A DNA stretch of 59,743 nucleotides, counting the filler, from Nitrospinae bacterium RIFCSPLOWO2_12_FULL_45_22 (GTDB taxonomy: Bacteria > 2-12-FULL-45-22), in assembly GCA_001803565.1 (NCBI GenBank). It is 3 parts of 3 records of this genome, joined end to end, with 100 filler letters (N's around TTAATTAATTAA, not from the genome) between each part and the next. Parts side by side here need not be neighbours in the genome. Positions count along the whole stretch, not along the records: positions 1 to 23,453 come from MHDQ01000134.1; 2 more parts are not named here. The stretch is one strand, 5' to 3'. This document shows, in pieces, positions 1-59,743 of this stretch; the stretch's first letter is position 1, and every line of letters starts with the position of its first letter. The notes below the pieces were generated by a model. That model saw only the letters and a list, made by a program, of their open reading frames with translations. It ran no database searches and had not been told where the DNA came from. The position numbers and the translations under genes were made by a program.

Positions 1-481
1 TTAGTGATAATAAAACTCCACCTAAGACAGATCGTACTTCTTCTTGTGAGGTGGCAAAAATAGTCTTATTAATCATATCCTTTATTACCTTTGTCTCTAA
101 TTCTAAAGATATGGTTGGTTTTTTTTCACTGAATTTAGGAAACTCTTCATCAGGTAAACCAGGAATCTTAAAAACACTTTTACCTAATTGTATTTTAGCC
201 CAGTTTTCTTCAGTACTTATATTGATAGAGGTACCGAAAGTTTCTCTTACTATTTCAAAAGACTTTCGAGTAGGAAGAACGATAGAGCCTGAATTGAGGA
301 CTTTTGCGGGATAAAAACCTTTGTATTCTATTTCTAAATCCGTAGCTGATATTTCTATTCCCTCTTCTTTTGTACTCAATAAAAAATTGTTTAATATGGG
401 AAGGGTTGTACGTTTTTCAACAATAGTTTGAATATTTTTTAGTCCCTCAAACAGATCCCCCCGTAAAATATTTATTTCCAT
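1..481 (-). CDS. dnaN: DNA polymerase III beta sliding clamp (5' part; runs off window start)
   Basis: Manual translation of the minus strand from ATG at 481: MEINILRGDLFEGLKNIQTIVEKRTTLPILNNFLL...ISATDLEI, a typical DnaN N-terminus; lies directly downstream of dnaA; absent from ORF track. Confidence 0.95.
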   Translation of the reverse strand, partial: MEINILRGDLFEGLKNIQTIVEKRTTLPILNNFLLSTKEEGIEISATDLEIEYKGFYPAKVLNSGSIVLPTRKSFEIVRETFGTSINISTEENWAKIQLGKSVFKIPGLPDEEFPKFSEKKPTISLELETKVIKDMINKTIFATSQEEVRSVLGGVLLSL

Positions 482-494
482 AACTTATGTCCTC

Positions 495-690
495 ATACTA
501 TTTATAAATATATAGAAGTTTAATTACTATAGTAATAGTAAGACATGTTAATTTCTTTAATTTAAGCAATTTAGTACAAAAAATCAATAGGTTAAGTTGT
601 TAAAAAAATTTACCTCCTACTAACAGAATCTTACAAAGAAAAAGAAATCCACAACTTACTAACATGATATTTATAAGAAATTAACCTGAA
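495..690. other. Putative oriC unwinding region in the dnaA-dnaN spacer
   Basis: Very AT-rich; TAGTAATAGTAA trinucleotide run (530-541) resembling DnaA-trios beside an AT tract; degenerate boxes such as AAATCCACA and TTACTAACA. Confidence 0.7.
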
Positions 691-741
691 TTACACAAAT
701 CTGGTAATTCCCTAAGAGGTTTAATGGGGGCATAATTTAGG

Positions 742-2085
742 TTATCCTTTCACGGTTTTTGTTATAGTCTTGATGGCGGTATTGATCTCTCGGTCTTTAT
801 TCATTAAGGATTTTATCTTGTTGACGGAGTGAAGGACTGTGGTATGATCTTTCCCCCCAAATTGCCTCCCTATTTCAGGCAAAGAAAGTTTAGTCATTTC
901 CCGGCATAAGTACATAGCTATTTGCCTGGGCAAGGAAATGGTTTTATTTCTCTTGGAAGACCTTAGCTCTGCTACTGTTATACCGAAATATCGGCTGACA
1001 AGTTTCTGGATGTTTTCTATATTGGTAGCCCTGTCTTTTATATAAAAAATCTCCTTTAGTACTTCCTGGGCTAACTCCATAGATAATTTTGTATTGGTAA
1101 GGGAAGCATAGGCACTGAGTCGAACTAAGGCCCCTTCCAATTCTCTGACATTGGATTTAATATTTGTTGCTATATAAAGGGCTATTTCTTCAGGAAGATA
1201 TATCTTCTTTTCTTCTGCTTTTTTGTTTAAAATAGCTACTTTTGTTTCTAAATCAGGGGGTTGAATATCAGCAATAAGCCCCCATTCAAACCTGGACTGT
1301 AAGCGTTCTTCCAGAGTAGGTATCTCTTTAGGAGTCCTATCACAGGAAAATACAATCTGCTTATTTGATTCATATAAGGTATTAAAAGTATGGAAAAATT
1401 CTTCTTGAGTCCGCTCTTTTCCACCAATAAACTGGATATCATCTATTAAAAGGACATCAATATTTCGATATTTATTTCGGAAATTGGTCATTTGGTCATG
1501 TTGTAAAGAAGAGATTAGCTCATTAACAAACTTCTCTGAGGGAAGATAGCTTAGCCTCAAATTTTTCTTTTTTTCGGTAATGGTAATATAGTTAACTATT
1601 GCATGTAGTAGATGTGTTTTTCCTAAACCTACTCCACCATAAATAAACAGAGGATTATAGGCATTGGCAGGGGACTGAGCTACTGCCAGACTGGCAGCAT
1701 GGGCAAATTGATTACAAGAGCCGACAACAAAGCTTTGAAAGGTATTTTTAGGATCCAGAAAGGAATTATGAGTAGAGTGTTTCTCGGGAGAAGGGTAAGG
1801 GTCCGGTGACGGCTTTTTCTTTTCTTTGTCCGGGATAATAAGGTTCACCTGGGCCTTTTGCCCAAAAGTCTTTTCTATGGTCTTTTTGATTAGTTCTCCA
1901 TAGTGCTCTTCTAGCCAGTCCTTAAAAAATTTATTTGGTACTGATATTAGAACCTTTCCTGATTGTATACCAATTAAGGATAGAGAAGAAAACCAGGTAT
2001 CAAAGATCTTTGGGCTTACCCATTCCTTTATATGGAGGAGGAATGATTCCCAGGAAAGTTCTACGGACTTTTCTACTGGAGACAT
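742..2085 (-). CDS. dnaA: Chromosomal replication initiator DnaA
   Basis: YNPLFIYGGVGLGKTHLL Walker A, LLIDDIQF Walker B, C-terminal GGKDHTTVLH DNA-binding motif. Confidence 0.99.
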   Translation of the reverse strand: MSPVEKSVELSWESFLLHIKEWVSPKIFDTWFSSLSLIGIQSGKVLISVPNKFFKDWLEEHYGELIKKTIEKTFGQKAQVNLIIPDKEKKKPSPDPYPSPEKHSTHNSFLDPKNTFQSFVVGSCNQFAHAASLAVAQSPANAYNPLFIYGGVGLGKTHLLHAIVNYITITEKKKNLRLSYLPSEKFVNELISSLQHDQMTNFRNKYRNIDVLLIDDIQFIGGKERTQEEFFHTFNTLYESNKQIVFSCDRTPKEIPTLEERLQSRFEWGLIADIQPPDLETKVAILNKKAEEKKIYLPEEIALYIATNIKSNVRELEGALVRLSAYASLTNTKLSMELAQEVLKEIFYIKDRATNIENIQKLVSRYFGITVAELRSSKRNKTISLPRQIAMYLCREMTKLSLPEIGRQFGGKDHTTVLHSVNKIKSLMNKDREINTAIKTITKTVKG

Positions 2086-2140
2086 ATGGGTTTATTTGTA
2101 AAGATTTATAAGTCAGGAAAAGATGGCGCTGTAACCGCAA

Positions 2141-2172
2141 ATATCCACAAGTTATTCACAGCTTGTGGAAAA
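2141..2172. promoter_or_regulatory. Three DnaA boxes upstream of dnaA
   Basis: ATATCCACA (2141-2149), TTATTCACA (2152-2160), TGTGGAAAA (2164-2172), each one mismatch from TTATCCACA. Confidence 0.8.
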
Positions 2173-2310
2173 CTTGCCTTTTTAAAATTAACACCTCTAA
2201 TAGTTCACGATGTTGCTTCGCGGGTGGAAGGATTAAATGAAATGAGTTTATTTTATCAAAGGAAAATCAATTAGGCAATAAAAATTTTTGCCGGGTTGGA
2301 AAAAGCAGAG

Positions 2311-2339
2311 TTGACAAGATAAATTATAATGGCTAAGTT
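2311..2339 (+). promoter_or_regulatory. Putative sigma70 promoter of rpmH operon
   Basis: TTGACA-17 nt-TAAGTT, 30 nt before rpmH start. Confidence 0.5.
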
Positions 2340-2369
2340 TATTTAGTCCACAATAAGGAGGGAAATGAA

Positions 2370-2504
2370 ATGAAAAGACCTTATCAGCCAAGTGTTATAA
2401 AGCGGAAGAGAACACATGGGTTTTTAGTAAGAATGAGTTCCAGAGGAGGCAGAGATGTCCTTCGAAGAAGAAGAAGGGAAGGAAGGAAACGGTTAGCAGT
2501 TTGA
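2370..2504 (+). CDS. rpmH: 50S ribosomal protein L34
   Basis: Manual translation [54 protein letters not shown]; divergent from dnaA. Confidence 0.97.
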
Positions 2505-2555
2505 GGTTATGCTACGGGGAGGCTTCAAAAGGAGAAAGACAGGGAGACCCGGAGA

Positions 2556-2903
2556 TTGAAGCAGAGTAGAATGTTAAAGACTTGGGCTGAATATACCCGG
2601 ATATTATCTCACGGGGGAAGGGTAGAAGATAGAGATTTCACTCTGTTCTTTTATAGAAAAAGTGGAAAATGGCCTCGGCTTGGTATTTTAGTCTCTAAGC
2701 GACTTGGAAAAGCCGTTAAACGAAACCGGTGTAGACGGTTATTAAAAGAGAGCTATAGATTGAATCAGGAACTATTTGGTTCAGCTATTGATATTATAAT
2801 AAAGGCCAAAAGGGATATTAGCCAGTTAGCTTTTAAAGAGATAGAAGCGAACTTAATAAAGTTAGGAAAGGCTATTATTGAAGATACTCCAGGGAGAATT
2901 TAG
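2556..2903 (+). CDS. rnpA: Ribonuclease P protein component
   Basis: RLGILVSKRLGKAVKRNRCRR RNR motif; synteny. Confidence 0.95.
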   Translation: MKQSRMLKTWAEYTRILSHGGRVEDRDFTLFFYRKSGKWPRLGILVSKRLGKAVKRNRCRRLLKESYRLNQELFGSAIDIIIKAKRDISQLAFKEIEANLIKLGKAIIEDTPGRI

Positions 2904-2905
2904 GA

Positions 2906-3127
2906 TTGGGTAATATAGTAAGAGACAAAATAATAGCTATGATCCAGACTTACCAAAAACTGGTTGCCCCCTTTATCCCTCCCTGCTGTCGGTTTTATCC
3001 CAGTTGCTCCAATTATGCTGTCCAGTCGCTGGAGAAATACGGGGTGTTTAAAGGGTCATTATTAAGCCTGAAAAGGCTTCTTAAATGCAATCCTTTTCAT
3101 CCTGGGGGGCTGGATCCAGTTGAGTAA
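2906..3127 (+). CDS. yidD: Membrane protein insertion efficiency factor YidD
   Basis: CRFYPSCSNYA...KCNPFHPGGLDP. Confidence 0.95.
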   Translation: MGNIVRDKIIAMIQTYQKLVAPFIPPCCRFYPSCSNYAVQSLEKYGVFKGSLLSLKRLLKCNPFHPGGLDPVE

Positions 3128-3286
3128 TAATCCGCCCTCTGTCCGCTATCATAAGTCTTCAAGATAAGAAATCTCTTCATAAAAGGGAACCCCTCATAGC
3201 TCAGGTTACAAAGGCGCTTGAAAATAAATATTTGCTCTATGGTACACTATGCTATAATTTAAGAAATTAAGGGAGACAAAGAAAGT

Positions 3287-4876
3287 ATGGAAAAACGTTT
3301 ACTTTTGGCTACTTTTCTTTCTATTGCGATCTTGGTACTCTTTCAGTATTTATATGGTACTAAAAGACCGATAAAATATCATGATGAACCGGAAAAAGTT
3401 TCAGTCAAACCGCAACGATTAGTAGAGGAGAAAACCATTAGCAAGAAAGAAATAGATAAAAAGGAGACAGACAAAAACATAAGAGAACTTACCTTTGAGA
3501 CTAAATTAATTAGGGTAGTATTGACAAATCCTGGAGGTCGTCTTAAAGCCGTATATTTAAAAAAGTATACGGATGAGAAGAATCAACCAGTAAATCTGAT
3601 AAGGGCAGGCGGTTTAGTAGATTCTTATCCAGTCACCTTTCGTTTTGCGGATACTAATATTACCGATAGAGCTAATAATGCCTTATATGAAGTCTCCTAC
3701 CAGACATTAGCCACTACCAAATACCAGCCGGAAGGGGTTATAACTTTCAAATATACCGATCCCGAGGGAACTAAGTACAGCAAGTCTTATATATTTAACC
3801 ATGATAATTACCTCATAAAAGTTAGACTCTCTATTGAAAATCTATCTGAAAAGCAAAGGAAAAAGACTTATCAGGTCCTTTGGGGGGCAGGATTAGGGGA
3901 AGTGGAGGTTAATAAATCAAGCTACACCCATCAAGGCCCGGTAGTTTACCTGGATAAAAAACTAATAAGGGATCAGATGGAAAACGTTTCCACTCCTATC
4001 AGGCATTATGGGCAGATATCCTGGGTTGCTTTAGAAAGTAAATATTTCGTTATCGCCCTGATTTCACCCGAGAACCTCTCTACGGCAGTTATTGATAAGT
4101 CTAGGGGCCAGGGGCTAGAGGTAGGCTTAGAATATCCGATAGAAGACTCTAGGATTGAGAAGGAATTTAGAATATATGCGGGCCCCAAAGAGACCCAGAG
4201 TTTAAACCATGCCCACTCCGACCTAGAAAAAATAATAGATTTTGGCTGGTTTAGTTTCCTGGCTATACCATTATTGCAACTTCTCAATTACACCTATCGG
4301 TTTACTCATAATTATGGGTTTTCTATTATCCTCTTGACGATCTTGATAAAGATTGTCTTTTATCCCCTCTCGCACAAGAGTTATAAGTCTATGCAGAAGA
4401 TGCAGGAGTTACAGCCTAAGATAAAGTTGATTCAGGAAAGATACAAGAAAGACCGGGAGAAACTTAATCAGGAGATGATGGCCTTGTATAAACAGCACAA
4501 GGCAAACCCTTTAGGGGGCTGTTTACCAATGCTTTTACAAATACCGGTATTCTTTGCTTTGTACCGCGTACTTCTAGATGCTATTGAATTAAGGCAAGCC
4601 CCTTTTATTTGGTGGATAAAGGATCTGTCCGAGAAAGACCCTTATTATTTCTGGCCAATATTTATGGGGCTGACAATGTTTATCCAGCAGAAGATGACCC
4701 CCCCTATGGGCGATCCTCGGCAAAATCGGATGATGCTGATGATGCCCGTAATATTTACCATAATGTTTTTGAACTTCCCGGTTGGCCTGGTAATATATTG
4801 GTTGGTAAATAACTTATTGTCCATAATGCAACAATATTACATTACCAAGAAGGTTAGTAAGCCGAGACCGGCTTAA
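3287..4876 (+). CDS. yidC: Membrane protein insertase YidC
   Basis: N-terminal TM, periplasmic domain, NPLGGCLPMLLQIPVF, C-terminal TM helices. Confidence 0.97.
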   Translation: MEKRLLLATFLSIAILVLFQYLYGTKRPIKYHDEPEKVSVKPQRLVEEKTISKKEIDKKETDKNIRELTFETKLIRVVLTNPGGRLKAVYLKKYTDEKNQPVNLIRAGGLVDSYPVTFRFADTNITDRANNALYEVSYQTLATTKYQPEGVITFKYTDPEGTKYSKSYIFNHDNYLIKVRLSIENLSEKQRKKTYQVLWGAGLGEVEVNKSSYTHQGPVVYLDKKLIRDQMENVSTPIRHYGQISWVALESKYFVIALISPENLSTAVIDKSRGQGLEVGLEYPIEDSRIEKEFRIYAGPKETQSLNHAHSDLEKIIDFGWFSFLAIPLLQLLNYTYRFTHNYGFSIILLTILIKIVFYPLSHKSYKSMQKMQELQPKIKLIQERYKKDREKLNQEMMALYKQHKANPLGGCLPMLLQIPVFFALYRVLLDAIELRQAPFIWWIKDLSEKDPYYFWPIFMGLTMFIQQKMTPPMGDPRQNRMMLMMPVIFTIMFLNFPVGLVIYWLVNNLLSIMQQYYITKKVSKPRPA

Positions 4877-4979
4877 ACAAGATTGAAACACCCATGTCTG
4901 GTCCCCCACCCAGTGGCATTGGGCGTTTATAATTTAATCCAAAAATTCAAGGAACATTAATAGACGTCAGGAGGGGATA

Positions 4980-5657
4980 ATGGAGTGGATAATTGAGAGA
5001 GGTAGGACCAAGGAACAAGCCCTGGAGAAAGCCCTGAAAAAACTCGGTGCTAGGCCCGAGGAGGTAAAAGTGGAATTATTGGAAAAAAACAAGGGATTTC
5101 TCTCTTTCCTGGGTGACCGCTCGGTAAAGGTAAAGGTCAGTTATATAAACCAGGAAAACGATATAGAAGAAACAGAGGAAATGTCGAATGAACTAAAGGA
5201 GGCAAAGCAGGTATTGCTCGCTATCGTGGAGAAGATGGGTATCCCGTGCACCGTTGATGGGGAAAACGGGCCAGAGGGTTTATACCTGACTATAAGGAGC
5301 GACAAAGGTGGATTAATTATTGGGAAGAGGGGAGAAACGCTAGATGCTTTGCAGTATATAGTTACCAAGATAATCCAGAAAAGGGCCAAAAGAAAGATGA
5401 CTATATTGGTAGATACCGAGGACTATAGAAAGAGGGGGGAAGAAAAATTAACGGATTTGGCTAGGACTATGGCCGCCAGGGTTAAGCAGACCGGCCAGTC
5501 GGTCACACTAAGAAATTTGACTACTAGGGAGCGAAAGCTAATTCACACCCTCTTTAAAGAAGAACCGGAGATAGAAACCATCAGCCAAGGAGATGGAATA
5601 ACGAAAACCCTGGTCATTACCTTAAGAGGTAAATCCAAGAACGAATGGATAAACTAA
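4980..5657 (+). CDS. jag: RNA-binding protein Jag/EloR (KhpB)
   Basis: Jag N-domain, KH motif LIIGKRGETLDALQY, R3H-like ERKLIH; synteny after yidC. Confidence 0.92.
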   Translation: MEWIIERGRTKEQALEKALKKLGARPEEVKVELLEKNKGFLSFLGDRSVKVKVSYINQENDIEETEEMSNELKEAKQVLLAIVEKMGIPCTVDGENGPEGLYLTIRSDKGGLIIGKRGETLDALQYIVTKIIQKRAKRKMTILVDTEDYRKRGEEKLTDLARTMAARVKQTGQSVTLRNLTTRERKLIHTLFKEEPEIETISQGDGITKTLVITLRGKSKNEWIN

Positions 5658-7036
5658 GCGATACTATAGCTGCTATAGCTACCCCTTACGGGGAAGGGAG
5701 CATAGCTATAATCCGCATTAGTGGGGAAGAGACTATTAACATAGTCAGTCAGTTCTTTCTCAGGCCCAAAGGGAATAAACTAAAGGAGATAGAATCTCAC
5801 AGGTTATATTATGGTTATATTATTGATCCCATTAGTAGGAAAAAGATAGATGAAGTAATGCTTGCCCTCATGAAGGAACCTAACAGTTATACCCGGGAGG
5901 ATGTGGCTGAAATATCCTGCCATGGCGGTATGGCAATATCAAGGACGATCCTGCAATTGGTTTTGAGCTGTGGGGCCCGGTTAGCCGAACCGGGAGAGTT
6001 TACCCGGCGGGCCTTTCTTAATGGGAGAATAGACCTGGTGCAGGCCGAAGGGGTAAACGAGACCATTAAGGCAAAGAGTGAAGCTGATCTAGGGATAGCT
6101 CTGGGTCAGGTTGAAGGACGGCTCTCCAGGGAGATTAAAGAGATTAGGGAGGTATTAGGAGGGTTACTGGCACATATCGAGGCATCGCTGGATTTTGCTG
6201 AGGAAGGGATCGATCTGCCCCCCACGGTTAATATCTTAGCGGATATAGAAGAGGCTTTATCCAGGATAATAACCCTTATCGAGAGTTATGATAGAAGTAA
6301 AACTATCCGCGAGGGGATAAATCTGGTTATTGTGGGAAGGCCTAATGTAGGGAAATCGAGCCTGATGAACTGCCTGTTAAGGGAAGATAGGGCCATTGTT
6401 ACCCCTATTCCAGGTACTACGCGAGATGTCCTGGCCGAAGAAATCGAGTTGGGTGGCGTACCGCTTAGACTTAAGGATACAGCAGGGATATTAGAAGATT
6501 GCCGGGACTTAATAGAGGCCGAGGGAATTCGACGGACGAAAGAAGCGCTGGAAAAAGGAGACATTATCCTATTAGTACTGGATGGTTCGCAACCAATGGA
6601 TACCCGGGATGAGCAGGTCATATCTCTGGTTAGTAATAAAGAAACCCTGGCAATAATTAATAAGATTGATCTCCCTCAGAAAGTGAGGGAGGAAGATTTA
6701 ATACCATCCTTTAAGTTAGAAAGGATTATCCCGGTTTCGGCAAAAGAAGGTTATGGTATTGAAGAGCTCAAACAAAAGATCGCGCAACTAATTCAAGCCT
6801 TGCGAATAACCCCATGGGAAGGCGCGGTATTGACTAAACTAAGACAGAGAGAGGCATTAGTTAAGGCCCGAGATAGGTTGCTGGGGGCCAAGAGGAATAT
6901 AGAATCCAGACTACCAGAAGAGATATGGTCTATAGACCTGAAGGAGGCCATAGATTCCTTGGCTGAACTGCTTGGCGAAACTTATGATGAAGAAGTTCTG
7001 GATAGAATATTTTCCACTTTCTGTATCGGTAAATGA
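5645..7036 (+). CDS. mnmE: tRNA modification GTPase MnmE
   Basis: [17 protein letters not shown], terminal FCIGK. Confidence 0.98.
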
Positions 7037-8916
7037 TGGGTAGGAAGTATGATGTAGTAATAATCGGCGGGGGCCATGCCGGTTGTGAGGCGGCCCTGGC
7101 GGCGGCGCGGATGGGGTGCCAGACCCTACTGATTACCATAAGCCTGGATACTATTGCTCAGATGTCCTGCAATCCTGCCATTGGTGGCCTGTCTAAAGGG
7201 AATCTGGTACGGGAAATAGATGCCCTGGGAGGTCAGATGGCTAAGGTAATTGATAAAACCGGTATCCAGTTCCGGATGCTTAATCTGAGTAAAGGACCAG
7301 CCGTGAGGGCTATCCGTGCTCAAGCAGACAAACAAAAATACCGGCTATATATGCAGTGGGTTTTACAGGAACAAAGAAGGCTGGATATACTCCAGGGGTC
7401 CGTCAGCCGGGTGGTAATAGGAGATGAAGGGGTTATGGGCCTGGAGACCGATGGCGGTATCCAGATAGAGACGCGGACTATAGTAGTTGCTCCAGGGACT
7501 TTCCTGAACGGACTGCTACATTTCGGCCTGAACCACTATCCCGGGGGCCGGGCAGGCGAATCCTCCGCGGTAGCCTTGCCAGAGAGCTTGAAGGAAGCAG
7601 GACTCCAGATGGGGCGGCTGAAAACGGGGACCTCTCCCCGTCTCGATGGAAAGGCCATAGATTACTTTCGATTAGAGATCCAACCGGGTGACCAGCCGCC
7701 TCCACCTTTCTCTTTTTCCACTACCGACATAGCTCAAGAGCAAATCCCCTGTCATTTGACCTATACCAATAAGAAAACCCATGAGATAATCCGTAAAAAC
7801 CTGGATCGGTCACCTTTGTATCGAGGGGTGATCCAGGGGATAGGACCCCGGTATTGCCCATCCATTGAAGACAAGGTAGTAAGGTTCCCAGAAAAGGAAA
7901 GACATCAAATCTTCCTGGAACCAGAAGGGTTGCAAACCCGGGAGGTATACGCTAATGGTATATCTACCAGTCTCCCATACGATGTTCAGGTAGAAATCGT
8001 CAGGAGCATCAAGGGATTAGAAGACGCCAATATCCTCCGGCCCGGTTATGCCGTGGAGTATGACTATGTTTTCCCTACCCAGCTTAGGCCCACATTAGAA
8101 ACCAAGCAAATTAGCGGGTTATTTCTAGCCGGCCAGATAAACGGCACCTCCGGCTATGAAGAGGCCGCTGCCCAGGGATTGATAGCCGGGATAAATGCCG
8201 CCCTAAAAGTCCAGGGACGAGAACCAGTGATTCTAGCTCGGTCAGAGGCTTATATTGGGGTATTGATTGACGACTTAGTTACTAAAGGCACCCAGGAACC
8301 CTATCGTATGTTTACCTCCAGGGCAGAATATAGACTCCATCTAAGGCAAGATAATGCCGACCTCAGGCTTAGGGATAAGGGGTATCAGATAGGACTGGTA
8401 GGGGAGCATGAGTATCAGGTGTTTCTCCAACAGAGAGAAGAGTTTGAAAGAGAGCGGAAAAAGCTGGGCGACGAAAGGCTCAAACCTTCTCCAACGATCA
8501 ATAAAAAGCTCCAGGAGCTGGGAACATCTCCTCTGGATAAGAATCCTTCTCTTTTAGAACTCCTTAAGCGGCCCGAGATACGGTATAATGATCTAGTGGA
8601 ATTAAGCGGTGCTAGCCCAGGGGTTAGCAGGCGGGTAGCCGAGCAGATAGAAATCCAAATAAAATACGATGGCTATATCCAAAGACAGATGGAGCAGATA
8701 AAGAAATTTCAACATATGGAACAAAGGAGGGTCCCGGAAGATATAGACTACGATGCTATGCCAGCCCTATCTTCCGAGGTAAAGGAGAAACTAAAAAAGG
8801 TTCGACCCATATCATTAGGCCAGGCTTCCCGTATCCCGGGAGTTACCCCCGCCGCCATTACTGCTTTGATGAGCTATCTCGAGCACCGAAAAAGGGTAGG
8901 GAAGGGGACTTCCTGA
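7033..8916 (+). CDS. mnmG: tRNA uridine modification enzyme MnmG (GidA)
   Basis: [47 protein letters not shown]. Confidence 0.99.
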
Positions 8917-8920
8917 GATT

Positions 8921-9056
8921 TTAGCCCTGGATGAAGACGGAGCAATTTACTCCTCGCCGCTCCCTTCTCTTGCTGAACGTCTACCGGGGAAAGGATTTTT
9001 CCTTGCTGTGTCCATCCGGGGTTGCGGGGTCTAAATCTTTTTAGCTAAACCGTTAC
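8921..9056. repeat. Decayed palindromic intergenic element
   Basis: TTAGCCCTGGATGAAGAC...GTGTCCATCCGGGGTT inverted pair, then a lone GCTAAACCGTTAC end like the right TIR of the 23657 element. Confidence 0.45.
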
Positions 9057-9069
9057 GGAGGTTAAAAGT

Positions 9070-9723
9070 TTGACAGGAAAAGAGGAGACCTGGCGATTAT
9101 TTGATACCTTAGGTTTATCAGTTGACCAGGGATTAAGGGAGCGTTTTGAGAAATATATAGACGAACTGCTCCGGTGGAGCCAAAAGATAAACCTAACGGC
9201 CACTAAGAAGCCGGAAGAGATACTGAGCAACCATATCCTTTGTTCCTTGAGCTATCTAATGGCCTTTACCCCTAAGCCAGGGTTGCAGGCTATAGATATA
9301 GGTAGTGGGGCAGGCTTCCCAGGTATCCCCTTAAAGATTTATAATCCTGATCTCTCATTGACCCTCTTGGAACCCTCACAGAAGAAGCTAGCCTTCTTAA
9401 GACATATCGGGCGATTACTCCAGCTAAAGGATGTCACCTACCTGGCCATGCCTGTGGAAGGCATGGATCGAGAAAAAACCTTTGACCTGGCCTTTGCCCG
9501 GGGCTTTGGGCCGCTCAGCCGACTCGCAAGAAAAGCCGGGAGAGCCCTCCGCATGGGCGGTCTCCTCTTGGTCCGCAAAGAGAAGAATTATCTAGGAGAA
9601 ATAAAAGCGGCTGCTGCTATCCTGGCCTGGGAGGGACTCAAGCTGGACAAAGTAGTTGCTATCACCCAGGACAGACCAAGGATGGAATATTATATCTTGG
9701 CCTTCAAGAAATGTTCCACGTGA
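9070..9723 (+). CDS. rsmG: 16S rRNA m7G527 methyltransferase RsmG (GidB)
   Basis: INLTA, DIGSGAGFPGIPL; synteny. Confidence 0.95.
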   Translation: MTGKEETWRLFDTLGLSVDQGLRERFEKYIDELLRWSQKINLTATKKPEEILSNHILCSLSYLMAFTPKPGLQAIDIGSGAGFPGIPLKIYNPDLSLTLLEPSQKKLAFLRHIGRLLQLKDVTYLAMPVEGMDREKTFDLAFARGFGPLSRLARKAGRALRMGGLLLVRKEKNYLGEIKAAAAILAWEGLKLDKVVAITQDRPRMEYYILAFKKCST

Positions 9724-9727
9724 AACA
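9712..9727. promoter_or_regulatory. parS centromere-like site
   Basis: TGTTCCACGTGAAACA matches the parS consensus TGTTNCACGTGAAACA; overlaps the rsmG stop and first base of parA. Confidence 0.92.
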
Positions 9728-10503
9728 TGGGTAGGATTATTGCTATAACTAATCAGAAAGGGGGTACCGGGAAGACCACTACGGCCATTAACCTGACAGC
9801 CTGCCTGGCTGCGGGCAGGAAACAGACTTTATTGATAGACTTAGACCCGCAAGCCAATGCTACCAGCGGCATAGGGATTAACCCTAAGGAGTTAAGGCGT
9901 AGTGTCTATCACCTCCTGGTGGAGCAGACCCCTTGGGAGCAGATCTTGCGGCATACCTCCTTGAAGCACTTAGACCTTATCCCTTCTAATATAGAGCTAT
10001 CCGGTGCAGAGATCGAGCTGGTTTCTATGCCCCGGCGGGAAAAAAGGCTTAAGGAAGCCTTGATGCCACTCCAAGACCTATACGAATATATCATTATTGA
10101 CTCTCCACCCTCCCTAGGACTCCTTACTCTAAATGCCTTAGTAGCTGCCAGTGCTGTCCTTATACCCCTCCAGTGCGAATATTATGCCCTGGAAGGCCTG
10201 GGCCATCTGATGGCCACTATTCATTTAGTGAAAAAGAACCTCAACCCTGATATTGCCGTAGAAGGGATTGTGTTGACAATGCATGACCGAAGGACTACAC
10301 TGAGCACCCAGGTGATCCAGGAGGTCGTGAGCCATTTTAAGGACAAAGTGTTTAAGACAATTATTCCAAGGAATGTCCGGTTGAGCGAAGCCCCCAGCCA
10401 TGGCAAGCCCATAATCTTTTATGATATCCATTCCCCTGGGGCCCAGGCGTATATCAGTCTAGCTAAGGAACTTGTCCGCAATGCCAAAAAGAGGATTGGG
10501 TAA
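9727..10503 (+). CDS. parA: Chromosome partitioning ATPase ParA/Soj
   Basis: NQKGGTGKTT, DLDPQANAT, PLQCEYYALEG, IPRNVRLSEAPSHG. Confidence 0.97.
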   Translation: MGRIIAITNQKGGTGKTTTAINLTACLAAGRKQTLLIDLDPQANATSGIGINPKELRRSVYHLLVEQTPWEQILRHTSLKHLDLIPSNIELSGAEIELVSMPRREKRLKEALMPLQDLYEYIIIDSPPSLGLLTLNALVAASAVLIPLQCEYYALEGLGHLMATIHLVKKNLNPDIAVEGIVLTMHDRRTTLSTQVIQEVVSHFKDKVFKTIIPRNVRLSEAPSHGKPIIFYDIHSPGAQAYISLAKELVRNAKKRIG

Positions 10504-11338
10504 AGGCTTAGGTGCCTTGATTCCACAACTGGAGGATATCTCTGGTCAAGAGCCCAGAAATATCCCGCTGGCAGAGATTTCTTTGGGCCAGTTTCAGCCC
10601 CGCAAAGGGATGGACCCGGGCCGGCTGGAGGAGCTGGCCCAATCTATCAAAGAAAAGGGGGTCATCCAACCTATCATAGTGAGACGGGCTCAGAGGGGGT
10701 ATGAGCTTGTTATAGGGGAGAGGCGTTGGCGGGCGGCCCAACTTATCGGCCTTGAGAAAATCCCGGCCCTAGTCCGAGAAGCCAGTGACTCCGAAGCCAT
10801 GGAGATGGCATTAATAGAGAATATTCAGCGAGAGGATTTAAACCCGGTAGAAGAGGCATTAGCCTATCAACGCCTCCTTCTGGATTTCAACTTAACCCAG
10901 GAGCAGATAGCCGGGCGGGTAGGTAAAGACCGCTCTTCCATAGCCAATTATCTCCGCCTCTTGCGGCTGCCGGAGATAGTCAAGCGGGACCTGGCAGAGG
11001 GGTCGCTCAGTATGGGTCATGCCCGAGCCCTCCTGGCCTTACCATCGCCAGAAGAACAGGAGGCTGCACGGAACTTAATCCTAACCAGGGGATGGTCTGT
11101 AAGGCAGACCGAGGCATATCTTAAGGAGCGGAAGACAAAACAGCAGTTGTCCGCCAGCAAAAAGTCCTTAGCGAAGGATATATTTACCCGAGACCTGGAA
11201 GAAAATCTCCAGGTCGTCTTAGGGACCAGGGTAAGGATCAAGAGGAGAGGGGGGCAAGGCAAGATTGAAGTCCACTTCTCCTCTCTGGAAGAGTTAGAGA
11301 GGATAATAAGGTTTTTCCCTTCAGTTAAAGGAGGCTAA
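10481..11338 (+). CDS. parB: Chromosome partitioning protein ParB/Spo0J
   Basis: GLGKGLGALI, GERRWRA, ENIQREDLNP; ATG at 10481 preferred to TTG at 10472. Confidence 0.97.
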   Translation: MPKRGLGKGLGALIPQLEDISGQEPRNIPLAEISLGQFQPRKGMDPGRLEELAQSIKEKGVIQPIIVRRAQRGYELVIGERRWRAAQLIGLEKIPALVREASDSEAMEMALIENIQREDLNPVEEALAYQRLLLDFNLTQEQIAGRVGKDRSSIANYLRLLRLPEIVKRDLAEGSLSMGHARALLALPSPEEQEAARNLILTRGWSVRQTEAYLKERKTKQQLSASKKSLAKDIFTRDLEENLQVVLGTRVRIKRRGGQGKIEVHFSSLEELERIIRFFPSVKGG

Positions 11339-11341
11339 GAT

Positions 11342-11788
11342 ATGCTCTGGGTAAAAGAGAGAGAGAGGATAAGAGCCTATTTGGGAGAGGGCACGTCCTT
11401 TAAAGGTCAGCTAAACTTTGAAGGAACGGTTCGGCTGGATGGTAAATTAGAAGGGGCGATAATTACTAAGGATAACCTGGTTTTGGGGGAGACGGCTCAA
11501 ATAAAGGCTGATATTTCCGTAGGCAACTTAATAACCAAGGGAAGGATCATTGGGGACATTACTGCCACGGGAAGAGTGGAGATCCATGCTGGGGCCGAAG
11601 TCTATGGTAGTATAAAAACCCCCATCCTTAAAATAGAGGAAGGAGCAATTTTTGTCGGCAAGTGTGAGACGCATAGAGAAGGTGGAAAGCCCCTGCGGGT
11701 ACCTTCTCCTATGGCCTCTGACACGGTGGGAGAAGGACAGCGGCAGTTGGTCCTTTACCCTACTAAACCCGAGAAGCGATCCTCATGA
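11342..11788 (+). CDS. Bactofilin (polymer-forming cytoskeletal protein)
   Basis: Beta-helix repeats LGEGTSFKGQLNFEGTVRLDGKLEG...IEEGAIFVGKC. Confidence 0.88.
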   Translation: MLWVKERERIRAYLGEGTSFKGQLNFEGTVRLDGKLEGAIITKDNLVLGETAQIKADISVGNLITKGRIIGDITATGRVEIHAGAEVYGSIKTPILKIEEGAIFVGKCETHREGGKPLRVPSPMASDTVGEGQRQLVLYPTKPEKRSS

Positions 11789-13317
11789 TAGCCAGGGTGT
11801 GGAGTTGTTCGGTTTATGGCATAGAGGCATATCGGGTGGAGGTAGAAGTGGATATTTCTCCCGGTTTTCCTGGTTTTTCTGTGGTAGGCCTTCCAGATAT
11901 CGCGGTCAAAGAGAGCCGGGATCGAGTTAAGGCAGCTATAAATAATGCCGGTTTTTCCTTCCCCTTTAAAAAAATCACCGTAAACTTGGCCCCGGCAGAT
12001 ATCCGGAAAGAGGGACCCTACTTTGATCTACCTATCGCCATAGCCATATTGAAGGCCATGGGATTCGTTACCGGAGAGGGGATAGAGGATCTGATCATTT
12101 CCGGCGAACTATCCCTGGATGGAAGGGTGAAAGGGATCAAGGGGGCTCTTTCTATGGCTTTGGCAGCAGAAAGGACTTCCAGCCCGGGAATGATCCTACC
12201 CGAAGAGAACGCGGCTGAGGCCGCGGCTGTGCAAGGGATTGATATTTATGGGGTTAAGTCCCTCCCCCAGGTGATAGAGTTTCTCAATGGGCAGCTTTAT
12301 ATACCGCCAAAGAGGGTAGAGATCGGAGAAGTCTTACGTCCGGAGGATTGCTACCAATTGGATTTTTCTGATGTGAAGGGACAGGCCCATGTGAAACGGG
12401 CTTTGGAGGTAGCAGCGGCCGGGGGGCACAATGTCTTAATGTTGGGCCCACCTGGTTCAGGAAAATCAATGTTGGCCAAGCGTATACCTACCATATTGCC
12501 TTCTATGACTTTAGAAGAGGCCGTATCTACCACTAGAATCCACAGCATTATGGGATTAATCCCCCCCGGGCAACCCCTAATTACTACTAGACCTTTCCGG
12601 GCTCCTCACCATACTATTTCTGATGCGGGCTTAATCGGAGGGGGACAGATACCTATGCCTGGGGAAGTGAGTCTGGCCCATAATGGAGTATTATTTTTAG
12701 ATGAACTCCCAGAGTTTAAAAGGAATGTCCTGGAAGTCTTGAGACAGCCTATGGAGGATGGAACGGTCACTATAGCCCGGGCCTCTATGTCAGTATCTTT
12801 CCCTACACGAATTATCCTTATAGGTGCCTGTAACCCTTGCCCCTGCGGTTATTATAACGACCTGTTGCGGGAGTGTACGTGCAGCCCATTAGAGATTAAA
12901 CGTTACTTAAGTAAGCTGTCTGGACCTCTTTTGGATCGGATTGATATCCATATAGAGGTACCATCGGTAAGATATAAGGAATTGACAGGAGAAGGGTTAA
13001 CTGAACCTTCTGCCGCTATAAGGGGAAAGGTGGAAAAGGCCCGGGAGAGGCAGCGAGCGAGGTTTAAGAACCAGGCTATATTCTGCAATGCCCAGATGAA
13101 TCCTAAGCAGTTGAGGCGGTATTGTCCGATTAGCGAGGATTCCAAAAGGCTTTTAGAGGTGGCCATAACCAAATTTGGTATGAGTGCCAGGGCATATGAT
13201 AGGATACTTAAAGTGGCCAGATCTATTGCCGACTTAGAGGGAGAGGAAGAGACGGGCCCTCATCATATTTCTGAAGCCCTCCAATATAGATCCCTGGATC
13301 GGGAGTATCGCCTGTAA
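11785..13317 (+). CDS. comM: ComM/YifB Mg-chelatase-like AAA+ ATPase
   Basis: ITVNLAPAD, GPPGSGKSM, RPFRAPHHTIS, SLAHNGVLFLDE, NPCPCG. Confidence 0.93.
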   Translation: MIARVWSCSVYGIEAYRVEVEVDISPGFPGFSVVGLPDIAVKESRDRVKAAINNAGFSFPFKKITVNLAPADIRKEGPYFDLPIAIAILKAMGFVTGEGIEDLIISGELSLDGRVKGIKGALSMALAAERTSSPGMILPEENAAEAAAVQGIDIYGVKSLPQVIEFLNGQLYIPPKRVEIGEVLRPEDCYQLDFSDVKGQAHVKRALEVAAAGGHNVLMLGPPGSGKSMLAKRIPTILPSMTLEEAVSTTRIHSIMGLIPPGQPLITTRPFRAPHHTISDAGLIGGGQIPMPGEVSLAHNGVLFLDELPEFKRNVLEVLRQPMEDGTVTIARASMSVSFPTRIILIGACNPCPCGYYNDLLRECTCSPLEIKRYLSKLSGPLLDRIDIHIEVPSVRYKELTGEGLTEPSAAIRGKVEKARERQRARFKNQAIFCNAQMNPKQLRRYCPISEDSKRLLEVAITKFGMSARAYDRILKVARSIADLEGEEETGPHHISEALQYRSLDREYRL

Positions 13318-13328
13318 AGGGTGGAAGA

Positions 13329-14897
13329 ATGGTTGAAGAAGAGCGAATAGTGAGGGCGGCAGGCTTAGTAGGTTTTCTTACCCTGCTGAGCAGGGTCTTT
13401 GGTCTATTAAGGGATATCGTGGTGGCCAATTTTTTTGGTGCCACTATGGCGGCTGATGCCTTCTATGTAGCCTTCAGGATCCCTAATCTCCTCCGGCGCC
13501 TCTTAGCCGAAGGGGCCTTGAGCATATCCTTTATCCCTATCTTTACCGACTATTTGACCCATCAAAGCAAGGGGGAAGCCTTTAAGGTTGCTCGAGTTAC
13601 TCTAACCTTGATTATCCTAATCCTAATCCTTGTTTCTGTCCTGGGGATCATCTTTTCTCCAAAGATAGTAACCGTATTTGCCCCGGGCTTTTCTGTCCAG
13701 CCGAATAAATTTGCCCTAACAGTATTACTCAATCAAGTTATGTTCCCGTTTATCTTTTTTGTTGGGCTAGTTGCCCTGGCTATGGGCATCTTGAATTCCC
13801 TTAATCACTTCGCTGCCCCGGCCCTTGCCCCGGTTTGCTTGAACATTGCTATTATTTGTTCGACTATACTTCTTTCTCGTTATCTGACAGAGCCCATTAT
13901 GGCTGTGGCTATTGGAGTGATGTTAGGTGGCCTGATGCAGCTCCTCTTACAAATCCCTTTTTTGCTTCGGGCGGGGATGGTATTTGGCCTGGATTTTCAT
14001 TTCGGCCATCCAGCCATAAGGAGAATGGGGATACTTTTTGGGCCAGCAGTTTTAGGGGTTGCAGTCTATCATTTAGATGTTTTCGTTTCCACAGTGCTGG
14101 CTTCCCTATTAGAGGAGGGGAGCGTGTCTTATCTATATTATGCCTCTCGCTTCTTTGAATTTCCTCAAGGCATCTTTGTTATTTCCGTGGCAACGGTGGT
14201 CTTTCCTGCCCTTTCCCGCTATGGGGCTACGGGTGATATGGAAAACTTCAAGGCGGGGCTTTCCCTTGCCTTGAGGCTGGTATCTTTTATTACTATCCCG
14301 GCTACTATAGGGTTGGTTATCCTTAGGGTTCCCTTGATAAAACTCTTTTTCCAGCGGGGGGCTTTTGATGCAGAGACTACCTGGGCAACGGCACAGGCCC
14401 TTCTATATTATTCATTGGGGTTATGGTCAGTAGCTGGTGCCCGAATTATGGTCCAGGCCTATTATTCACTAAAGGATACCAGGACCCCGGCATTTTTAGC
14501 CTTTCTAACTTTTCTGATCAACCTTTTCCTGAGTCTGATACTGATGGGCCCCTTGAGTTATGGGGGGTTAGCCCTGGCTAATTCCTTCGCCTCCTCCTTC
14601 AATTTCGTCAGCTTAATTTGGATACTACGGAGGAGGCTTGGTGGAATTAGACTAGGGGAGCTGGGTCTTTCTCTGGCAAAAAGCAGTGTTTGTTCGTCTG
14701 TTATGGGCCTTGGGTTATATATTTATTGCCGGCAGGTTCTTTGGCAATCGCCGGGTTCCTGGTTTCAGGAGGGGCTTTTTCTTTTGGGCGCTATCCTTTT
14801 AGGAAGCTCAATTTTTTTTGTACTGGCTTACCTTCTAAGAACCCAGGAGCTGAAAGTAGTTATGCAGTTATGGGATAGAGGTAGGCATAAGCTATGA
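13329..14897 (+). CDS. murJ: Lipid II flippase MurJ (MviN)
   Basis: SRVFGLLRD, AFRIPNLLRRLLAEGA, many TM helices. Confidence 0.97.
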   Translation: MVEEERIVRAAGLVGFLTLLSRVFGLLRDIVVANFFGATMAADAFYVAFRIPNLLRRLLAEGALSISFIPIFTDYLTHQSKGEAFKVARVTLTLIILILILVSVLGIIFSPKIVTVFAPGFSVQPNKFALTVLLNQVMFPFIFFVGLVALAMGILNSLNHFAAPALAPVCLNIAIICSTILLSRYLTEPIMAVAIGVMLGGLMQLLLQIPFLLRAGMVFGLDFHFGHPAIRRMGILFGPAVLGVAVYHLDVFVSTVLASLLEEGSVSYLYYASRFFEFPQGIFVISVATVVFPALSRYGATGDMENFKAGLSLALRLVSFITIPATIGLVILRVPLIKLFFQRGAFDAETTWATAQALLYYSLGLWSVAGARIMVQAYYSLKDTRTPAFLAFLTFLINLFLSLILMGPLSYGGLALANSFASSFNFVSLIWILRRRLGGIRLGELGLSLAKSSVCSSVMGLGLYIYCRQVLWQSPGSWFQEGLFLLGAILLGSSIFFVLAYLLRTQELKVVMQLWDRGRHKL

Positions 14898-14901
14898 GCC
14901 G

Positions 14902-16818
14902 TTAGCAATTTATGCCATAGCGCTTCATTTTTTTTTGTAAACCAACCCGGCTCAATCCCAGTTCCCTGGCAACTCTTGACTTATTCCCACGAAGGGCCTT
15001 GAGGGACTCTTCAATCATATGCCGCTCTACCTTTTCGATAGTCTTCTTTAAGTTCCCCTTCTCATTCATGGCCAAGGTCAGTAATTCATCTCTTTGCCGC
15101 ACATGATCTGATAGGAGGTCTATCTGGATAATTTCCTGGTCAGGGGCTATAGTTACTACTCTTTCAATCTCATGTTCCAGTTCGCGGATATTGCCTGGGA
15201 ATGGGTAGTTTAGTAGAGCCTCCATGGCTTCTTTGCTAAAACCCCTAATAGACTTATGCATCCGCTGACTAAATTTGGTTAAAAAATGCTTTGCCAGCAG
15301 GACTATATCATCTTTGCGTTCCCTTAAAGGGGGTAATACGATGGGAAAAACATTCAAGCGGTAATAAAGATCTTCCCTAAACCGGCCGGAGTCTACTTCT
15401 TTTTTTAGGTCTTTATTGGTGGCAGAAAGTATCCTGACATCAACTTTTTTGTAATTAGTATCACCTAAAGGTCTAATCTCCCCTTCTTCCAATACCCTCA
15501 GGAGCTTAGCCTGCATAGCCGGAGAGGTTTCACTAATTTCATCCAGGAATATAGTGCCCCCGTCAGCCATTTCAAAGAGGCCCTTTCTATCACTAACCGC
15601 CCCGGTAAAAGCCCCTTTCTTATTGCCAAAGAGTTCACTTTCTAACAGGGTCTCTGGAAGGGCGCTGCAGTTCTGGTCAATAAATCTACGGTCTTTACGC
15701 CGGCTGTTATAATGGATGGCGCGGGCAATCAATTCCTTACCGGTCCCGGTTTCTCCCTGGATAAGGACCGTGGTAGGGGTATCAATGACTTTTTCCAATA
15801 ATTCAAAAACCTTCCTCATCTTTGGGTTATTACCGATGATCTGGTCAAATTTATACCTCTTTTCCACTTCTTGCTTTAGGAAGATATTCTCGGCATTAAG
15901 CCGTTCTTTGGCCTCTTTCAATTCTTTATACAAACGGGCGTTCTCGATAGAGATAGCGAGGTTTCCTGCCAGGGTGTTCAATAGGTGGAGGTCTTCTTCG
16001 CTAAACATGCTATCTAATTTGTTCTTGGTGGCTATAGCACCAATGATTGCCCCTTTGCTTTGCAAGGGGGTACAGAGTATGGACCTGAGCCCAGATACGC
16101 CAATATTATCAATGTGTGGATCGTATCGGGGATCTTCTGTGGCAGTAGATACTACCAGGCCCTTTCCTTCCCTGATAACCCAGCCACAAATCCCTCTATT
16201 CATTGGGAAACGATGGCCATTGACGAGTTCGGGGGGGGTAGCAGCCTTTTCATTCACTAATGGTAGATATAATTCATTCTTATCCACCAGGATAATAGAA
16301 GTATTTTCTGCTTCTAATAACATACTGATTTTTGCCGTAGTAAATCTTAATAATTCCTCAATCTCTATCATAGCATTTAGGGAACTACTAATATCGTAAA
16401 GAAGAGACAGCTCCTGCATCCTTCGCTCCAATTCCCGGGCAAGGTGGTAAGTTTCTAAGGCCCGTTTGACCGTAATTTTTAGTTCCTTTGCATTCCAGGG
16501 TTTGAGGATATAACGGTAAACGTGGCCAGTGTTAATAGCTTCTAAGAGTTCATCGGCATCAGTATAGCTGGTAAGGATCATCCGTATGGCCTTAGGGAAA
16601 TATTTTAACGATATCCCGAGCAGTTCTACACCGGTTATTCCTGGCATTCTTTGATCAGCAAGGATCAGGGCAAATTCTTCCTTCTCCATAAGCTTAATAG
16701 CCTCTTGCCCGTTCTTGGCAGAAAATACCCGATATTCACCCCGGAAAGCCCTTTCTAATGCCTCCAGATTGTGAATTTCATCATCAACTACCAATATATT
16801 ATATTTAGGTAATTCCAT
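14902..16818 (-). CDS. Sigma54-dependent response regulator (REC-GAF-AAA+-HTH)
   Basis: ILVVDDE and ADQRMP receiver, GAF-like middle, GETGTGKE, GAFTGA, C-terminal HTH; start placed at ATG 16818. Confidence 0.92.
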   Translation of the reverse strand: MELPKYNILVVDDEIHNLEALERAFRGEYRVFSAKNGQEAIKLMEKEEFALILADQRMPGITGVELLGISLKYFPKAIRMILTSYTDADELLEAINTGHVYRYILKPWNAKELKITVKRALETYHLARELERRMQELSLLYDISSSLNAMIEIEELLRFTTAKISMLLEAENTSIILVDKNELYLPLVNEKAATPPELVNGHRFPMNRGICGWVIREGKGLVVSTATEDPRYDPHIDNIGVSGLRSILCTPLQSKGAIIGAIATKNKLDSMFSEEDLHLLNTLAGNLAISIENARLYKELKEAKERLNAENIFLKQEVEKRYKFDQIIGNNPKMRKVFELLEKVIDTPTTVLIQGETGTGKELIARAIHYNSRRKDRRFIDQNCSALPETLLESELFGNKKGAFTGAVSDRKGLFEMADGGTIFLDEISETSPAMQAKLLRVLEEGEIRPLGDTNYKKVDVRILSATNKDLKKEVDSGRFREDLYYRLNVFPIVLPPLRERKDDIVLLAKHFLTKFSQRMHKSIRGFSKEAMEALLNYPFPGNIRELEHEIERVVTIAPDQEIIQIDLLSDHVRQRDELLTLAMNEKGNLKKTIEKVERHMIEESLKALRGNKSRVARELGLSRVGLQKKMKRYGINC

Positions 16819-17019
16819 GGTATTGTTATTCCTAATTACGGTTTCAATTGATTGGTGGGGGAATAGCAACTAGCGCGCTAGACGGGGAAGATGCCTTACC
16901 TCAGCGGGAACAGCCGAAATGATTGTTGTACGGGAGAACTTTTTCTAAAGATATATCAACCTTATAAGATTGTCAATTAGAAATTAGTTTGTGTTACACT
17001 TGACATATAGGTTTAGGAG

Positions 17020-18609
17020 CTATTGGGTTATCTGATCCCGGCCATATATCTGACCCAACTCTCTAACTATCTCTCCTTGAGTAACATTAGCTTTGACGGC
17101 CTCTATGACGGCCGCAAAGATATTTTTGTTTTCAGCCAGGGCCGCTGCCCGTAGCTTCTTAAGGGTTTCCTGGGCTAGGGAGTGGTTTCGTTCTTTCTTC
17201 AACCGCTTTGTCCGCCTTACCTGCTCCTCTATAAGATCCCTTCTTAATCCAGGGGGAGGAGGGGTTAATCCTTCTTCTTCCATGGTATATTTATTGACTC
17301 CTACTATTATGCGCTCTTTATTATCTATCTCTTTTTGGTATTGGTATGCCGCCTGGCTGATCTCTTTTTGCGGATATCCTTGTCTAACAGCCTCAAGCAT
17401 ACCACCCATCTCCTCTATTCGATTAATATATTCCCCGGCCCGGTTTTCTATTTCATTTGTCAGGTACTCTATATAATACGACCCACCTAAAGGGTCAATC
17501 ACATCAGTTACACCAATTTCCTCTGACAGTATGTTCTGAGTCATCAAGGCAACCCGGGCTGCTTCCTGAGTAGGAGACCATAATGCCTCATCATAAGCAT
17601 CGGTATGTAGCGACTGGACACCGCCTAGAACCGCGGCCAGAGCCTGGATAGACACTCGGGCAATATTGTTTAGGGGTTGGCACCGGGTTAGGGTAGTTCC
17701 AGAGGTCTGGGCATGGAACTTCAGCCGTAAACATTTAGGTTCGGTGATACCGAATCTTTCCCTTAATATCCTGGCCCACATCCGCCGAGCAGCCCGGAAC
17801 TTAGCTATCTCCTCAAAGAATTCATTGCCCACATCAAAGAAAAAGGTAAAGCGGGGGATAAAATCCGCGCCGTTTAACCCGCACTCCAGGCTCTTCCGGA
17901 CATATAATATGGCGCTAGCCAGGGTAAAGGCCAGGGCTTGTACTGGAGTTGCGCCTGCCTGCTGCATGTGCTGACCCACTATACTCAGGCAATTCCATTG
18001 AGGCGCATGCTGGGCACAGAACTTTATATGATCTAGCAAGATGCGTAGGTGTCCGTCTAAGGAGAAGCGAAAGAACATATTGCAACTGGTATAATGGGAG
18101 ATGAAATCAGATTGATTAGAAGTACCCCGAATACACTTCCAGGGGATACCTTGCTTCTCCGCATAGGCCAGGTACATGGCTATTAAGGCAAAAGGGCCTG
18201 GGTCATTAAACCCAGATGTAACTTTATCCAGCGGTATATTTTGGAAGGCTATCTCTAAGTCTTGCAGGGAGTCTATGGTAGTACCGCAGCGGCCCAACAG
18301 TTCTATATCTACTTCATCAGAATCATACCCCCGCGCATAAGAATTACATGGAACAAAATTGATCCCTGTGGTCCCATTTTGAAACATTATCTTTTGTCGG
18401 GCGTTAAATATTTCTGGAGTCTCATGACCTACCAGCATTCTCTTTGTCCAGGGCTGACTCCGGTACATAGTAGGGTAAACCCCTCGGGTAAAGGGGTATT
18501 GGCCCGGGTTGCCGAGAGCCTCTCCCTGGTCAAACTCTTTGGTATCGTCTGAGGTATAAAAAGGCTTTAGTGGGAAACCCGATAGGGTCTGAAATTTTTC
18601 TTTTCTCAT
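17020..18609 (-). CDS. B12-dependent acyl-CoA mutase large (substrate-binding) subunit with non-canonical active site
   Basis: [47 protein letters not shown]; start at ATG 18609 with RBS GAGGAG; no cobalamin-binding domain. Confidence 0.9.
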   Translation of the reverse strand: MRKEKFQTLSGFPLKPFYTSDDTKEFDQGEALGNPGQYPFTRGVYPTMYRSQPWTKRMLVGHETPEIFNARQKIMFQNGTTGINFVPCNSYARGYDSDEVDIELLGRCGTTIDSLQDLEIAFQNIPLDKVTSGFNDPGPFALIAMYLAYAEKQGIPWKCIRGTSNQSDFISHYTSCNMFFRFSLDGHLRILLDHIKFCAQHAPQWNCLSIVGQHMQQAGATPVQALAFTLASAILYVRKSLECGLNGADFIPRFTFFFDVGNEFFEEIAKFRAARRMWARILRERFGITEPKCLRLKFHAQTSGTTLTRCQPLNNIARVSIQALAAVLGGVQSLHTDAYDEALWSPTQEAARVALMTQNILSEEIGVTDVIDPLGGSYYIEYLTNEIENRAGEYINRIEEMGGMLEAVRQGYPQKEISQAAYQYQKEIDNKERIIVGVNKYTMEEEGLTPPPPGLRRDLIEEQVRRTKRLKKERNHSLAQETLKKLRAAALAENKNIFAAVIEAVKANVTQGEIVRELGQIYGRDQITQ

Positions 18610-18631
18610 AGCTTTTGCTCCTCGTAAAAGT

Positions 18632-18789
18632 TTAGCCACAAAAAGGCACAAAAAGCACCCGAGAATTTTAGGAGTCAGGAGACAGTAGTCAGTAGATAAA
18701 AATCTGGCTCCTGACTCCTGCATTCTCTATTATCCAACAGGTTGTGTTGGTATGATCGTTCCGCTTATTTTTGCGCTTCTTTGCGGCTA
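18632..18789. repeat. Nested palindromic element (9-mer-type shell around a 7-mer-type hairpin)
   Basis: TTAGCCACAAAAAGGCACAAAAA...TTTTTGCGCTTCTTTGCGGCTA enclosing AGGAGTCAGGAGACAGTAGTCAG...CTGGCTCCTGACTCCTG. Confidence 0.75.
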
Positions 18790-18811
18790 TATTTTAGAAG
18801 ACCTTAGTTGG

Positions 18812-19021
18812 CTAAACAATTTCAGCAACAGTAACGTTTATAGCTTTTGGGCCTTTATCTCCTTTCTCGACTCCAAATGTCACTGCATCGCCTTCATGCA
18901 AAGAATCAAAATCTATTCCTACTACCGCTGAGCGATGAAAGAATATCTCCCTTCCATCGTCGGCACTAATGAATCCAAATCCTCGGTCTCTAATTAATTT
19001 CTTTACTGTACCTTTAAACAT
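18812..19021 (-). CDS. Cold-shock domain protein
   Basis: RGFGFI (RNP1), IFFHRS (RNP2), KGPKAINV. Confidence 0.95.
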   Translation of the reverse strand: MFKGTVKKLIRDRGFGFISADDGREIFFHRSAVVGIDFDSLHEGDAVTFGVEKGDKGPKAINVTVAEIV

Positions 19022-19429
19022 TAGCTCTCCTCCCTTCCAATATAAATTTTGTGTCTGGACACACCCATAAAATTGCTTCTATTACATCCTTTACATCTCA
19101 ACTGCGCCTTCCTGTGGGATACCTGCAGGAATAGAAATATGCCCTTCCTTTTTCAGACCCGCAATTACAGATAGCCCCTTCATATATTAAGGGGTTTGGA
19201 TATACATCCCTCTTGCTGCACTGCTTTAACCCTTTTCTTCCGCAATCATTATACCACCTATTTAAACTAAAAGGGAGTAGCCCCAGGGTATAATCGTAGG
19301 TGCAGCAGGTAAAACCCTTGAGGCGAGTATGGATAAGGGCAAGGAATTTTCTGGACTTTTGAGTTGACTTAGGGCAGATAAGATGATAGAAAAGACTTTG
19401 AATAGACATACCCACTTCACTTTTTGCGC

Positions 19430-19522
19430 TTGCTTCGCTTCCCTCGCAATGACAAGATTATTTCTTCATGGTTATTGCGAGGAGCGGGTACTCACCCGAA
19501 AGGGTGGGTGGGACGGAGCAAT
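19430..19522. repeat. REP-like palindromic element (CTCGCAATGAC family)
   Basis: TTGCTTCGCTTCCCTCGCAATGAC paired with GTTATTGCGAGGAGC...GACGGAGCAAT; second partial copy at 56339-56361. Confidence 0.65.
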
Positions 19523-19553
19523 TTAAATTCTAATAAGCGAAGTCCTTATCAGC

Positions 19554-22500
19554 ATGGAAAAAAGACTTAGAGACTTAATAGAGCTACCATCGGTCAGGAC
19601 TGTTATCCAACTGTCAGACACCTCTGACCCAAAGCTGAAGAAATTAATAGGGGAGAGCTTTGTCCTTACCCAGGAGGTCTATTTTCACTTCCTCACTATA
19701 CTTCAGAGTATCAAGGAAGGGCAAGGGGAGGGGTTTTTCGTCCTGGGGAACTATGGTTCAGGTAAATCCCATTTTCTTAGTATCCTGGATCTCCTCTTGA
19801 GAGAAGAGGGGGTATGGGGATTCCTGGTGGAGCAAAGGCCGGCCCTGCAAGAGTATAGCCAATGGATCCAGCCCGGGGCATATTTAGTAGCCAGTGATAG
19901 TTTAGTAGACTATCAGGCCTGGGAGAGGTTGGAAGATATAATATTGACAAAGATACAAGAGCGTCTCCAGAGGGATTATAACATCAAGGTGGCGTATGAC
20001 TGGACAGAACAATTAAATAAAGACCTCAAACTAATACTAAAAGAGAGGTATCCGAAAGCGCTGGCCTCTTTTTTAAAGAAGATAGGCTGGGAAGATGAAG
20101 AGCCACTATTTGAGCCCAGCAATTACCCGGTATTAGAAAACCTTATCCTGGAACTGAATCTGCCTTATAAGCTACGGCCCAGCCGCCACCAGGTCTTCCA
20201 GCACCTGCAGGCCCTTTTGGAAACCGGCCCGCTTCAGGGGATAGTAATATTGTTGGATGAGCTATCAGAGTTTTTGCGCTCCAAACCTACGGGCCGGGCC
20301 TTTAACGAAGATATTCGCTTCTTGCAATTCCTGGGTGAATGGGCCAACAAACATTCCCTATGGATAATTGCCACCTTACAGGAGCGGATAGAGGATACAG
20401 GTGATATCCCACAAGAGGCCTTCAATAAGATTAAAGACCGCTACCCTAAGACCATTTCCCTTACCGCCAGGCATATAGAAGAGCTGATCCACCAGCGCTT
20501 AATCCGAAAGAAACCCGGGGCAGAGGAGATTATTAATCAGACCTATCAGGATTTTAAGACCGCCTTCTCTACCTGGATGGTTCCTCAAGATAGGTTTTAT
20601 CGCCTCTATCCCGTACATCCCCAGACCCTGAAGTTCCTTGACCAACTAAAACCCCTCTTTTCGCAACATCGGGGTATAGTAGATTTTATTCATTATCAAC
20701 TCCAGGGGGACCCCGGACGACGCATACCGGGTATGCTGGAGCTGCCGTCAGATATACTCTTAACACCAGATAGTATCTTTGATCACTTCCTCCGCCGGAT
20801 CAAAGAGCGGGTAGAAACTAATCCTTACAGCGAGGTGGTCTACAAGTATTATGAGGAGTCGGGGGAAAGTATTTTCCCTGAGCCCGAAGAACGGGCCTTA
20901 GCCCTAAAAATTATCAAGACCCTGATCCTGCAGGCCATATCTCCCTGGAGATACCAGATCAGTTTGCGGGAGCTGGCCGAGACGCTTCTCACAAAAGTTT
21001 CTACCTGGGACTCAGAGGTAAACTACCAGTATATCCGGGATATTTGCGAGAAGCTGTACAAACAAGGCTCCTATATAGGGAAAAAGCCAGGGGCTGGCCC
21101 GCTGGAAGACATTTATTATATAGACCTGGAAGCCGACATAAACCTGATAATAAGGCGTAAGGTAGAATATATTGAAAAAGGTCTCGAGCCAGGGGACTCC
21201 CGGATATTCTATCGCCTGGCCCATTATTTAGATTCTCCACAACTGCCCCTGGCATGGCTCCACCGGGAAGGGAAGGGCAAACGGGAGATAAAATGGCAGA
21301 ATACCCCCCGCTGGGGTTATCTGATATTATCCGATCTCAGAGAAAATTCTTTAGACCTTATAGCCTCTCTGATAGAGGAATTTAATAATACTGAACTGGA
21401 CTTTGTCCTTTTCCTGGCCACTCCTTTTCAACTAAGGGCTCAGCAAGAATATCTCCTGGAAACTCTCCTCCCCTATCTCCGTTCTCATGGCCCGGAGGAT
21501 ACTTCCCAACATATCCCCTTGATCTTCTGGCTCCCCGGCCCGGTAGAAGATGAAAAAGCCTTACGACGGGCTTATGCCCACTCCATATTACTGGAAGAGA
21601 GCAAAAAAGACTCTACCCAGCTAGGACAACGCCTCCATAGCCATCTGGAAGCTATTATGGCCGATGATAAGCGGGTAGTTAAAGAGGTTTTTACTGTGGC
21701 TTATTATGACGGTACTTTAATCTCTAACCTAATGGAGCAGGAGCGTTCTTTAGGGGAGATTGGGCAGTTGTCCTTTGATCGCAGCCTGCAAGAGATCATC
21801 CCGCCGGTCCTGGCCCAACGCTTCCCCAGGCATCAGCAGCTTGCCCCTTATACCGATATTTACTTGAGAGGCACAGCCCAGGAATTAATTAGCTCTTTCT
21901 TAAAACCCGGTCAGATTGTCTTCCCTAAAGGTACGAGCACCAGCCTTAAATTACTTATTGAAAGCTATCTAAGACCCCTTAAAATTATCAAAAATATCCC
22001 TAATGGCTTCCATCTGGCAGTGGATCCCAGAAAGAGCTCCATAGTAGCCTATTATTTACAGAGCTTAGAGGAGGGACGAGTAGACTTGAAAACCCTTTAT
22101 TGGCGGCTACGAAAAAGCCCATATGGAATAAGCTTTGATCAATTTCAACTCCTGACCCTAGCCCTCATCTTCAGTGGCCAGATCATACCTTATAGCCAGG
22201 GTAAGCGCAAACCCCTGGAAGAGATCACCACCCTGGACCTGGCTAATATCTCCGAGATCGGCCCGGGAGAGCTTTTATCTGCCACCCAGCAAAAGTCTCT
22301 TCAGCTTATCCCCCTTATACCACCGCAGTTAAAGAAAGAACCCCTTACTATCCAGCAACAACAGGCCATCTGGGAATATTTGAGACAGTTTAAAGAAGAG
22401 AGACTCAATGAGCTGAACCGCCTGAGGACGATTTTCGAGCACGCCCAGCAATATCCGGCAGGAAGTGGTCTGGATTGGGCAATGATAAATGAAGAGATAG

Positions 22501-23453
22501 GAAAAATGTCCCAATTTCTGGAAGCAATAGAGCCTTCTTATTCGTCGAAAGAAGGGCTGGAAAGGTTTTTGGAGAGCTACCAGCAATATCCCCTGATCGG
22601 GAGCGTTTTGCAGCAATACCAGACTATCAAAAACTTCTTTTTTAATTACCTGGATAAATATTTCCTCATTTCCCGCTACTTGCAGGAAAGGGGCTGGAGT
22701 CTACCTTCGGAGGAGAGATATCAGGCCCTTGCCGCGCAGCGGGAGGGTTTGATAGAGCGGTTAAGAGAGTCCGATAAGGTCTTCGATGAAGAATATCTGG
22801 AGGCGCTTTTTCAGGCCTTCGAACCCTTTAAAGAAAACTATATTACCTTATATCAGGAGGGGCACCGTAAGTACTGCTCTCCAGAACGATTCACTGCCTA
22901 CCATCAACTCCGTAAATCTCCTGATTATCGGCTGCTGAGTCTGTTGGCCCAAATAGAGCCTATCTCGGTAAAAGACGATCTGGTAAAGGTAGAGCGGCAG
23001 TTGGCCAGGATTGATCAATACCAGTGCCCGGGGCCCGACCCCCAGGTCTTGCAGCACCAACCCTTCTGTCTATGCGGTTACCAGTTAGGCCAGTCTCTAG
23101 ATTTAGCCCCGGTAGCGGAACTAGAAGCTATTATCCAAAAAGGGATAAGGGAATATGTCCAGACCCTCCAGGAACCTATGTATTGCCAGAAGATAATGGA
23201 TCATATAGCTGATTTGGAAGTAATAGGCGACAACCAGGTAGCTGATGTTTTAAAGAAGGTGCTGGAGATCAAGCTGGACGATCCGGGCCAGGAGACAGGA
23301 TTAGCTAACCTAATATCGCCCCGGGCAATCCAGAGTATTAATGAGGCTCTAAAGGGCCACCCACAGCCAGTAGTGGCCCGTGACCTCGATGAGCTTTATG
23401 AAAACCTGGTAGAGAGAACCTTTTCCAGAAAGAACCTTTTAAAAATCTTTAAT
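19554..23453 (+). CDS. Large P-loop ATPase, BrxC/PglY-like (DUF6079-like), 3' end lost at contig break
   Basis: Walker A GNYGSGKS, Walker B IVILLDE, YPVHP motif, long helical region, C-terminal C...CLC cluster; about 1300 aa without a stop before the gap. Confidence 0.7.
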
Positions 23454-23553
23454 NNNNNNNNNNNNNNNNNNNNNNNNNNNNNNNNNNNNNNNNNNNNTTA
23501 ATTAATTAANNNNNNNNNNNNNNNNNNNNNNNNNNNNNNNNNNNNNNNNNNNN
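23454..23553. other. Artificial contig-joining linker
   Basis: 44 N + TTAATTAATTAA (stops in all six frames) + 44 N. Confidence 0.98.
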
Positions 23554-23656
23554 AGTATACCATAAAGGAAAGATAGGGGTCAATGAGCAGGAAATTCCGG
23601 TAAAAAATCTCCTTGACATCCCTTAGTCTTACTTATAAAGTGTAATAAAAAATGAA

Positions 23657-23841
23657 GTAACAGTTTAGCCAAATAAAGTTTTATAAATATTTGCCACAGA
23701 TACTACGCGAAACGTAAAGCGTAGAGTGTAAAGCTTAAAACTGAGGTAATTTATTCCTTAGTTTTGCACTTTGTGCTTTAAGCCTTACACTTTCTGTAAG
23801 GCCATCCGTGGCTAAAGTTCTAATTTTGGCTAAACAGTTAC
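23657..23841. mobile_element. MITE-like element with 17-bp TIRs and 8-bp target duplication, containing two further nested palindromes
   Basis: GTAACAGTTTAGCCAAA / TTTGGCTAAACAGTTAC (16/17 match), flanked by AAAATGAA at 23649-23656 and 23842-23849. Confidence 0.85.
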
Positions 23842-23860
23842 AAAATGAAGGGTTATTAAT

Positions 23861-24502
23861 ATGGGCCGGGAAGTAACGGATAATGGATTAATCTTGAGGA
23901 TATTGCCTCTGGGTATATACCAGGTAAATAGTTATCTCCTGATCTGTAAAGATACCAAAGAAGCTGTCCTGGTAGACCCGGGAGAGGCGGCCGCTGAGAT
24001 CCTGAAGGCCGGCGCTGGATTCTCGATAAAATTTATCCTTATTACCCATGGCCATTTCGATCATGTCCAGGCCCTCTCCCAGGTTAAAAAGACCCTCAAG
24101 ATCCCAGTAGCCGCCCATCCTTTAGATCAAAGCCGCATTCCAGTCCCGATTGACTACCCATTAGCTGAAGGGGACAATTTGAGCTTTGGTAAGTTAAAAG
24201 GGAGAGTGTTTCATACCCCGGGGCATACCCCAGGGAGCATCTGCCTCCTGGTAAACAAGACCCTTATTGCAGGCGATACCCTATTCCCGGGGGGGCCGGG
24301 CAAGACCGGTAGCCCTGATGCCTTTCAACAAATTGTCCGGGGCATAGAAGAGAAGATTTATACCCTGACGGATGATACGGTTGTCTATCCAGGGCATGGA
24401 CAAGAAACCACCATTGGTCAATCCCGGAAGGAATATAAAGTCTTTTGCCAAAAGACGCATCCCAAGCCGGTATGTGGCGATGTCTTATGGCTCTCTCCCT
24501 AG
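23861..24502 (+). CDS. MBL-fold metallo-hydrolase (glyoxalase II-like)
   Basis: THGHFDH, HTPGHTPG, AGDTLF, PGHG. Confidence 0.92.
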   Translation: MGREVTDNGLILRILPLGIYQVNSYLLICKDTKEAVLVDPGEAAAEILKAGAGFSIKFILITHGHFDHVQALSQVKKTLKIPVAAHPLDQSRIPVPIDYPLAEGDNLSFGKLKGRVFHTPGHTPGSICLLVNKTLIAGDTLFPGGPGKTGSPDAFQQIVRGIEEKIYTLTDDTVVYPGHGQETTIGQSRKEYKVFCQKTHPKPVCGDVLWLSP

Positions 24503-24627
24503 GGACAAACTAGCGGGACTGAGAATATGCCGCTTTATCGCTAATTAGTTTTTCTTAACCCCGCACTTTTATATCTATACCCTCAAGCCCTGCCCTAAGC
24601 TATCCATTAGGGGGGAGGGGATGTTTT

Positions 24628-24861
24628 ATGGCCATCTCAGCATATGTATTTATTGAGGCTTGTCCAGGTAAAGCCCAGGAAGCCAGAAATGGTATAACTA
24701 GAATCTCAGGGGTTAAGGAGGCCCATCTGGTAACTGGCCCCTACGATATTGTGGTATTAGTAGAGGCGCCAGATATAAAGTCCCTGGGAACATTAGTGAT
24801 CAGTCAAATCCAGGCAGTGGGAGGGGTGAATAAAACCCTAACCAGTGTAGTGGCGGAATAG
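24628..24861 (+). CDS. Stand-alone Lrp/AsnC ligand-binding (RAM) domain protein
   Basis: AYVFIE...VTGPYDIVVLVE...GVNKTLT pattern; no HTH. Confidence 0.85.
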   Translation: MAISAYVFIEACPGKAQEARNGITRISGVKEAHLVTGPYDIVVLVEAPDIKSLGTLVISQIQAVGGVNKTLTSVVAE

Positions 24862-24882
24862 AGTGAAGGCTTTGGGCAGGAC

Positions 24883-25893
24883 TTGAGGGGAAAGGTTATG
24901 GAAGAAGAGTTAATCCAAAGAGGTATTCACTTAATCCCAGTTTACTCTCCTTTTCCTCTAGGGAGTATCAATGCCTACCTTTTAGCTCATGAGCCCCTAA
25001 CTCTCATTGATTGCGGGCCTAACCTGCCTCAATCGCTCTCCAGCTTAGAAAATGGTCTGGCTGAGGCAGGTTTCTCTCTGGGAGATATCCAGCGGGTCAT
25101 AATAACCCATGAGCACCCGGATCATTATGGCCTGGTCAGGACCGTGGTAGAAAGCTCCGGGGCAAAGGTCTATTGTCATTACCGGATCAAAGCCATGATA
25201 GAGGATTTCTCATCCCAGCGAGAAAAGCGCCGGGAGGCATATCTGAGCTTCTTGGAAGAATCCGGGGTCCCAGAAACAGCAATAGAGTATGTCCGGAAAG
25301 ATACTGAAAAACCTGCGGGGCTAAGGAGTGAGACTGCCGTAGACGTCCCTTTACAGGATGGTGATATTATTCCCTGCAACAAGGCATCTCTCCAAGTCTT
25401 CCATACCCCAGGCCATTCCCTGGGCAGTATCTGCCTCTATTGCGAGCAGGAGCAAATCCTTTTTACTGGAGATCATCTTCTCAAGACTATAACCTCCAAC
25501 CCCATGATTGAAATACCTGTCGGAGACTCCCAGGGTGATTATACCAGTCTAATAGATTATCTTGTCTCGTTAGAGAAGATCAGACAACTAGATATAACCC
25601 TGGCCTTACCGGCTCATGGGGACCTTATCTCTGATCATCGCCAACTGATAGATAGCTTGATAAACCACCACCAGCAAAGGAAAGATCAGATTACCCAACT
25701 GATATCTCAGGAAGAATTAACCGCCTATGAGATATCCCGAAAACTATTTGGGGATTTGCATCCCTTAGCGGTATTTCTCGGTATCTCGGAAGTGCTGGCC
25801 CACCTGGAACTATTACAACGGGAACAAAAGCTCTATTCAGCAAAAAAGGGCGCCATTACTTATTACCGCTTATTATCTAAATTGATTCCATAG
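24883..25893 (+). CDS. MBL-fold metallo-hydrolase with C-terminal winged-helix-like extension
   Basis: THEHPDHYG, HTPGHSLG, TGDHLL, LPAHG; C-terminal TAYEISRKLF...EVLAHLELL. Confidence 0.88.
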   Translation: MRGKVMEEELIQRGIHLIPVYSPFPLGSINAYLLAHEPLTLIDCGPNLPQSLSSLENGLAEAGFSLGDIQRVIITHEHPDHYGLVRTVVESSGAKVYCHYRIKAMIEDFSSQREKRREAYLSFLEESGVPETAIEYVRKDTEKPAGLRSETAVDVPLQDGDIIPCNKASLQVFHTPGHSLGSICLYCEQEQILFTGDHLLKTITSNPMIEIPVGDSQGDYTSLIDYLVSLEKIRQLDITLALPAHGDLISDHRQLIDSLINHHQQRKDQITQLISQEELTAYEISRKLFGDLHPLAVFLGISEVLAHLELLQREQKLYSAKKGAITYYRLLSKLIP

Positions 25894-25906
25894 GAATTTC
25901 CATTTT

Positions 25907-26057
25907 GGACGCAGATGGACGCAGATTATCCTGCTTGGGAATACAGAAGTCAGAATTCAGAAGTCAGTATGAACGGGACAAACAACTTCTCTTCTGCATT
26001 CTGACTCCTGACTACTGAATTCTAGTTATCTGCGCAAATCAGCGGAAATCTGCGTCC
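25907..26057. repeat. Composite nested palindromic element, copy A
   Basis: GGACGCAGATGGACGCAGAT...ATCTGCGCAAATCAGCGGAAATCTGCGTCC shell around CAGAAGT/CTGACTC heptamer hairpin; near-identical inverted copy at 33805-33958. Confidence 0.85.
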
Positions 26058-26078
26058 TATTATAGTATAGTAAGGAAT

Positions 26079-26807
26079 ATGGAGATTATTCCCGCAGTTG
26101 ATATAAAAGGGGGCAAATGCGTGCGCTTGAGGCAGGGAGAGCGTTTCCAGGAGATAATTTATGCCGAGAACCCGGTCTTGATGGCGCAAAGGTGGGAAGA
26201 TATAGGGGCTAAGCTCCTGCATATTGTAGACCTCGATGGGGCCTGGGCGGGTAAGCCCCAGAATCTCTCTGTTATTCAAGGGATCATGTCGGCCGTAAAT
26301 ATACCGCTGCAGGTAGGAGGAGGTATCAGAGATTCCCTGGCGATAGAAAGATATTTAGACCTGGGTATTGAAAGAGTTATCCTTGGCTCTAGTGCCTTAA
26401 AAAATCCCCACTTTGTAGAAGAATCCTGCGAGAGGTACCCAGACAAGATCCTTTTGGGCATTGATACTAGAAAAGGCTATGTGGCCTATGATGGTTGGGA
26501 AAGGGTTTCAGAAAGGAAGGCCATTGATGTAGCGCGACAATTTCAAGGGTTAAGTTTAAGGGCCTTTATTTTCACTGATATCTATCGAGATGGGATGCTA
26601 AAAGGCCCTAATATCGAAGCTATAGAGGAATTTGCCAGGGAAGTGAATAAACCCATCCTGGCGGCTGGTGGGATAAAGAATTTAGAAGATATCCTGAGGC
26701 TCATGAGGTTAGAAGGTCTTGGGTTGGAAGGAATTATAATCGGGCGGGCCTTATATGAAGGCACCCTGGATTTAAAAGAAGCCCTGGAGAAAATTAATGT
26801 TAGCTAA
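26079..26807 (+). CDS. hisA: ProFAR isomerase HisA
   Basis: [31 protein letters not shown]. Confidence 0.97.
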
Positions 26808-27552
26808 ACGGATAATACCATGTTTAGACGTGAAAGATGGTAAGGTAGTAAAGGGGGTGAATTTCCTTAATCTGAGGGATGCTGGTGATCCAGTGGAAGC
26901 GGCGGCATATTATGATGGGCAGGGCGCTGATGAATTGACTTTTTTGGATATTACGGCTTCCCATGAAAACCGGCGGTTCATACTGGAAGTGATTGAAAGA
27001 ACAGCCGAGAAGGTCTTTATGCCCTTGACAGTAGGTGGTGGTGTGAGGGGATCAGAGGATATCCGGCTACTTTTGAAGGCCGGGGCGGATAAAGTAACTA
27101 TCAATACTGCTGCAATAAAAAACCCGCAGTTCTTAGCTCAAGCGGCCGAGCGCTTTGGCAGCCAATGCATTGTATGTGCTATTGATGCCAAGAGGAGGGG
27201 AGAAGGCTGGGAGGTTTATACCCATGGCGGTAGGATACCTACCGGCGTAGATGCCTTAGCCTGGGCTAAGCAGGTGGAAGCGCTTGGAGCAGGCGAGATG
27301 CTCCTTACCAGCATGGATCGGGATGGGACTAAACTGGGTTATGACCTGGAACTTTTGAGTCGGGTCTCGCAACTAGTATCTATACCGGTTATTGCTTCTG
27401 GTGGAGCGGGTACTCTAGAACACCTTTACCAGGGTCTGACTCAGGGGAAGGCCGATGCGGTATTAGTAGCCTCTATCTTCCACTACAAGGAATATACTAT
27501 CCCTCTTGCTAAGGAGTATCTAAAAGAAAGGGGAGTAGCAGTAAGGTTGTAA
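26797..27552 (+). CDS. hisF: Imidazole glycerol phosphate synthase subunit HisF
   Basis: [27 protein letters not shown]. Confidence 0.98.
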
Positions 27553-27589
27553 TCCCAGCCCGCAATACATCATTTTTTATTACCCTCCC

Positions 27590-27617
27590 TTGACAACTAT
27601 TCTAAAGAAAATATAAT
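27590..27617 (+). promoter_or_regulatory. Sigma70 promoter of rpsU-dnaG-rpoD
   Basis: TTGACA-16 nt-TATAAT, both hexamers perfect. Confidence 0.75.
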
Positions 27618-27696
27618 TAGGACATTTAGGTTTTTAAACGCCGGAGAAAAACAATACTAAGGAGGAGAGAATATATGATTGCGGAGGGGGGGGTAC

Positions 27697-27885
27697 ATGC
27701 CAGGCATCAAGATTAGGGAGAATGAACCCTTTGAAACTGCCTTAAGAAGGTTTAAAAAGCAGTGTGAACGATCTGGCGTTTTAGCTGAAGTCCGGAAACG
27801 AGAACATTATGAAAAGCCAAGTACCAAACGTAAGCGAAAGCTCTTGGTAGCCAAGAAAAAGACTAATCGCTTACCGCGTTACTAG
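27697..27885 (+). CDS. rpsU: 30S ribosomal protein S21
   Basis: [14 protein letters not shown]...[11 protein letters not shown] at 27697. Confidence 0.96.
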
Positions 27886-28032
27886 GAATTTCTTCCTTAT
27901 TATCCCCTTAATCTGTTTAATCTTTCTTTTTTCCTGGGAAGGAAACATCCCGGTTCAAAAACCTTAACCGCTATCCCTTAAATATCTCAAAAAAGAGGTT
28001 AGTGATGGATGGGGATGGCCTGGAGGAGGGTC

Positions 28033-29811
28033 TTGACCAGGGTAATCGAAGATAGACTCCTTGATGAAATAAGGCAAAGAAGTAATATCGTAGAAATTAT
28101 TTCAGGCTACGTTACCCCACAACCTAGTGGAAGAAATTATAAAGCCCTATGTCCTTTCCATAGCGAAAAAACCCCATCCTTAATCATAAATCCAGAGCGA
28201 GAGATTTTCCATTGCTTCGGCTGTGGAGCAGGAGGCAATGTCTTCAATTTTATTATGAAAATAGAGCGTCTCTCTTTCCCGGAAACGGTAAAATTTTTAG
28301 CAGAAAAACAGGGTATTAAATTACCTCAATTTAGCCCACCAAGGGTAGACGAAGGTAAAAGAGAGAGGTTTTATACTATTAACCAACTAGCAGTTGATTT
28401 CTTCAAGAGGCAATTATGGAGTTCCCCGGGAGGAGAAAAAGGCAGGGCATATTTGCAAGGACGAGGGCTTACTACCGATACTATAAAGCTATTCCAGTTG
28501 GGTTATGCAGGAGAAGGATGGGATAATTTCACGAAACACATTACCCGGCAGGGTATTCCCTTAGAGATGGCTGTGGGAGCCGGACTAATCAACAAATCCG
28601 ATGGCGATAGATATTATGATTTATTTCGCAATCGGGTTATTTTCCCTATATCCGACATCACTGGCAGGTTTATTGGCTTTGGCGGGCGATGGATTGGTGA
28701 TGCCGAAGCGAAATATCCTAAATATATAAATTCTCCTGAGACCTTGATTTATAAAAAAAGTAATAACCTTTATGGCTTAAATTTGGCTAGAGAGGCTATC
28801 AGGAAGGAGGGGCATGTCTTTGTAGTAGAAGGTTATTTTGATCTGATTACCCTGGTCCAAAATAGCATATCTAACGTGGTAGCCAGTCTAGGAACGGCCC
28901 TCACTCAGGAGCAGTTAAAGATTTTAAGGCGATATACTAATAATGTAATCCTGGTATTTGATGGTGATACTGCCGGGAGAGCGGCAATAGTAAAAAAGGC
29001 GGAGTCTATTTTAGAGAGTAATTTATGGGTGAAAGTCTTACCCTTACCCTCCGGAGACGATCCTGATTCTTTTATGAGGAGGTATGGCCAGGAAACTTTT
29101 TTGGCCGAAAAGGACAAGGCCTTGCCTTATATGGAATATTTAATTAATATTATCCTGGAAGAAAAAGGCTATTCCTCCTTAGAACGAAAGCTTGGATCGC
29201 TAGATACTTTGCTGCCTTTGCTGAGCAAAGTAACCAATCAAGTGGAACAGATGGCCTACCTCTCTTGCATAGCTGATAAGATCAAAATACCACCAACAAC
29301 CTTATTGGCAGAACTAAAGAAAAGGACCCTAAAACCCCAGGTTGCTAAGGGGAGTCAGAACAATATTGTTTCCGGGACGTTAAAGCCAGATAAACAAGTC
29401 TATGCTGAGCAGGAATTGATTCTATTAGCCTTAAAAGATGAGGAGATGTTATCTCGGATACACCAAGCCCTTTGCCCAGATAACTTCAAAGATCCGGACA
29501 TGCGCGAGATTATCCTGGCATTACTAAAAGGTTTTCAGGAAGGGCATCGAAAACAAAAGCTATGGAATAATGCTATGGAAGCTTTACTACTGGAGAGACA
29601 GAAGTCTTTACTCTCCCAGTTCCTGATTGATGACAGAGAGTATGATGATAAAGAGAAGGCATTAGAGGATTGCCTTAAGATAATTAACCAACGAGGGTTA
29701 TCCAGAGCTAATGCCACGGTACTAGAAAATGTTTATCGGGAGGCGATTCTTAGCGAGCAGTATGATAAGTATGACGAATTACAGAGAAAATATATAGAGC
29801 ACTTTCGTTAA
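28033..29811 (+). CDS. dnaG: DNA primase
   Basis: CPFHSEKTPS...CFGC zinc finger, KYINSPET, VEGYFD, FDGDTAG; TTG start at 28033 after GGAGGAGG. Confidence 0.98.
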   Translation: MTRVIEDRLLDEIRQRSNIVEIISGYVTPQPSGRNYKALCPFHSEKTPSLIINPEREIFHCFGCGAGGNVFNFIMKIERLSFPETVKFLAEKQGIKLPQFSPPRVDEGKRERFYTINQLAVDFFKRQLWSSPGGEKGRAYLQGRGLTTDTIKLFQLGYAGEGWDNFTKHITRQGIPLEMAVGAGLINKSDGDRYYDLFRNRVIFPISDITGRFIGFGGRWIGDAEAKYPKYINSPETLIYKKSNNLYGLNLAREAIRKEGHVFVVEGYFDLITLVQNSISNVVASLGTALTQEQLKILRRYTNNVILVFDGDTAGRAAIVKKAESILESNLWVKVLPLPSGDDPDSFMRRYGQETFLAEKDKALPYMEYLINIILEEKGYSSLERKLGSLDTLLPLLSKVTNQVEQMAYLSCIADKIKIPPTTLLAELKKRTLKPQVAKGSQNNIVSGTLKPDKQVYAEQELILLALKDEEMLSRIHQALCPDNFKDPDMREIILALLKGFQEGHRKQKLWNNAMEALLLERQKSLLSQFLIDDREYDDKEKALEDCLKIINQRGLSRANATVLENVYREAILSEQYDKYDELQRKYIEHFR

Positions 29812-29826
29812 GAGGAGTTAAGGCCT

Positions 29827-31608
29827 ATGGGGAGAAGAGGGGAAAATAAACAATTTAACCGATTAATACTCTCAAAAAAGGCCATGGGGGAGTTGACCTA
29901 TGTTACTGGGAAAGACTTTCTGCCTCATGATCCAGTATCATCTAAACAGATGGATGATATTATAATGTTCTTAAATGCTGAAGATATAAGCATACTTGAT
30001 GGGCAAGAGGAGAGGAGAGACGGTCTTCCGCGAGAGAAAGAAAAGGGAAAAATTACCCTCCAAAATGACAAGATGCGGTCTCTGTATGGGGAGGAAGGGG
30101 ATGGAAAGACGGATGACCCAGTAAGAATGTATTTAAGAGAGATGGGTTCTATCCCTTTGCTTAGCCGCACCGGAGAAATAGAAATAGCCAAGAAGATAGA
30201 AGAGGGGAAAAGTCAAATTATCCAGGCGATTATTGATACACCAATTACTACTAGAGAGATATGCCTGCTAGTGGAAAATATGAAGACCAATCAGATAGAG
30301 ATAAGGGATTTTCTTGCCTTAGAAGAGATGGACGAGGATAGTAAGGAGAGGCGAGAAGAGGCATTTCAAAACGTCGGGCGGAGCAAGCTCTTGAAGGTTA
30401 TAAAAAAGATAGAATCCGAAAATAAGAAATTAGAATTGATTAAAAAAGAACTGGAGAGAGGGAACCTCTCTGCTCCAAAGAGGGAGGAATTCCTCACTAC
30501 GCAAAACAAGATAATAACTAAGATTACTAAATTGCTTAAGAACTTGAGCCTAAATCAAGCCCTGATAGCGCGGGTAATACAGAAAATTGATGGGATGGTA
30601 AAAAAGATTGAGATGTACGAGAAGGAAATTGCCCCCTGCCAACAGGCGCTCGGCCTAAAATTGGAGGAATTGCCTAAGGTTATCCGCCAGATGAAGAAGA
30701 GCATTGGCGTCCGCAGGGCTCTCCAGCGGAAGATCGGATGGTCATTAGGGGACCTTTTAGAATTTGAGAGGCAGATTCGGAATAATAAGCGGAAAATTAA
30801 GCGTATTGAAGCCGAAGCTGATGAATCTAAAGAAAAACTCCTGGAGAGGCTGGAACAGATTAATGAGGGCCGTTTAAAAGATAAACAGGCAAAGAAAGAA
30901 TTAGCCGAGGCAAATCTCCGCCTGGTAGTTAGTATAGCAAAAAAGTATATCAACCGTGGGTTGCAATTTTTGGATCTTATCCAAGAAGGTAATATGGGGC
31001 TAATGAAAGCGGTGGAGAAATTTGAATATAAACGGGGATACAAATTCAGCACCTATGCTACCTGGTGGATAAGGCAAGCCATTACCCGGGCTATTGCCGA
31101 TCAAGCCCGCACTATCCGGATCCCGGTTCATATGATAGAAACTATTAACAAACTCGTTAGGGCAGCCCGCCAGTTGGTGCAGGAAATGGGCCGGGAACCT
31201 ACACCCGAAGAGCTGGCAAAAAAAATGGACCTGCCCATAGATAAAGTACGAGTAATACTTAAGATTGCCAAAGAGCCTATCTCGCTTGAGACACCTATCG
31301 GCGAGGAAGGGGATAGTCACCTGTGGGATTTCATTGAGGACAAGAAGATTATAGGGCCTATAGATTCCGTGGTAAAAGCAAATCTGCAAGAGCAGGCCGC
31401 TAAGGTTCTTCAGTCTCTGACCCCCAGAGAGGAAAAGGTTTTAAGAAAACGCTTCGGAATAGGTATAGATTCCGAGCATACTTTAGAGGAAGTAGGTCAG
31501 GACTTCGATGTCACCCGGGAAAGGATCAGGCAGATTGAGGCAAAGGCGTTACGTAAGTTACGCCATCCCAGCCGGAGTAAGAGGCTCAGGAGTTTTGTAG
31601 AGGCTTAA
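29827..31608 (+). CDS. rpoD: RNA polymerase sigma factor RpoD
   Basis: [47 protein letters not shown]. Confidence 0.99.
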
Positions 31609-31616
31609 ATTATCAG

Positions 31617-31683
31617 AGTATCAGTTGTTAGTGTCAGTGTCAGATAAGCAGATAGGTTTTTTCTGACACTAACAACTGATACT
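31617..31683. repeat. Perfect 21-bp inverted repeat between rpoD and tRNA
   Basis: AGTATCAGTTGTTAGTGTCAG (31617-31637) / CTGACACTAACAACTGATACT (31663-31683), built from short CAGTGT-like units. Confidence 0.8.
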
Positions 31684-31695
31684 GTTAACTAACAC

Positions 31696-31768
31696 GGGCC
31701 CATAGCTCAACTGGCAGAGCCACCGGCTCATAACCGGAAGGTTCCTGGTTCGAACCCAGGTGGGCCCA
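31696..31768 (+). tRNA. tRNA with CAT anticodon, probably tRNA-Ile2 (lysidine type)
   Basis: GGGCCCA acceptor stem, ACCGG-CTCATAA-CCGGA anticodon arm, GGTTCGAAC T-loop; lacks initiator features; CCA not encoded. Confidence 0.9.
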
Positions 31769-31776
31769 CTATCTCT

Positions 31777-32502
31777 TTGGATCAGGTAGTAATCTTGAAT
31801 AGGCAACTAGAACTATTAACGAAGCTACAGACCATAGATTTAAAGATAGATCAGCTTGAGGAGAAAAAAAAGCAGATCCCTAACGAACTTAATAAGCTGA
31901 GTGGAGGACTGGAAGCCTTTGCTAAACAACTGGAGGCACTAAGAAGGCGTATTGACGAGATCAACAAGCTGAGGCGGAAAAAGGAGGGAGAGCTAGAGCT
32001 AGAAAGGGGTATACAGAAAAAGGCCCAAGAAAAATTAAGGGAGGTTAAAACTAATAAAGAATATAGCGCTATGCTAAAAGAAATGGAACTCCATAAGGGC
32101 AAGATATCGGCCTTAGAAGACGAAATACTGAATTATATGGTAATGTTAGACGAAGAGAATGAAAAACTTAAGGGAAAGGAAAGGGAATTTCAAGAGGAGC
32201 AAGCTACGACTCTTAAAGAAAAAGAAAAAAAACAGGCCCAAATAGCCCAGATAGATGGCCTGCTATTAGAGAAAGCTAAAGCCAGAGATGAGATAATTGC
32301 TGGTTTAGAAGAGCGCCCTTATCAGAGCTATGTAAGATTGAGGGAGGGGAGGAATGGGATAGCCGTAGCCAATGTGATAAAGGGCATCTGCCAGGGATGT
32401 TATATGATGCTACCTCCCCAAACTTTTAACGAGGTAAAGAAGAACAATCAAATAATTAATTGTGGCCATTGTAACCGGATCCTTTTTTGGGCCAACTCCT
32501 AG
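31777..32502 (+). CDS. Coiled-coil protein with C-terminal C4 zinc ribbon (DUF164/CT398 family)
   Basis: LQTIDLKID N-terminus, long coiled coil, CQGC...CGHCNRIL. Confidence 0.9.
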   Translation: MDQVVILNRQLELLTKLQTIDLKIDQLEEKKKQIPNELNKLSGGLEAFAKQLEALRRRIDEINKLRRKKEGELELERGIQKKAQEKLREVKTNKEYSAMLKEMELHKGKISALEDEILNYMVMLDEENEKLKGKEREFQEEQATTLKEKEKKQAQIAQIDGLLLEKAKARDEIIAGLEERPYQSYVRLREGRNGIAVANVIKGICQGCYMMLPPQTFNEVKKNNQIINCGHCNRILFWANS

Positions 32503-32532
32503 AAAACTAAACCCTTTAGGGTTGCCCTCTTC

Positions 32533-32556
32533 TTAGCCACAGAGCTCTGTGGTTAA
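32533..32556. repeat. Minimal collapsed palindrome of the CCACAGAG shell family
   Basis: TTAGCCACAGAG|CTCTGTGGTTAA with no interior. Confidence 0.65.
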
Positions 32557-32565
32557 ATAAGCGTA

Positions 32566-32976
32566 ATGATGGGAAAGATAAAAATCTTTATTGATGGGGC
32601 TTGCCGGGGTAATCCTGGCGATGCCGCGGCTGGCATTATCGTGTGTGATGCTAAAGGTAAAGTCATTCATCAGGTGGGATATTACCTGGGCCGGGCCACA
32701 AACAATGTGGCAGAATATATGGGGCTTATTAAGGCATTAGAAAAAGCCCGGGAATTAGGGTTTAAAGATATAGAGGTTTTTTCTGATTCCCAACTGATAA
32801 CCAGGCAAATCCGGGGAGAGTATACCGTCCGTAACCAACAATTAAAGGAGCTGTTTAAGAAGGCCCGGGAATTAATGGAAGGATTCTCCTCCTTTTCTTT
32901 AGATTATATTCCCCGGGAAGAGAACGTTTTAGCCGATAGAATAGCCAACTCCACCTTAGATAAGGCATCAGAGTAA
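32566..32976 (+). CDS. rnhA: Ribonuclease HI family protein
   Basis: DGACRGNPG, TNNVAEY, SDSQL, PREENVLADRIAN. Confidence 0.9.
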   Translation: MMGKIKIFIDGACRGNPGDAAAGIIVCDAKGKVIHQVGYYLGRATNNVAEYMGLIKALEKARELGFKDIEVFSDSQLITRQIRGEYTVRNQQLKELFKKARELMEGFSSFSLDYIPREENVLADRIANSTLDKASE

Positions 32977-33408
32977 ATCAGATGGTCGCTGGTATGGGGC
33001 TGGTAGGCATACCAGAGGAAAGTCCGGGCTCCGCAGAGCAAGGTGCTGGATAACGTCCAGTGGGGGTGACCCCAAGGAAAGTGCCACAGAAAACATACCG
33101 CCTGTGCATGATGGTGCGAGGAAATTATTTCCTCGGAGGTTTTATCCTCAGCAGGTAAGGGTGAAAAGGCGAGGTAAGAGCTCACCAGTTGTCCGGGTGA
33201 CCGGGCAGGCTAGGTAAACCCCACCTGGAGCAAGACCAAATAGGAAAGCGATTAAGGTAAGTATAAAAAGATTACCTTAGAGAGGGCTGCTCGCCCAAGC
33301 TTTCGGGTAGGTCGCTTGAGGCATTGGGTAACCAATGTCCCAGAGAAATGACCATCACCACGAGGTAGCTGGTGGGACAGAATCCGGCTTATGGTTTACT
33401 CTGGTGCC
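32964..33408 (+). ncRNA. rnpB: RNase P RNA, bacterial type A
   Basis: GAGGAAAGTCCGGGCTC, GGAAAGTGCCACAGAAA, GGTAAACCCC, ACAGAATCCGGCTTA; terminal pairing GGCATCAGAGTAAATCA / TGGTTTACTCTGGTGCC. Confidence 0.97.
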
Positions 33409-33410
33409 GG

Positions 33411-33764
33411 TCAAGTCTTAATTATCCTATTATTTGCGTCTACCAATATTGCCTTTGGTTTGAGGTTAAGAGCTTCTTGTTCATTCATGATGCCATAGGA
33501 AGCGATAATTATCAAGTCTCCTACAGCGACACAACGGGCGGCGGCGCCATTGAGGCAAATAGTACCTGAGCCTCGCTCACCATCAAACACATAGGTCTCA
33601 AACCTCTGGCCATTATTAATATTATAAATTTGCACCTGCTCATAAGGGAGGATACCAGCGGCCTCCAACAACTCTACATCAATAGTGATACTGCCCTCAT
33701 AGTTCAGATTGGCATCGGTTACTTTCGCCCGGTGAATCTTGGATTTGAACATAATCCGTTGCAT
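33411..33764 (-). CDS. panD: Aspartate 1-decarboxylase
   Basis: [18 protein letters not shown] self-cleavage site, NGAAAR; ATG at 33764. Confidence 0.97.
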
Positions 33765-33804
33765 CTTCCCTCTCTCCTTCCTTATCTTTATTGAATTATA
33801 TTTA

Positions 33805-33958
33805 AGACGCAAATTTCCGCAGATTCATGCAGATAACTAGAATTCAGTAGTCAGGAGTCAGAATGCAGAAGAGAAGTTGTTTATCCCGTTCATACTGACT
33901 TCTGAATTCTGACTCCTGTATTCCCAAGCAGGATAATCTGCGTTCATCTGCGCCAAAA
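33805..33958. repeat. Composite nested palindromic element, copy B (inverted relative to 25907-26057)
   Basis: Reverse complement aligns end to end with copy A, including the unique loop GAACGGGA(C/T)AAACAACTTCTCTTCTGC. Confidence 0.85.
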
Positions 33959-33975
33959 AGAAAGCCCTATACTAC

Positions 33976-34827
33976 TTAATTATTGACTTTAACCAGCCGG
34001 TTATCTAATAACCGTGCTGGCCCTATTTTTACCGCCAGGGCAATTAATGCCTGGGAATCTATAGATTCGAGATCTCCCAAGGTCTCCGGATGGCAGACAG
34101 CCACATAGTCTATCTTGGCCCCTGGTTCTTTTTCTATGACCTTAGAGATTTCATTAATAATAGATTGGGGGCTTTTTTCTCCCCCCCTTATCAATTCTTC
34201 TGCCTTTGCCAGAGACCGGGATAGGCACAGGGCTGAGAGCCGCTCCTGGGGACTCAGATAGGCATTCCGGGAACTCATAGCCAGCCCATCCGATTCTCTG
34301 ACTGTTGGACACCCGATTATTTGAAGGTCCAGGTTTAGGTCTGAGACCATTTTTTTAATCACTACCAATTGCTGATAATCCTTCTCGCCAAAATAGGCCC
34401 TATGGGGTTGAACCAGATTAAATAGCTTTAAAACCACCGTCGTAACGCCCCGGAAATGACCCGGTCGAGAGCGGCCACAGAGCTTTTCTGTTAGCCCTTC
34501 TACGTTTACATAGGTGGCATAGCCGGCAGGATACATTTCTGCTACCTCAGGCAGAAAAGCAATATCAGTGCCTGCTTCCGAGGCCTTTGCCAAATCCCCT
34601 TCGGTATCCCTGGGATATTTCTCATAATCTTCTCCTGCACCAAACTGGGCAGGATTAACGAAGATACTCAGCACTACTATATCGTTTTCTTCCCTGGCCC
34701 TCCGCAACAGGGTCAGGTGCCCCTCATGTAAATAGCCCATAGTAGGTACAAAGCCAATCGCTTTTCCTTCTTGCCGAAGGAACCCAGACCGGGCCTGCAT
34801 CACTCGTAAATCTTTAATAATCTCCAT
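33976..34827 (-). CDS. panC: Pantoate-beta-alanine ligase
   Basis: FVPTMGYLHEGH, RPGHFRGV, FGEKDYQQ, GLAMSSRN. Confidence 0.98.
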   Translation of the reverse strand: MEIIKDLRVMQARSGFLRQEGKAIGFVPTMGYLHEGHLTLLRRAREENDIVVLSIFVNPAQFGAGEDYEKYPRDTEGDLAKASEAGTDIAFLPEVAEMYPAGYATYVNVEGLTEKLCGRSRPGHFRGVTTVVLKLFNLVQPHRAYFGEKDYQQLVVIKKMVSDLNLDLQIIGCPTVRESDGLAMSSRNAYLSPQERLSALCLSRSLAKAEELIRGGEKSPQSIINEISKVIEKEPGAKIDYVAVCHPETLGDLESIDSQALIALAVKIGPARLLDNRLVKVNN

Positions 34828-34852
34828 ACCTGACCCCTGTATTATTATAAAT

Positions 34853-34993
34853 GCAAGCGTTCAGCCCTCAGCAATCAGCGATCAGTAACCGGGGTTAGGG
34901 ATCAGGGGTCAGCTTTCTGATCTATCTACCCTAATCTCTGATCCATGACCTCTGGTTCATCTGAAAGCTGACAACTGATCACTGAACGCTTAC
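34853..34993. mobile_element. MITE-like element (GTAAGCGTTCAG-type ends) with heptamer repeats and nested hairpin
   Basis: GCAAGCGTTCAG...CTGAACGCTTAC; flanks TTATAAAT / TTACAAAA may be a decayed 8-bp duplication. Confidence 0.7.
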
Positions 34994-35797
34994 TTACAAA
35001 AAGCTGTATTGCTCGGTAGGGAACAATCCCTTTTCTACCTCTTCTTTATATGAGCTTATGGCCTGGTGGATAATACCGCGTAGATCGGCATAGCGCTTCA
35101 CAAATTTGGGCACGAACTCCTGATAAAGTCCCAAGAGATCATAAGTAACTAAAACCTGGCCATCACACTGGGGCCCGGCCCCAATCCCAATAGTGGGGAT
35201 CTTTAATTTCTCCGTTATCTGCTGCCCTAATTTTAGGGGCACCCCTTCCAGGACGATAGCGAAAGCCCCGGCCTCTTCAACGGCCTGGGCATCGGCCAGG
35301 ACCCTTTTAGCTGCCGCTTCTTCCTTTCCCTGTACCTTGTAACCGCCAAAGGAATGGACTGATTGGGGTGTCAACCCTACATGCCCCATTACCGGTATAC
35401 CGCATTGGACAATAGCTTTTATCTGTTCCTTAACCGGGATTCCACCCTCCAGCTTCACCCCTTCAGCCCCCCCTTCTTGTATGAACCGGCCAGCATTACG
35501 GACCGCCTCTGGTACTGAAATCTGATAGGACATGAAAGGCATATCAGCTATTAATAACGAGCGCGAACAACCCCGTGCCACGGCTTTAGTATGATGGATC
35601 ATATCATCCATAGTGACTGGAATAGTATTAGGGTAGCCCAAAATGACATTACCCAAAGAATCCCCTACCAGGATAATATCAATCCCAGCCTGGTCCAAAA
35701 TCCTGGCCATAGGGAAATCATAAGCCGTTAGCATAGTGATCTTTTCTTTAGCCTTTTTCTTTTGGATAGTTGTTACCGTTACTTTGTCAGTTGCCAT
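34994..35797 (-). CDS. panB: 3-methyl-2-oxobutanoate hydroxymethyltransferase
   Basis: [38 protein letters not shown]. Confidence 0.98.
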
Positions 35798-35808
35798 TCT
35801 TTTTCCTC

Positions 35809-35849
35809 AAAATAAAAAAGCCTTCTGAACCAGAATCCAGAAGGCTTTT
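35809..35849 (-). terminator. Intrinsic terminator-like hairpin in panB leader
   Basis: Minus strand AAAAGCCTTCTG-GATTCTGGTT-CAGAAGGCTTTTTTATTTT immediately before the panB RBS. Confidence 0.75.
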
Positions 35850-35957
35850 CACTATTGGTTAGCAATACCCCAAACCGGCTGAATCATTTAACAGTTTGAA
35901 TCTGGAATAACTCCAATTTTCAACTGCTCAAACCGATCAATGGTATAACTCATTTTC

Positions 35958-36000
35958 CCTTCCGTCTCGGTCCAGTTTTCCTTTTGGATCCAAGCGTCTA
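35958..36000 (-). ncRNA. pan RNA motif-like leader hairpin
   Basis: Minus strand GACGCTTGGATCC-AAAAGGAAAACT-GGACCGAGACG, a stem with bulged adenosines upstream of panB. Confidence 0.65.
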
Positions 36001-36032
36001 TCTTTCCCACCCTTACCGGTGGGTCTGTCTAG

Positions 36033-36542
36033 TTAAGGGTTAATTATTTGTACTATTTGGTCTTCTCTTAATCCCTCCAAAAGCTCTTTTATAGGTTTTT
36101 TTAAGACAGGATGGACAAACTCAGGGGCTATCTCTCCTAATGGCGCCAGGACAAATTTTCTATCCTGCAAGCAGGGATGGGGTATGATCAAATCTTCTTC
36201 TTTAAGAATCAAATCGCCATAAAATAAGATATCCAGGTCTATCGGCCTGGGCCCCCACCGTACCCCGTCTTTTCTACCCAGGGATATCTCTATCTCCCGC
36301 AAAAAATTCCATAACTCCCTGGGTACTAAACAACTCCTCACTTTCACTACACCATTTATAAACCAACGCTGTTTAGTATAACCAATTGGTTCAGTTTTGT
36401 AAAGAGAAGATTTTTTTTGCAGCAAAACTTTTTTATCCTGACTTAATCTATCCAGGGCCTTTTGGCAATTCAGGATAGGATCACCTTCATTCGACCCAAA
36501 TCCCAGATATATATCAGCAAAAGGTAAAGATTCCATAAACAT
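36033..36542 (-). CDS. folK: 2-amino-4-hydroxy-6-hydroxymethyldihydropteridine diphosphokinase
   Basis: YLGFGSN, SSLYKTEP, WGPRPIDLDIL, PHP...RKFVLAPL. Confidence 0.96.
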   Translation of the reverse strand: MFMESLPFADIYLGFGSNEGDPILNCQKALDRLSQDKKVLLQKKSSLYKTEPIGYTKQRWFINGVVKVRSCLVPRELWNFLREIEISLGRKDGVRWGPRPIDLDILFYGDLILKEEDLIIPHPCLQDRKFVLAPLGEIAPEFVHPVLKKPIKELLEGLREDQIVQIINP

Positions 36543-36587
36543 TTTTTAGACTTAAATCTACATTTCACTGACTATTAACCTTATCTG

Positions 36588-37412
36588 TTATCTGCCCCAG
36601 TCCCTTGGGTAGCGGAAGTCTCGGTCAATGGTCCTTTCTGAGACCTTGGCGATAATGGGCAGCCGGCGTTTGAACTGAGAGTTCTGTATCTTCTGATAAA
36701 CTGAGTGGACAAAATCGGCGGGATAGCCCTTCTCAATCAGATCCGCACAGGAATACCTCTTGTCTACCAGGTAGTAAAGGACTTTATCTACCTCATCATA
36801 GGTAAATCCCAGTTCTTCTTCATCGGACTGCCCTAGCCACAGATCAGCACTGGGTTTCTTGTCTATGATTACTTGTGGTACTCCTAAGTGATGGGCCAGG
36901 AGGCGTACCTGAGTTTTGTATAAGTCACCAATGGGGTTGAGGGCTGAGGCCATGTCACCAAACAATGTCCCATAACCCAGGAGCAGCTCAGTCTTATTGC
37001 TGGTACCCAGGACCAGGGCATTTTCGGCGGCCGATTGATCATAGAGAATGGTCATCCGTTCCCGGGCCATCTTATTGCCCCGTCTGATATGGTCTACCTC
37101 GGGAAAGGTCTGGAAATAGGCATCAATCATAGGAGTAATATCAACGGTTAGAGACCTTATCCTTAACTCCTTCACTACTAGCTCAGCATGGCGGAGGCTC
37201 TCGGGATTGCTGGTCTTATACGGCATCATCACCCCCAATATATTCTCTTTGCCTAAGGCTAGTGCCGCAAGATAGGCACAGAGGCTCGAGTCTACCCCAC
37301 CAGACAAGCCCAGCACCACCTTATTAAAACCCATCTTACCTACTTCATTCTGGATAAAGCCTACCAGCAACTGTTTCAGAATCTCTAAGTTAACGCTAAA
37401 TCCTACCACCAT
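36588..37412 (-). CDS. nadE: NAD+ synthetase (synthetase subunit)
   Basis: [40 protein letters not shown]. Confidence 0.96.
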
Positions 37413-37517
37413 ATTGTAGCAACCCCTTTGCTCCGGTTAAGTTCATCTTAACAGGAATTTTGTTTATAGCCTTTTTAAGTCTGCAAAGAGACATTAAATT
37501 TTCCCTGTGGAAAAATT

Positions 37518-37589
37518 TAAACAGGGATAGACAGGATGAACAGGATGCCCTATTTGCTTTTATCTTGTCTATCCTGTCTATCCCTGTTT
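37518..37589. repeat. 9-mer tandem palindromic element
   Basis: AAACAGGGATAGACAGGATGAACAGGATG / TATCTTGTCTATCCTGTCTATCCCTGTTT. Confidence 0.8.
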
Positions 37590-37667
37590 GGCGATCCCTT
37601 GCACGGTTACGATAAAGATTTGGGTAATAACTTTTGTCTCTCAATTTTGCTCAAACAAAATCCCTGC

Positions 37668-38519
37668 TCACGCAAACTTTTTTTGGTGGATACGAAGGAG
37701 TTCCCTTAGGGTAAGGTCCAGGTCCTCATCCCGTAATAAGGTAGTAGATATACGGGTTCGCCTAATATCGTTAGTATCTATCTCTCCCACGACCAGTTCT
37801 TCCTGAAAATAACGGCCTTTGGCTACCTGCTGGCCTTCGGGGGTAATAATCTCCGAGCCACCCCAGAAATTTATCCCGTCTTCGTACCCTACCCGGTTGG
37901 CAAAAAAGATAAATTGGCTAAAGAGTTTGGCATAAGTCTTGTTCAAAGTCTCCCAGGTATCAGAAATAACTAACTTTTCCCCCAGGTCTACCCCCCGGCC
38001 CGGGCTGCTGGATAGTACCAGCAGAAAGTCTGCCCCATCCTGGAAAGCAATATAGGCGGTAGAGGGATGCCATAGGTCCTCACAGATAAGGAGGGCGGCC
38101 CGGCCAAACTTGGAATCAAAAGCCCTTACCATCTTTCCCCGGGCAAAATAGCGTTGCTCATCAAACATCCCATAAGTAGGCAGATAGACCTTCCGGTGGA
38201 TATGCCTGACCTCCCCATCCTCTAGATAGATACCAGCATTATAAAAGAGGTGCTCTTTAGACTCCTCTACAAAACCGGTAGCAATAGGTATCTCCCGGCT
38301 CATATCCTTAAGCCTTGTTAAGATAGCCGATTCTTCCCTCAGGGCCACTTCGGGCACCATATCCCGCAAAAAATATCCGGTCAGCCCCAGTTCAGGGAAT
38401 ATCAATAGGTCTACTGCCTGGGCCTTTGCCAGGGTAAAAAGCTCCTCATATATAGCTATATTCCGGGACAAATTTCCTAAAGCAGGATTTATCTGCCCTA
38501 AGCCAACCTTCAGGATCAT
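37668..38519 (-). CDS. Nitrilase-family amidohydrolase, probable glutaminase subunit of NAD synthetase
   Basis: Catalytic E-K-C in FPEL, HRKVYLPTYGMFDEQRYF, ICEDLW; directly upstream of nadE. Confidence 0.88.
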   Translation of the reverse strand: MILKVGLGQINPALGNLSRNIAIYEELFTLAKAQAVDLLIFPELGLTGYFLRDMVPEVALREESAILTRLKDMSREIPIATGFVEESKEHLFYNAGIYLEDGEVRHIHRKVYLPTYGMFDEQRYFARGKMVRAFDSKFGRAALLICEDLWHPSTAYIAFQDGADFLLVLSSSPGRGVDLGEKLVISDTWETLNKTYAKLFSQFIFFANRVGYEDGINFWGGSEIITPEGQQVAKGRYFQEELVVGEIDTNDIRRTRISTTLLRDEDLDLTLRELLRIHQKKFA

Positions 38520-38526
38520 AAATAAC

Positions 38527-38712
38527 TCATCTCCGGACTAAATAAATAAGGAAAAGCCCCAGCATCATCAAGGTGAACCCGAAAACCCGTAAGGTAGAAT
38601 CGGCTGTATCTGGCAGCCTACGGGCTACTTCCTTAACCTTATTTGGGAAACAAAAATAGGGAAACCCTTCTATGATTAGCACCAAACCCAGTACTGAAAG
38701 GAAATATATCAT
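38527..38712 (-). CDS. DUF2065 (YjeT-like) small membrane protein
   Basis: LGLVLIIEG...P...LRVFG pattern; start placed at ATG 38712, outside the upstream repeat. Confidence 0.8.
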   Translation of the reverse strand: MIYFLSVLGLVLIIEGFPYFCFPNKVKEVARRLPDTADSTLRVFGFTLMMLGLFLIYLVRR

Positions 38713-38731
38713 ATATTCATTTAGGTTTGTT

Positions 38732-38865
38732 ACCACAAAGACACAAAGGTAATTTGAGTCATTAGGTTACTAGGTAATTGAGTTATTAGGTAATTGAATC
38801 ACCTAATGACCCAATGACCTGATTACCTTTTACCTCTCTCTTCGTGGTCTTTGTGACTTTGTGGT
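38732..38865. repeat. Nested palindromic element (9-mer shell, 8-mer interior)
   Basis: ACCACAAAGACACAAAG...CTTTGTGACTTTGTGGT enclosing TAGGTAAT/TGAGTCAT units and their complements. Confidence 0.8.
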
Positions 38866-39058
38866 TCATATACCATGAAAATACAAAATTTAGAAGACAC
38901 GAAAAGGTTTAAGCGTTATTATAGGACTTGAAGGCCTGGTCAGCAATATTTTTTTAGACTTTTTGCTTGCTTAATAATCTACCAATTAGTAGAATCTATC
39001 ATAATCATCTGATTCATGAGGGAAACACATCTTAGAGAAAGGGAGGAGGATTACAGCA

Positions 39059-41212
39059 ATGGGTAAAGGAGCTTTGACCAGGAGCTTAGAGCCGCTTATG
39101 CGGCCTAAATCTATCGCTATTTTTGGTGTGTCGGGCGATCTAACCAGGTTTGGTGGTATGCCCCTCAGGCACTTAATCAACCACCAATACCCCGGCAAAA
39201 TATTTCCCATCAATGCAAAATATGATGAAATAGCAGGCTATAAATGCTATCCGGATATTCTTGCTATACCCGAGAGTGAAGAGATTGATCTGGCATTGGT
39301 AGTAGTACCAGCAAAAACTGTGTATGAAACCCTAAAGAGATGTATCCAACGGGGGGTTAAGGCGGCTATTGTTTTTAGTAGCGGTTTTGCAGAAATCGGT
39401 GGAGAAGGTATTGAAATGCAGCGGCAGATCAGGGAGCTGGTGTGGGACAACCATTTTCTACTTTGCGGGCCCAATACGGATGGTATAGGTAATCCTCATG
39501 AGCGGATACCATTGGGCTTTGCCACCAGCATGGAACTACTGCCCCCGGGCAATATTGGGTTAGTAACCCATAGTGGTGCGGTGATGAACAGTATTGTTTA
39601 CCGTTGCTGGGACCGGGGTATGGGTTTTACTTACCACATCTGTGCCGGGAATGAGGCACATTTAGAATCTTCTGACTATATTGAATTTATGCTGGACGAC
39701 CCCAGGACCAAAGTTATACTTGCTTTCATTGAAGGTTTTAAGGATGCCAGAAAATTTCTGGCGGTAGCAGATTATGCCCTGGAAAAACATAAACCTATCA
39801 TCGTCCTGAAAGTGGGTAAATCAGAAAAAGGCTCAAAGGCCGCAGCTTCCCATACCGGTGCCTTAGCCGGATCGGACAAAGTATATAATGCTGTCTTTAA
39901 GCAGAAGGGTGTTATCCGGGCAGACGATTTTGATGACTTAGCAGCTACGGCCTTATTGTTCCAGAAATGTCCCCTGCCCAAAGGGACTGGGGTAGGGATC
40001 ATTTCTGTCTCTGGTGGGGCTATGGGTGTGATGGCGGATAAGGCGGCTGAGCTGGGGGTAGAGTTGCCCGATCTAGCTCTTCATACCCAGAAGGAGTTAC
40101 AGAGACTCTTCCATTGGGCCAAACCCGTTAACCCTTTTGATCTGACCGGGCAGATGGCCAGCGATCCCAGTCTATTGCCCAAGGTCTTGAAACTATTTTT
40201 AGAAGATGAGAACGTTGCTTTCCTGGTGGTTACTGTAACGCCTTTCCCCAGCTTTTTTGATGAAAAATTCTTTGTAGAGATTGTAGAAGCTGCCAGGAAT
40301 AGCCCAAAACCCGTAGCAGTTTGCACTATAAGGGGATTCCTCCGGGAACAGTATGCCAGGGTCTTAACCCAGGCCGATATACCAATCCTTTATACCCCAG
40401 ACGAGTGCTTCAGGGCGATAAAGGCCCTAATAGATTATAGTCAATTCCAGGAAAGATACCGTACTCGCGAGCAAAATTCCAGGGGATTAGAGCCCCCAAT
40501 TAGTAACCCAGAGCTAGAGAAAATGAGGAGGGAACTGATGTCAACCACCAGGGTTCTTACTGAGAGGCAGAGCAAGGCCATCCTGTCCCGCTATGGCATA
40601 CCAGTTACTAAAGAAGCACTGGCCAGGACGACCGACGAGGCTATGGCGCGAGCCAATGATATAGGCTACCCCGTTGCTATCAAGATTGAATCACCCCAGA
40701 TCACTCATAAGAGCGATGCTGGTGGCATAAGGCTTAATATCCAGACGGCTGAAGAGTTAGCAAGCGCCTTTGCTGAGGTGATAATGAATGCCAGGAAATA
40801 TAATCCCGAGGCGGAAATAGCGGGTGTATTAGTCCAGGAGATGGTTGCCGATGGTCTGGAGGTAATTATTGGTATCAGCCGCGACCCACAGTTTGGCCTT
40901 ACGATAATGTTTGGCCTGGGTGGTATCTTTGTAGAGGTATTAGAAGATGTCTCACTGCGGCTATTACCCATAACCAGACGGGATGCCGAGGAGATGATTA
41001 AAGAAATAAAAGGGTATAAGGTCTTGCAAGGCGTACGGGGTCAGCCCCCCCGTGACCTTGATGCCCTGGTAGATACCCTGCTTAAAGTTTCCAGGGTAGC
41101 TGAGGACCTGGATGATCAGATATCTGAAATGGATCTGAACCCCATAATGGTCTTTGAGACCGCTAAGGGTATTAAGGTAGTAGACTCATTGATGATATTA
41201 AACCAGGGATAA
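39059..41212 (+). CDS. ADP-forming acyl-CoA synthetase (acetate--CoA ligase family, alpha-beta fusion)
   Basis: PKSIAIFG CoA-binding domain, GPN, ASHTGALAG phospho-His, ATP-grasp HKSDAGG, EMDLNP. Confidence 0.92.
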   Translation: MGKGALTRSLEPLMRPKSIAIFGVSGDLTRFGGMPLRHLINHQYPGKIFPINAKYDEIAGYKCYPDILAIPESEEIDLALVVVPAKTVYETLKRCIQRGVKAAIVFSSGFAEIGGEGIEMQRQIRELVWDNHFLLCGPNTDGIGNPHERIPLGFATSMELLPPGNIGLVTHSGAVMNSIVYRCWDRGMGFTYHICAGNEAHLESSDYIEFMLDDPRTKVILAFIEGFKDARKFLAVADYALEKHKPIIVLKVGKSEKGSKAAASHTGALAGSDKVYNAVFKQKGVIRADDFDDLAATALLFQKCPLPKGTGVGIISVSGGAMGVMADKAAELGVELPDLALHTQKELQRLFHWAKPVNPFDLTGQMASDPSLLPKVLKLFLEDENVAFLVVTVTPFPSFFDEKFFVEIVEAARNSPKPVAVCTIRGFLREQYARVLTQADIPILYTPDECFRAIKALIDYSQFQERYRTREQNSRGLEPPISNPELEKMRRELMSTTRVLTERQSKAILSRYGIPVTKEALARTTDEAMARANDIGYPVAIKIESPQITHKSDAGGIRLNIQTAEELASAFAEVIMNARKYNPEAEIAGVLVQEMVADGLEVIIGISRDPQFGLTIMFGLGGIFVEVLEDVSLRLLPITRRDAEEMIKEIKGYKVLQGVRGQPPRDLDALVDTLLKVSRVAEDLDDQISEMDLNPIMVFETAKGIKVVDSLMILNQG

Positions 41213-41216
41213 CCCT

Positions 41217-41285
41217 TTCACCGCAGAGCGCGCAGAAATGAAAAGGAGGAAGTTTCCCCTCGTCATCCGCGTACTCTGTGGTAAA
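41217..41285. repeat. CCGCAGAG-family palindromic element
   Basis: TTCACCGCAGAGCGCGCAGA...TCCGCGTACTCTGTGGTAAA. Confidence 0.65.
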
Positions 41286-41291
41286 ATATAA

Positions 41292-41462
41292 GTAACAGTT
41301 TATGGGGTTCAGTTAACCGGGTTAAAAATAGCGCAAAGAGTAGAACCAAGGTAATTATTCCTTAGCTTTGCACTTTTAGCTTTGAGTTTTACGCTTTCAT
41401 TATTGATGTCTTAGAAGAAAAGTTTGCCTGACAACTGATCACTGACCCCGGTGACCTGTTAC
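41292..41462. mobile_element. MITE-like element (GTAACAGTT ends) with nested heptamer hairpin
   Basis: GTAACAGTTTATGGGGTTCAGT...ACTGACCCCGGTGACCTGTTAC; ends homologous to 54117-54275; interior homologous to the innermost layer of 23657-23841. Confidence 0.75.
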
Positions 41463-41509
41463 GGTATGGCTGGCAGAAAAAATAGACAGAAGGGAGGTGC
41501 TATCAGTAA

Positions 41510-43123
41510 TTGGCTACAGAAAATAAGGACAAAAAGGAGTTTACTACGGCTTCTTCTTTGCCGCTAAAAAGCTACTATTTACCTAACGATTTAGCAGGCT
41601 GGGACTATTTACAGGACCTGGGTTTTCCAGGCCAATACCCCTTTACTCGAGGGGTACAGCCTAATATGTATCGGGGCCGGTTATGGACTATGCGGCAATA
41701 TGCTGGCTATGGCACGGCCGAGGAGTCTAACCAGAGATATAAGTATTTACTCCAGCAAGGCCAGACCGGCCTCAGTGTAGCCTTTGACTTGCCTACCCAG
41801 ATGGGCTATGACTCTGACCATCCCCTGGCCGCCGGCGAAGTAGGTAAAGTAGGCGTAGCGATTGACTCCCTGGAAGATATGGAGAACCTATTCCGTGATC
41901 TACCCCTGGATAAGATCAGTACCTCTATGACTATTAATGCGACGGCCATTGTCTTACTGGCCATGTACCTGGTAGTGGCCGAACACCAAAAAGTGCCGTG
42001 GGAGCAACTGAATGGTACGATCCAGAACGATATCCTCAAGGAATATATTGCCCGGGGGACTTATATCTTTCCCCCTCAACCCTCTATGCGGATTATTACT
42101 GATATCTTTAGTTTTTGCAGTCAAAGAGTCCCTCAATGGAATACTATCAGCATCAGTGGGTACCATATAAGGGAAGCCGGGGCTAATGCCGTCCAGGAGC
42201 TGGCTTTTACCCTGGCCAATGGTCTAACTTATGTCCAGGCTGCCCTGGATGCTGGCTTAAAAATAGATGATTTTGCCCCCCGGCTCTCCTTTTTCTTTAA
42301 TGTCCATAACGATTTTTTAGAAGAGATAGCCAAATTCCGCGCTGCACGGCGGATTTGGGCACGGTTCATGCGGGATAAGTTTGGGGCCCAAAACGAGGCC
42401 TCATGGAAACTCCGCTTCCATACCCAGACCGCAGGCTCTACCCTTACGGCCCAGCAGCCCAATAACAATATTGTCCGGGTAGCTCTGCAGGCCCTGGCGG
42501 CTATCTTGGGCAGTACGCAGTCCCTCCATACTAATTCCCGGGATGAAGCCCTGGCACTGCCCAGTGAAGACTCGGTGCGGATAGCCTTACGTACCCAGCA
42601 ACTCATTGCCCATGAATCGGGTGTAGCTAACACCGTTGATCCCCTGGCTGGGGCTTACGCTATCGAGGCCCTAACCAATCAGATGGAAGAGAAGTGCCAC
42701 GAATACCTGAGCCAGATAGACCAGCGGGGTGGTGTCTTGAAGGCTATTGAAGCAGGTTATATCCAGCAAGAGATTCAGGAGAGTGCTTATAAGTACCAAC
42801 AAGCCCTGGAAAAAGAAGAGGCTATCCAGGTGGGAGTTAATAGATTCCGGCTGGAAAGGGAAGAAATCGGGATAAAAGGAGAGCTGCTAAAGATTGACCC
42901 GGCTGTAGAGAAGAACCAGCGAGAGAAGCTAAGCCGCTTAAAAAAGGCCAGGGATCAAAAAGGGGTAGAGGCCGCCTTGAATAATTTGAGACAAATAGCC
43001 CAAAGGAAGGATAACCTGATGCCCGCCATTATAGACACCGTCAGGGTGAAGGTTACTCTGGGAGAGATCTCTGACGAATTAAGAAAAGTATTTGGCGAAT
43101 ATAAAGAAGTACCTGTTTTTTAA
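41510..43123 (+). CDS. Methylmalonyl-CoA mutase large subunit (canonical, split type)
   Basis: [25 protein letters not shown] and [11 protein letters not shown] retain the Tyr89/Gln197/Arg207/Tyr243-His244 equivalents. Confidence 0.93.
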
Positions 43124-43346
43124 GGCAAAGTGCCCATCCTGAGGCAACATATTTTGGTAAATGTCGCCTAGGGCCTAAGTTAAGGCCGACATTAGCCGGC
43201 CGCTCCAACGCTTTGTTGGGACAAAGAAAAGCTGGATCATCAAAGTCTCTGATTGCCTAATATTTCTATCCCCTGTTAAAATAGTATATCAGCTAAGCAA
43301 TACTAACTAATAAGTCTACAAATTATTCGGCTACAGTATATTTGTC

Positions 43347-44212
43347 ATGATAAAAATTAGACCAGGAGCAACAGGAAGGATAATTGTAACCTTCCCTTAT
43401 AGTCCTGACCATATAGCAAAGATCAAGACTATCAAAGATCACCGGTGGCATCCCGAGGAAAAATACTGGAGCTTTCCATACTCAAAATGGGTCCTAACAG
43501 AAATTCTGTCTCTGTTCGCTGGAGAAGATATGGAAATTGACCCATCCTTACAAGCCTTGATATCACAGGATCAAAAGAGAAGATTAGGGAATGATAAAAT
43601 CTGGGGAAAGAATCCACTGCCAACTGAATCGAGAGAAACAAGGAAAGAAAAGCCGCAGTGGGATAGTACTTTTGGCGAAATGAAGAACGACCTGCTTTTC
43701 GGCCAAGTCCGAGAACTTATCCGGTTAAAACATTATTCCATACGGACAGAACACACTTACCTCTCCTGGATCAAGAGATATATTCTTTTCCATAATAAAC
43801 GGCCTCCGAATGATATGGGAAATCAGGAAATCGGGGCCTTTCTCTCCCATTTAGCTGTTGATTTGAAAGTATCAGCTTCAACTCAAAACCAGGCCTTCAA
43901 TGCCTTATTGTTTTTGTATAAGGAGGTTCTCAAAAAGGATTTGGATGATTCAATTAACGCCATTAGAGCCAAGAAGCCGAGACGATTACCGACGGTCATG
44001 ACTAAAGATGAGACCATGAAAGTAATTGGTGCTATGTCGGGTAATTATCAATTGATGGTAAATTTTATTCCGCCACGCATCTATTGGAGGCAAACTATGA
44101 CATAAGGACAGTGCAGGAGATGCTGGGTCATAATGATGTCTCAACTACCATGATTTACACCCACGTGTTAAATAAGCCAGGGATAAGCATAAAAAGTCCA
44201 TTGGATATTTGA
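43347..44212 (+). pseudogene. intI: Integron integrase with internal deletion/frameshift and HARP-like N-terminal extension
   Basis: RLKHYSIRTEHTYLSWIKRYILFH...VSASTQNQAFNALLFLY...RAKKPRRLPTVM, then at about 44069 a jump to another frame reading [46 protein letters not shown]; catalytic core missing. Confidence 0.92.
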
Positions 44213-44237
44213 CATTGTCAGATATCTTTTTTATAGT
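44209..44237 (+). promoter_or_regulatory. Putative cassette promoter Pc
   Basis: TTGACA (overlapping intI stop)-17 nt-TATAGT, pointing into the array. Confidence 0.75.
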
Positions 44238-44254
44238 ACAAGAGCGTTCTGTAA

Positions 44255-44278
44255 AAAACGAGAATAATTGTGTTATAC
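44255..44278 (+). other. Putative attI site
   Basis: AAAACGAGAATAATTGTGTTATAC: GTT core at 44272 between the promoter and the first attC. Confidence 0.5.
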
Positions 44279-44295
44279 AGAAGAATTTCTGTATT

Positions 44296-44341
44296 TTCTA
44301 GTGGAGTTGAGCGGCCCTATGGGGTCCGCTCCGCGTTAGAC
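44296..44341 (+). other. Decayed attC closing a tiny ORF-less first cassette
   Basis: Hairpin GAGCGGCCC-TATG-GGGTCCGCTC then R' GTTAGAC (44335-44341); no intact R''. Confidence 0.6.
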
Positions 44342-44386
44342 TTCTTAATTGATTTACACGCGGATAAGATATTCTGAGATTATGTA

Positions 44387-45577
44387 GTGGAGAAGGGTTG
44401 TTCAAAAGTGATTGAGACATTTATACCGTTACATGGTGCGGGAACTCACTATTTCACGGGAAGCACAGAGTATTACGATATGCTGTGGGGGCCATTCTTC
44501 CCAGGGGCAATCCATGGCATCACCTTGCTGATATCGGATACAATTATTATAGATGCTTTTTGGAGGGAATCGGTTGATCCCGGAGTTTGGGAGGATTTGG
44601 TGACTTGCAGTGTCATTAACGAACTGATACAGCGGAACATAATACAAGAGATCAATATCCGGAAGGAATTAAATCCAAATCAATTTCGGCAAGAACTGGG
44701 AGTAGGATTAGCGGAATCGATGAAATTTTGGATACGTCACAATCGAGCTGCATTACCAAAGCGCTTGATAGAAGAGACACATGATAACCCCTATGAGGCT
44801 TTGCAATTGCTGAAAACAGGACGTGTTCCTGAATCATTAAGGGTTCTTGTGCGTGGACTGGATATATCTCTGACAGGCATTTACACGAGTATTGTTGCAG
44901 GCCGTATTTGCTCAAGAATTCATGACCCACAAGGCTATTTAAGATCCTATAATTGCCTCGTACACAGTAATTGCCGGAAGTCGGTGGATGAAGAAAACGT
45001 TGACCGTATCGTAGCAATCTGTAGCGAGAGCCTCCCTGAGATTCCCATATTCTTATCAAAAGAAAACGAACCAACTGTACCTGATCCACCTGCAGCAGCG
45101 GAGGGATTTACTTTACAAGACCATCCAATGTGTGACAAAGACAAAACGATGAAGAACCTGGAAAAAATACTATCCGTCCGGGATTCTGGTGCCTGCAAAG
45201 ACCTACGCGCAACTTATAGAAGCACATTGGAACGTGTCATGAAAGCCAAAGCTGAACTGTCTTTTTATGTTGAAAAAGAAGATTTCCATAAGCAATGGGC
45301 ACTGGCGCGTGCAGAAATGCATAAGCATCTGGCTATTAGTAAGAAGTTTGAGCAATGGACCGACATCTTGACAATACCAGCATTCGTTGCTTCCATATTT
45401 CTTCCTGCAGCAGGCGCAATCCCCTTTGTCTCTTGGGCTGCTACAAAAGTAACATCTGGGTTGGCCACAAGGAAGGTTCTTATAGAATATCCCTGGCTTT
45501 CTTTGGCGGAACAAATGGGCGATCTCGGATTAGAACTAAAGAAGTCTTTTCTTAGAGATCGGGTTATAGATAATTGA
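44387..45577 (+). CDS. Cassette-encoded hypothetical protein with C-terminal hydrophobic hairpin
   Basis: 396-aa ORF filling the cassette; ILTIPAFVASIFLPAAGAIPFVSW near C-terminus; start uncertain. Confidence 0.75.
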   Translation: MEKGCSKVIETFIPLHGAGTHYFTGSTEYYDMLWGPFFPGAIHGITLLISDTIIIDAFWRESVDPGVWEDLVTCSVINELIQRNIIQEINIRKELNPNQFRQELGVGLAESMKFWIRHNRAALPKRLIEETHDNPYEALQLLKTGRVPESLRVLVRGLDISLTGIYTSIVAGRICSRIHDPQGYLRSYNCLVHSNCRKSVDEENVDRIVAICSESLPEIPIFLSKENEPTVPDPPAAAEGFTLQDHPMCDKDKTMKNLEKILSVRDSGACKDLRATYRSTLERVMKAKAELSFYVEKEDFHKQWALARAEMHKHLAISKKFEQWTDILTIPAFVASIFLPAAGAIPFVSWAATKVTSGLATRKVLIEYPWLSLAEQMGDLGLELKKSFLRDRVIDN

Positions 45578-45587
45578 GATTTGAAAA

Positions 45588-45673
45588 GTCTAACAAATCA
45601 ATTAAGGCGACGGGTCATAGCCTGTGCCTTTTGCGGAAGCTGTTGCCCCCGCGCCTTATTTCAAACGTTAGCT
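45588..45673 (+). other. attC site 1
   Basis: R'' GTCTAAC, L'' AATTAAGGCG, L' CGCCTTATT, R' GTTAGCT; AAGTCTAAC complements GTTAGACTT at the cassette start. Confidence 0.92.
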
Positions 45674-45683
45674 CTTATTCGCT

Positions 45684-46649
45684 ATGAGCCAAGCCGCATT
45701 CGTCCTACGCATCGCGCCTGGTGGCGAAGACAAAGTGCCTGAAGCCCTGCGCGCGGATCAAATTATTATCGGGTGGGCTGAGGCCGAAGGGTTACTCAAT
45801 CCCAACCTCGATTGGGAGCCGTTCCGCGAGATCGTTCGCGACGCCTACTACTCCGACGAACCTACTCTACGGAAGGCTGGTGCGGCTGCCGGTCACATGT
45901 GGCGCTTTATCCGTGACATGAAGCCCGGCGATCTCGTGGTGGTTCTATACGGGGCGGACTTTTTTGTATCGGAGATCGCGGGTCCCGCCACTTACAACTC
46001 TGCGAAGGTAGATGAAGACTCGGCTTACCGACGTCCCGTTCGATGGCTGAACGGCAAGAAGCCGATCCCACGTCAGCTAGCGCGTTCGGCGTTGCTGTCG
46101 CGCATGAAAACTCAGGGAACATCCGCTGACGCGACGGATCTACTGGATGAGATAAAGGAATGCCTGAATCTGGCAGCGCATGGAGAAGCGCCGACCTTTG
46201 AAAAGGATTTACAGTCGCGCTTAGTTCGCGAGGTCCTAGCTGAGTTACGTAGCGGTCGTATCGAGAGCTTTGGGTTTGAGCGCCTTATCCAGACCGTTTT
46301 GCGAAACTTAGGCGCCAAAGAAGTGCGTATTGTCCCCCGCAGTGAAGACAAAGGCGCCGACCTATTAGCCACTTTCCGTGTGGCGGGCACATTTCAACAG
46401 AGCATTGCGGTTCAGGCCAAGCACTGGCAACCGGACCCGCCGGTCGGGCGCGAGGTAGTTGACCAACTCATTCGCGGGATCGAGGCTGAGTCTACCAATC
46501 TAGGCATGGTGATCACATCTGGCGCGATCTCAGATGAAGCGTATCAAGCCGCCGAACAATACTTTGAGGAGAAGGGAATTCGAATTGAGATGGTTGATGG
46601 CGAGCAGTTCGCCAAGCTGATCGTCGAGCATGGAATCCGCACGAGCTAA
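45684..46649 (+). CDS. Mrr-family (type IV-like) restriction endonuclease with N-terminal EVE/PUA-like domain
   Basis: IIIGW...RFIRDMKPGDLVV...RRPVRW N-domain; FERLIQTVL...DKGADL...VQAKH Mrr catalytic motif. Confidence 0.88.
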   Translation: MSQAAFVLRIAPGGEDKVPEALRADQIIIGWAEAEGLLNPNLDWEPFREIVRDAYYSDEPTLRKAGAAAGHMWRFIRDMKPGDLVVVLYGADFFVSEIAGPATYNSAKVDEDSAYRRPVRWLNGKKPIPRQLARSALLSRMKTQGTSADATDLLDEIKECLNLAAHGEAPTFEKDLQSRLVREVLAELRSGRIESFGFERLIQTVLRNLGAKEVRIVPRSEDKGADLLATFRVAGTFQQSIAVQAKHWQPDPPVGREVVDQLIRGIEAESTNLGMVITSGAISDEAYQAAEQYFEEKGIRIEMVDGEQFAKLIVEHGIRTS

Positions 46650-46730
46650 CTCCAGGTCGAACGGACGGGCCGCCAGCACCGTGCGTGTTTACCCGTCCGT
46701 GCTGGCCCGCCGTTCACCAAAACGTTAGGC
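46644..46730 (+). other. attC site 2
   Basis: R'' AGCTAAC, L'' GGTCGAACGG, L' CCGTTCACC, R' GTTAGGC; GAGCTAAC complements GTTAGCTC at the cassette start. Confidence 0.92.
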
Positions 46731-46758
46731 CAAGACAAAACAGCGTTGGAGGATAAAT

Positions 46759-47703
46759 ATGGCAAAGAGAATCAGTATCATAAATTTTAAGGGTGGCGTT
46801 GGAAAGACAACTTTCGCGTTTCAGTTCGCGGCGGGCCTCGTTCGATACCACGATGCGCGCGTCCTGCTAATTGACATGGATCACCAAAGCAGCCTCTCCA
46901 TTGTTTGCTTGACAGCGCCGGAATGGTCCACCATTGTGAAGGCGAAGCTTACGGTCAATGAGGTTTTTAGACCTTTCATCGGTCAAACCAGCTCATTTCC
47001 AGATAAAACGATAATTAAGCAGAGGGCGATAAAAAGGATTTCTTATTCTACGAATTACGACAAGCTGGATTTGGTTCCGGCAAGCCTTCAACTGGATGAT
47101 ATTGAGATTGATCTCACAGCGTCCCATCACGGGAATGCGATTCATTCAGAGTGGGATAAAAGAACCTTGATTTGCAGATGGCTCGAAGAAGCGAATGTCG
47201 ACAAAGAATACGACTACATAATTTTTGACTGCCCACCAGCGACAAAAATAGTCTCGCAAAATGCAATCGCTGCAAGTCATGGTTACATCATTCCAGTTGT
47301 GCCAGAAGCTGTGATGGAGCGTGGAGCTCCACATCTGGCCGCAATGATTAAGGATGGAATCGACGCTAGATTAAAAGCGCTCGCTTCGCTGGGAACAAAA
47401 CGGAAGACGCACGTGCCAGATACCGAACTGGTTGGCGTGGTGATTACGCGCATCAGAACCCACGGCCCGGCCCAGTCCGGTTATACCGATGACCACACTC
47501 GTCATCTTGCTTCTCTTCAAAGACAATGGGGTACGATGTTGATTGAACCTTATATTCCAGAAGGAACTGGAATTTCACAGGCATTGGATGATGGCGTTCC
47601 AGTCTATGAACGTTCTGGAACCCAAAATATCGGTGGACGAGGACTCAACAAAATATATCAAAACCTCACTGATGCCTTGAAGGTCCGGGTTGATGCGCTA
47701 TGA
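46759..47703 (+). CDS. Cassette-encoded ParA-family ATPase
   Basis: NFKGGVGKTT, LIDMDHQSSLS, YIIFDCPP; RBS GGAGG. Confidence 0.9.
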   Translation: MAKRISIINFKGGVGKTTFAFQFAAGLVRYHDARVLLIDMDHQSSLSIVCLTAPEWSTIVKAKLTVNEVFRPFIGQTSSFPDKTIIKQRAIKRISYSTNYDKLDLVPASLQLDDIEIDLTASHHGNAIHSEWDKRTLICRWLEEANVDKEYDYIIFDCPPATKIVSQNAIAASHGYIIPVVPEAVMERGAPHLAAMIKDGIDARLKALASLGTKRKTHVPDTELVGVVITRIRTHGPAQSGYTDDHTRHLASLQRQWGTMLIEPYIPEGTGISQALDDGVPVYERSGTQNIGGRGLNKIYQNLTDALKVRVDAL

Positions 47704-48194
47704 CACCAAGCAAAGACCGAAGTCCAATACCCGAACTCCCGTTAGAAGCTCAGTACGGGAAACTATCTAATGATGAGCTTGCAAGTTTCTTAAAACGTTT
47801 GGCTGTGCTCTACAAGTCGCCAGCAACCGGCAATCTCTCATTGAGTGAAGCGCTCGAGGAGCTCGCCTCCTGGGTCAGCAAACGAGCAACTGTTTCAAAG
47901 ACCTCATCAACAACATTACGCAAGCAGAAAACGCTGGGTAAACCGGCACTCGATATAACGCAATTGAAGGCACTCGACATAAAAGAGGTTGAGAAATTTA
48001 TAGCTGATGAACGAAAATCAAAAATCGAACTTATTGAGCTGGCGTCCGCCCGGTTTTCTATTCCACGTTCTCAGTTAAAACGATTAAGGACAGAAGAGGT
48101 GCGTGAAACTATCAAGGCTGCGTGCCTGCATGAAGACTCTATAGAAATTATCTCGCAAGAGGCGCGGCGGGAGGGCTTAAATCGCTCTTCCTAA
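47700..48194 (+). CDS. Hypothetical protein overlapping the cassette ParA gene
   Basis: ATGA start/stop overlap with the ParA ORF; 164 aa, helical-looking, no ParB motif. Confidence 0.75.
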   Translation: MTPSKDRSPIPELPLEAQYGKLSNDELASFLKRLAVLYKSPATGNLSLSEALEELASWVSKRATVSKTSSTTLRKQKTLGKPALDITQLKALDIKEVEKFIADERKSKIELIELASARFSIPRSQLKRLRTEEVRETIKAACLHEDSIEIISQEARREGLNRSS

Positions 48195-48462
48195 TGGGTT
48201 AGCTAACAGAACCTTTGTCCAGCTCTATGATGAAGAATACAGGGGTTAGCCCTTGACAGGCTGTTGAAATAGGTAAAATGACTGTCAAGTTGGCAACGGA
48301 TTTACTCGAACTTAGGGATAATCGGGGGACATAATATCAATTTCTGGCAGGTCGATGACAATAAGGAGTTCGGAAGACACCTTACTTAATTATTCCTCGA
48401 CTTGCGGATGGAAAGTGCGGAGAAAGAGTCATTTCTTAACATTGGACAGAATGAAAGTTTTG

Positions 48463-48552
48463 GCCTAACCATTTAATCCAGCCGACCGGGAATAAGCTGG
48501 CGGGTTTTTTCATTCAGCCCTGTGGCCCGGCGGCTGAATTCGAACGTTATCC
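48463..48552 (+). other. attC site 3
   Basis: R'' GCCTAAC, L'' AATCCAGCCG, L' CGGCTGAATT, R' GTTATCC; TTGGCCTAAC complements GTTAGGCCAA at the cassette start. Confidence 0.9.
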
Positions 48553-48605
48553 AACGATAAGAGAAGTCATAGAAAAGCACAGGAAGTCAATCTATAAAGG
48601 CTGGC

Positions 48606-48643
48606 ATGGATCGTCAAAATCTGAAAAGACTCTACCTTGACAT
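48606..48643 (+). CDS. Start of next cassette ORF, possibly PIN-domain protein (truncated)
   Basis: MDRQNLKRLYLD resembles the first beta-strand plus Asp of PIN domains; only 12 codons visible. Confidence 0.35.
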
Positions 48644-48743
48644 NNNNNNNNNNNNNNNNNNNNNNNNNNNNNNNNNNNNNNNNNNNNTTAATTAATTAAN
48701 NNNNNNNNNNNNNNNNNNNNNNNNNNNNNNNNNNNNNNNNNNN
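48644..48743. other. Artificial contig-joining linker
   Basis: 44 N + TTAATTAATTAA + 44 N. Confidence 0.98.
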
Positions 48744-48785
48744 GGTTCCGGAGACCAACGCTCTATCCACCTGAGCTACTCGCCC
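48744..48785 (-). tRNA. tRNA-Arg(CCG), 5' half (cut by contig end)
   Basis: Minus strand GGGCGAGTAGCTCAGGTGGATAGAGCGTTGGT-CTCCGGA-ACC. Confidence 0.88.
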
Positions 48786-49141
48786 AACCCTTTATTTTCT
48801 TGGGTGTTCAGCCCTTTGTCCTTTTTTTTGGCCAAAAGGTTGACAAAAATTTGCGTAAAAAATTCTTCCATAAATTACTTATGGTCTTCTCTGGGTAAGG
48901 AATTATATCACTCAATTCTTTTATGCTCAAGTATTCTTTCTCGATCACTTTGTTCGTAGTTGTTATTTAATGCCTATTCGGGGCTAATTTAATATCTGAA
49001 GCTCGTAATTTTCCCAGCCGCTGGATGAATTTTCTAAAAATCTTCCCTGCATTAACTACTTCACTCCATTGGCAAGATAGGATATGGTACCGCCTCTTCC
49101 CATCCATAAAGCTGTTATATACTTTTCTCTCATGAGCAATT

Positions 49142-49420
49142 TTAATACCTTTGTCGCCTGTTCATTTCTTCTTCATAGAGTTTCTGGTACATAATATCCC
49201 ATTCCCGAGAACCTTCCTCAATCCTTCTGGTATAAGAAGCCAGGGTCTTCCTCACCGCAGCATCTACTTCATCATCTATCTTTAACTCATCAGTTATTAT
49301 CTTGACAATCCTTAGCCGGACATCATTATCCCCTTTCAAGAGAGTTATAGCCGGACAGCCTTTCAGGTCTTTAACAATTATTTGCGAGATATAATTAACC
49401 TTTTCTCTACTTAACCGCAT
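49142..49420 (-). CDS. DUF507 family protein
   Basis: MRLSREKVNYIS...EGSREWDIMYQKLYEEE pattern. Confidence 0.8.
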   Translation of the reverse strand: MRLSREKVNYISQIIVKDLKGCPAITLLKGDNDVRLRIVKIITDELKIDDEVDAAVRKTLASYTRRIEEGSREWDIMYQKLYEEEMNRRQRY

Positions 49421-49557
49421 AGTTGTTTGGCATCTTATCCGTAGTATTGCGGATATTTTTTACTATATTCTCTACCTTTAACTTTACTATTTCACTTACC
49501 CGGAGTCCAGCCGAATAAACCAGCATCATGATGGCCTTGTGTTTTAGATTAATGTTT

Positions 49558-51675
49558 TTATGTAATGGGAGAGCTTGCCCCTTCTTTCTTGGGTAAAAGG
49601 GAATTTATTAGTTGGTCAGCATATTGCTGTAGAGTTTGGATCTGTCCGGTGCTCAGGTGCCGGAAACGGCCCTGGAGCTTAGTATATTCCGTGACGGGCT
49701 TAGGTGACTTGACCTTTTTTGTCAGGCTAAGCACCCCTTCCTCAATCTGGTACAGGGGCCAGAGGTTTGTTTCTACTGCCAATCGGGCTATTTCAATCCC
49801 TAGATGGGCCGGGAAGCGCCAGCCCGTTGAGCAGGGTGTATGGGCATGGATATATGCCAGCCCTTTCCGCTCTCTTACTACCTGGGCGGCCTTTTTTAAC
49901 TTCCGCCTATAATCCTCCAGAAAGGCTACTGAAGCCGTTGCCACATAAGGGATATCATGGGCCGCCATGATCCGGGGCATATTTTTAGACAATAAAGGAT
50001 TACCTTCACCCAGGCAGGCAACGGGTGTAGTAGTAGTTCGGGCGCCAAATGGTGTGGTGCCACTCTTCTGAATGCCAGTATTCATATAGGCCTCATTATC
50101 ATAGCAGATATAAATAATCGGTTCCTTACGATCAGCCGCCCCAGACAGCGACTGGATGCCAATATCGGCAGTACCGCCATCACCGGCCATCCCTAAGACC
50201 AGATTATTTGTTTTACTCCGCATATCCAGCCCGGCCCTCACCCCCGTTGCTGCGGCAGCGGTAGAGGCAAAAGTGGTCATATAAAAAGGTATTTTTACTG
50301 GTGAATGGCCCGGCCACCCCACAGTATTAACTACTGATATGCAGCAAGGGGGCATAATCAGGCAGGTATCTTTACCCAGGGTATCAATAGTAGTGCGGAA
50401 GAGCAGGGTAGCAGTACAGCCGGCACAACTGGGTGTGCCTGGGTAAACCAGCCTCTGGGCATTATCCCGTGGAATAACTCCGGTAGTAATTGGTAAAGGA
50501 GGCAGGGCCCATTCTACTTCCTTTTCTATCCATCCTTTCCGACCAGCTTCAAGGGCATTTAAGAGGAAGGAATGGATCATCTCTTCGGTAATATCTAATC
50601 CGCCTAAGCCGGCTATCAGGCTCAGGATAATGGGGGTCTGTCTCTGTCCATAGAGGGCTGATTTAATGTCCAGGCAGATAATCCCACAACCCCCTCCACC
50701 ACCATGACTCACATTGCGGTCAATGACCGCTAATGTCTTGACCCGCCTGGCCAAAGCCCTGATCTCTTCGGTAGGAAAAGGACGTAATACCCGCAGTTTT
50801 AACAATCCCACGGGTAATCCTTTCTCCCGCATCCTATCCACTACTTCCCGGGCAGTACCGGTCATAGAACCTACGGTTACTATTACGGCCTCTGCCCCTT
50901 CGCACCGGTACTCTTCTGCCAGCCCATATCTTCGGCCAAAGCGACTAAAGAATTCCTCCTCTACCTCTCTGATAACCTCCGGTACTTCTTGCATAACCTG
51001 GTCAATCTGATAATCGTAATGGATAGTAGCTAATGGCTCACAGAACAACGCCATAGGATCATCAGGGTCTAATAGGGCATGGGTTGGCTGGTATAGAGGT
51101 AGGAAGGCATCTACTTCTTCCTGGTCAGGGATATAGACAATTTCCGAAGAGAAGGATAGATAAAACCCGTCTATGCTAACCATAGCAGGTAATAATACCC
51201 GCGGGTCTTCGGCAATCCGATACGCCATCAAGATAGTATCCAGGGCCTCCTGGTTGCTCTCGACATAGAACTGCAGAAAGCCAAAATCCCTGGCCGACAT
51301 CACGTCGGAATAATCTGGGCCACCACCACCCATGGGTGCCCCTAAGGTACGGTTAGCTACGCCAATTACTACGGGCAAGCGCATGCCATGGAGGAAGGTC
51401 AGCCCCTCAAACATATAACCCAATCCCATAGAGCTGGTAGCGGTAAAACTGCGGGCACCAGCCAGCTCTGCACCAGTACAGATAGCCAACGAGCTGTGTT
51501 CTGATTCTACATTGATGAATTTAGCCTCTAACTGACCACTGGCGACAAAATTAGCTATCTCATCAACAATAGAGGTTTGAGGTGTAATAGGGTAGGGGGC
51601 TATTACCTGCACCCGCGCTAATCGAACCCCATGGGCAAGGGCGCTATTACCTGTTATTATCTCTGTAGTAGCCAT
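49558..51675 (-). CDS. 2-oxoacid:ferredoxin oxidoreductase, fused alpha+beta subunits
   Basis: YPITPQT, ESEHS, FTATSS (alpha); CAGC, GDGGTADIG...DNEAYMNTG TPP motif (beta). Confidence 0.93.
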   Translation of the reverse strand: MATTEIITGNSALAHGVRLARVQVIAPYPITPQTSIVDEIANFVASGQLEAKFINVESEHSSLAICTGAELAGARSFTATSSMGLGYMFEGLTFLHGMRLPVVIGVANRTLGAPMGGGGPDYSDVMSARDFGFLQFYVESNQEALDTILMAYRIAEDPRVLLPAMVSIDGFYLSFSSEIVYIPDQEEVDAFLPLYQPTHALLDPDDPMALFCEPLATIHYDYQIDQVMQEVPEVIREVEEEFFSRFGRRYGLAEEYRCEGAEAVIVTVGSMTGTAREVVDRMREKGLPVGLLKLRVLRPFPTEEIRALARRVKTLAVIDRNVSHGGGGGCGIICLDIKSALYGQRQTPIILSLIAGLGGLDITEEMIHSFLLNALEAGRKGWIEKEVEWALPPLPITTGVIPRDNAQRLVYPGTPSCAGCTATLLFRTTIDTLGKDTCLIMPPCCISVVNTVGWPGHSPVKIPFYMTTFASTAAAATGVRAGLDMRSKTNNLVLGMAGDGGTADIGIQSLSGAADRKEPIIYICYDNEAYMNTGIQKSGTTPFGARTTTTPVACLGEGNPLLSKNMPRIMAAHDIPYVATASVAFLEDYRRKLKKAAQVVRERKGLAYIHAHTPCSTGWRFPAHLGIEIARLAVETNLWPLYQIEEGVLSLTKKVKSPKPVTEYTKLQGRFRHLSTGQIQTLQQYADQLINSLLPKKEGASSPIT

Positions 51676-51682
51676 ATAATCC

Positions 51683-51940
51683 TCATTCCATAATCATGTT
51701 AATAGCTTTTTTGGGACATTCGCACGCACAGATACCGCAGCCTTTACAGAAGAGATAATCAATGACTGGCTTTTCTTCTTTCAGGATTATCCCTTCCGGA
51801 CAATACTCTATACAGCGGCCACAGTCACTACATATTTCTAAGTCTATAATAGGCCGTTCGGTACGCCAACTTCCTGTCTCGCGGGTAGCAAACTCCCGGG
51901 TCATGCTAGTAAATGGCAATATCATCTTCCCCCCCGTCAC
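51683..51940 (-). CDS. 2-oxoacid:ferredoxin oxidoreductase delta subunit (2x[4Fe-4S])
   Basis: TGSWRTERP, CSDCGRCIEYCP, CKGCGICACECP. Confidence 0.93.
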   Translation of the reverse strand: MTGGKMILPFTSMTREFATRETGSWRTERPIIDLEICSDCGRCIEYCPEGIILKEEKPVIDYLFCKGCGICACECPKKAINMIME

Positions 51941-51979
51941 TGGACTTTGTCACATTTACCTGGAGCAACCCAGCTTAAC

Positions 51980-52156
51980 AAATTCTAAATCCTAAGCACT
52001 AAACCCTAAATAATATCAAAATCCTAATTCCAAATCTCAGTGTTTACCGTGTCGGTGTCCGTGTTCCGTGACCGTGAATTTTACGGACACGACAAATTGT
52101 TTTGAATTTTGGTCATTTGAATTTGTTTAGGATTTAGGATTTCGAGCTTAGGATTT
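51980..52156. repeat. Heptamer-repeat palindrome with nested hexamer hairpin
   Basis: AAATCCTAAGCACTAAACCCTAAA...TTTAGGATTTAGGATTTCGAGCTTAGGATTT enclosing CCGTGTCGGTGTCCGTG...TACGGACACGAC. Confidence 0.8.
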
Positions 52157-52158
52157 AT

Positions 52159-52737
52159 CTAATGTGACAATGTTATGTTAACTTCTAACCGTTTTATTCG
52201 GGCCTTATCGTAAGCAGCCGAGGCCGCTCTAAAATTTAATTCTGCTTGTTTATCATCAGGGAAGTTCTTGTGAATAGCCTCTTTTATAGCTGTAAGAGTA
52301 ATTATGGGATAAGCCCGGGCAAAGGCCCCTACCATAGTAGTATTGGTAATAGGCGCCCCCAGGATCTCTTTGGCAATATTATTAGCATCTACTACAGCTA
52401 TTTGGCCTACCTGCTCCATACCAGGCAACTCTTCAGGGAACAGAGGAGAATTGAATATAGCCGTACCACCTGGTTTCAACCCGTTCAGCACGTTAATGAC
52501 GTGTGGAAGACGGGCATCCAGAACCATTATGCAATCGGGCTGATAGATCTGGGATTTGAGCCGGATGGGCTGCTGATCAATCCTGACGAAAGCTGCTACG
52601 GGCGCACCACGGCGCTCGGGGCCATAAAAGGGGTTAGCCCGCACCTGATACCCTTCCAGATAAGCCGCTAAGGCCAAGATATTAGCGGCTGTCACTGCCC
52701 CCTGGCCACCGCGGCCATGTAATCTAACACTAAGCAT
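52159..52737 (-). CDS. 2-oxoacid:ferredoxin oxidoreductase gamma subunit
   Basis: HGRGGQGAVTA, YGPERRGAPV. Confidence 0.94.
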   Translation of the reverse strand: MLSVRLHGRGGQGAVTAANILALAAYLEGYQVRANPFYGPERRGAPVAAFVRIDQQPIRLKSQIYQPDCIMVLDARLPHVINVLNGLKPGGTAIFNSPLFPEELPGMEQVGQIAVVDANNIAKEILGAPITNTTMVGAFARAYPIITLTAIKEAIHKNFPDDKQAELNFRAASAAYDKARIKRLEVNITLSH

Positions 52738-52755
52738 TTCTCCTCCATTTTTGTC

Positions 52756-54051
52756 CTACGGATAAATACGCTCCATCATCCGGGGGAAAGGTATAGTCTC
52801 CCGCACATGCTTGAGCCCACAAATCCATCCGACAGTCCGCTCTATACCGAGGCCAAAACCAGCATGGGGTACTGACCCGTATCTCCTTAAGTCTATATAC
52901 CACTCGAAGGCCTCTTTAGGTAGGTTCTGCTGCTCGATCTTCTCTAATAATCGCTCTAAATGGTCTTCTCTTTGCGAGCCACCAATAATTTCCCCATAGC
53001 CTTCCGGGGCCAATATATCCATATTAAGTACCCGGCCTTCTGCCTCAGGATCACCCTTCATATAGAAGGCCTTGCACTGCCGGGGATAGCGATGGATGAT
53101 AATAGGTTGGTCATAAATAGTGGATAGAATCGTCTCCTCGTCACCACCAAAGTCTTCTCCCCATTCTATCTTTGATCCTTGTTGTTGCAAATACTTTATG
53201 GCCTCGTCATAGGAGAGCCGGGGGAAAGGTGAATTAATCTTTTTTAAGGGAGCCAGATCCCTGTCTAGCGCTTCTAACTCCTTGCCCTTTTTGGTCAAGA
53301 TGCACTCGACCAAGTATTGGAGCATCTCTTCACTAAAGGCCATAATATAGTCCAGATCAGCATAGGCTATCTCTGGTTCTAACATCCAAAACTCGGTCAG
53401 ATGACGTCGGGTCTTGGATTTTTCTGCCCGGAAAGTGGGGCCAAAGCAATAGACCTTGCCAAAGGCCATTGCCCCTGCCTCGGCATATAGCTGGCCACTC
53501 TGTGAGAGATAAGCCTTGCCGCTATCAAAATATTCTGTCTCAAAAAGGGTCGTAGTACCTTCACAAGCCGCCGGTGTTAGGATCGGGGTATCCAGCAAGA
53601 TAAACCCGCGCTCATCAAAAAAATCCCTCAGGGCCTTTATGATTTCACTGCGGATACTCAAGATGGCATGCTGACGGCTGGAGCGGAGCCACAGGTGCCT
53701 GTGCTCCATAAGGAAGGCTGTGCCATGTTCTTTCAGGGCAATAGGATACTCCTGGGCTATATGGACTGGGATCAGATCAGTAAGGTAAAGCTCATAGCCT
53801 CCCGGTGCCCGTTTATCAGCCCGGGCCTTTCCCTGGACGATGAGGGAAGACTCCTGGGTCAGATCATTATATAGTGCAAAGGTCTCTGGTGATATTTCCT
53901 TTTCCTCCATTATACCCTGGATAATACCAGTGCCATCCCGGATCAATAAGAAATGGATCCTGCCACTGGACCTCTTATTATAAAGCCATCCCTTAATGAT
54001 TATCTCTTCATCCAGATGTTGTGCAATATCGCTTATATACACCCATTTCAT
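52756..54051 (-). CDS. asnS: Asparagine--tRNA ligase
   Basis: [48 protein letters not shown]. Confidence 0.97.
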
Positions 54052-54116
54052 AATCTTCTCACCGCCAGTCTCTCTATTCTATTTCGCTGGGCTATCCTTT
54101 GTCAAATCATAATTTG

Positions 54117-54275
54117 GTAACAGTTCACAGGGGTCAGGGATCAGTTGTCAGGCAGGCTTTTTCTCAAAGACCTACATGGGCTATTAAACCTTCGCGCGAT
54201 CTCTAAATATTGATAACCATTCAAAATTTAAAGTCTTTTCCTGAACCCTGGTAACTGAACCCCGCGAACTGTTAT
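54117..54275. mobile_element. MITE-like element, same family as 41292-41462, inverted, different interior
   Basis: GTAACAGTTCACAGGGGTCAG...CTGAACCCCGCGAACTGTTAT; shares GCCTGACAACTGATC(A/C)CTGACCCC with the 41292 copy. Confidence 0.75.
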
Positions 54276-54281
54276 CTTACT

Positions 54282-56285
54282 TCAATGGGGCTTCTTGTCG
54301 CTGAGAAAGGTAATGGCCTTATCAACATCCTCTTTCGTTCCAACCAGGAAAAGGATATCATGGGGTTTCAGCATGAATTCTGCCCCTGGATTTGGATAAA
54401 TACTGTTATCTCCCCTCTTAACCGCAAGGACAGTTGCCCCGGCCTCGGTGCGCAGCTTCAAGTCCCCCAGAGAATGCCCTGCGACAAAGGAATCTTCTTC
54501 AATAAAAAATGTTTCCGTCTCGATGTCATAAAGCATCTCGTATCTTTCTAGTAAGGATTTTCGGGGTAGTTCTACGCCCCTCAGCACTTGGTAGTTGTCA
54601 CTCCGTATCCGGTCTATCTGGTCCAGGATAAAGTTTTTGGGGATATGGTAGTGATGCAGCACCCGGGCAAAGATCTCTATGGAGGTCTCGAACTCTTCAG
54701 GAATTACCTCGTTAGCCCCAAGCCCCTTTAGGTCTTCCACCTCAGATGCGTATCTGGTCCTGACAATGATGTACAACTCTGGGTTCCCTCTTCTGGCTGT
54801 CTGAACTATCTTCCTGGTGGAGGCGGGGTCTGATATGGCAATGACCAGGAGCTTTGCCGTTTCAAGGCTGGCTTTGTGGAGGATTTCTAGCCTTGTCCCA
54901 TCTCCATAGAATATGGGTTCTCCCGCCTTTTTCATTGATCGCACGGTGCTAGCATTAAGCTCAATGACTATATAGGGTATCGAGGTCTCCCGCAGGACTC
55001 TGGCAAGATTCCTCCCATTAAGGCCAAAACCTACAATTATAACATGGTCTACCCTCTTTCCCGGAATGCCACCCTTTCTGCCCTTATCCCTTATTCGGGC
55101 AGCCCTTTTTAAAAGTCTTCTCGAAGAGAGGGAGCTTGAGAGCCAGGGGGAAGCATTCATGATAAAGGGTGTCATGACCATTGTTATGACCGATGCAGAA
55201 AGGAACAGTTGGTAGTAATTGCCCGGGATGAGTCCGGCCTTTTCGCCTGCTATAGCCAGGACAAAAGAGAATTCCCCTATCTGGAAAATGCCCAGCCCGG
55301 TCTGCATTGCTATCCTCAGTGTATAACCGAGGATTAAGGCAGCCATTAAACCCATGAGCGTCTTAAGCAAGAATATGGCCAGCACTATAGGGATAACTAA
55401 TGAGAGGTTAGAGATCAAAAAGCCAATGTCCAAAAGCATACCGACCGATATAAAAAATATTCCAGTAAAGCTATTGGTGAAGGGTAAGATATCTGCCATA
55501 GCCTGATAAGCATATTCAGATTCAGAGATCACCAGGCCCGCGAGAAAGGCACCAAGGGCAAGGGAAAGACCAAACCTTGACGTCAGTAGCGCTGTCCCAA
55601 GGCAGAGGAAGATGATGGTTATTATGAAGAGTTCCCGGCTCCTGGTATGAACAATCTGGTGTAGAATACGGGGTACCAGCCAGTTAGCGCCAAAGATTAT
55701 TGTGCCTATAATGATGACTGCCTTGGCCATAGTTACGATGAGCGCTATCAGACCATATCCTCCAGCGAGAACTGGCACCAGGAGCATAAAGGGGACTATA
55801 CATAAGTCCTGAAAGATTAGTATGCCTACCATCAATCTGCCGTGGGGAGTATCTATCTCTCCACGGTCAGAGAGCATTTTCAAGACTATGACCGTGCTGC
55901 TTAAGGCGATGATAAACCCGATAAAGACAGCAGACCTTATATCCTTTATTAAAAAATAGGTTACTGTAGCTGTGGTTGCGATAGTGAGAGAAACCTGGGC
56001 TAACCCACCGCCTATAACGGTAGAGCGGAACCTCAGGAGCTTCTTCAGGGAAAATTCAAGTCCGATAGTAAATAGAAGTAAAATTATACCGATCTCAGCC
56101 AGGAGCTCTACCTCATGAATATCGTTGATAAATCTAAACCCGTGAGGGCCAAGGCATATCCCGGCAATAAGAAACCCAACAATAGGGGGTAGCCTTAGTC
56201 TATGGAGAATAAAGACTACTGTGGCAGAGACCCCAAATATAACTACCAGGGATTTAAGGACTTCAAACTCTTCCATACCCGGCAA
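54282..56285 (-). CDS. CPA2 family cation:proton antiporter (Kef-like) with RCK N and C domains
   Basis: LLFTIGLEF, GILIFQD, LGAFLAG, IIVGFGLNG, YGDGT. Confidence 0.93.
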   Translation of the reverse strand: MPGMEEFEVLKSLVVIFGVSATVVFILHRLRLPPIVGFLIAGICLGPHGFRFINDIHEVELLAEIGIILLLFTIGLEFSLKKLLRFRSTVIGGGLAQVSLTIATTATVTYFLIKDIRSAVFIGFIIALSSTVIVLKMLSDRGEIDTPHGRLMVGILIFQDLCIVPFMLLVPVLAGGYGLIALIVTMAKAVIIIGTIIFGANWLVPRILHQIVHTRSRELFIITIIFLCLGTALLTSRFGLSLALGAFLAGLVISESEYAYQAMADILPFTNSFTGIFFISVGMLLDIGFLISNLSLVIPIVLAIFLLKTLMGLMAALILGYTLRIAMQTGLGIFQIGEFSFVLAIAGEKAGLIPGNYYQLFLSASVITMVMTPFIMNASPWLSSSLSSRRLLKRAARIRDKGRKGGIPGKRVDHVIIVGFGLNGRNLARVLRETSIPYIVIELNASTVRSMKKAGEPIFYGDGTRLEILHKASLETAKLLVIAISDPASTRKIVQTARRGNPELYIIVRTRYASEVEDLKGLGANEVIPEEFETSIEIFARVLHHYHIPKNFILDQIDRIRSDNYQVLRGVELPRKSLLERYEMLYDIETETFFIEEDSFVAGHSLGDLKLRTEAGATVLAVKRGDNSIYPNPGAEFMLKPHDILFLVGTKEDVDKAITFLSDKKPH

Positions 56286-56338
56286 AACTTCTCAAAAACT
56301 TGAATAAAAATATAGTGAACGATAAAATAAAGTCGTCA

Positions 56339-56361
56339 TTGCTTCGCTCTGCTCGCAATGA
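56339..56361. repeat. REP-like half element (CTCGCAATGA family)
   Basis: TTGCTTCGCTCTGCTCGCAATGA, homologous to 19430-19453. Confidence 0.6.
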
Positions 56362-56464
56362 TACGCTAATGTTACAAAAAAAGAAATATTACTGGCAAAT
56401 GTGCATCCTTCATTTTGCCCAAAAAGTAGTTAACACTTTTCGTCAGTAAAATTATTTTGCTAAT

Positions 56465-56596
56465 TTACCACAGAGCACACAGAGATCACAGAGATACGTA
56501 CATCGTAAGGAGTGAGAAGTGAGGTGTAAGGGGGTGAGGAGTTATCGCTTTACGCCTTACTACTAACGCCTTACGGCTTTTTGCGTTTGTGGTGAA
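56465..56596. repeat. Nested palindromic element (9-mer shell, 7-mer interior)
   Basis: ACCACAGAGCACACAGAGATCACAGAG...TTTGTGGTGAA enclosing CGTAAGG AGTGAGA AGTGAGG TGTAAGG / TTTACG CCTTACT ACTAACG CCTTACG. Confidence 0.8.
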
Positions 56597-56628
56597 GGGT
56601 TAAAAAACTATCGGAGGTCATAAACATT

Positions 56629-57051
56629 ATGATGAACCGTATCTTAGGACTAGATATGGGAGAAAAGTTTATTGGTGTGGCGGTGAGTGATCCATCAAAA
56701 AAGATTGCTTGCGGCCTCGAAACTTACCAGAGAAAAGGGTTAGAAAACGACCTGGTTTATCTCAAATGTCTCATAGAACAGTATGAAGTGGAATGCATTG
56801 TAGTCGGGTTACCTAAACAAATGGATGGCAGCATAGGTTTACAGGGAGAAAAAATCCTTGCCTTAGTCAACCAGCTAAGAGAGACCCTTCCCTGCCCGGT
56901 ATTGACCTGGGATGAAAGACTAACAACCATCTGGGCAGAGAGAACCTTATTAGAGGCCGATCTCAGCCGAAGAAAACGAAAAAAGGTGATCAATAAGTTA
57001 GCTGCCCAACTTATCCTCCAAAACTATCTGGACTATCGAGCTGCTCATTGA
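56629..57051 (+). CDS. ruvX: RuvX/YqgF nuclease
   Basis: RILGLDMGEKFIGVAVSD, VVGLP, WDERLTT, AAQLILQNYLD. Confidence 0.95.
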   Translation: MMNRILGLDMGEKFIGVAVSDPSKKIACGLETYQRKGLENDLVYLKCLIEQYEVECIVVGLPKQMDGSIGLQGEKILALVNQLRETLPCPVLTWDERLTTIWAERTLLEADLSRRKRKKVINKLAAQLILQNYLDYRAAH

Positions 57052-57057
57052 GGGAGA

Positions 57058-57243
57058 TTAAGCAGCCTTTACCAAATCTTCGGATTTATACTTCGGAACA
57101 AGCCCCTTCTTTACCTTTTGTCTTAAAGAGCGGATACCTACCACCGCCGCTAATCCAAAAGATAGTAAAAGGGATAGACTAGCCACCAGATTGTTTATGG
57201 TTAGCAACGTCTGGTTTGCTGGAAAGCTATATAGATTTTCCAT
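57058..57243 (-). CDS. Small single-pass membrane protein
   Basis: 61 aa, one hydrophobic helix plus basic tail; RBS GGAGG; sigma54 promoter upstream. Confidence 0.7.
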   Translation of the reverse strand: MENLYSFPANQTLLTINNLVASLSLLLSFGLAAVVGIRSLRQKVKKGLVPKYKSEDLVKAA

Positions 57244-57325
57244 CTCTCTCCACCTCCTCCAGGGAACATTCCCTTATCAGCCGTCAGCTTTCAGATGAAT
57301 CAATCGTGAGGCGTAAGGAGTAAGG

Positions 57326-57341
57326 AGCAAAAACTGTGCCA
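57326..57341 (-). promoter_or_regulatory. Sigma54 (-24/-12) promoter
   Basis: Minus strand TGGCAC-AGTTT-TTGCT, exact consensus. Confidence 0.85.
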
Positions 57342-57416
57342 TCTAACGGGCAAGGAGTAGAGATCAGACCCAGTGCGGCTAAAGAGACATATAGGCTTTT
57401 ACCCAACCGGGCAAAC

Positions 57417-57466
57417 TGTTAACTTATAGGTTAACATTGCTAAGGGTTAGTTTACCATGGTTAACA
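57417..57466. promoter_or_regulatory. Putative upstream activator sites
   Basis: TGTTAAC-TTATAG-GTTAACA and GTTTAC-CATG-GTTAAC palindromes about 75-125 bp upstream of the -24 box. Confidence 0.65.
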
Positions 57467-57473
57467 TCTGGGG

Positions 57474-58877
57474 TTAGTTTTTCGTGATGCCGAATTTCTT
57501 CATCCTCTTCCAGAGACTCACTCGGCTAATACCGAGGGCCTGGGCAGTTTTGGTGCGGTTCCAATTGTGTTTTTCCAAAACGACCCGCAAATGGTCTTTT
57601 GGTGAAAGGGTTGAAGAAGAGGACTGATCTTTGGGCAGCAAATCCCTTTCCGATGAGATGGTAGGGGGATGGTTCTGGTCTTTGGGTTGTATTACTTCTA
57701 TAGGTAGGTCTTCTAATTTTATTTCAGGAGCATCAGTAACTACAAAGGCATATTCCAGGGCATTTTCCAGTTCCCGTATGTTTCCGGGCCAGCTATAGTT
57801 CAAAATAGTCCTCATTACCTCTGGGGAACAACCGTAGACCTGTTTGTTATTCTCTTGATTAAATTTTTTAATGAAATGATCTACCAGGAGGGGGATGTCA
57901 TCTTTCCTTTCTCTTAAAGGGGGGACATGGATAGGGAATACCTTGAGGCGGTAATAGAGGTCCTCTCTAAATTTCCCTTGATCAACTAATTGCATCAGGT
58001 CTTTGTTAGTAGCCGAGATTATCCTCACATCAATTTTAATGGGTTTATTATCCCCCACTCGCTCAAATTCCTTTTCCTGTAATACCCGTAGGAGTTTCAT
58101 CTGGATTAACGGGCTGATATCCCCGATCTCATCCAGGAAAATGCTCCCACCATTAGCCGCCTCGAACCGACCGGCATGATCTTTGATCGCACCGGTAAAG
58201 GCCCCTTTCACATGACCGAATAGTTCGCTCTCCAGGATAGTTTCGGAGAGGACTGAGCAATTGACTTTTACTAAGGGGTAGTCCTTACGGCTGCTCAGGT
58301 AGTGGATAGCATTAGCTATAAGCTCTTTGCCGGTACCACTTTCTCCCTGGATAAGGACTGATGCATTACTATTAGCGGCCTTTTTAATCAGATCATATAG
58401 ATTGAGCATCTTATGGTTTTTACCCACTATATTCTCGAAACTATATATCTTTTTTAGCCTGGATTGCAGGTCTGTGATCTCTTCTTTAATCTTCTTGAGG
58501 GAAGTAATATCGGTTATATTTTCTATCCCACCAATAGCCTCTCCTAGTTTATTTTTAAGGATGCGGGCATTCTTTAGGATAATCACTTCCCTACCGTCTT
58601 TTGCCTGGAAGGTACATTCCTTATTTTCGATATAGCCCAGAGAAAAGAGCCCACATTTCATTATACCAGTATCACAGGAGGGGCCTTTACAGGTCTCTCC
58701 CTCAAAGATATTACAATGTTTTCCCAGGGCTTCCTCTTTGCTGTATCCGGTGATCCGCTCGGCCCCTTTATTCCAATAGGTGATCCTACCAGACAGGTCT
58801 ACGGTAAAGAGACCATCGGCCATAGTATCCAGAATGGTCTCAATATTTTCCTGCAAAAATTTTAAATCCTCACTCAA
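57474..58877 (-). CDS. PAS-domain sigma54-dependent transcriptional activator
   Basis: PAS (YWNKGAERITGYS) with several Cys, GESGTGKE, GAFTGA, C-terminal HTH. Confidence 0.93.
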   Translation of the reverse strand: MSEDLKFLQENIETILDTMADGLFTVDLSGRITYWNKGAERITGYSKEEALGKHCNIFEGETCKGPSCDTGIMKCGLFSLGYIENKECTFQAKDGREVIILKNARILKNKLGEAIGGIENITDITSLKKIKEEITDLQSRLKKIYSFENIVGKNHKMLNLYDLIKKAANSNASVLIQGESGTGKELIANAIHYLSSRKDYPLVKVNCSVLSETILESELFGHVKGAFTGAIKDHAGRFEAANGGSIFLDEIGDISPLIQMKLLRVLQEKEFERVGDNKPIKIDVRIISATNKDLMQLVDQGKFREDLYYRLKVFPIHVPPLRERKDDIPLLVDHFIKKFNQENNKQVYGCSPEVMRTILNYSWPGNIRELENALEYAFVVTDAPEIKLEDLPIEVIQPKDQNHPPTISSERDLLPKDQSSSSTLSPKDHLRVVLEKHNWNRTKTAQALGISRVSLWKRMKKFGITKN

Positions 58878-58966
58878 GCTTAAAAAAACCCTCTACTAAA
58901 AATAGCCTTTCAATATGTTTTAGCGACCCTTCTTGTCCCTTCGTGGCTAATTAGTTAGCTCAAATC

Positions 58967-59743
58967 TTAAGGGATGTGGAAAGGAACGGGTGTAAAAGAG
59001 AGAATAAATATAATGATCCCAATGATGCCCAATATCTTCCTATTCCTATCCAGGGGTGTTAGATGATCTAAAGGCTGTGGGTGCCGCAGGCCAAAGAGAC
59101 TAATCAACAAGACCCCCCAGACAAACCAACCCGGCCATTGAAAGCCCAGATATATCAACCCACAATAAGTCCCACTGGCAATCAGCTTATGCCTCTTCCG
59201 GAATAGAGAATAGGTTATATGACCCCCATCCAATTGACCTACCGGTAAGAGGTTCAGAGCAGTTACAAACAGACCTATCCACCCAGCAAAGGCAATGGGA
59301 TGAAGGATGATAGTATGGCTTTCACTCGTTACCCCTAAAACCCAACGGGTCAATAAAGAGAATATGATTGAGGCTCCCAGAGAAATACCCGTCCCCCCGG
59401 CATCGCCGGTGGTCAAAGTAACCTCAGAGAGTTTCAATCCCATTATTATTACCGGGATAGCGATAATAAAGCCGGCCAGGGGGCCCGCTATACCAATATC
59501 TAGCAGGACATTTCTATTGGGCAGAGGTGATTTAATCTTAATAAATGCCCCAAAGGTACCCAAGAAGGTAGGGGCGGGGATAAAATATGGTAGCGTTGCC
59601 TTCACCCCCCTTTTATGGGAGACTATAAAATGACCCAATTCGTGGGCACCTAAAATAAGGATTAGGGTAAGGGAAAACGGGAGTCCACGATAAATAGAGA
59701 AAGGTTCTTTCAGAGGATTAATGCCACTCTGCATAGCCCCAGC
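58967..59743 (-). CDS. Site-2 (M50) intramembrane metalloprotease, 5' end probably outside window
   Basis: HELGH, AGPLAG, LNLLPVGQLDGG. Confidence 0.92.
   Translation of the reverse strand, partial: AGAMQSGINPLKEPFSIYRGLPFSLTLILILGAHELGHFIVSHKRGVKATLPYFIPAPTFLGTFGAFIKIKSPLPNRNVLLDIGIAGPLAGFIIAIPVIIMGLKLSEVTLTTGDAGGTGISLGASIIFSLLTRWVLGVTSESHTIILHPIAFAGWIGLFVTALNLLPVGQLDGGHITYSLFRKRHKLIASGTYCGLIYLGFQWPGWFVWGVLLISLFGLRHPQPLDHLTPLDRNRKILGIIGIIIFILSFTPVPFHIP

Follow-up and report, generated by a model that had tools for sequence, protein, structure and literature searches.

Nested small palindromes in the gene gaps of a Nitrospinae metagenome bin: probable IS66-family miniature transposons around gene-less cassette copies

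Cyanobacterial STRR heptamers and the Nostoc SDR are reportedly intergenic tandem heptamers of many sequence families, and very small palindromic elements are said to be nested there in each other and in mini-transposons. The Nitrospinae bin studied here likewise contains intergenic families of tandem heptamers and nested palindromes; to our knowledge, the STRR/SDR description includes no link to GxxExxY or four-helix-bundle genes or to IS66 ends. The GGGNATC heptamers of Xanthomonas and Nostoc are described by Rehm et al. 2015 (PMC4692102) as abundant, over-represented in non-coding DNA and mostly transcribed. Tandem repeats of 7 nt are similarly abundant in the non-coding DNA of the bin; unlike the GGGNATC heptamers, which are G-rich and are read there as quadruplex formers, the units of the bin come in many sequences, for the most part without G-richness, and pair up into inverted arms. 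The 23S rRNA IVS of Coxiella (S23p) and Leptospira are reported to bear a PF05635 four-helix-bundle ORF between long inverted arms; they are inserted at the tip of a hairpin, forms that lack the ORF or are decaying also exist, and the Coxiella stem is an RNase III cut site (PMC4990558). The bin contains cassettes that can be likened to these. Unlike the IVS, they occupy intergenic spacers and the interiors of other repeats instead of rRNA, and their arms consist of tandem 6-8-nt units; the one assembled 23S gene of the bin holds no inverted repeat or tandem array of the cassette kind. Hairpin-forming, non-autonomous intergenic repeats are also found in REP/REPIN systems with RAYT (PMC3116915). 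The bin has four RAYT matches flanked by GC-rich REP hairpins, which also occur at the centres of some composites. The elements described below are of three kinds, namely elements with GTAA-type ends (a), inverted shells of 9-10-nt units (b) and hairpins of 6-8-nt tandem units (c). Unlike REP/REPIN, those of the window lack the REP sequences flanking the RAYT genes of the bin, and kind (a) makes 8-bp duplications; HUH transposition makes no 8-bp target duplications.

The window, i.e., the whole stretch analysed (59,743 nucleotides, filler included), consists of three contigs of a 3.67 Mb metagenome bin (85% complete, 321 contigs, 85% coding), and its N..TTAATTAATTAA..N joining filler yields artefactual palindromes at 23454-23553 and 48644-48743. 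The initial annotation had described a window-wide system of nested palindromes in more than a dozen spacers. This observation was confirmed overall, as all 14 coordinates that it named hold inverted repeats of the kinds given, and unit-built hairpins were found in 15 of the 33 spacers of at least 30 nt, 13 of them in multi-copy families (Table 1). The first 18 kb contain no repeat element, and the ends of the proposed range (8921 and ~58900) are weak, unique sequences. Sequence with at least two further genome copies is present in 14 of the 33 spacers, comprising the 13 hairpin elements and a repeated sequence at 44106, which is an integrase gene fragment and not a hairpin element; two additional spacers hold unique hairpins (31617, 32533). 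Across the genome, repeats occur in 806 of 1681 spacers. The bin-wide scan for ungapped inverted repeats that the annotation had called for gave 285 with a score of at least 16, compared with one in a block-shuffled genome, and the arms are mostly non-coding in 251 of these 285 in a genome that is 85% coding. Non-coding tandem arrays of period 7 (447 vs 52 shuffled) and period 8 (236 vs 30 shuffled) are likewise in excess, and 466 canonical tandem units were distinguished. That no coding sequence is interrupted also held: the coding fraction of repeated segments is at most 0.13, the exceptions being three paralogous gene stretches and one over-called ORF start. So did the presence of elements inside operons, at the panB-panC-panD, nadE-CN-hydrolase and por gene junctions. 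RNA folding of 15 window segments gave z <= -4 for 11, starting at 18623, 23691, 25907, 31617, 32533, 33801, 34853, 37518, 38732, 41217 and 56465, with z down to -9 and equal folding in 0 of 200 shuffles. Folding was not significant against 200 shuffles at 52038 (z -1.8) and 8921 (z -1.5), nor at 41330 and 54117, two segments that had been cut asymmetrically. The gene gaps carry a load of nested small palindromes, in which the outer layer is probably an IS66-family miniature transposon and the inner layers are probably gene-less copies of cassettes whose other copies in the genome bear small nuclease-like or four-helix-bundle genes.

Table 1. Repeat elements of the window, by position
Position	Strand	Element	Structure	Copies and context
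18624..18823	.	Kind (a) IS66-type MITE	One end GTAAAAGTTTAGCC, right end decayed, target duplication absent; encloses CACAAAAAGG shell and AGTCAGG heptamer hairpin (~18668-18728)	Family copies with 8-bp duplications on C12, C300, C320
19422..19522	.	Dispersed repeat	CGCAATGAC..GTTATTGCGAGG inverted motif, GC-rich hairpin	5 other copies
23657..23841	.	Kind (a) IS66-type MITE	Perfect 8-bp target duplication AAAATGAA; encloses GCCACAGAT/ATCCGTGGC shell (b) and abundant (c) module, loop GAGGTAATTTATTCCTTAG	
25894..26060	.	Composite	ACGCAGAT shell, arms 25907-25927 and 26037-26057; interior CAGAAGT heptamer hairpin, 25944-26010	
31617..31683	.	Stand-alone kind (c) hairpin	21-nt perfect arms of 6-nt units	Unique in genome; between rpoD and tRNA-Met
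32533..32556	.	Minimal kind (b) palindrome	TTAGCCACAGAG/CTCTGTGGTTAA	Unique
33801..33959	.	Second composite of ACGCAGAT shell and heptamer hairpin		panC-panD junction; the two genes overlap in the only same-order relative
34853..34993	.	Kind (a) IS66-type MITE, GTAAGCGTTCAGC subfamily	Altered first base; flanks identical at 6 of 8 positions; arms continue as NNTCAGC heptamers	panB-panC junction
37439..37679	.	Three-layer composite	Outermost inverted arms at 37439-37465 and 37653-37679; within them, at 37506-37610, an element whose GTAA-type end is decayed; ACAGGAT shell at 37519-37589	Shell is gene-less counterpart of C167 GxxExxY cassette
38732..38869	.	CCACAAAG shell (b) around octamer hairpin (c)	Octamer hairpin ~38757-38830	Shell matches GxxExxY loci C84, C320, C229; octamers match arms of C124 four-helix-bundle cassette
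41217..41283	.	Kind (b)-like hairpin	CACCGCAGAGCGCGCAG..CGCGTACTCTGTGG	Unique
41292..41462	.	Kind (a) IS66-type MITE	GTAACAGTTTATGGGG end, no target duplication; encloses (c) module, loop AAGGTAATTATTCCTTAG	
51941..52175	.	Element with own terminal inverted repeat, TTGACAATGTCACATT type	Arms of AAATCCT heptamers; nested central CCGTGT hexamer hairpin, 52040-52097	19 near-full copies aligned
54117..54274	.	Kind (a) IS66-type MITE, GTAACAGTTCACGGGG subfamily	Last base lost, no target duplication; GGGGTCA-type heptamers, subterminal	
56403..56611	.	Composite	Asymmetric 60-nt module, CCACAGAG shell (b) and GTAAGGAGTGAG hairpin (c)	98.6% identity to C213 copy over 209 nt
57274..57324	.	Short heptamer array	AGGAGTA/AAGGCGT	10 other copies

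Regarding kind (a), 68 GTAANNGTT..AACNNTTAC pairs were found in the genome, 32 with a perfect 8-bp duplication and 45 with at least 6 of 8 positions matching, whereas none of the 68 reached 6 of 8 when the flanks were shifted by 10 nt. Relaxing the requirement to GTAA..TTAC raised the copies with perfect 8-bp target duplications to 42; four control end motifs gave none among 539, 217, 240 and 399 pairs. In two sources, the IS66 IR begins GTAAGCG with an 8-bp DR (PMC11946415), and ISDge4 is given as GTAACTGCTCAGCA, also with an 8-bp DR (PMC12898284). The agreement of the termini and the duplication with these published ends is counted as support for an IS66-type MITE. As in the IS66 elements of the single-ORF ISBst12-like group and their MITE derivatives, the TIRs start GTAA(G/C)NGTTCA with an 8-bp target duplication, and a transposase with DUF6444, zf-IS66 and DDE_Tnp_IS66 domains bears the (a) terminus. 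This ORF is the only IS66 transposase of the bin (NF033517, E 3.7e-47). A GTAACCGTTCACC end lies 133 nt upstream of it, and immediately downstream there is a MITE whose duplication is AAGAAAGA. The ORF is cut short after ~165 of the 284 DDE positions and carries a fused HD domain. Unlike the IS66 family, the bin (85% complete, 321 contigs) yielded no intact autonomous copy, and no IS66 TnpB was found in it. Relatives of the transposase in other phyla carry GTAATAGTTTAGCCAGCTGAAG at both ends, 1.93 kb apart (L145, L148), and further relatives end in GTAACCGTTCAC (L138, L140) or GTAACCGTTCAG (L139). Among the five window copies of kind (a), the duplication is perfect in one, matches at 6 of 8 positions in one and is absent from three. 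The bin elements are gene-less and 100-280 nt long, like IS66-derived MITEs, from which they differ in interiors built almost wholly of palindromic unit-repeat hairpins and, in some copies, in a GxxExxY gene or remnant as a passenger. Kind (a) is thus of a known type, the IS66-family MITE, with at least seven subfamilies.

Kinds (b) and (c) had been proposed to resemble the repeats flanking GxxExxY and four-helix-bundle genes, respectively, and both resemblances were borne out in this genome. The genome has 12 matches to TIGR04256 (GxxExxY; five near-full, seven fragments) and nine to TIGR02436 (four-helix-bundle), with PF13366 assigned to 5/5 GxxExxY proteins and PF05635 to 6/6 four-helix-bundle proteins tested. 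Unit-built inverted arms flank both groups of genes, as shells of 9-10-nt units around 5/5 intact GxxExxY genes and as 6-8-nt tandem units with inverted symmetry around the nine four-helix-bundle genes. ORFs of 100-140 aa with flanking inverted repeats are enriched (12 of 341 vs 1 in shuffles), and the suggested check for other enclosed ORFs revealed a DUF559 gene, a small GIY-YIG gene and RAYT transposases. In six unrelated genomes, unit-built inverted arms of CACAAAG/CACAGAG/CACGGAT style are clear at 5 of 14 GxxExxY loci. Residues D62, E72 and K74 are invariant across 23 aligned GxxExxY proteins, and the best structural neighbours of the predicted structure (pLDDT 95.7) are all PD-(D/E)XK nucleases (Z 7.6-6.9), including Hjc; GxxExxY is predicted to have the PD-(D/E)XK nuclease fold with an intact triad. 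Seven GxxExxY remnants with internal deletions still have both ends of the gene within the same shells and bridge the full and empty cassette forms. Two of them (C64 and C67), located at different sites and each flanked by a separate 8-bp duplication, have the same deletion junction, as read by eye. Shells of four unit types in the window have counterparts in the genome that contain the gene or a remnant of it; the window (b) shells themselves contain (c) hairpins and no gene remnants. The proposal that the elements are empty derivatives is thereby upheld for (b) and is extended to (c) by inference, since only one partial four-helix-bundle gene occurs in the bin and deletion intermediates of (c) are not documented. 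For the (b)/(c) elements, neither target duplications nor defined ends could be identified, and the (c) module family showed no compensatory changes.

The initial annotation had envisaged a guild of elements that target each other's hairpin centres; taken literally, the three kinds would each insert independently with a preference for the hairpin centres of others, and composites would record successive targeted insertions. Centre insertions do exist. Four different inserts lie at or beside loops, namely a hexamer hairpin (absent from at least 14 copies of the 51941 type), a GxxExxY cassette, a 27-nt GC hairpin and a TWA-duplicating MITE; an IS66-type MITE on C12 sits exactly at an octamer hairpin centre whose empty site has 100 junction-spanning paralogues; and many loci combine a common shell with differing interiors. 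However, this is the only perfect-duplication (a) copy at a hairpin centre, and when the empty site was rebuilt for all 32, no other genome match was found for 20 and junction-spanning paralogues for only four. MITEs land mostly in unique DNA. The abundant (c) module occupies ~48 loci; the 27-nt GC hairpin adjoins its loop in four copies, which may descend from one event, and the TWA-MITE is in its loop in 4 of 13 copies, the other nine lying outside this hairpin module. The loop hits of this MITE are accounted for by a CTWAG target motif within the loop. Two TSD-type MITEs and one small GC palindrome are in arms, not centres. The order (a) outside (b) outside (c) is true of the window but not strict elsewhere in the genome, as shown by a (b)-armed GxxExxY cassette at the loop of a C8 (c) module and by a (c) arm on C83 that contains an (a)-type end. 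As units, layered composites recur in multiple copies (those at 25907 and 33801 share 92-94% identity over ~160 nt), so the window nesting is mostly inherited and not the product of repeated targeting, and the order mostly reflects composites copied as whole units. Anything between kind-(a) ends would travel along, which would account for (a) being outermost and for the recurrence of identical three-layer composites. Kind (a) is a conventional MITE. The guild idea has partial support, and literal targeting is quite unlikely.

Another, unlikely reading holds that dispersed hairpins pre-exist and that the GxxExxY and four-helix-bundle genes are homing-type invaders of their loops, bare hairpins being the targets. 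Both genes fill the space between the arms and have no conserved non-coding termini of their own, the arm unit differs in each of five GxxExxY genes, and an intact nuclease triad would suit an invader. Proteins 73-85% identical to the GxxExxY protein of C232 come from Planctomycetes, Nitrospirae and Dehalococcoidia, which suggests gene-level horizontal spread, and PF05635 genes are scattered between cas genes and in rRNA insertions according to two reports (PMC3936711, PMC11270868). Against this, the seven remnants show that gene loss inside retained arms occurs, and a search for a strain-level pair of empty and filled alleles at one orthologous site found none. Selection by the host, with hairpins kept in operons as terminators, RNase III sites or mRNA stabilisers in a REP-like manner, would fit the pan, nadE and por junctions, the very stable folds and the reported RNase III cleavage of the Coxiella IVS stem (PMC4990558). 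It is nonetheless very improbable, as elements occupy tandem (47%), convergent (44%) and divergent (57%) spacers to a similar extent, neither terminator-like sites (18 vs 13.5 +/- 4.5 in shuffles) nor promoter-like sites (18 vs 17.5 +/- 4.3) are enriched, and no Rfam family matches any element; unit diversity, target duplications and gene remnants point to selfish spread. Least credible is an origin in situ by local replication slippage of short units and palindrome formation without transposition. The strongly variable unit number among copies, the pairing of arms in shifted registers and the 466 different units are in keeping with slippage, whereas composites of 160-210 nt that recur almost unchanged at unlinked loci (with as much as 98.6% identity), the same modules in different shells, the target duplications of (a) and dispersed copies with unrelated flanks make it highly implausible.

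The combination of IS66 MITEs, (b)/(c) cassette arms and loop-favoured layering is likely to be the best explanation of the whole. A DDE transposase acting in trans would recognise the GTAA-initiated terminal inverted repeats and insert the element with an 8-bp target duplication. Full cassettes would carry either a ~120-aa GxxExxY PD-(D/E)XK gene with arms of 9-10-nt units or a ~120-aa four-helix-bundle PF05635 gene with arms of 6-8-nt tandem units, and internal deletion, seen for (b) and presumed for (c), would remove the gene and leave the arms as bare hairpins. By analogy with the helix-tip IVS of 23S rRNA, these cassettes may enter extruded or single-stranded hairpin loops, where the stem would make the insert harmless in transcripts. 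Hairpin loops would be favoured, not exclusive, sites for further insertion, leading to concentric layering. Small non-autonomous elements of several unrelated mechanistic classes would thus accumulate inside one another, and the resulting composites would then be copied whole.

The palindromic repeats that the initial annotation had described throughout 8921..58951 are real, as an inverted repeat of the assigned kind is present at each coordinate it had named. RNA folding of 15 segments gave z <= -4 for 11 of them, and 0 of 200 shuffles fold as well; of the four failing segments, two had been cut asymmetrically and those at 52038 and 8921 are weak. The window is composed of contigs C134, C136 and C137 of a metagenome bin (3.67 Mb, 321 contigs, 85% complete), and since these separate contigs have been concatenated, adjacency across the joiners is not real. 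Six "palindromes", the longest that the repeat scan gave, were discarded as artefacts of the N..TTAATTAATTAA..N joiners (23454-23553 and 48644-48743). C134 starts with the dnaA/rnpA/yidC/mnmE/mnmG/parAB region, and a DUF6079 protein of 1299 aa (19554-23450, +) reaches the end of this contig. In the window, 14 of the 33 spacers of at least 30 nt contain sequence that recurs at least twice elsewhere in the genome, comprising hairpin elements in 13 spacers and an integrase gene fragment in one; unique hairpins occur in two further spacers. A tyrosine-recombinase gene at 43347-44199 appears split: its ORF carries the N-terminal SAM-like domain only, and the next 100 nt, a sequence repeated three times in the genome, by eye resemble the remainder of a recombinase gene in another frame. 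As had been proposed, the repeat segments are non-coding, the exceptions being three stretches of paralogous genes and one ORF whose start is over-called (18622-18682), and elements were found inside operons, namely in panB-panC-panD, in nadE/CN-hydrolase and among the por genes. The start of the methylmalonyl-CoA mutase ORF at 17020-18723 (-) is probably over-called; its Pfam match does not start until residue 45, and its first codons overlap the MITE at 18624. Genome-wide, 285 ungapped inverted repeats with a score of at least 16 were detected versus one in a block-shuffled genome; the arms are non-coding in 251 of the 285, in spite of the genome's coding density of 85%. Non-coding arrays of period 7 number 447 (52 when shuffled) and arrays of period 8 number 236 (30 when shuffled), and 466 canonical repeat units are distinct. 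Sequence with at least two further copies is held by 806 of 1681 internal spacers and makes up 23% of spacer bases.

The outer layer of these repeats, the GTAA-ended inverted-repeat elements (kind (a)), is an ordinary IS66-type MITE, and IS66 MITEs are an already known kind. A search for GTAANNGTT ... AACNNTTAC ends placed 50-900 nt apart, with at least 12 of 16 complementary end bases, revealed 68 GTAANNGTT-starting pairs, the ends of which are GTAAGCG-like, as expected of the ~20-30-bp terminal inverted repeats of IS66. The 8-bp target duplication is perfect in 32 of the 68 pairs and matches at 6/8 or better in 45, and no pair (0/68) reaches 6/8 in a control with flanks shifted by 10 nt. When GTAA..TTAC alone was required, 42 perfect duplications were obtained versus 0 for four control motifs (217-539 pairs each). 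In published work, IS66 inverted repeats begin with GTAAGCG and are accompanied by 8-bp direct repeats (PMC11946415), and in ISDge4, which belongs to the single-ORF ISBst12 group, the ends are GTAACTGCTCAGCA and the repeat is likewise 8 bp long (PMC12898284). Among the five window copies, listed in the table, one duplication is perfect, one matches at 6/8 and three copies have none.

Copies of the IS66-type MITE in the window
Feature	Position	Duplication or state
IS66-type MITE	18624-18823	decayed ends or flanks
IS66-type MITE	23657-23841	perfect 8-bp duplication AAAATGAA
IS66-type MITE	34853-34993	duplication matching 6/8
IS66-type MITE	41292-41462	decayed ends or flanks
IS66-type MITE	54117-54274	decayed ends or flanks

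The bin contains one IS66-type transposase ORF (contig C275; locus L052:1021-2706), which carries DUF6444, zf-IS66 and DDE_Tnp_IS66 domains and matches NF033517 with an E-value of 3.7e-47 and 161 bits, under the 180-bit cut-off. This ORF is a truncated chimera: its IS66 domains stop after ~165 of 284 DDE positions, and the same reading frame continues as the C-terminal portion of an HD_5 domain. The ORF is preceded, 133 nt upstream, by a GTAACCGTTCACC terminus, and a 200-nt MITE with the duplication AAGAAAGA begins seven bases past its stop. Homologues of this transposase in other phyla have the same termini: at the loci L145 and L148, two copies of 1.93 kb have GTAATAGTTTAGCC ends on both sides (pair GTAATAGTTTAGCCAGCTGAAG), and a Nitrospirae MAG has a copy with 60% identity that ends in GTAACCGTTCACCCCGC. 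No match to IS66 TnpB (PF05717) was obtained in the 85%-complete bin, nor was the canonical tnpA/tnpB/tnpC organisation found, and this absence fits the single-ORF ISBst12-like group as described in PMC12898284. The search for other transposases gave no match to the TnpB/Cas12f-like TNB domain (PF07282). The bin's single reverse-transcriptase domain (C291:14072-14662) lies within a 1003-aa open frame.

The shells of 9-10-nt units (kind (b)) are the repeats that flank GxxExxY genes (TIGR04256), an identity that had previously been suggested. Each GxxExxY gene is situated between inverted shells, the unit types of which are CCACAGAG, ACAGGAT, GGAGAT, CCACAAAG and CACAAGAT. TIGR04256 has 12 matches in the bin, comprising five near-full genes and seven fragments. 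A blind scan of 2990 ORFs revealed that flanking inverted repeats concentrate at a length of 100-140 aa (12 of 341 vs 1 in shuffles), and nearly all ORFs of this length with such flanks belong to the GxxExxY or the four-helix-bundle family, which Pfam assigns to PF13366 (PD-(D/E)XK) and PF05635 (23S_rRNA_IVP), respectively. Across 23 aligned GxxExxY proteins, D62, E72 and K74 do not vary, and the best neighbours of the predicted GxxExxY structure (pLDDT 95.7) are all PD-(D/E)XK nucleases, including Hjc (Z 7.6-6.9). A Foldseek search with this structure gave no match at E <= 0.001, and a PDB sequence search gave 0 matches. As the VIA Z is at most 7.6, the GxxExxY protein is assigned by its predicted fold only, with no specific function. 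The seven fragments are internal deletions in which the start and the last ~35 codons are kept between intact shells. Two of these remnants, on C64 and C67, have a common deletion junction at different sites, and each is enclosed by GTAA-type ends and has a separate 8-bp duplication (ATCAACAG and GGCATCCT, read by eye); therefore, a decayed GxxExxY cassette has been carried as a passenger of the IS66-type MITE.

The view that the window's shells are empty derivatives of gene-bearing cassettes was borne out for their arms but not for their interiors. The 37518 shell has the same arms as the intact GxxExxY gene on C167, the 25907 and 33801 shells share theirs with the GxxExxY remnant on C219, the 38732 shell has those of C84, C320 and C229, and the 56465 and 32533 shells are of the unit type present at C232. 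However, no gene remnants were found in the window's (b) shells, the interiors of which are (c) hairpins or short loops, and TIGR04256 has no match on the window contigs. In six unrelated genomes, 5 of 14 GxxExxY loci have inverted arms that are clearly built of units in this style. A homologue search from one GxxExxY gene (C232), covering up to 8000 candidates, gave at least 7999 proteins at E <= 1e-10. Homologues 73-85% identical to the query are named from Planctomycetes, Nitrospirae and Dehalococcoidia; these cross-phylum names suggest that the gene has spread horizontally.

The hairpins of 6-8-nt tandem units (kind (c)) are the flanking repeats of four-helix-bundle (TIGR02436) genes, as had also been surmised: these genes are flanked on both sides by tandem 6-8-nt units arranged in inverted symmetry. 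Nine TIGR02436 matches are present in the bin; by eye, arms of 6-8-nt units flank eight of them, and the units at the ninth (C129) are 20 nt long. The octamers at 38757-38830, inside the 38732 element, are of the unit family that also makes up the arms around the four-helix-bundle gene on C124. Only one partial four-helix-bundle gene was found (C92:28772-29020, profile positions 1-83). DUF559, GIY-YIG and transposase cargo had been raised as a possibility too, and DUF559, small GIY-YIG and RAYT genes were indeed found between inverted repeats. A 139-aa ORF (C287:20737-21156) was rejected as cargo of a GTAAC element, as it merely lies between two separate MITEs. Also rejected were ftsA, fabD, nadB, cheR and cytochrome b as cargo of inverted arrays; such housekeeping genes score because a palindromic copy of the same family is present on either side of them. 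For (b) and (c) elements, neither ends nor target duplications were found. Covariation was analysed in 12 copies of the (c) module (22 pairs, 94% paired) and gave 0 compensatory pairs, the family being too uniform to inform.

Regarding the nesting, the order in which (a) encloses (b) and (b) encloses (c) does not hold throughout, being broken on C8, C83 and C12. The outermost position of kind (a) follows from its being the source of the transposon ends, and this IS66-type MITE layer explains how composites spread. The composites at 25907 and 33801 are 92-94% identical, the element at 56403-56611 has a copy on C213 at 98.6% identity, and a composite of all three kinds with the loop TAAGGTAATTATTCC recurs at many of the ~48 module-carrying loci. 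Composites are thus multi-copy units, and independent nesting events are far fewer than layered elements. The proposal that the elements target each other's hairpin centres gains support from central insertion differences between paralogues, but most IS66-type MITEs with perfect duplications reside in unique sites. In the 51941-52175 family (19 copies aligned, with C150 left out), the central hairpins of the window copy and of C278 are of two types, C150 has the window type, and at least 14 copies have a central loop of just 0-17 nt. The CCGTGT module occurs elsewhere both as a stand-alone element and in other shells, a GxxExxY cassette is located at a (c)-module loop on C8, and a 27-nt GC hairpin lies beside the (c)-module loop in four copies. 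A further MITE family, GTGCTC...GAAGCAC, was found at 13 loci (e.g., C1, C29, C302 and C310; 130-190 nt), with matching 3-bp TWA duplications in 8 of 11 evaluable copies; it is inserted into the (c)-module loop, which has its CTWAG target, in four copies of two host subfamilies. Some copies of this MITE contain a nested 16-nt GC palindrome with TTAA on both flanks. On the other hand, among the IS66-type MITEs with perfect duplications, 20 of 32 reconstructed empty sites have no other match in the genome, 4 of 32 have junction-spanning paralogues and only 1 of 32 is at a hairpin centre. Two MITEs of the TSD type and one small GC palindrome are placed in arms, not in centres.

Selfish spread fits these repeats better than a dedicated regulatory role, as spacer occupancy is similar for tandem (47%), convergent (44%) and divergent (57%) spacers, promoter-like and terminator-like sites are not enriched, the elements being devoid of T-tails, and no Rfam family matches the elements, RNase P RNA and tRNA being the only families detected in the window at the gathering threshold. 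The RNase P RNA is of class A (32970-33406, +; 329 bits) and has 35- and 28-nt lineage-specific hairpin extensions relative to the model; metagenome contigs from many organisms stack up at this locus, differing in the first extension. The small dispersed repeats of Nostoc are a known comparison system. Earlier reports describe REP/RAYT (PMC3116915), heptamer repeats (PMC4692102) and ORF-bearing intervening sequences (IVS; PMC4990558), and others note PF05635 genes between cas genes and in rRNA insertions (PMC3936711, PMC11270868). In contrast to REPIN/RAYT systems, the window elements show by eye none of the REP motifs of the GC-rich REP flanks that accompany the bin's four RAYT matches. The repeats also differ from 23S rRNA IVS in location, in that none was found at a helix tip of the 23S gene assembled in this genome: the one assembled gene (3108 nt; model 2925) contains no inverted repeat with a score of at least 14 and no such tandem array, and its alignment over the first ~820 nt, to model position ~650, has short expansions only. 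The open literature that was searched yielded no tie of GxxExxY/PF13366 or PF05635 genes to unit-built inverted arms.

A bolder and rather doubtful reading is that the GxxExxY and four-helix-bundle proteins could themselves be the engines of a structure-targeted mobility that builds nested palindromes. GxxExxY would then act as a minimal PD-(D/E)XK nuclease of Hjc size, and cassettes would enter extruded hairpin or cruciform loops irrespective of sequence, bringing or lengthening unit-repeat stems that host RNase III would cut from transcripts. Operon junctions, other transposons and rRNA helix tips might thereby be colonised harmlessly. If this reading were true, a single mechanism would tie together the heptamer repeats of bacteria, the intervening sequences of rRNA and two very large families of tiny genes.

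Regarding variation among populations and relatives, 18 runs contain at least half of the window's sampled words, with no RNA run among those listed. Over 25000-44999, contigs of four runs are almost the same in sequence as the window and break off at repeats, and no clean presence/absence allele was found among them. The joints 33831>33938 and 38749>38844 probably stem from paralogous copies, since their sides are only ~22 nt and lie inside repeated shells. A PanC-based scan of metagenome contigs (3 of 64 parts) revealed nothing above 60% identity. Among 30 comparison genomes, one (G001) belongs to the same order, and all others are related at the level of the domain only. In G001, panC and panD overlap, and the panB-panC spacer (106 nt) has no unit hairpin; this arrangement fits a lineage-specific insertion, at a large distance between the two genomes.

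Once the layers are sorted by mechanism, much of the apparent mystery of these palindromes is gone. The repeats occupy about half of the intergenic spacers, break assemblies and sit in operons, and therefore affect how genomes evolve as well as how metagenomes are binned. This genome has cassettes in full, partly deleted and empty form side by side, which makes it a good one for studying cassette decay and movement. The GxxExxY family is very large (at least 7999 matches), and these cassettes are of wider interest beyond this genome.

Follow-up and report, generated by a model that had tools for sequence, protein, structure and literature searches.

Introduction

Only a few substrate specificities have been described for acyl-CoA mutases, and each of them opened a chemically difficult rearrangement. 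The described systems closest to the locus analysed here are pivalyl-CoA mutase (PCM), composed of PcmA and PcmB, and 2-hydroxyisobutyryl-CoA mutase, HcmA/HcmB (PDB 4r3u; plasmid copy of Methylibium petroleiphilum, L023), both of which pair a large subunit with a separate small B12-binding one. Related proteins can also be inactive, as is MutA, the beta subunit of Propionibacterium methylmalonyl-CoA mutase (MCM). Xaut_5043 (UniProt A7IQE5) bears the source name 'Pivalyl-CoA mutase large subunit' and Xaut_5044 carries the name of the PCM small subunit; from these names, we take the two proteins to be the characterised PcmA and PcmB of Xanthobacter autotrophicus Py2. The biochemistry of PcmA/PcmB was reportedly described by Kitanishi, Cracan and Banerjee in J Biol Chem in 2015.

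We analysed a window of 59,743 nucleotides, consisting of three contigs from one metagenome-assembled genome (positions 1-23453, 23554-48643 and 48744-59743) joined by runs of N. The source genome was binned and is 85% complete. A first-pass annotation had proposed that the first contig encodes a B12 acyl-CoA mutase with a rewritten active site, and we compared this protein with characterised mutases, with its homologs and with their gene neighbourhoods.

Results

The mutase large subunit gene lies on the minus strand at 17020..18609 and encodes 529 amino acids plus a stop codon. Its reading frame can be extended upstream to an ATG at 18723. The true start is most likely the ATG at 18609, because the four closest homologs (79-86% identity, 100% coverage) are each 529 amino acids long and a Shine-Dalgarno ribosome-binding site, GAGGAG, is visible 8 nt upstream of this ATG (18618..18623, minus strand). 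The contig occurs at groundwater and sediment sites, and among the differences from this gene found in other metagenomes, 2/3 were synonymous. The proposed identity as a B12 acyl-CoA mutase large subunit was borne out by two family profiles, PF01642 (582.7 bits, cut-off 22.1, positions 1-512 of 512) and TIGR00641 (557.3 bits, cut-off 303.8). The best solved relative was HcmA (4r3u, E 1e-127), and solved mutases already matched the protein over its full length at the sequence level.

For comparison we used a paralog at 41510..43123 on the plus strand, which has the Tyr/Arg signature of MCM. The first-pass annotation had called it the canonical paralog in this window; it sits, however, on another of the genome's contigs, joined by an N run, so the spacing between the two genes is meaningless. 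The two proteins were 44% identical by BLASTP (232/525, E 8e-160), and all of the previously quoted motif replacements were present. There are four of these, the first in RQYAG and the last changing SGYHIRE to VGQHMQQ, while the third motif reads GTSNQSDFISHYTSCN in the mutase and carries a one-residue insertion.

When the protein was aligned with P. shermanii MCM chain 5req_A, in which the Tyr89 place is printed as Phe, Leu59 (codon 18433..18435) fell at the position of MCM Tyr89 and Cys176 at that of MCM Arg207. The mutase thus lacks the carboxylate-binding Tyr/Arg pair, as had been claimed. Pro87-Cys88-Asn89 (18343..18351) stand in place of the canonical Phe-Asp-Leu. An alignment gap marks Asn165 as the inserted residue, followed by Gln166, the equivalent of MCM Gln197 (18112..18117), and Cys176 is followed by Asn177 (18079..18084). 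Further on, Gln213-His214-Met215-Gln216-Gln217 (17959..17973) replace Tyr-His-Ile-Arg-Glu. All of these codons are on the minus strand.

We placed the protein among its relatives with two phylogenies, both of which left out characterised ICM, ECM and RCM sequences. In a FastTree phylogeny of 142 large subunits, the window protein and Xaut_5043 fell in one 60-row clade (support 98), and an IQ-TREE phylogeny of 68 rows recovered a PCM-family clade of 61 rows (support 100). By profile and phylogeny, therefore, the window protein is a PCM-family B12 acyl-CoA mutase large subunit. Of the 60 rows of the PCM-family clade, 59 have Leu at the Tyr89 place. Cys at the Cys88 place occurred in 53/60 rows of the clade versus 0/82 outside it, the inserted residue in 60/60 versus 1/82, and the Gln-His pair in 59/60 versus 2/82. 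Most of the "rewritten" site is, on these alignments, a family hallmark of pivalyl-CoA mutase. Xaut_5043, with the motifs RQLIG and VGQHMQQ, has the Leu, the Pro-Cys, the inserted Asn, the Gln-His and the Gln-Gln in common with the window protein, contradicting the earlier view that the combination is not recognisable from a characterised class.

The exception is the place of Arg207, where Cys-Asn in the window protein stands against Asn-His in the PcmA clade. Cys occupied this place in 14/16 rows of the window protein's subclade, and Asn in 26/28 rows of the PcmA clade. The first-pass annotation had noted that pivalyl-CoA mutase has Leu at the Tyr89 position and had named a position within a characterised clade that shares these residues as grounds for abandoning its idea of a new rearrangement. 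The Leu does agree with PcmA and the clade is that of PCM with most of the residues, but the Arg207 pair differs. It had also named a lack of conservation among homologs as a sign of decay, and here the finding was the opposite. In an alignment of 21 homologs (57-86% identity), 12/12 signature positions (L59, P87, C88, N89, N165, Q166, C176, N177, Q213, H214, Q216 and Q217) were invariant. Invariant columns numbered 164/529 overall, giving a hypergeometric probability of 6e-7 that all 12 would be among them.

In the best IQ-TREE tree, the window protein lay outside the Asn-His clade (28 rows, support 83) and within its own 17-row subclade (support 95). This Cys-Asn subclade is an uncharacterised branch, mainly of anaerobe-type lineages; a limited literature search, which does not imply absence from print, found no publication on it. 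The protein might nevertheless be a plain pivalyl-CoA mutase ortholog that interconverts isovaleryl-CoA and pivalyl-CoA, with Cys-Asn versus Asn-His having no effect on specificity. It shares its clade and all other signature elements with Xaut_5043, and automatic annotation labels some family members (P0066 and P0106) 'pivalyl-CoA mutase large subunit'. Moreover, an AU test did not reject a tree in which the four rows of the window protein's clade join the 28 rows with Asn-His (p-AU 0.153), so the enzyme and PcmA could be close sisters that catalyse the same reaction. Against this, the one variable pair includes the classical substrate-contact position, identity to Xaut_5043 is only 49%, and the operon make-up of the relatives is unlike that of PcmA, with no MeaB and with other neighbours, described below. 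We consider plain orthology rather unlikely.

Gene neighbourhoods differed between the two groups. Among nine Cys-Asn loci with enough flanking sequence, a B12 subunit was adjacent in 8/9, a 2-hydroxyacyl-CoA-dehydratase / benzoyl-CoA-reductase-like (HGD-D) gene in 4/9 and an own MeaB in 0/9. Among 13 Asn-His loci, the counts were 12/13 for the B12 subunit and 9/13 for MeaB.

In a sister branch (57-60% identity), the neighbour of the Cys-Asn mutase genes at locus L042 is a glycyl radical enzyme with a match to (1-methylalkyl)succinate synthase MasD (PDB 9o8u, 1297 bits), and a glycyl-radical fragment occupies the equivalent position at L037. These loci raise the alternative that the substrate is a bulky, carboxylated compound of the alkylsuccinyl-CoA type and that the protein is the carbon-skeleton mutase of anaerobic hydrocarbon degradation. 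The MasD loci, however, also encode another mutase pair, of a different kind, that could perform that step, and no Arg or Tyr is left in the window protein to hold a carboxylate. Nor was a MasD-type enzyme found in the assembled 85% of this genome, whose four glycyl radical enzymes share 34-38% identity with the MasD-like protein of L042; the one that was checked was closest to glycerol dehydratase. We regard an alkylsuccinyl-type substrate as highly improbable.

The first-pass annotation had reported no cobalamin-binding small subunit adjacent to the mutase, and this holds for the entire contig, which has 0 of the genome's 44 PF02310 matches. The genome does encode an orphan small subunit on its contig C7 (L118:5918-6355), with the DxHxxG motif in the form DGHDRG. 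It fell in a clade consisting only of partner subunits of PCM-family mutases (10/20 rows, support 95/99), and a second small-subunit tree again placed it in a PCM-partner-only clade (29/57 rows, support 97). None of the genome's other six small subunits fell in the PCM-partner clade. Contigs C134 and C7 both have a composition typical of this genome. In G001, the sole genome of the same order that was compared, the large and small subunits are likewise on separate contigs.

The C7 small subunit adjoins two HGD-D genes, a neighbourhood that could be partly due to chance, given the 67 HGD-D matches in this genome. HGD-D of C7 and the mutase-linked HGD-D of Dehalococcoidia grouped only within a 10-row clade that also held seven other paralogs of this genome, which is suggestive of a link between them, short of one-to-one orthology. 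In G001, a search of the initial 14 kb of the 39-kb contig that carries the small subunit found no HGD-D gene.

We modelled the window large subunit in complex with the C7 small subunit. The model scored 0.76, and the best of three controls scored 0.00. In a benchmark, the 0.76 mark was reached by 116/157 solved complexes and by 2/215 mismatched pairs. The runs agreed in at least 90% of contacts, with a partner pLDDT of at least 81, and residues 176-178 of the large subunit lay within the predicted interface to the DxHxxG loop of the B12 subunit. The pass may reflect memory, because a like complex, HcmAB, has already been solved. The C7 small subunit is most probably the partner of the window large subunit, a pairing that rests on phylogeny and the model because the two genes were assembled on separate contigs of a genome bin that is 85% complete. 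Further large subunits without a small one next to them are encoded on C136, C265 and perhaps C220, and the C7 subunit might serve these instead or additionally.

Downstream of the mutase, Pfam matches identified a regulator with receiver, GAF, sigma-54 activator and HTH domains (14902..16869, minus strand). The upstream neighbour (18812..19021, minus strand) encodes 69 amino acids and presumably belongs to the cold-shock family from the look of its sequence; we do not claim it as part of the enzyme. Between this gene and the mutase start, a consensus scan marked a terminator-like hairpin (18644..18660, minus strand), for which the evidence is weak because five such sites were found versus 2.9 expected. 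A sigma-70 scan was under chance level (two found versus 5.2 expected), and riboswitches and other RNA families gave no match at threshold. In one run that may be RNA, coverage was confined to 18758-18910, outside the mutase gene.

With such surroundings, the protein might be a decayed or non-catalytic paralog, comparable to MutA, or a ligand sensor working with the sigma-54 regulator. The 23-kb contig holds no B12 subunit, MeaB or metabolic gene, the activator is directly downstream, and far more degenerate mutase paralogs exist in the genome (for example on C265 and C85). The regulator, however, is absent beside a 68%-identical mutase ortholog at L036, so this neighbourhood is not conserved in relatives, and no sigma-54 promoter matched in 18610-19100 (20 matches in the whole window versus 20.2 expected). 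The invariance of the signature in 21 homologs, the presence of most of it in the active, characterised PcmA, the B12 subunit that adjoins most relatives and the matching small subunit in this genome likewise argue against a non-catalytic role, which we judge very unlikely.

Discussion

Taken jointly, the observations are probably best explained by a functional PCM-family large subunit, with the C7 protein as its most probable partner and with a substrate range different from, or broader than, that of PCM. The protein would be the TIM-barrel, substrate-binding subunit of an adenosylcobalamin-dependent acyl-CoA mutase and, by analogy with PcmAB and HcmAB, would pair with a separate small subunit that binds B12. 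Radical chemistry would then shift the CoA-thioester group between adjacent carbons of a non-carboxylated, branched acyl-CoA. From the Arg207 place and the gene neighbourhoods, we infer that the preferred substrate would differ from, or extend beyond, isovaleryl-CoA and pivalyl-CoA.

A more far-reaching reading is that the Cys-Asn branch forms a separate specificity class of anaerobes, catalysing an undescribed rearrangement coupled either to an HGD-D-type radical (de)hydratase-like enzyme or to MasD and alkanes, with the subunits at split loci in this lineage. For the window protein's clade and the Dehalococcoidia, the HGD-D-coupled case might involve a route through a branched acyl-CoA, such as a hydroxylated or unsaturated one; for the MasD-linked sister branch, the coupling would be to anaerobic alkane degradation. 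We entertain this class only tentatively.

The analysis separates hallmarks that run through the PCM family from one position that varies between branches. It also leaves a compact experimental target: a residue pair, a large subunit with a small one, and a limited set of acyl-CoAs. Should the Cys-Asn enzymes act on a substrate of their own, a new B12 rearrangement would be added in subsurface anaerobes, and this might explain why mutase and HGD-D genes recur side by side, as mutase genes and those of the alkane-activating MasD do in the sister branch. If the enzyme is merely PCM, the result would be ordinary, yet it would extend PCM to anaerobic lineages and to a split-locus arrangement.

The window protein and its own paralog share fold and family with the MCMs (P. 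shermanii 1req/5req, human 2xij and E. coli ScpA). The window protein differs from MCM in having substitutions at each of Tyr89, Arg207, Tyr243 and the Arg-Glu pair. Identity as MCM was rejected on the methylmalonyl-CoA mutase model NF006944 (469.5 bits, far under the cut-off of 876) and on Leu59/Cys176 in place of the Tyr89/Arg207 carboxylate clamp. Isobutyryl-CoA mutase (IcmA/IcmF), which has Phe and Gln at these two places, was rejected on the same Leu/Cys pair and on the IcmF model NF045497 (219.8 bits versus a cut-off of 1500).

Ile at the Tyr89 place and an extra Asp in the STDFDM motif mark HcmA, whereas the window protein has Leu and Val there. HcmA also has no inserted residue, retains Tyr-His and lies outside the PCM clade; identity as HcmA was rejected on the Leu/Val in place of Ile/Asp and on the window protein's position outside the HcmA branch. 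ActD of the actinonin cluster resembles the window protein and offers a precedent for subunits at separate loci: only the large mutase protein, ActD, is in the cluster and the small subunit is elsewhere in the genome (PMC5719088). The same source places ActD in the HCM subclass, with the carboxylated hexylmalonyl-CoA as substrate; ActD is no member of the PCM family.

PcmA/PcmB remains the nearest comparison, as an adenosylcobalamin-dependent acyl-CoA mutase of two subunits whose small subunit is of the same type as that on C7. In X. autotrophicus, Xaut_5044-5043-5042 form a small-large-MeaB operon, whereas the window contig holds neither small subunit nor MeaB, and the relatives of the window protein come mainly from anaerobe-type lineages, with HGD-D or MasD neighbours.

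The mutase gene and its contig

The mutase large-subunit gene (window 17020–18609, minus strand) is intact and encodes 529 aa, within an open frame that extends upstream to 18723. Because the four closest homologs (79–86% identity) are each 529 aa with full coverage, and a GAGGAG ribosome-binding site lies 8 nt upstream of the ATG at 18609, the sequence points to a translation start at 18609 rather than 18723. The genome is metagenome-assembled (3.67 Mb, 321 contigs, 85% completeness, 1.3% contamination), and the mutase is carried by contig C134 (window 1–23453). The N runs at 23454–23553 and 48644–48743 are the joins of C134, C136 and C137, separate contigs of this one genome, so gene order and distances across them are artificial. 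The "canonical paralog in this window" (41510–43123), against which the first-pass annotation judged the mutase, sits on C136 and hence on a different contig.

Upstream of the mutase lies a 69-aa ORF (18812–19021, minus strand) with the look of a cold-shock domain and a strong ribosome-binding site, short enough to fall below the 80-aa ORF listing; the only possible RNA contig, from run X20, overlaps its 3′ end. The mutase is also flanked by a BrxC/DUF6079-like ATPase, a 1315-aa P-loop protein (19554–23501, plus strand) with a DUF6079 match and a weak BrxC (BREX) match, whose end falls within roughly 50 bp of the contig boundary at 23453. Downstream on the same contig is a sigma-54 response regulator, which is not a neighbour of the mutase in relatives. 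Neither a sigma-54 promoter nor a riboswitch was found for the mutase. The same DNA recurs almost without change in metagenomes of 16 studies, sampled from soil, groundwater and sediment, and comparison with three metagenome runs gave three differences, two of them synonymous. One sediment metagenome contig has a 12-bp insertion at window 16976, which lies between the stop codon of the mutase and the regulator gene and hits a sigma-70-like −35 box.

The altered active site is largely a pivalyl-CoA mutase signature

The mutase matched PF01642 end to end (582.7 bits, Pfam) and TIGR00641 above its cut-off (557 v 304 bits, NCBIfam), but scored below the cut-off of the methylmalonyl-CoA mutase (MCM) equivalog model (469 v 876 bits). 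Its best solved relative was the large subunit of 2-hydroxyisobutyryl-CoA mutase (4r3u, E = 1e-127). BLASTP against the C136 paralog (44% identity) reproduced every motif replacement listed in the first-pass annotation, including the one-residue insertion. Residue equivalences were taken from an alignment to chain 5req_A of P. shermanii MCM, where the Tyr89 place is printed as Phe, and codons were checked. In that alignment Leu59 stands at the Tyr89 place, Pro87-Cys88-Asn89 replace the Phe-Asp-Leu of AFDL, Gln166 matches Gln197 with an extra Asn165 directly ahead of it, Cys176 followed by Asn177 replaces Arg207, Gln213-His214 replace Tyr243-His244, and Gln216-Gln217 replace Arg246-Glu247. The site has not decayed: all 12 signature positions fell among the 164 invariant columns (of 529) in 21 homologs of 57–86% identity (P about 6 × 10−7).

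Among the best 120 matches listed from a search of 5.8 billion proteins, almost all had the "rewritten" motifs. A tblastn search of plasmids identified Xaut_5043 (49% identity), carried by the Xanthobacter autotrophicus Py2 plasmid pXAUT01 and flanked by the B12-binding subunit Xaut_5044 and the MeaB-type GTPase Xaut_5042. In public sources Xaut_5043 (UniProt A7IQE5) is entered as "Pivalyl-CoA mutase large subunit" and Xaut_5044 as the small subunit (PcmA and PcmB). The motifs of Xaut_5043 are RQLIG, [27 protein letters not shown] and VGQHMQQ, and it shares with the mutase the Leu, the Pro-Cys, the inserted Asn, the Gln-His and the Gln-Gln. The biochemistry of pivalyl-CoA mutase (PCM) was reportedly described by Kitanishi, Cracan and Banerjee in 2015.

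We built a FastTree phylogeny of 142 large subunits, comprising the mutase, eight paralogs from its own genome, 46 thinned near matches, 70 representatives of a 50%-identity library, 13 context loci and four named references. The mutase and Xaut_5043 fell in one 60-row clade (support 98; 100 for the clade that includes one further row). Leu at the Tyr89 place occurred in 59/60 rows of this clade and 12/82 outside it, the inserted residue in 60/60 and 1/82, Gln-His in 59/60 and 2/82, and Cys at the Asp place in 53/60 and 0/82. The family clade also had support of 100 in a 68-row IQ-TREE analysis. Thus, the mutase belongs to the PCM family and its site is conserved. The first-pass annotation had not recognised the combination from a characterised class; its observations were confirmed, but its interpretation was supported only in part, as the mutase shares both a well-supported clade and most of the supposedly rewritten site with the characterised PcmA.

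The window's branch differs from PcmA at the Arg207 place

Within the family, IQ-TREE placed the mutase in a 17-row subclade (support 95) and Xaut_5043 in a 28-row clade bearing Asn-His at the Arg207 place (support 83). This place, the classical substrate-contact position, was Cys in 14/16 rows of the window's FastTree subclade and Asn in 26/28 rows of the PcmA clade. A tree uniting the window's four-row clade with the 28 Asn-His rows was not rejected (AU test, p-AU = 0.153). A Methylomirabilia relative of the PCM family (L045:3–2399) has Leu-His at this place and a B12-binding domain fused at the N-terminus of the large subunit. Only one of the genomes compared was of the same order, all others sharing only the domain, and named matches to a housekeeping protein reached only 62–64% identity; both results place the organism in a lineage that has been sampled very sparsely.

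Fetched loci were sorted by signature, giving 14 Cys-Asn loci besides the window's own (L029 and L037, being one contig, were counted once). We counted features within 6 kb in 13 Asn-His loci and in the nine Cys-Asn loci whose sequence continued for 900 bp or more past the gene. An adjacent B12 subunit was usual in both groups (8/9, the exception being L036, v 12/13). Genes resembling 2-hydroxyacyl-CoA dehydratase or benzoyl-CoA reductase (HGD-D) occurred at 4/9 Cys-Asn loci (L036, L040, L041 and L049) and 0/13 Asn-His loci, whereas MeaB occurred at 1/9 (L108, beside another mutase) and 9/13. Two loci of a sister branch, from Deltaproteobacteria/Desulfobacteria MAGs (L042:181–8061 and L037:2250–10359), combine the Cys-Asn PCM-family pair with a second, divergent mutase pair, related to paralog C265 of our genome, beside a glycyl radical enzyme. 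The L042 copy of this enzyme matched the (1-methylalkyl)succinate synthase MasD (PDB 9o8u, 1297 bits), and the two mutase pairs are candidates for the carbon-skeleton mutases that act in anaerobic alkane degradation. No MasD-type enzyme was found in the assembled part of our genome; its four glycyl radical enzymes had 34–38% identity to the L042 protein, and the one checked was closest to glycerol dehydratase.

A candidate small subunit on a separate contig

The genome gave 13 PF01642 matches, corresponding to about 11 large-subunit genes (on C220, C136, C207, C134, C318, C85, C286 (two), C265, C309 and C300), together with seven short B12-binding ORFs of 133–148 aa and one MeaB gene. Six of the seven small subunits adjoin a large subunit; the orphan lies on contig C7 (L118:5918–6355) and has the cobalamin motif DGHDRG. 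It grouped with all nine small subunits whose large-subunit partners elsewhere are of the PCM family (support 95/99; IQ-TREE, 20 rows), and in a 57-row tree it fell in a 29-row clade (support 97) solely with PCM-family partners. That clade held none of 17 MCM-like or ICM-like partners, no HcmB (the small subunit of 2-hydroxyisobutyryl-CoA mutase) and none of the other six small subunits of the genome. In GC content and tetranucleotide composition, C134 and C7 are both typical of the genome.

When the large subunit was modelled in complex with the C7 protein, the score was 0.76 (best of three controls, 0.00), a mark reached by 116/157 solved complexes and 2/215 mismatched pairs; because the similar complex HcmAB has been solved, this score denotes likeness, not proof that the two proteins bind. 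Runs agreed in at least 90% of contacts, with partner pLDDT of at least 81. The modelled interface includes large-subunit residues 89–90, 176–178 and 217–219 against the DxHxxG loop, so that the altered residues would sit at the mouth of the barrel, towards the cofactor. In the only same-order genome compared (68% identity), the large and small subunits are likewise on separate contigs. The account of the actinonin cluster in PMC5719088 offers a precedent for a large mutase subunit with its small subunit encoded elsewhere. We infer that the mutase pairs with the C7 small subunit.

The C7 gene adjoins two HGD-D genes, which fell short of the thresholds set for the 2-hydroxyisocaproyl-CoA dehydratase, benzoyl-CoA reductase and double-cubane models. 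Since the genome has 67 HGD-D and 10 activator matches, some such adjacency is expected by chance. The beta-like HGD-D of C7 grouped with mutase-linked HGD-D genes of Dehalococcoidia in a 10-row clade that also held seven other paralogs from our genome. Mutase genes recur in this genome on contigs shared with HGD-D pairs and glycyl radical enzymes (e.g. C318:2–12350, C265:1891–10403, C153:518–6673 and C15:2747–9114): on C318 a glycyl radical enzyme accompanies an HGD-D pair and a mutase pair, C265 carries a mutase together with an HGD-D pair, and on C153 the single MeaB adjoins an HGD-D gene and an activator. The active sites of paralogs C318, C85, C286a/b, C265 and C207 are altered far more than that of the C134 mutase, and C265 and C85 have lost the His244 equivalent.

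Predicted function and relation to pivalyl-CoA mutase

The protein most likely serves as the barrel that binds the substrate in a two-subunit AdoCbl mutase. It lacks the Tyr/Arg clamp for a carboxylate, and its pocket would be lined by Leu59, Cys88, Gln166, Cys176, Asn177, Gln213 and His214. By analogy with PcmAB, a mutase with such a pocket and no clamp should act on a non-carboxylated branched acyl-CoA. Plain PCM activity would fit the shared signature, but the fixed Cys v Asn difference at the Arg207 place and the differing gene neighbourhoods are indirect evidence for a shifted or broader substrate, which we consider somewhat more likely. Most of the "rewritten active site" is the pivalyl-CoA mutase signature already known; the novelty lies in the Cys-Asn variant, which is conserved and occurs mainly in anaerobe-type lineages, with a probable B12 subunit encoded at a separate locus and recurring HGD-D neighbours.
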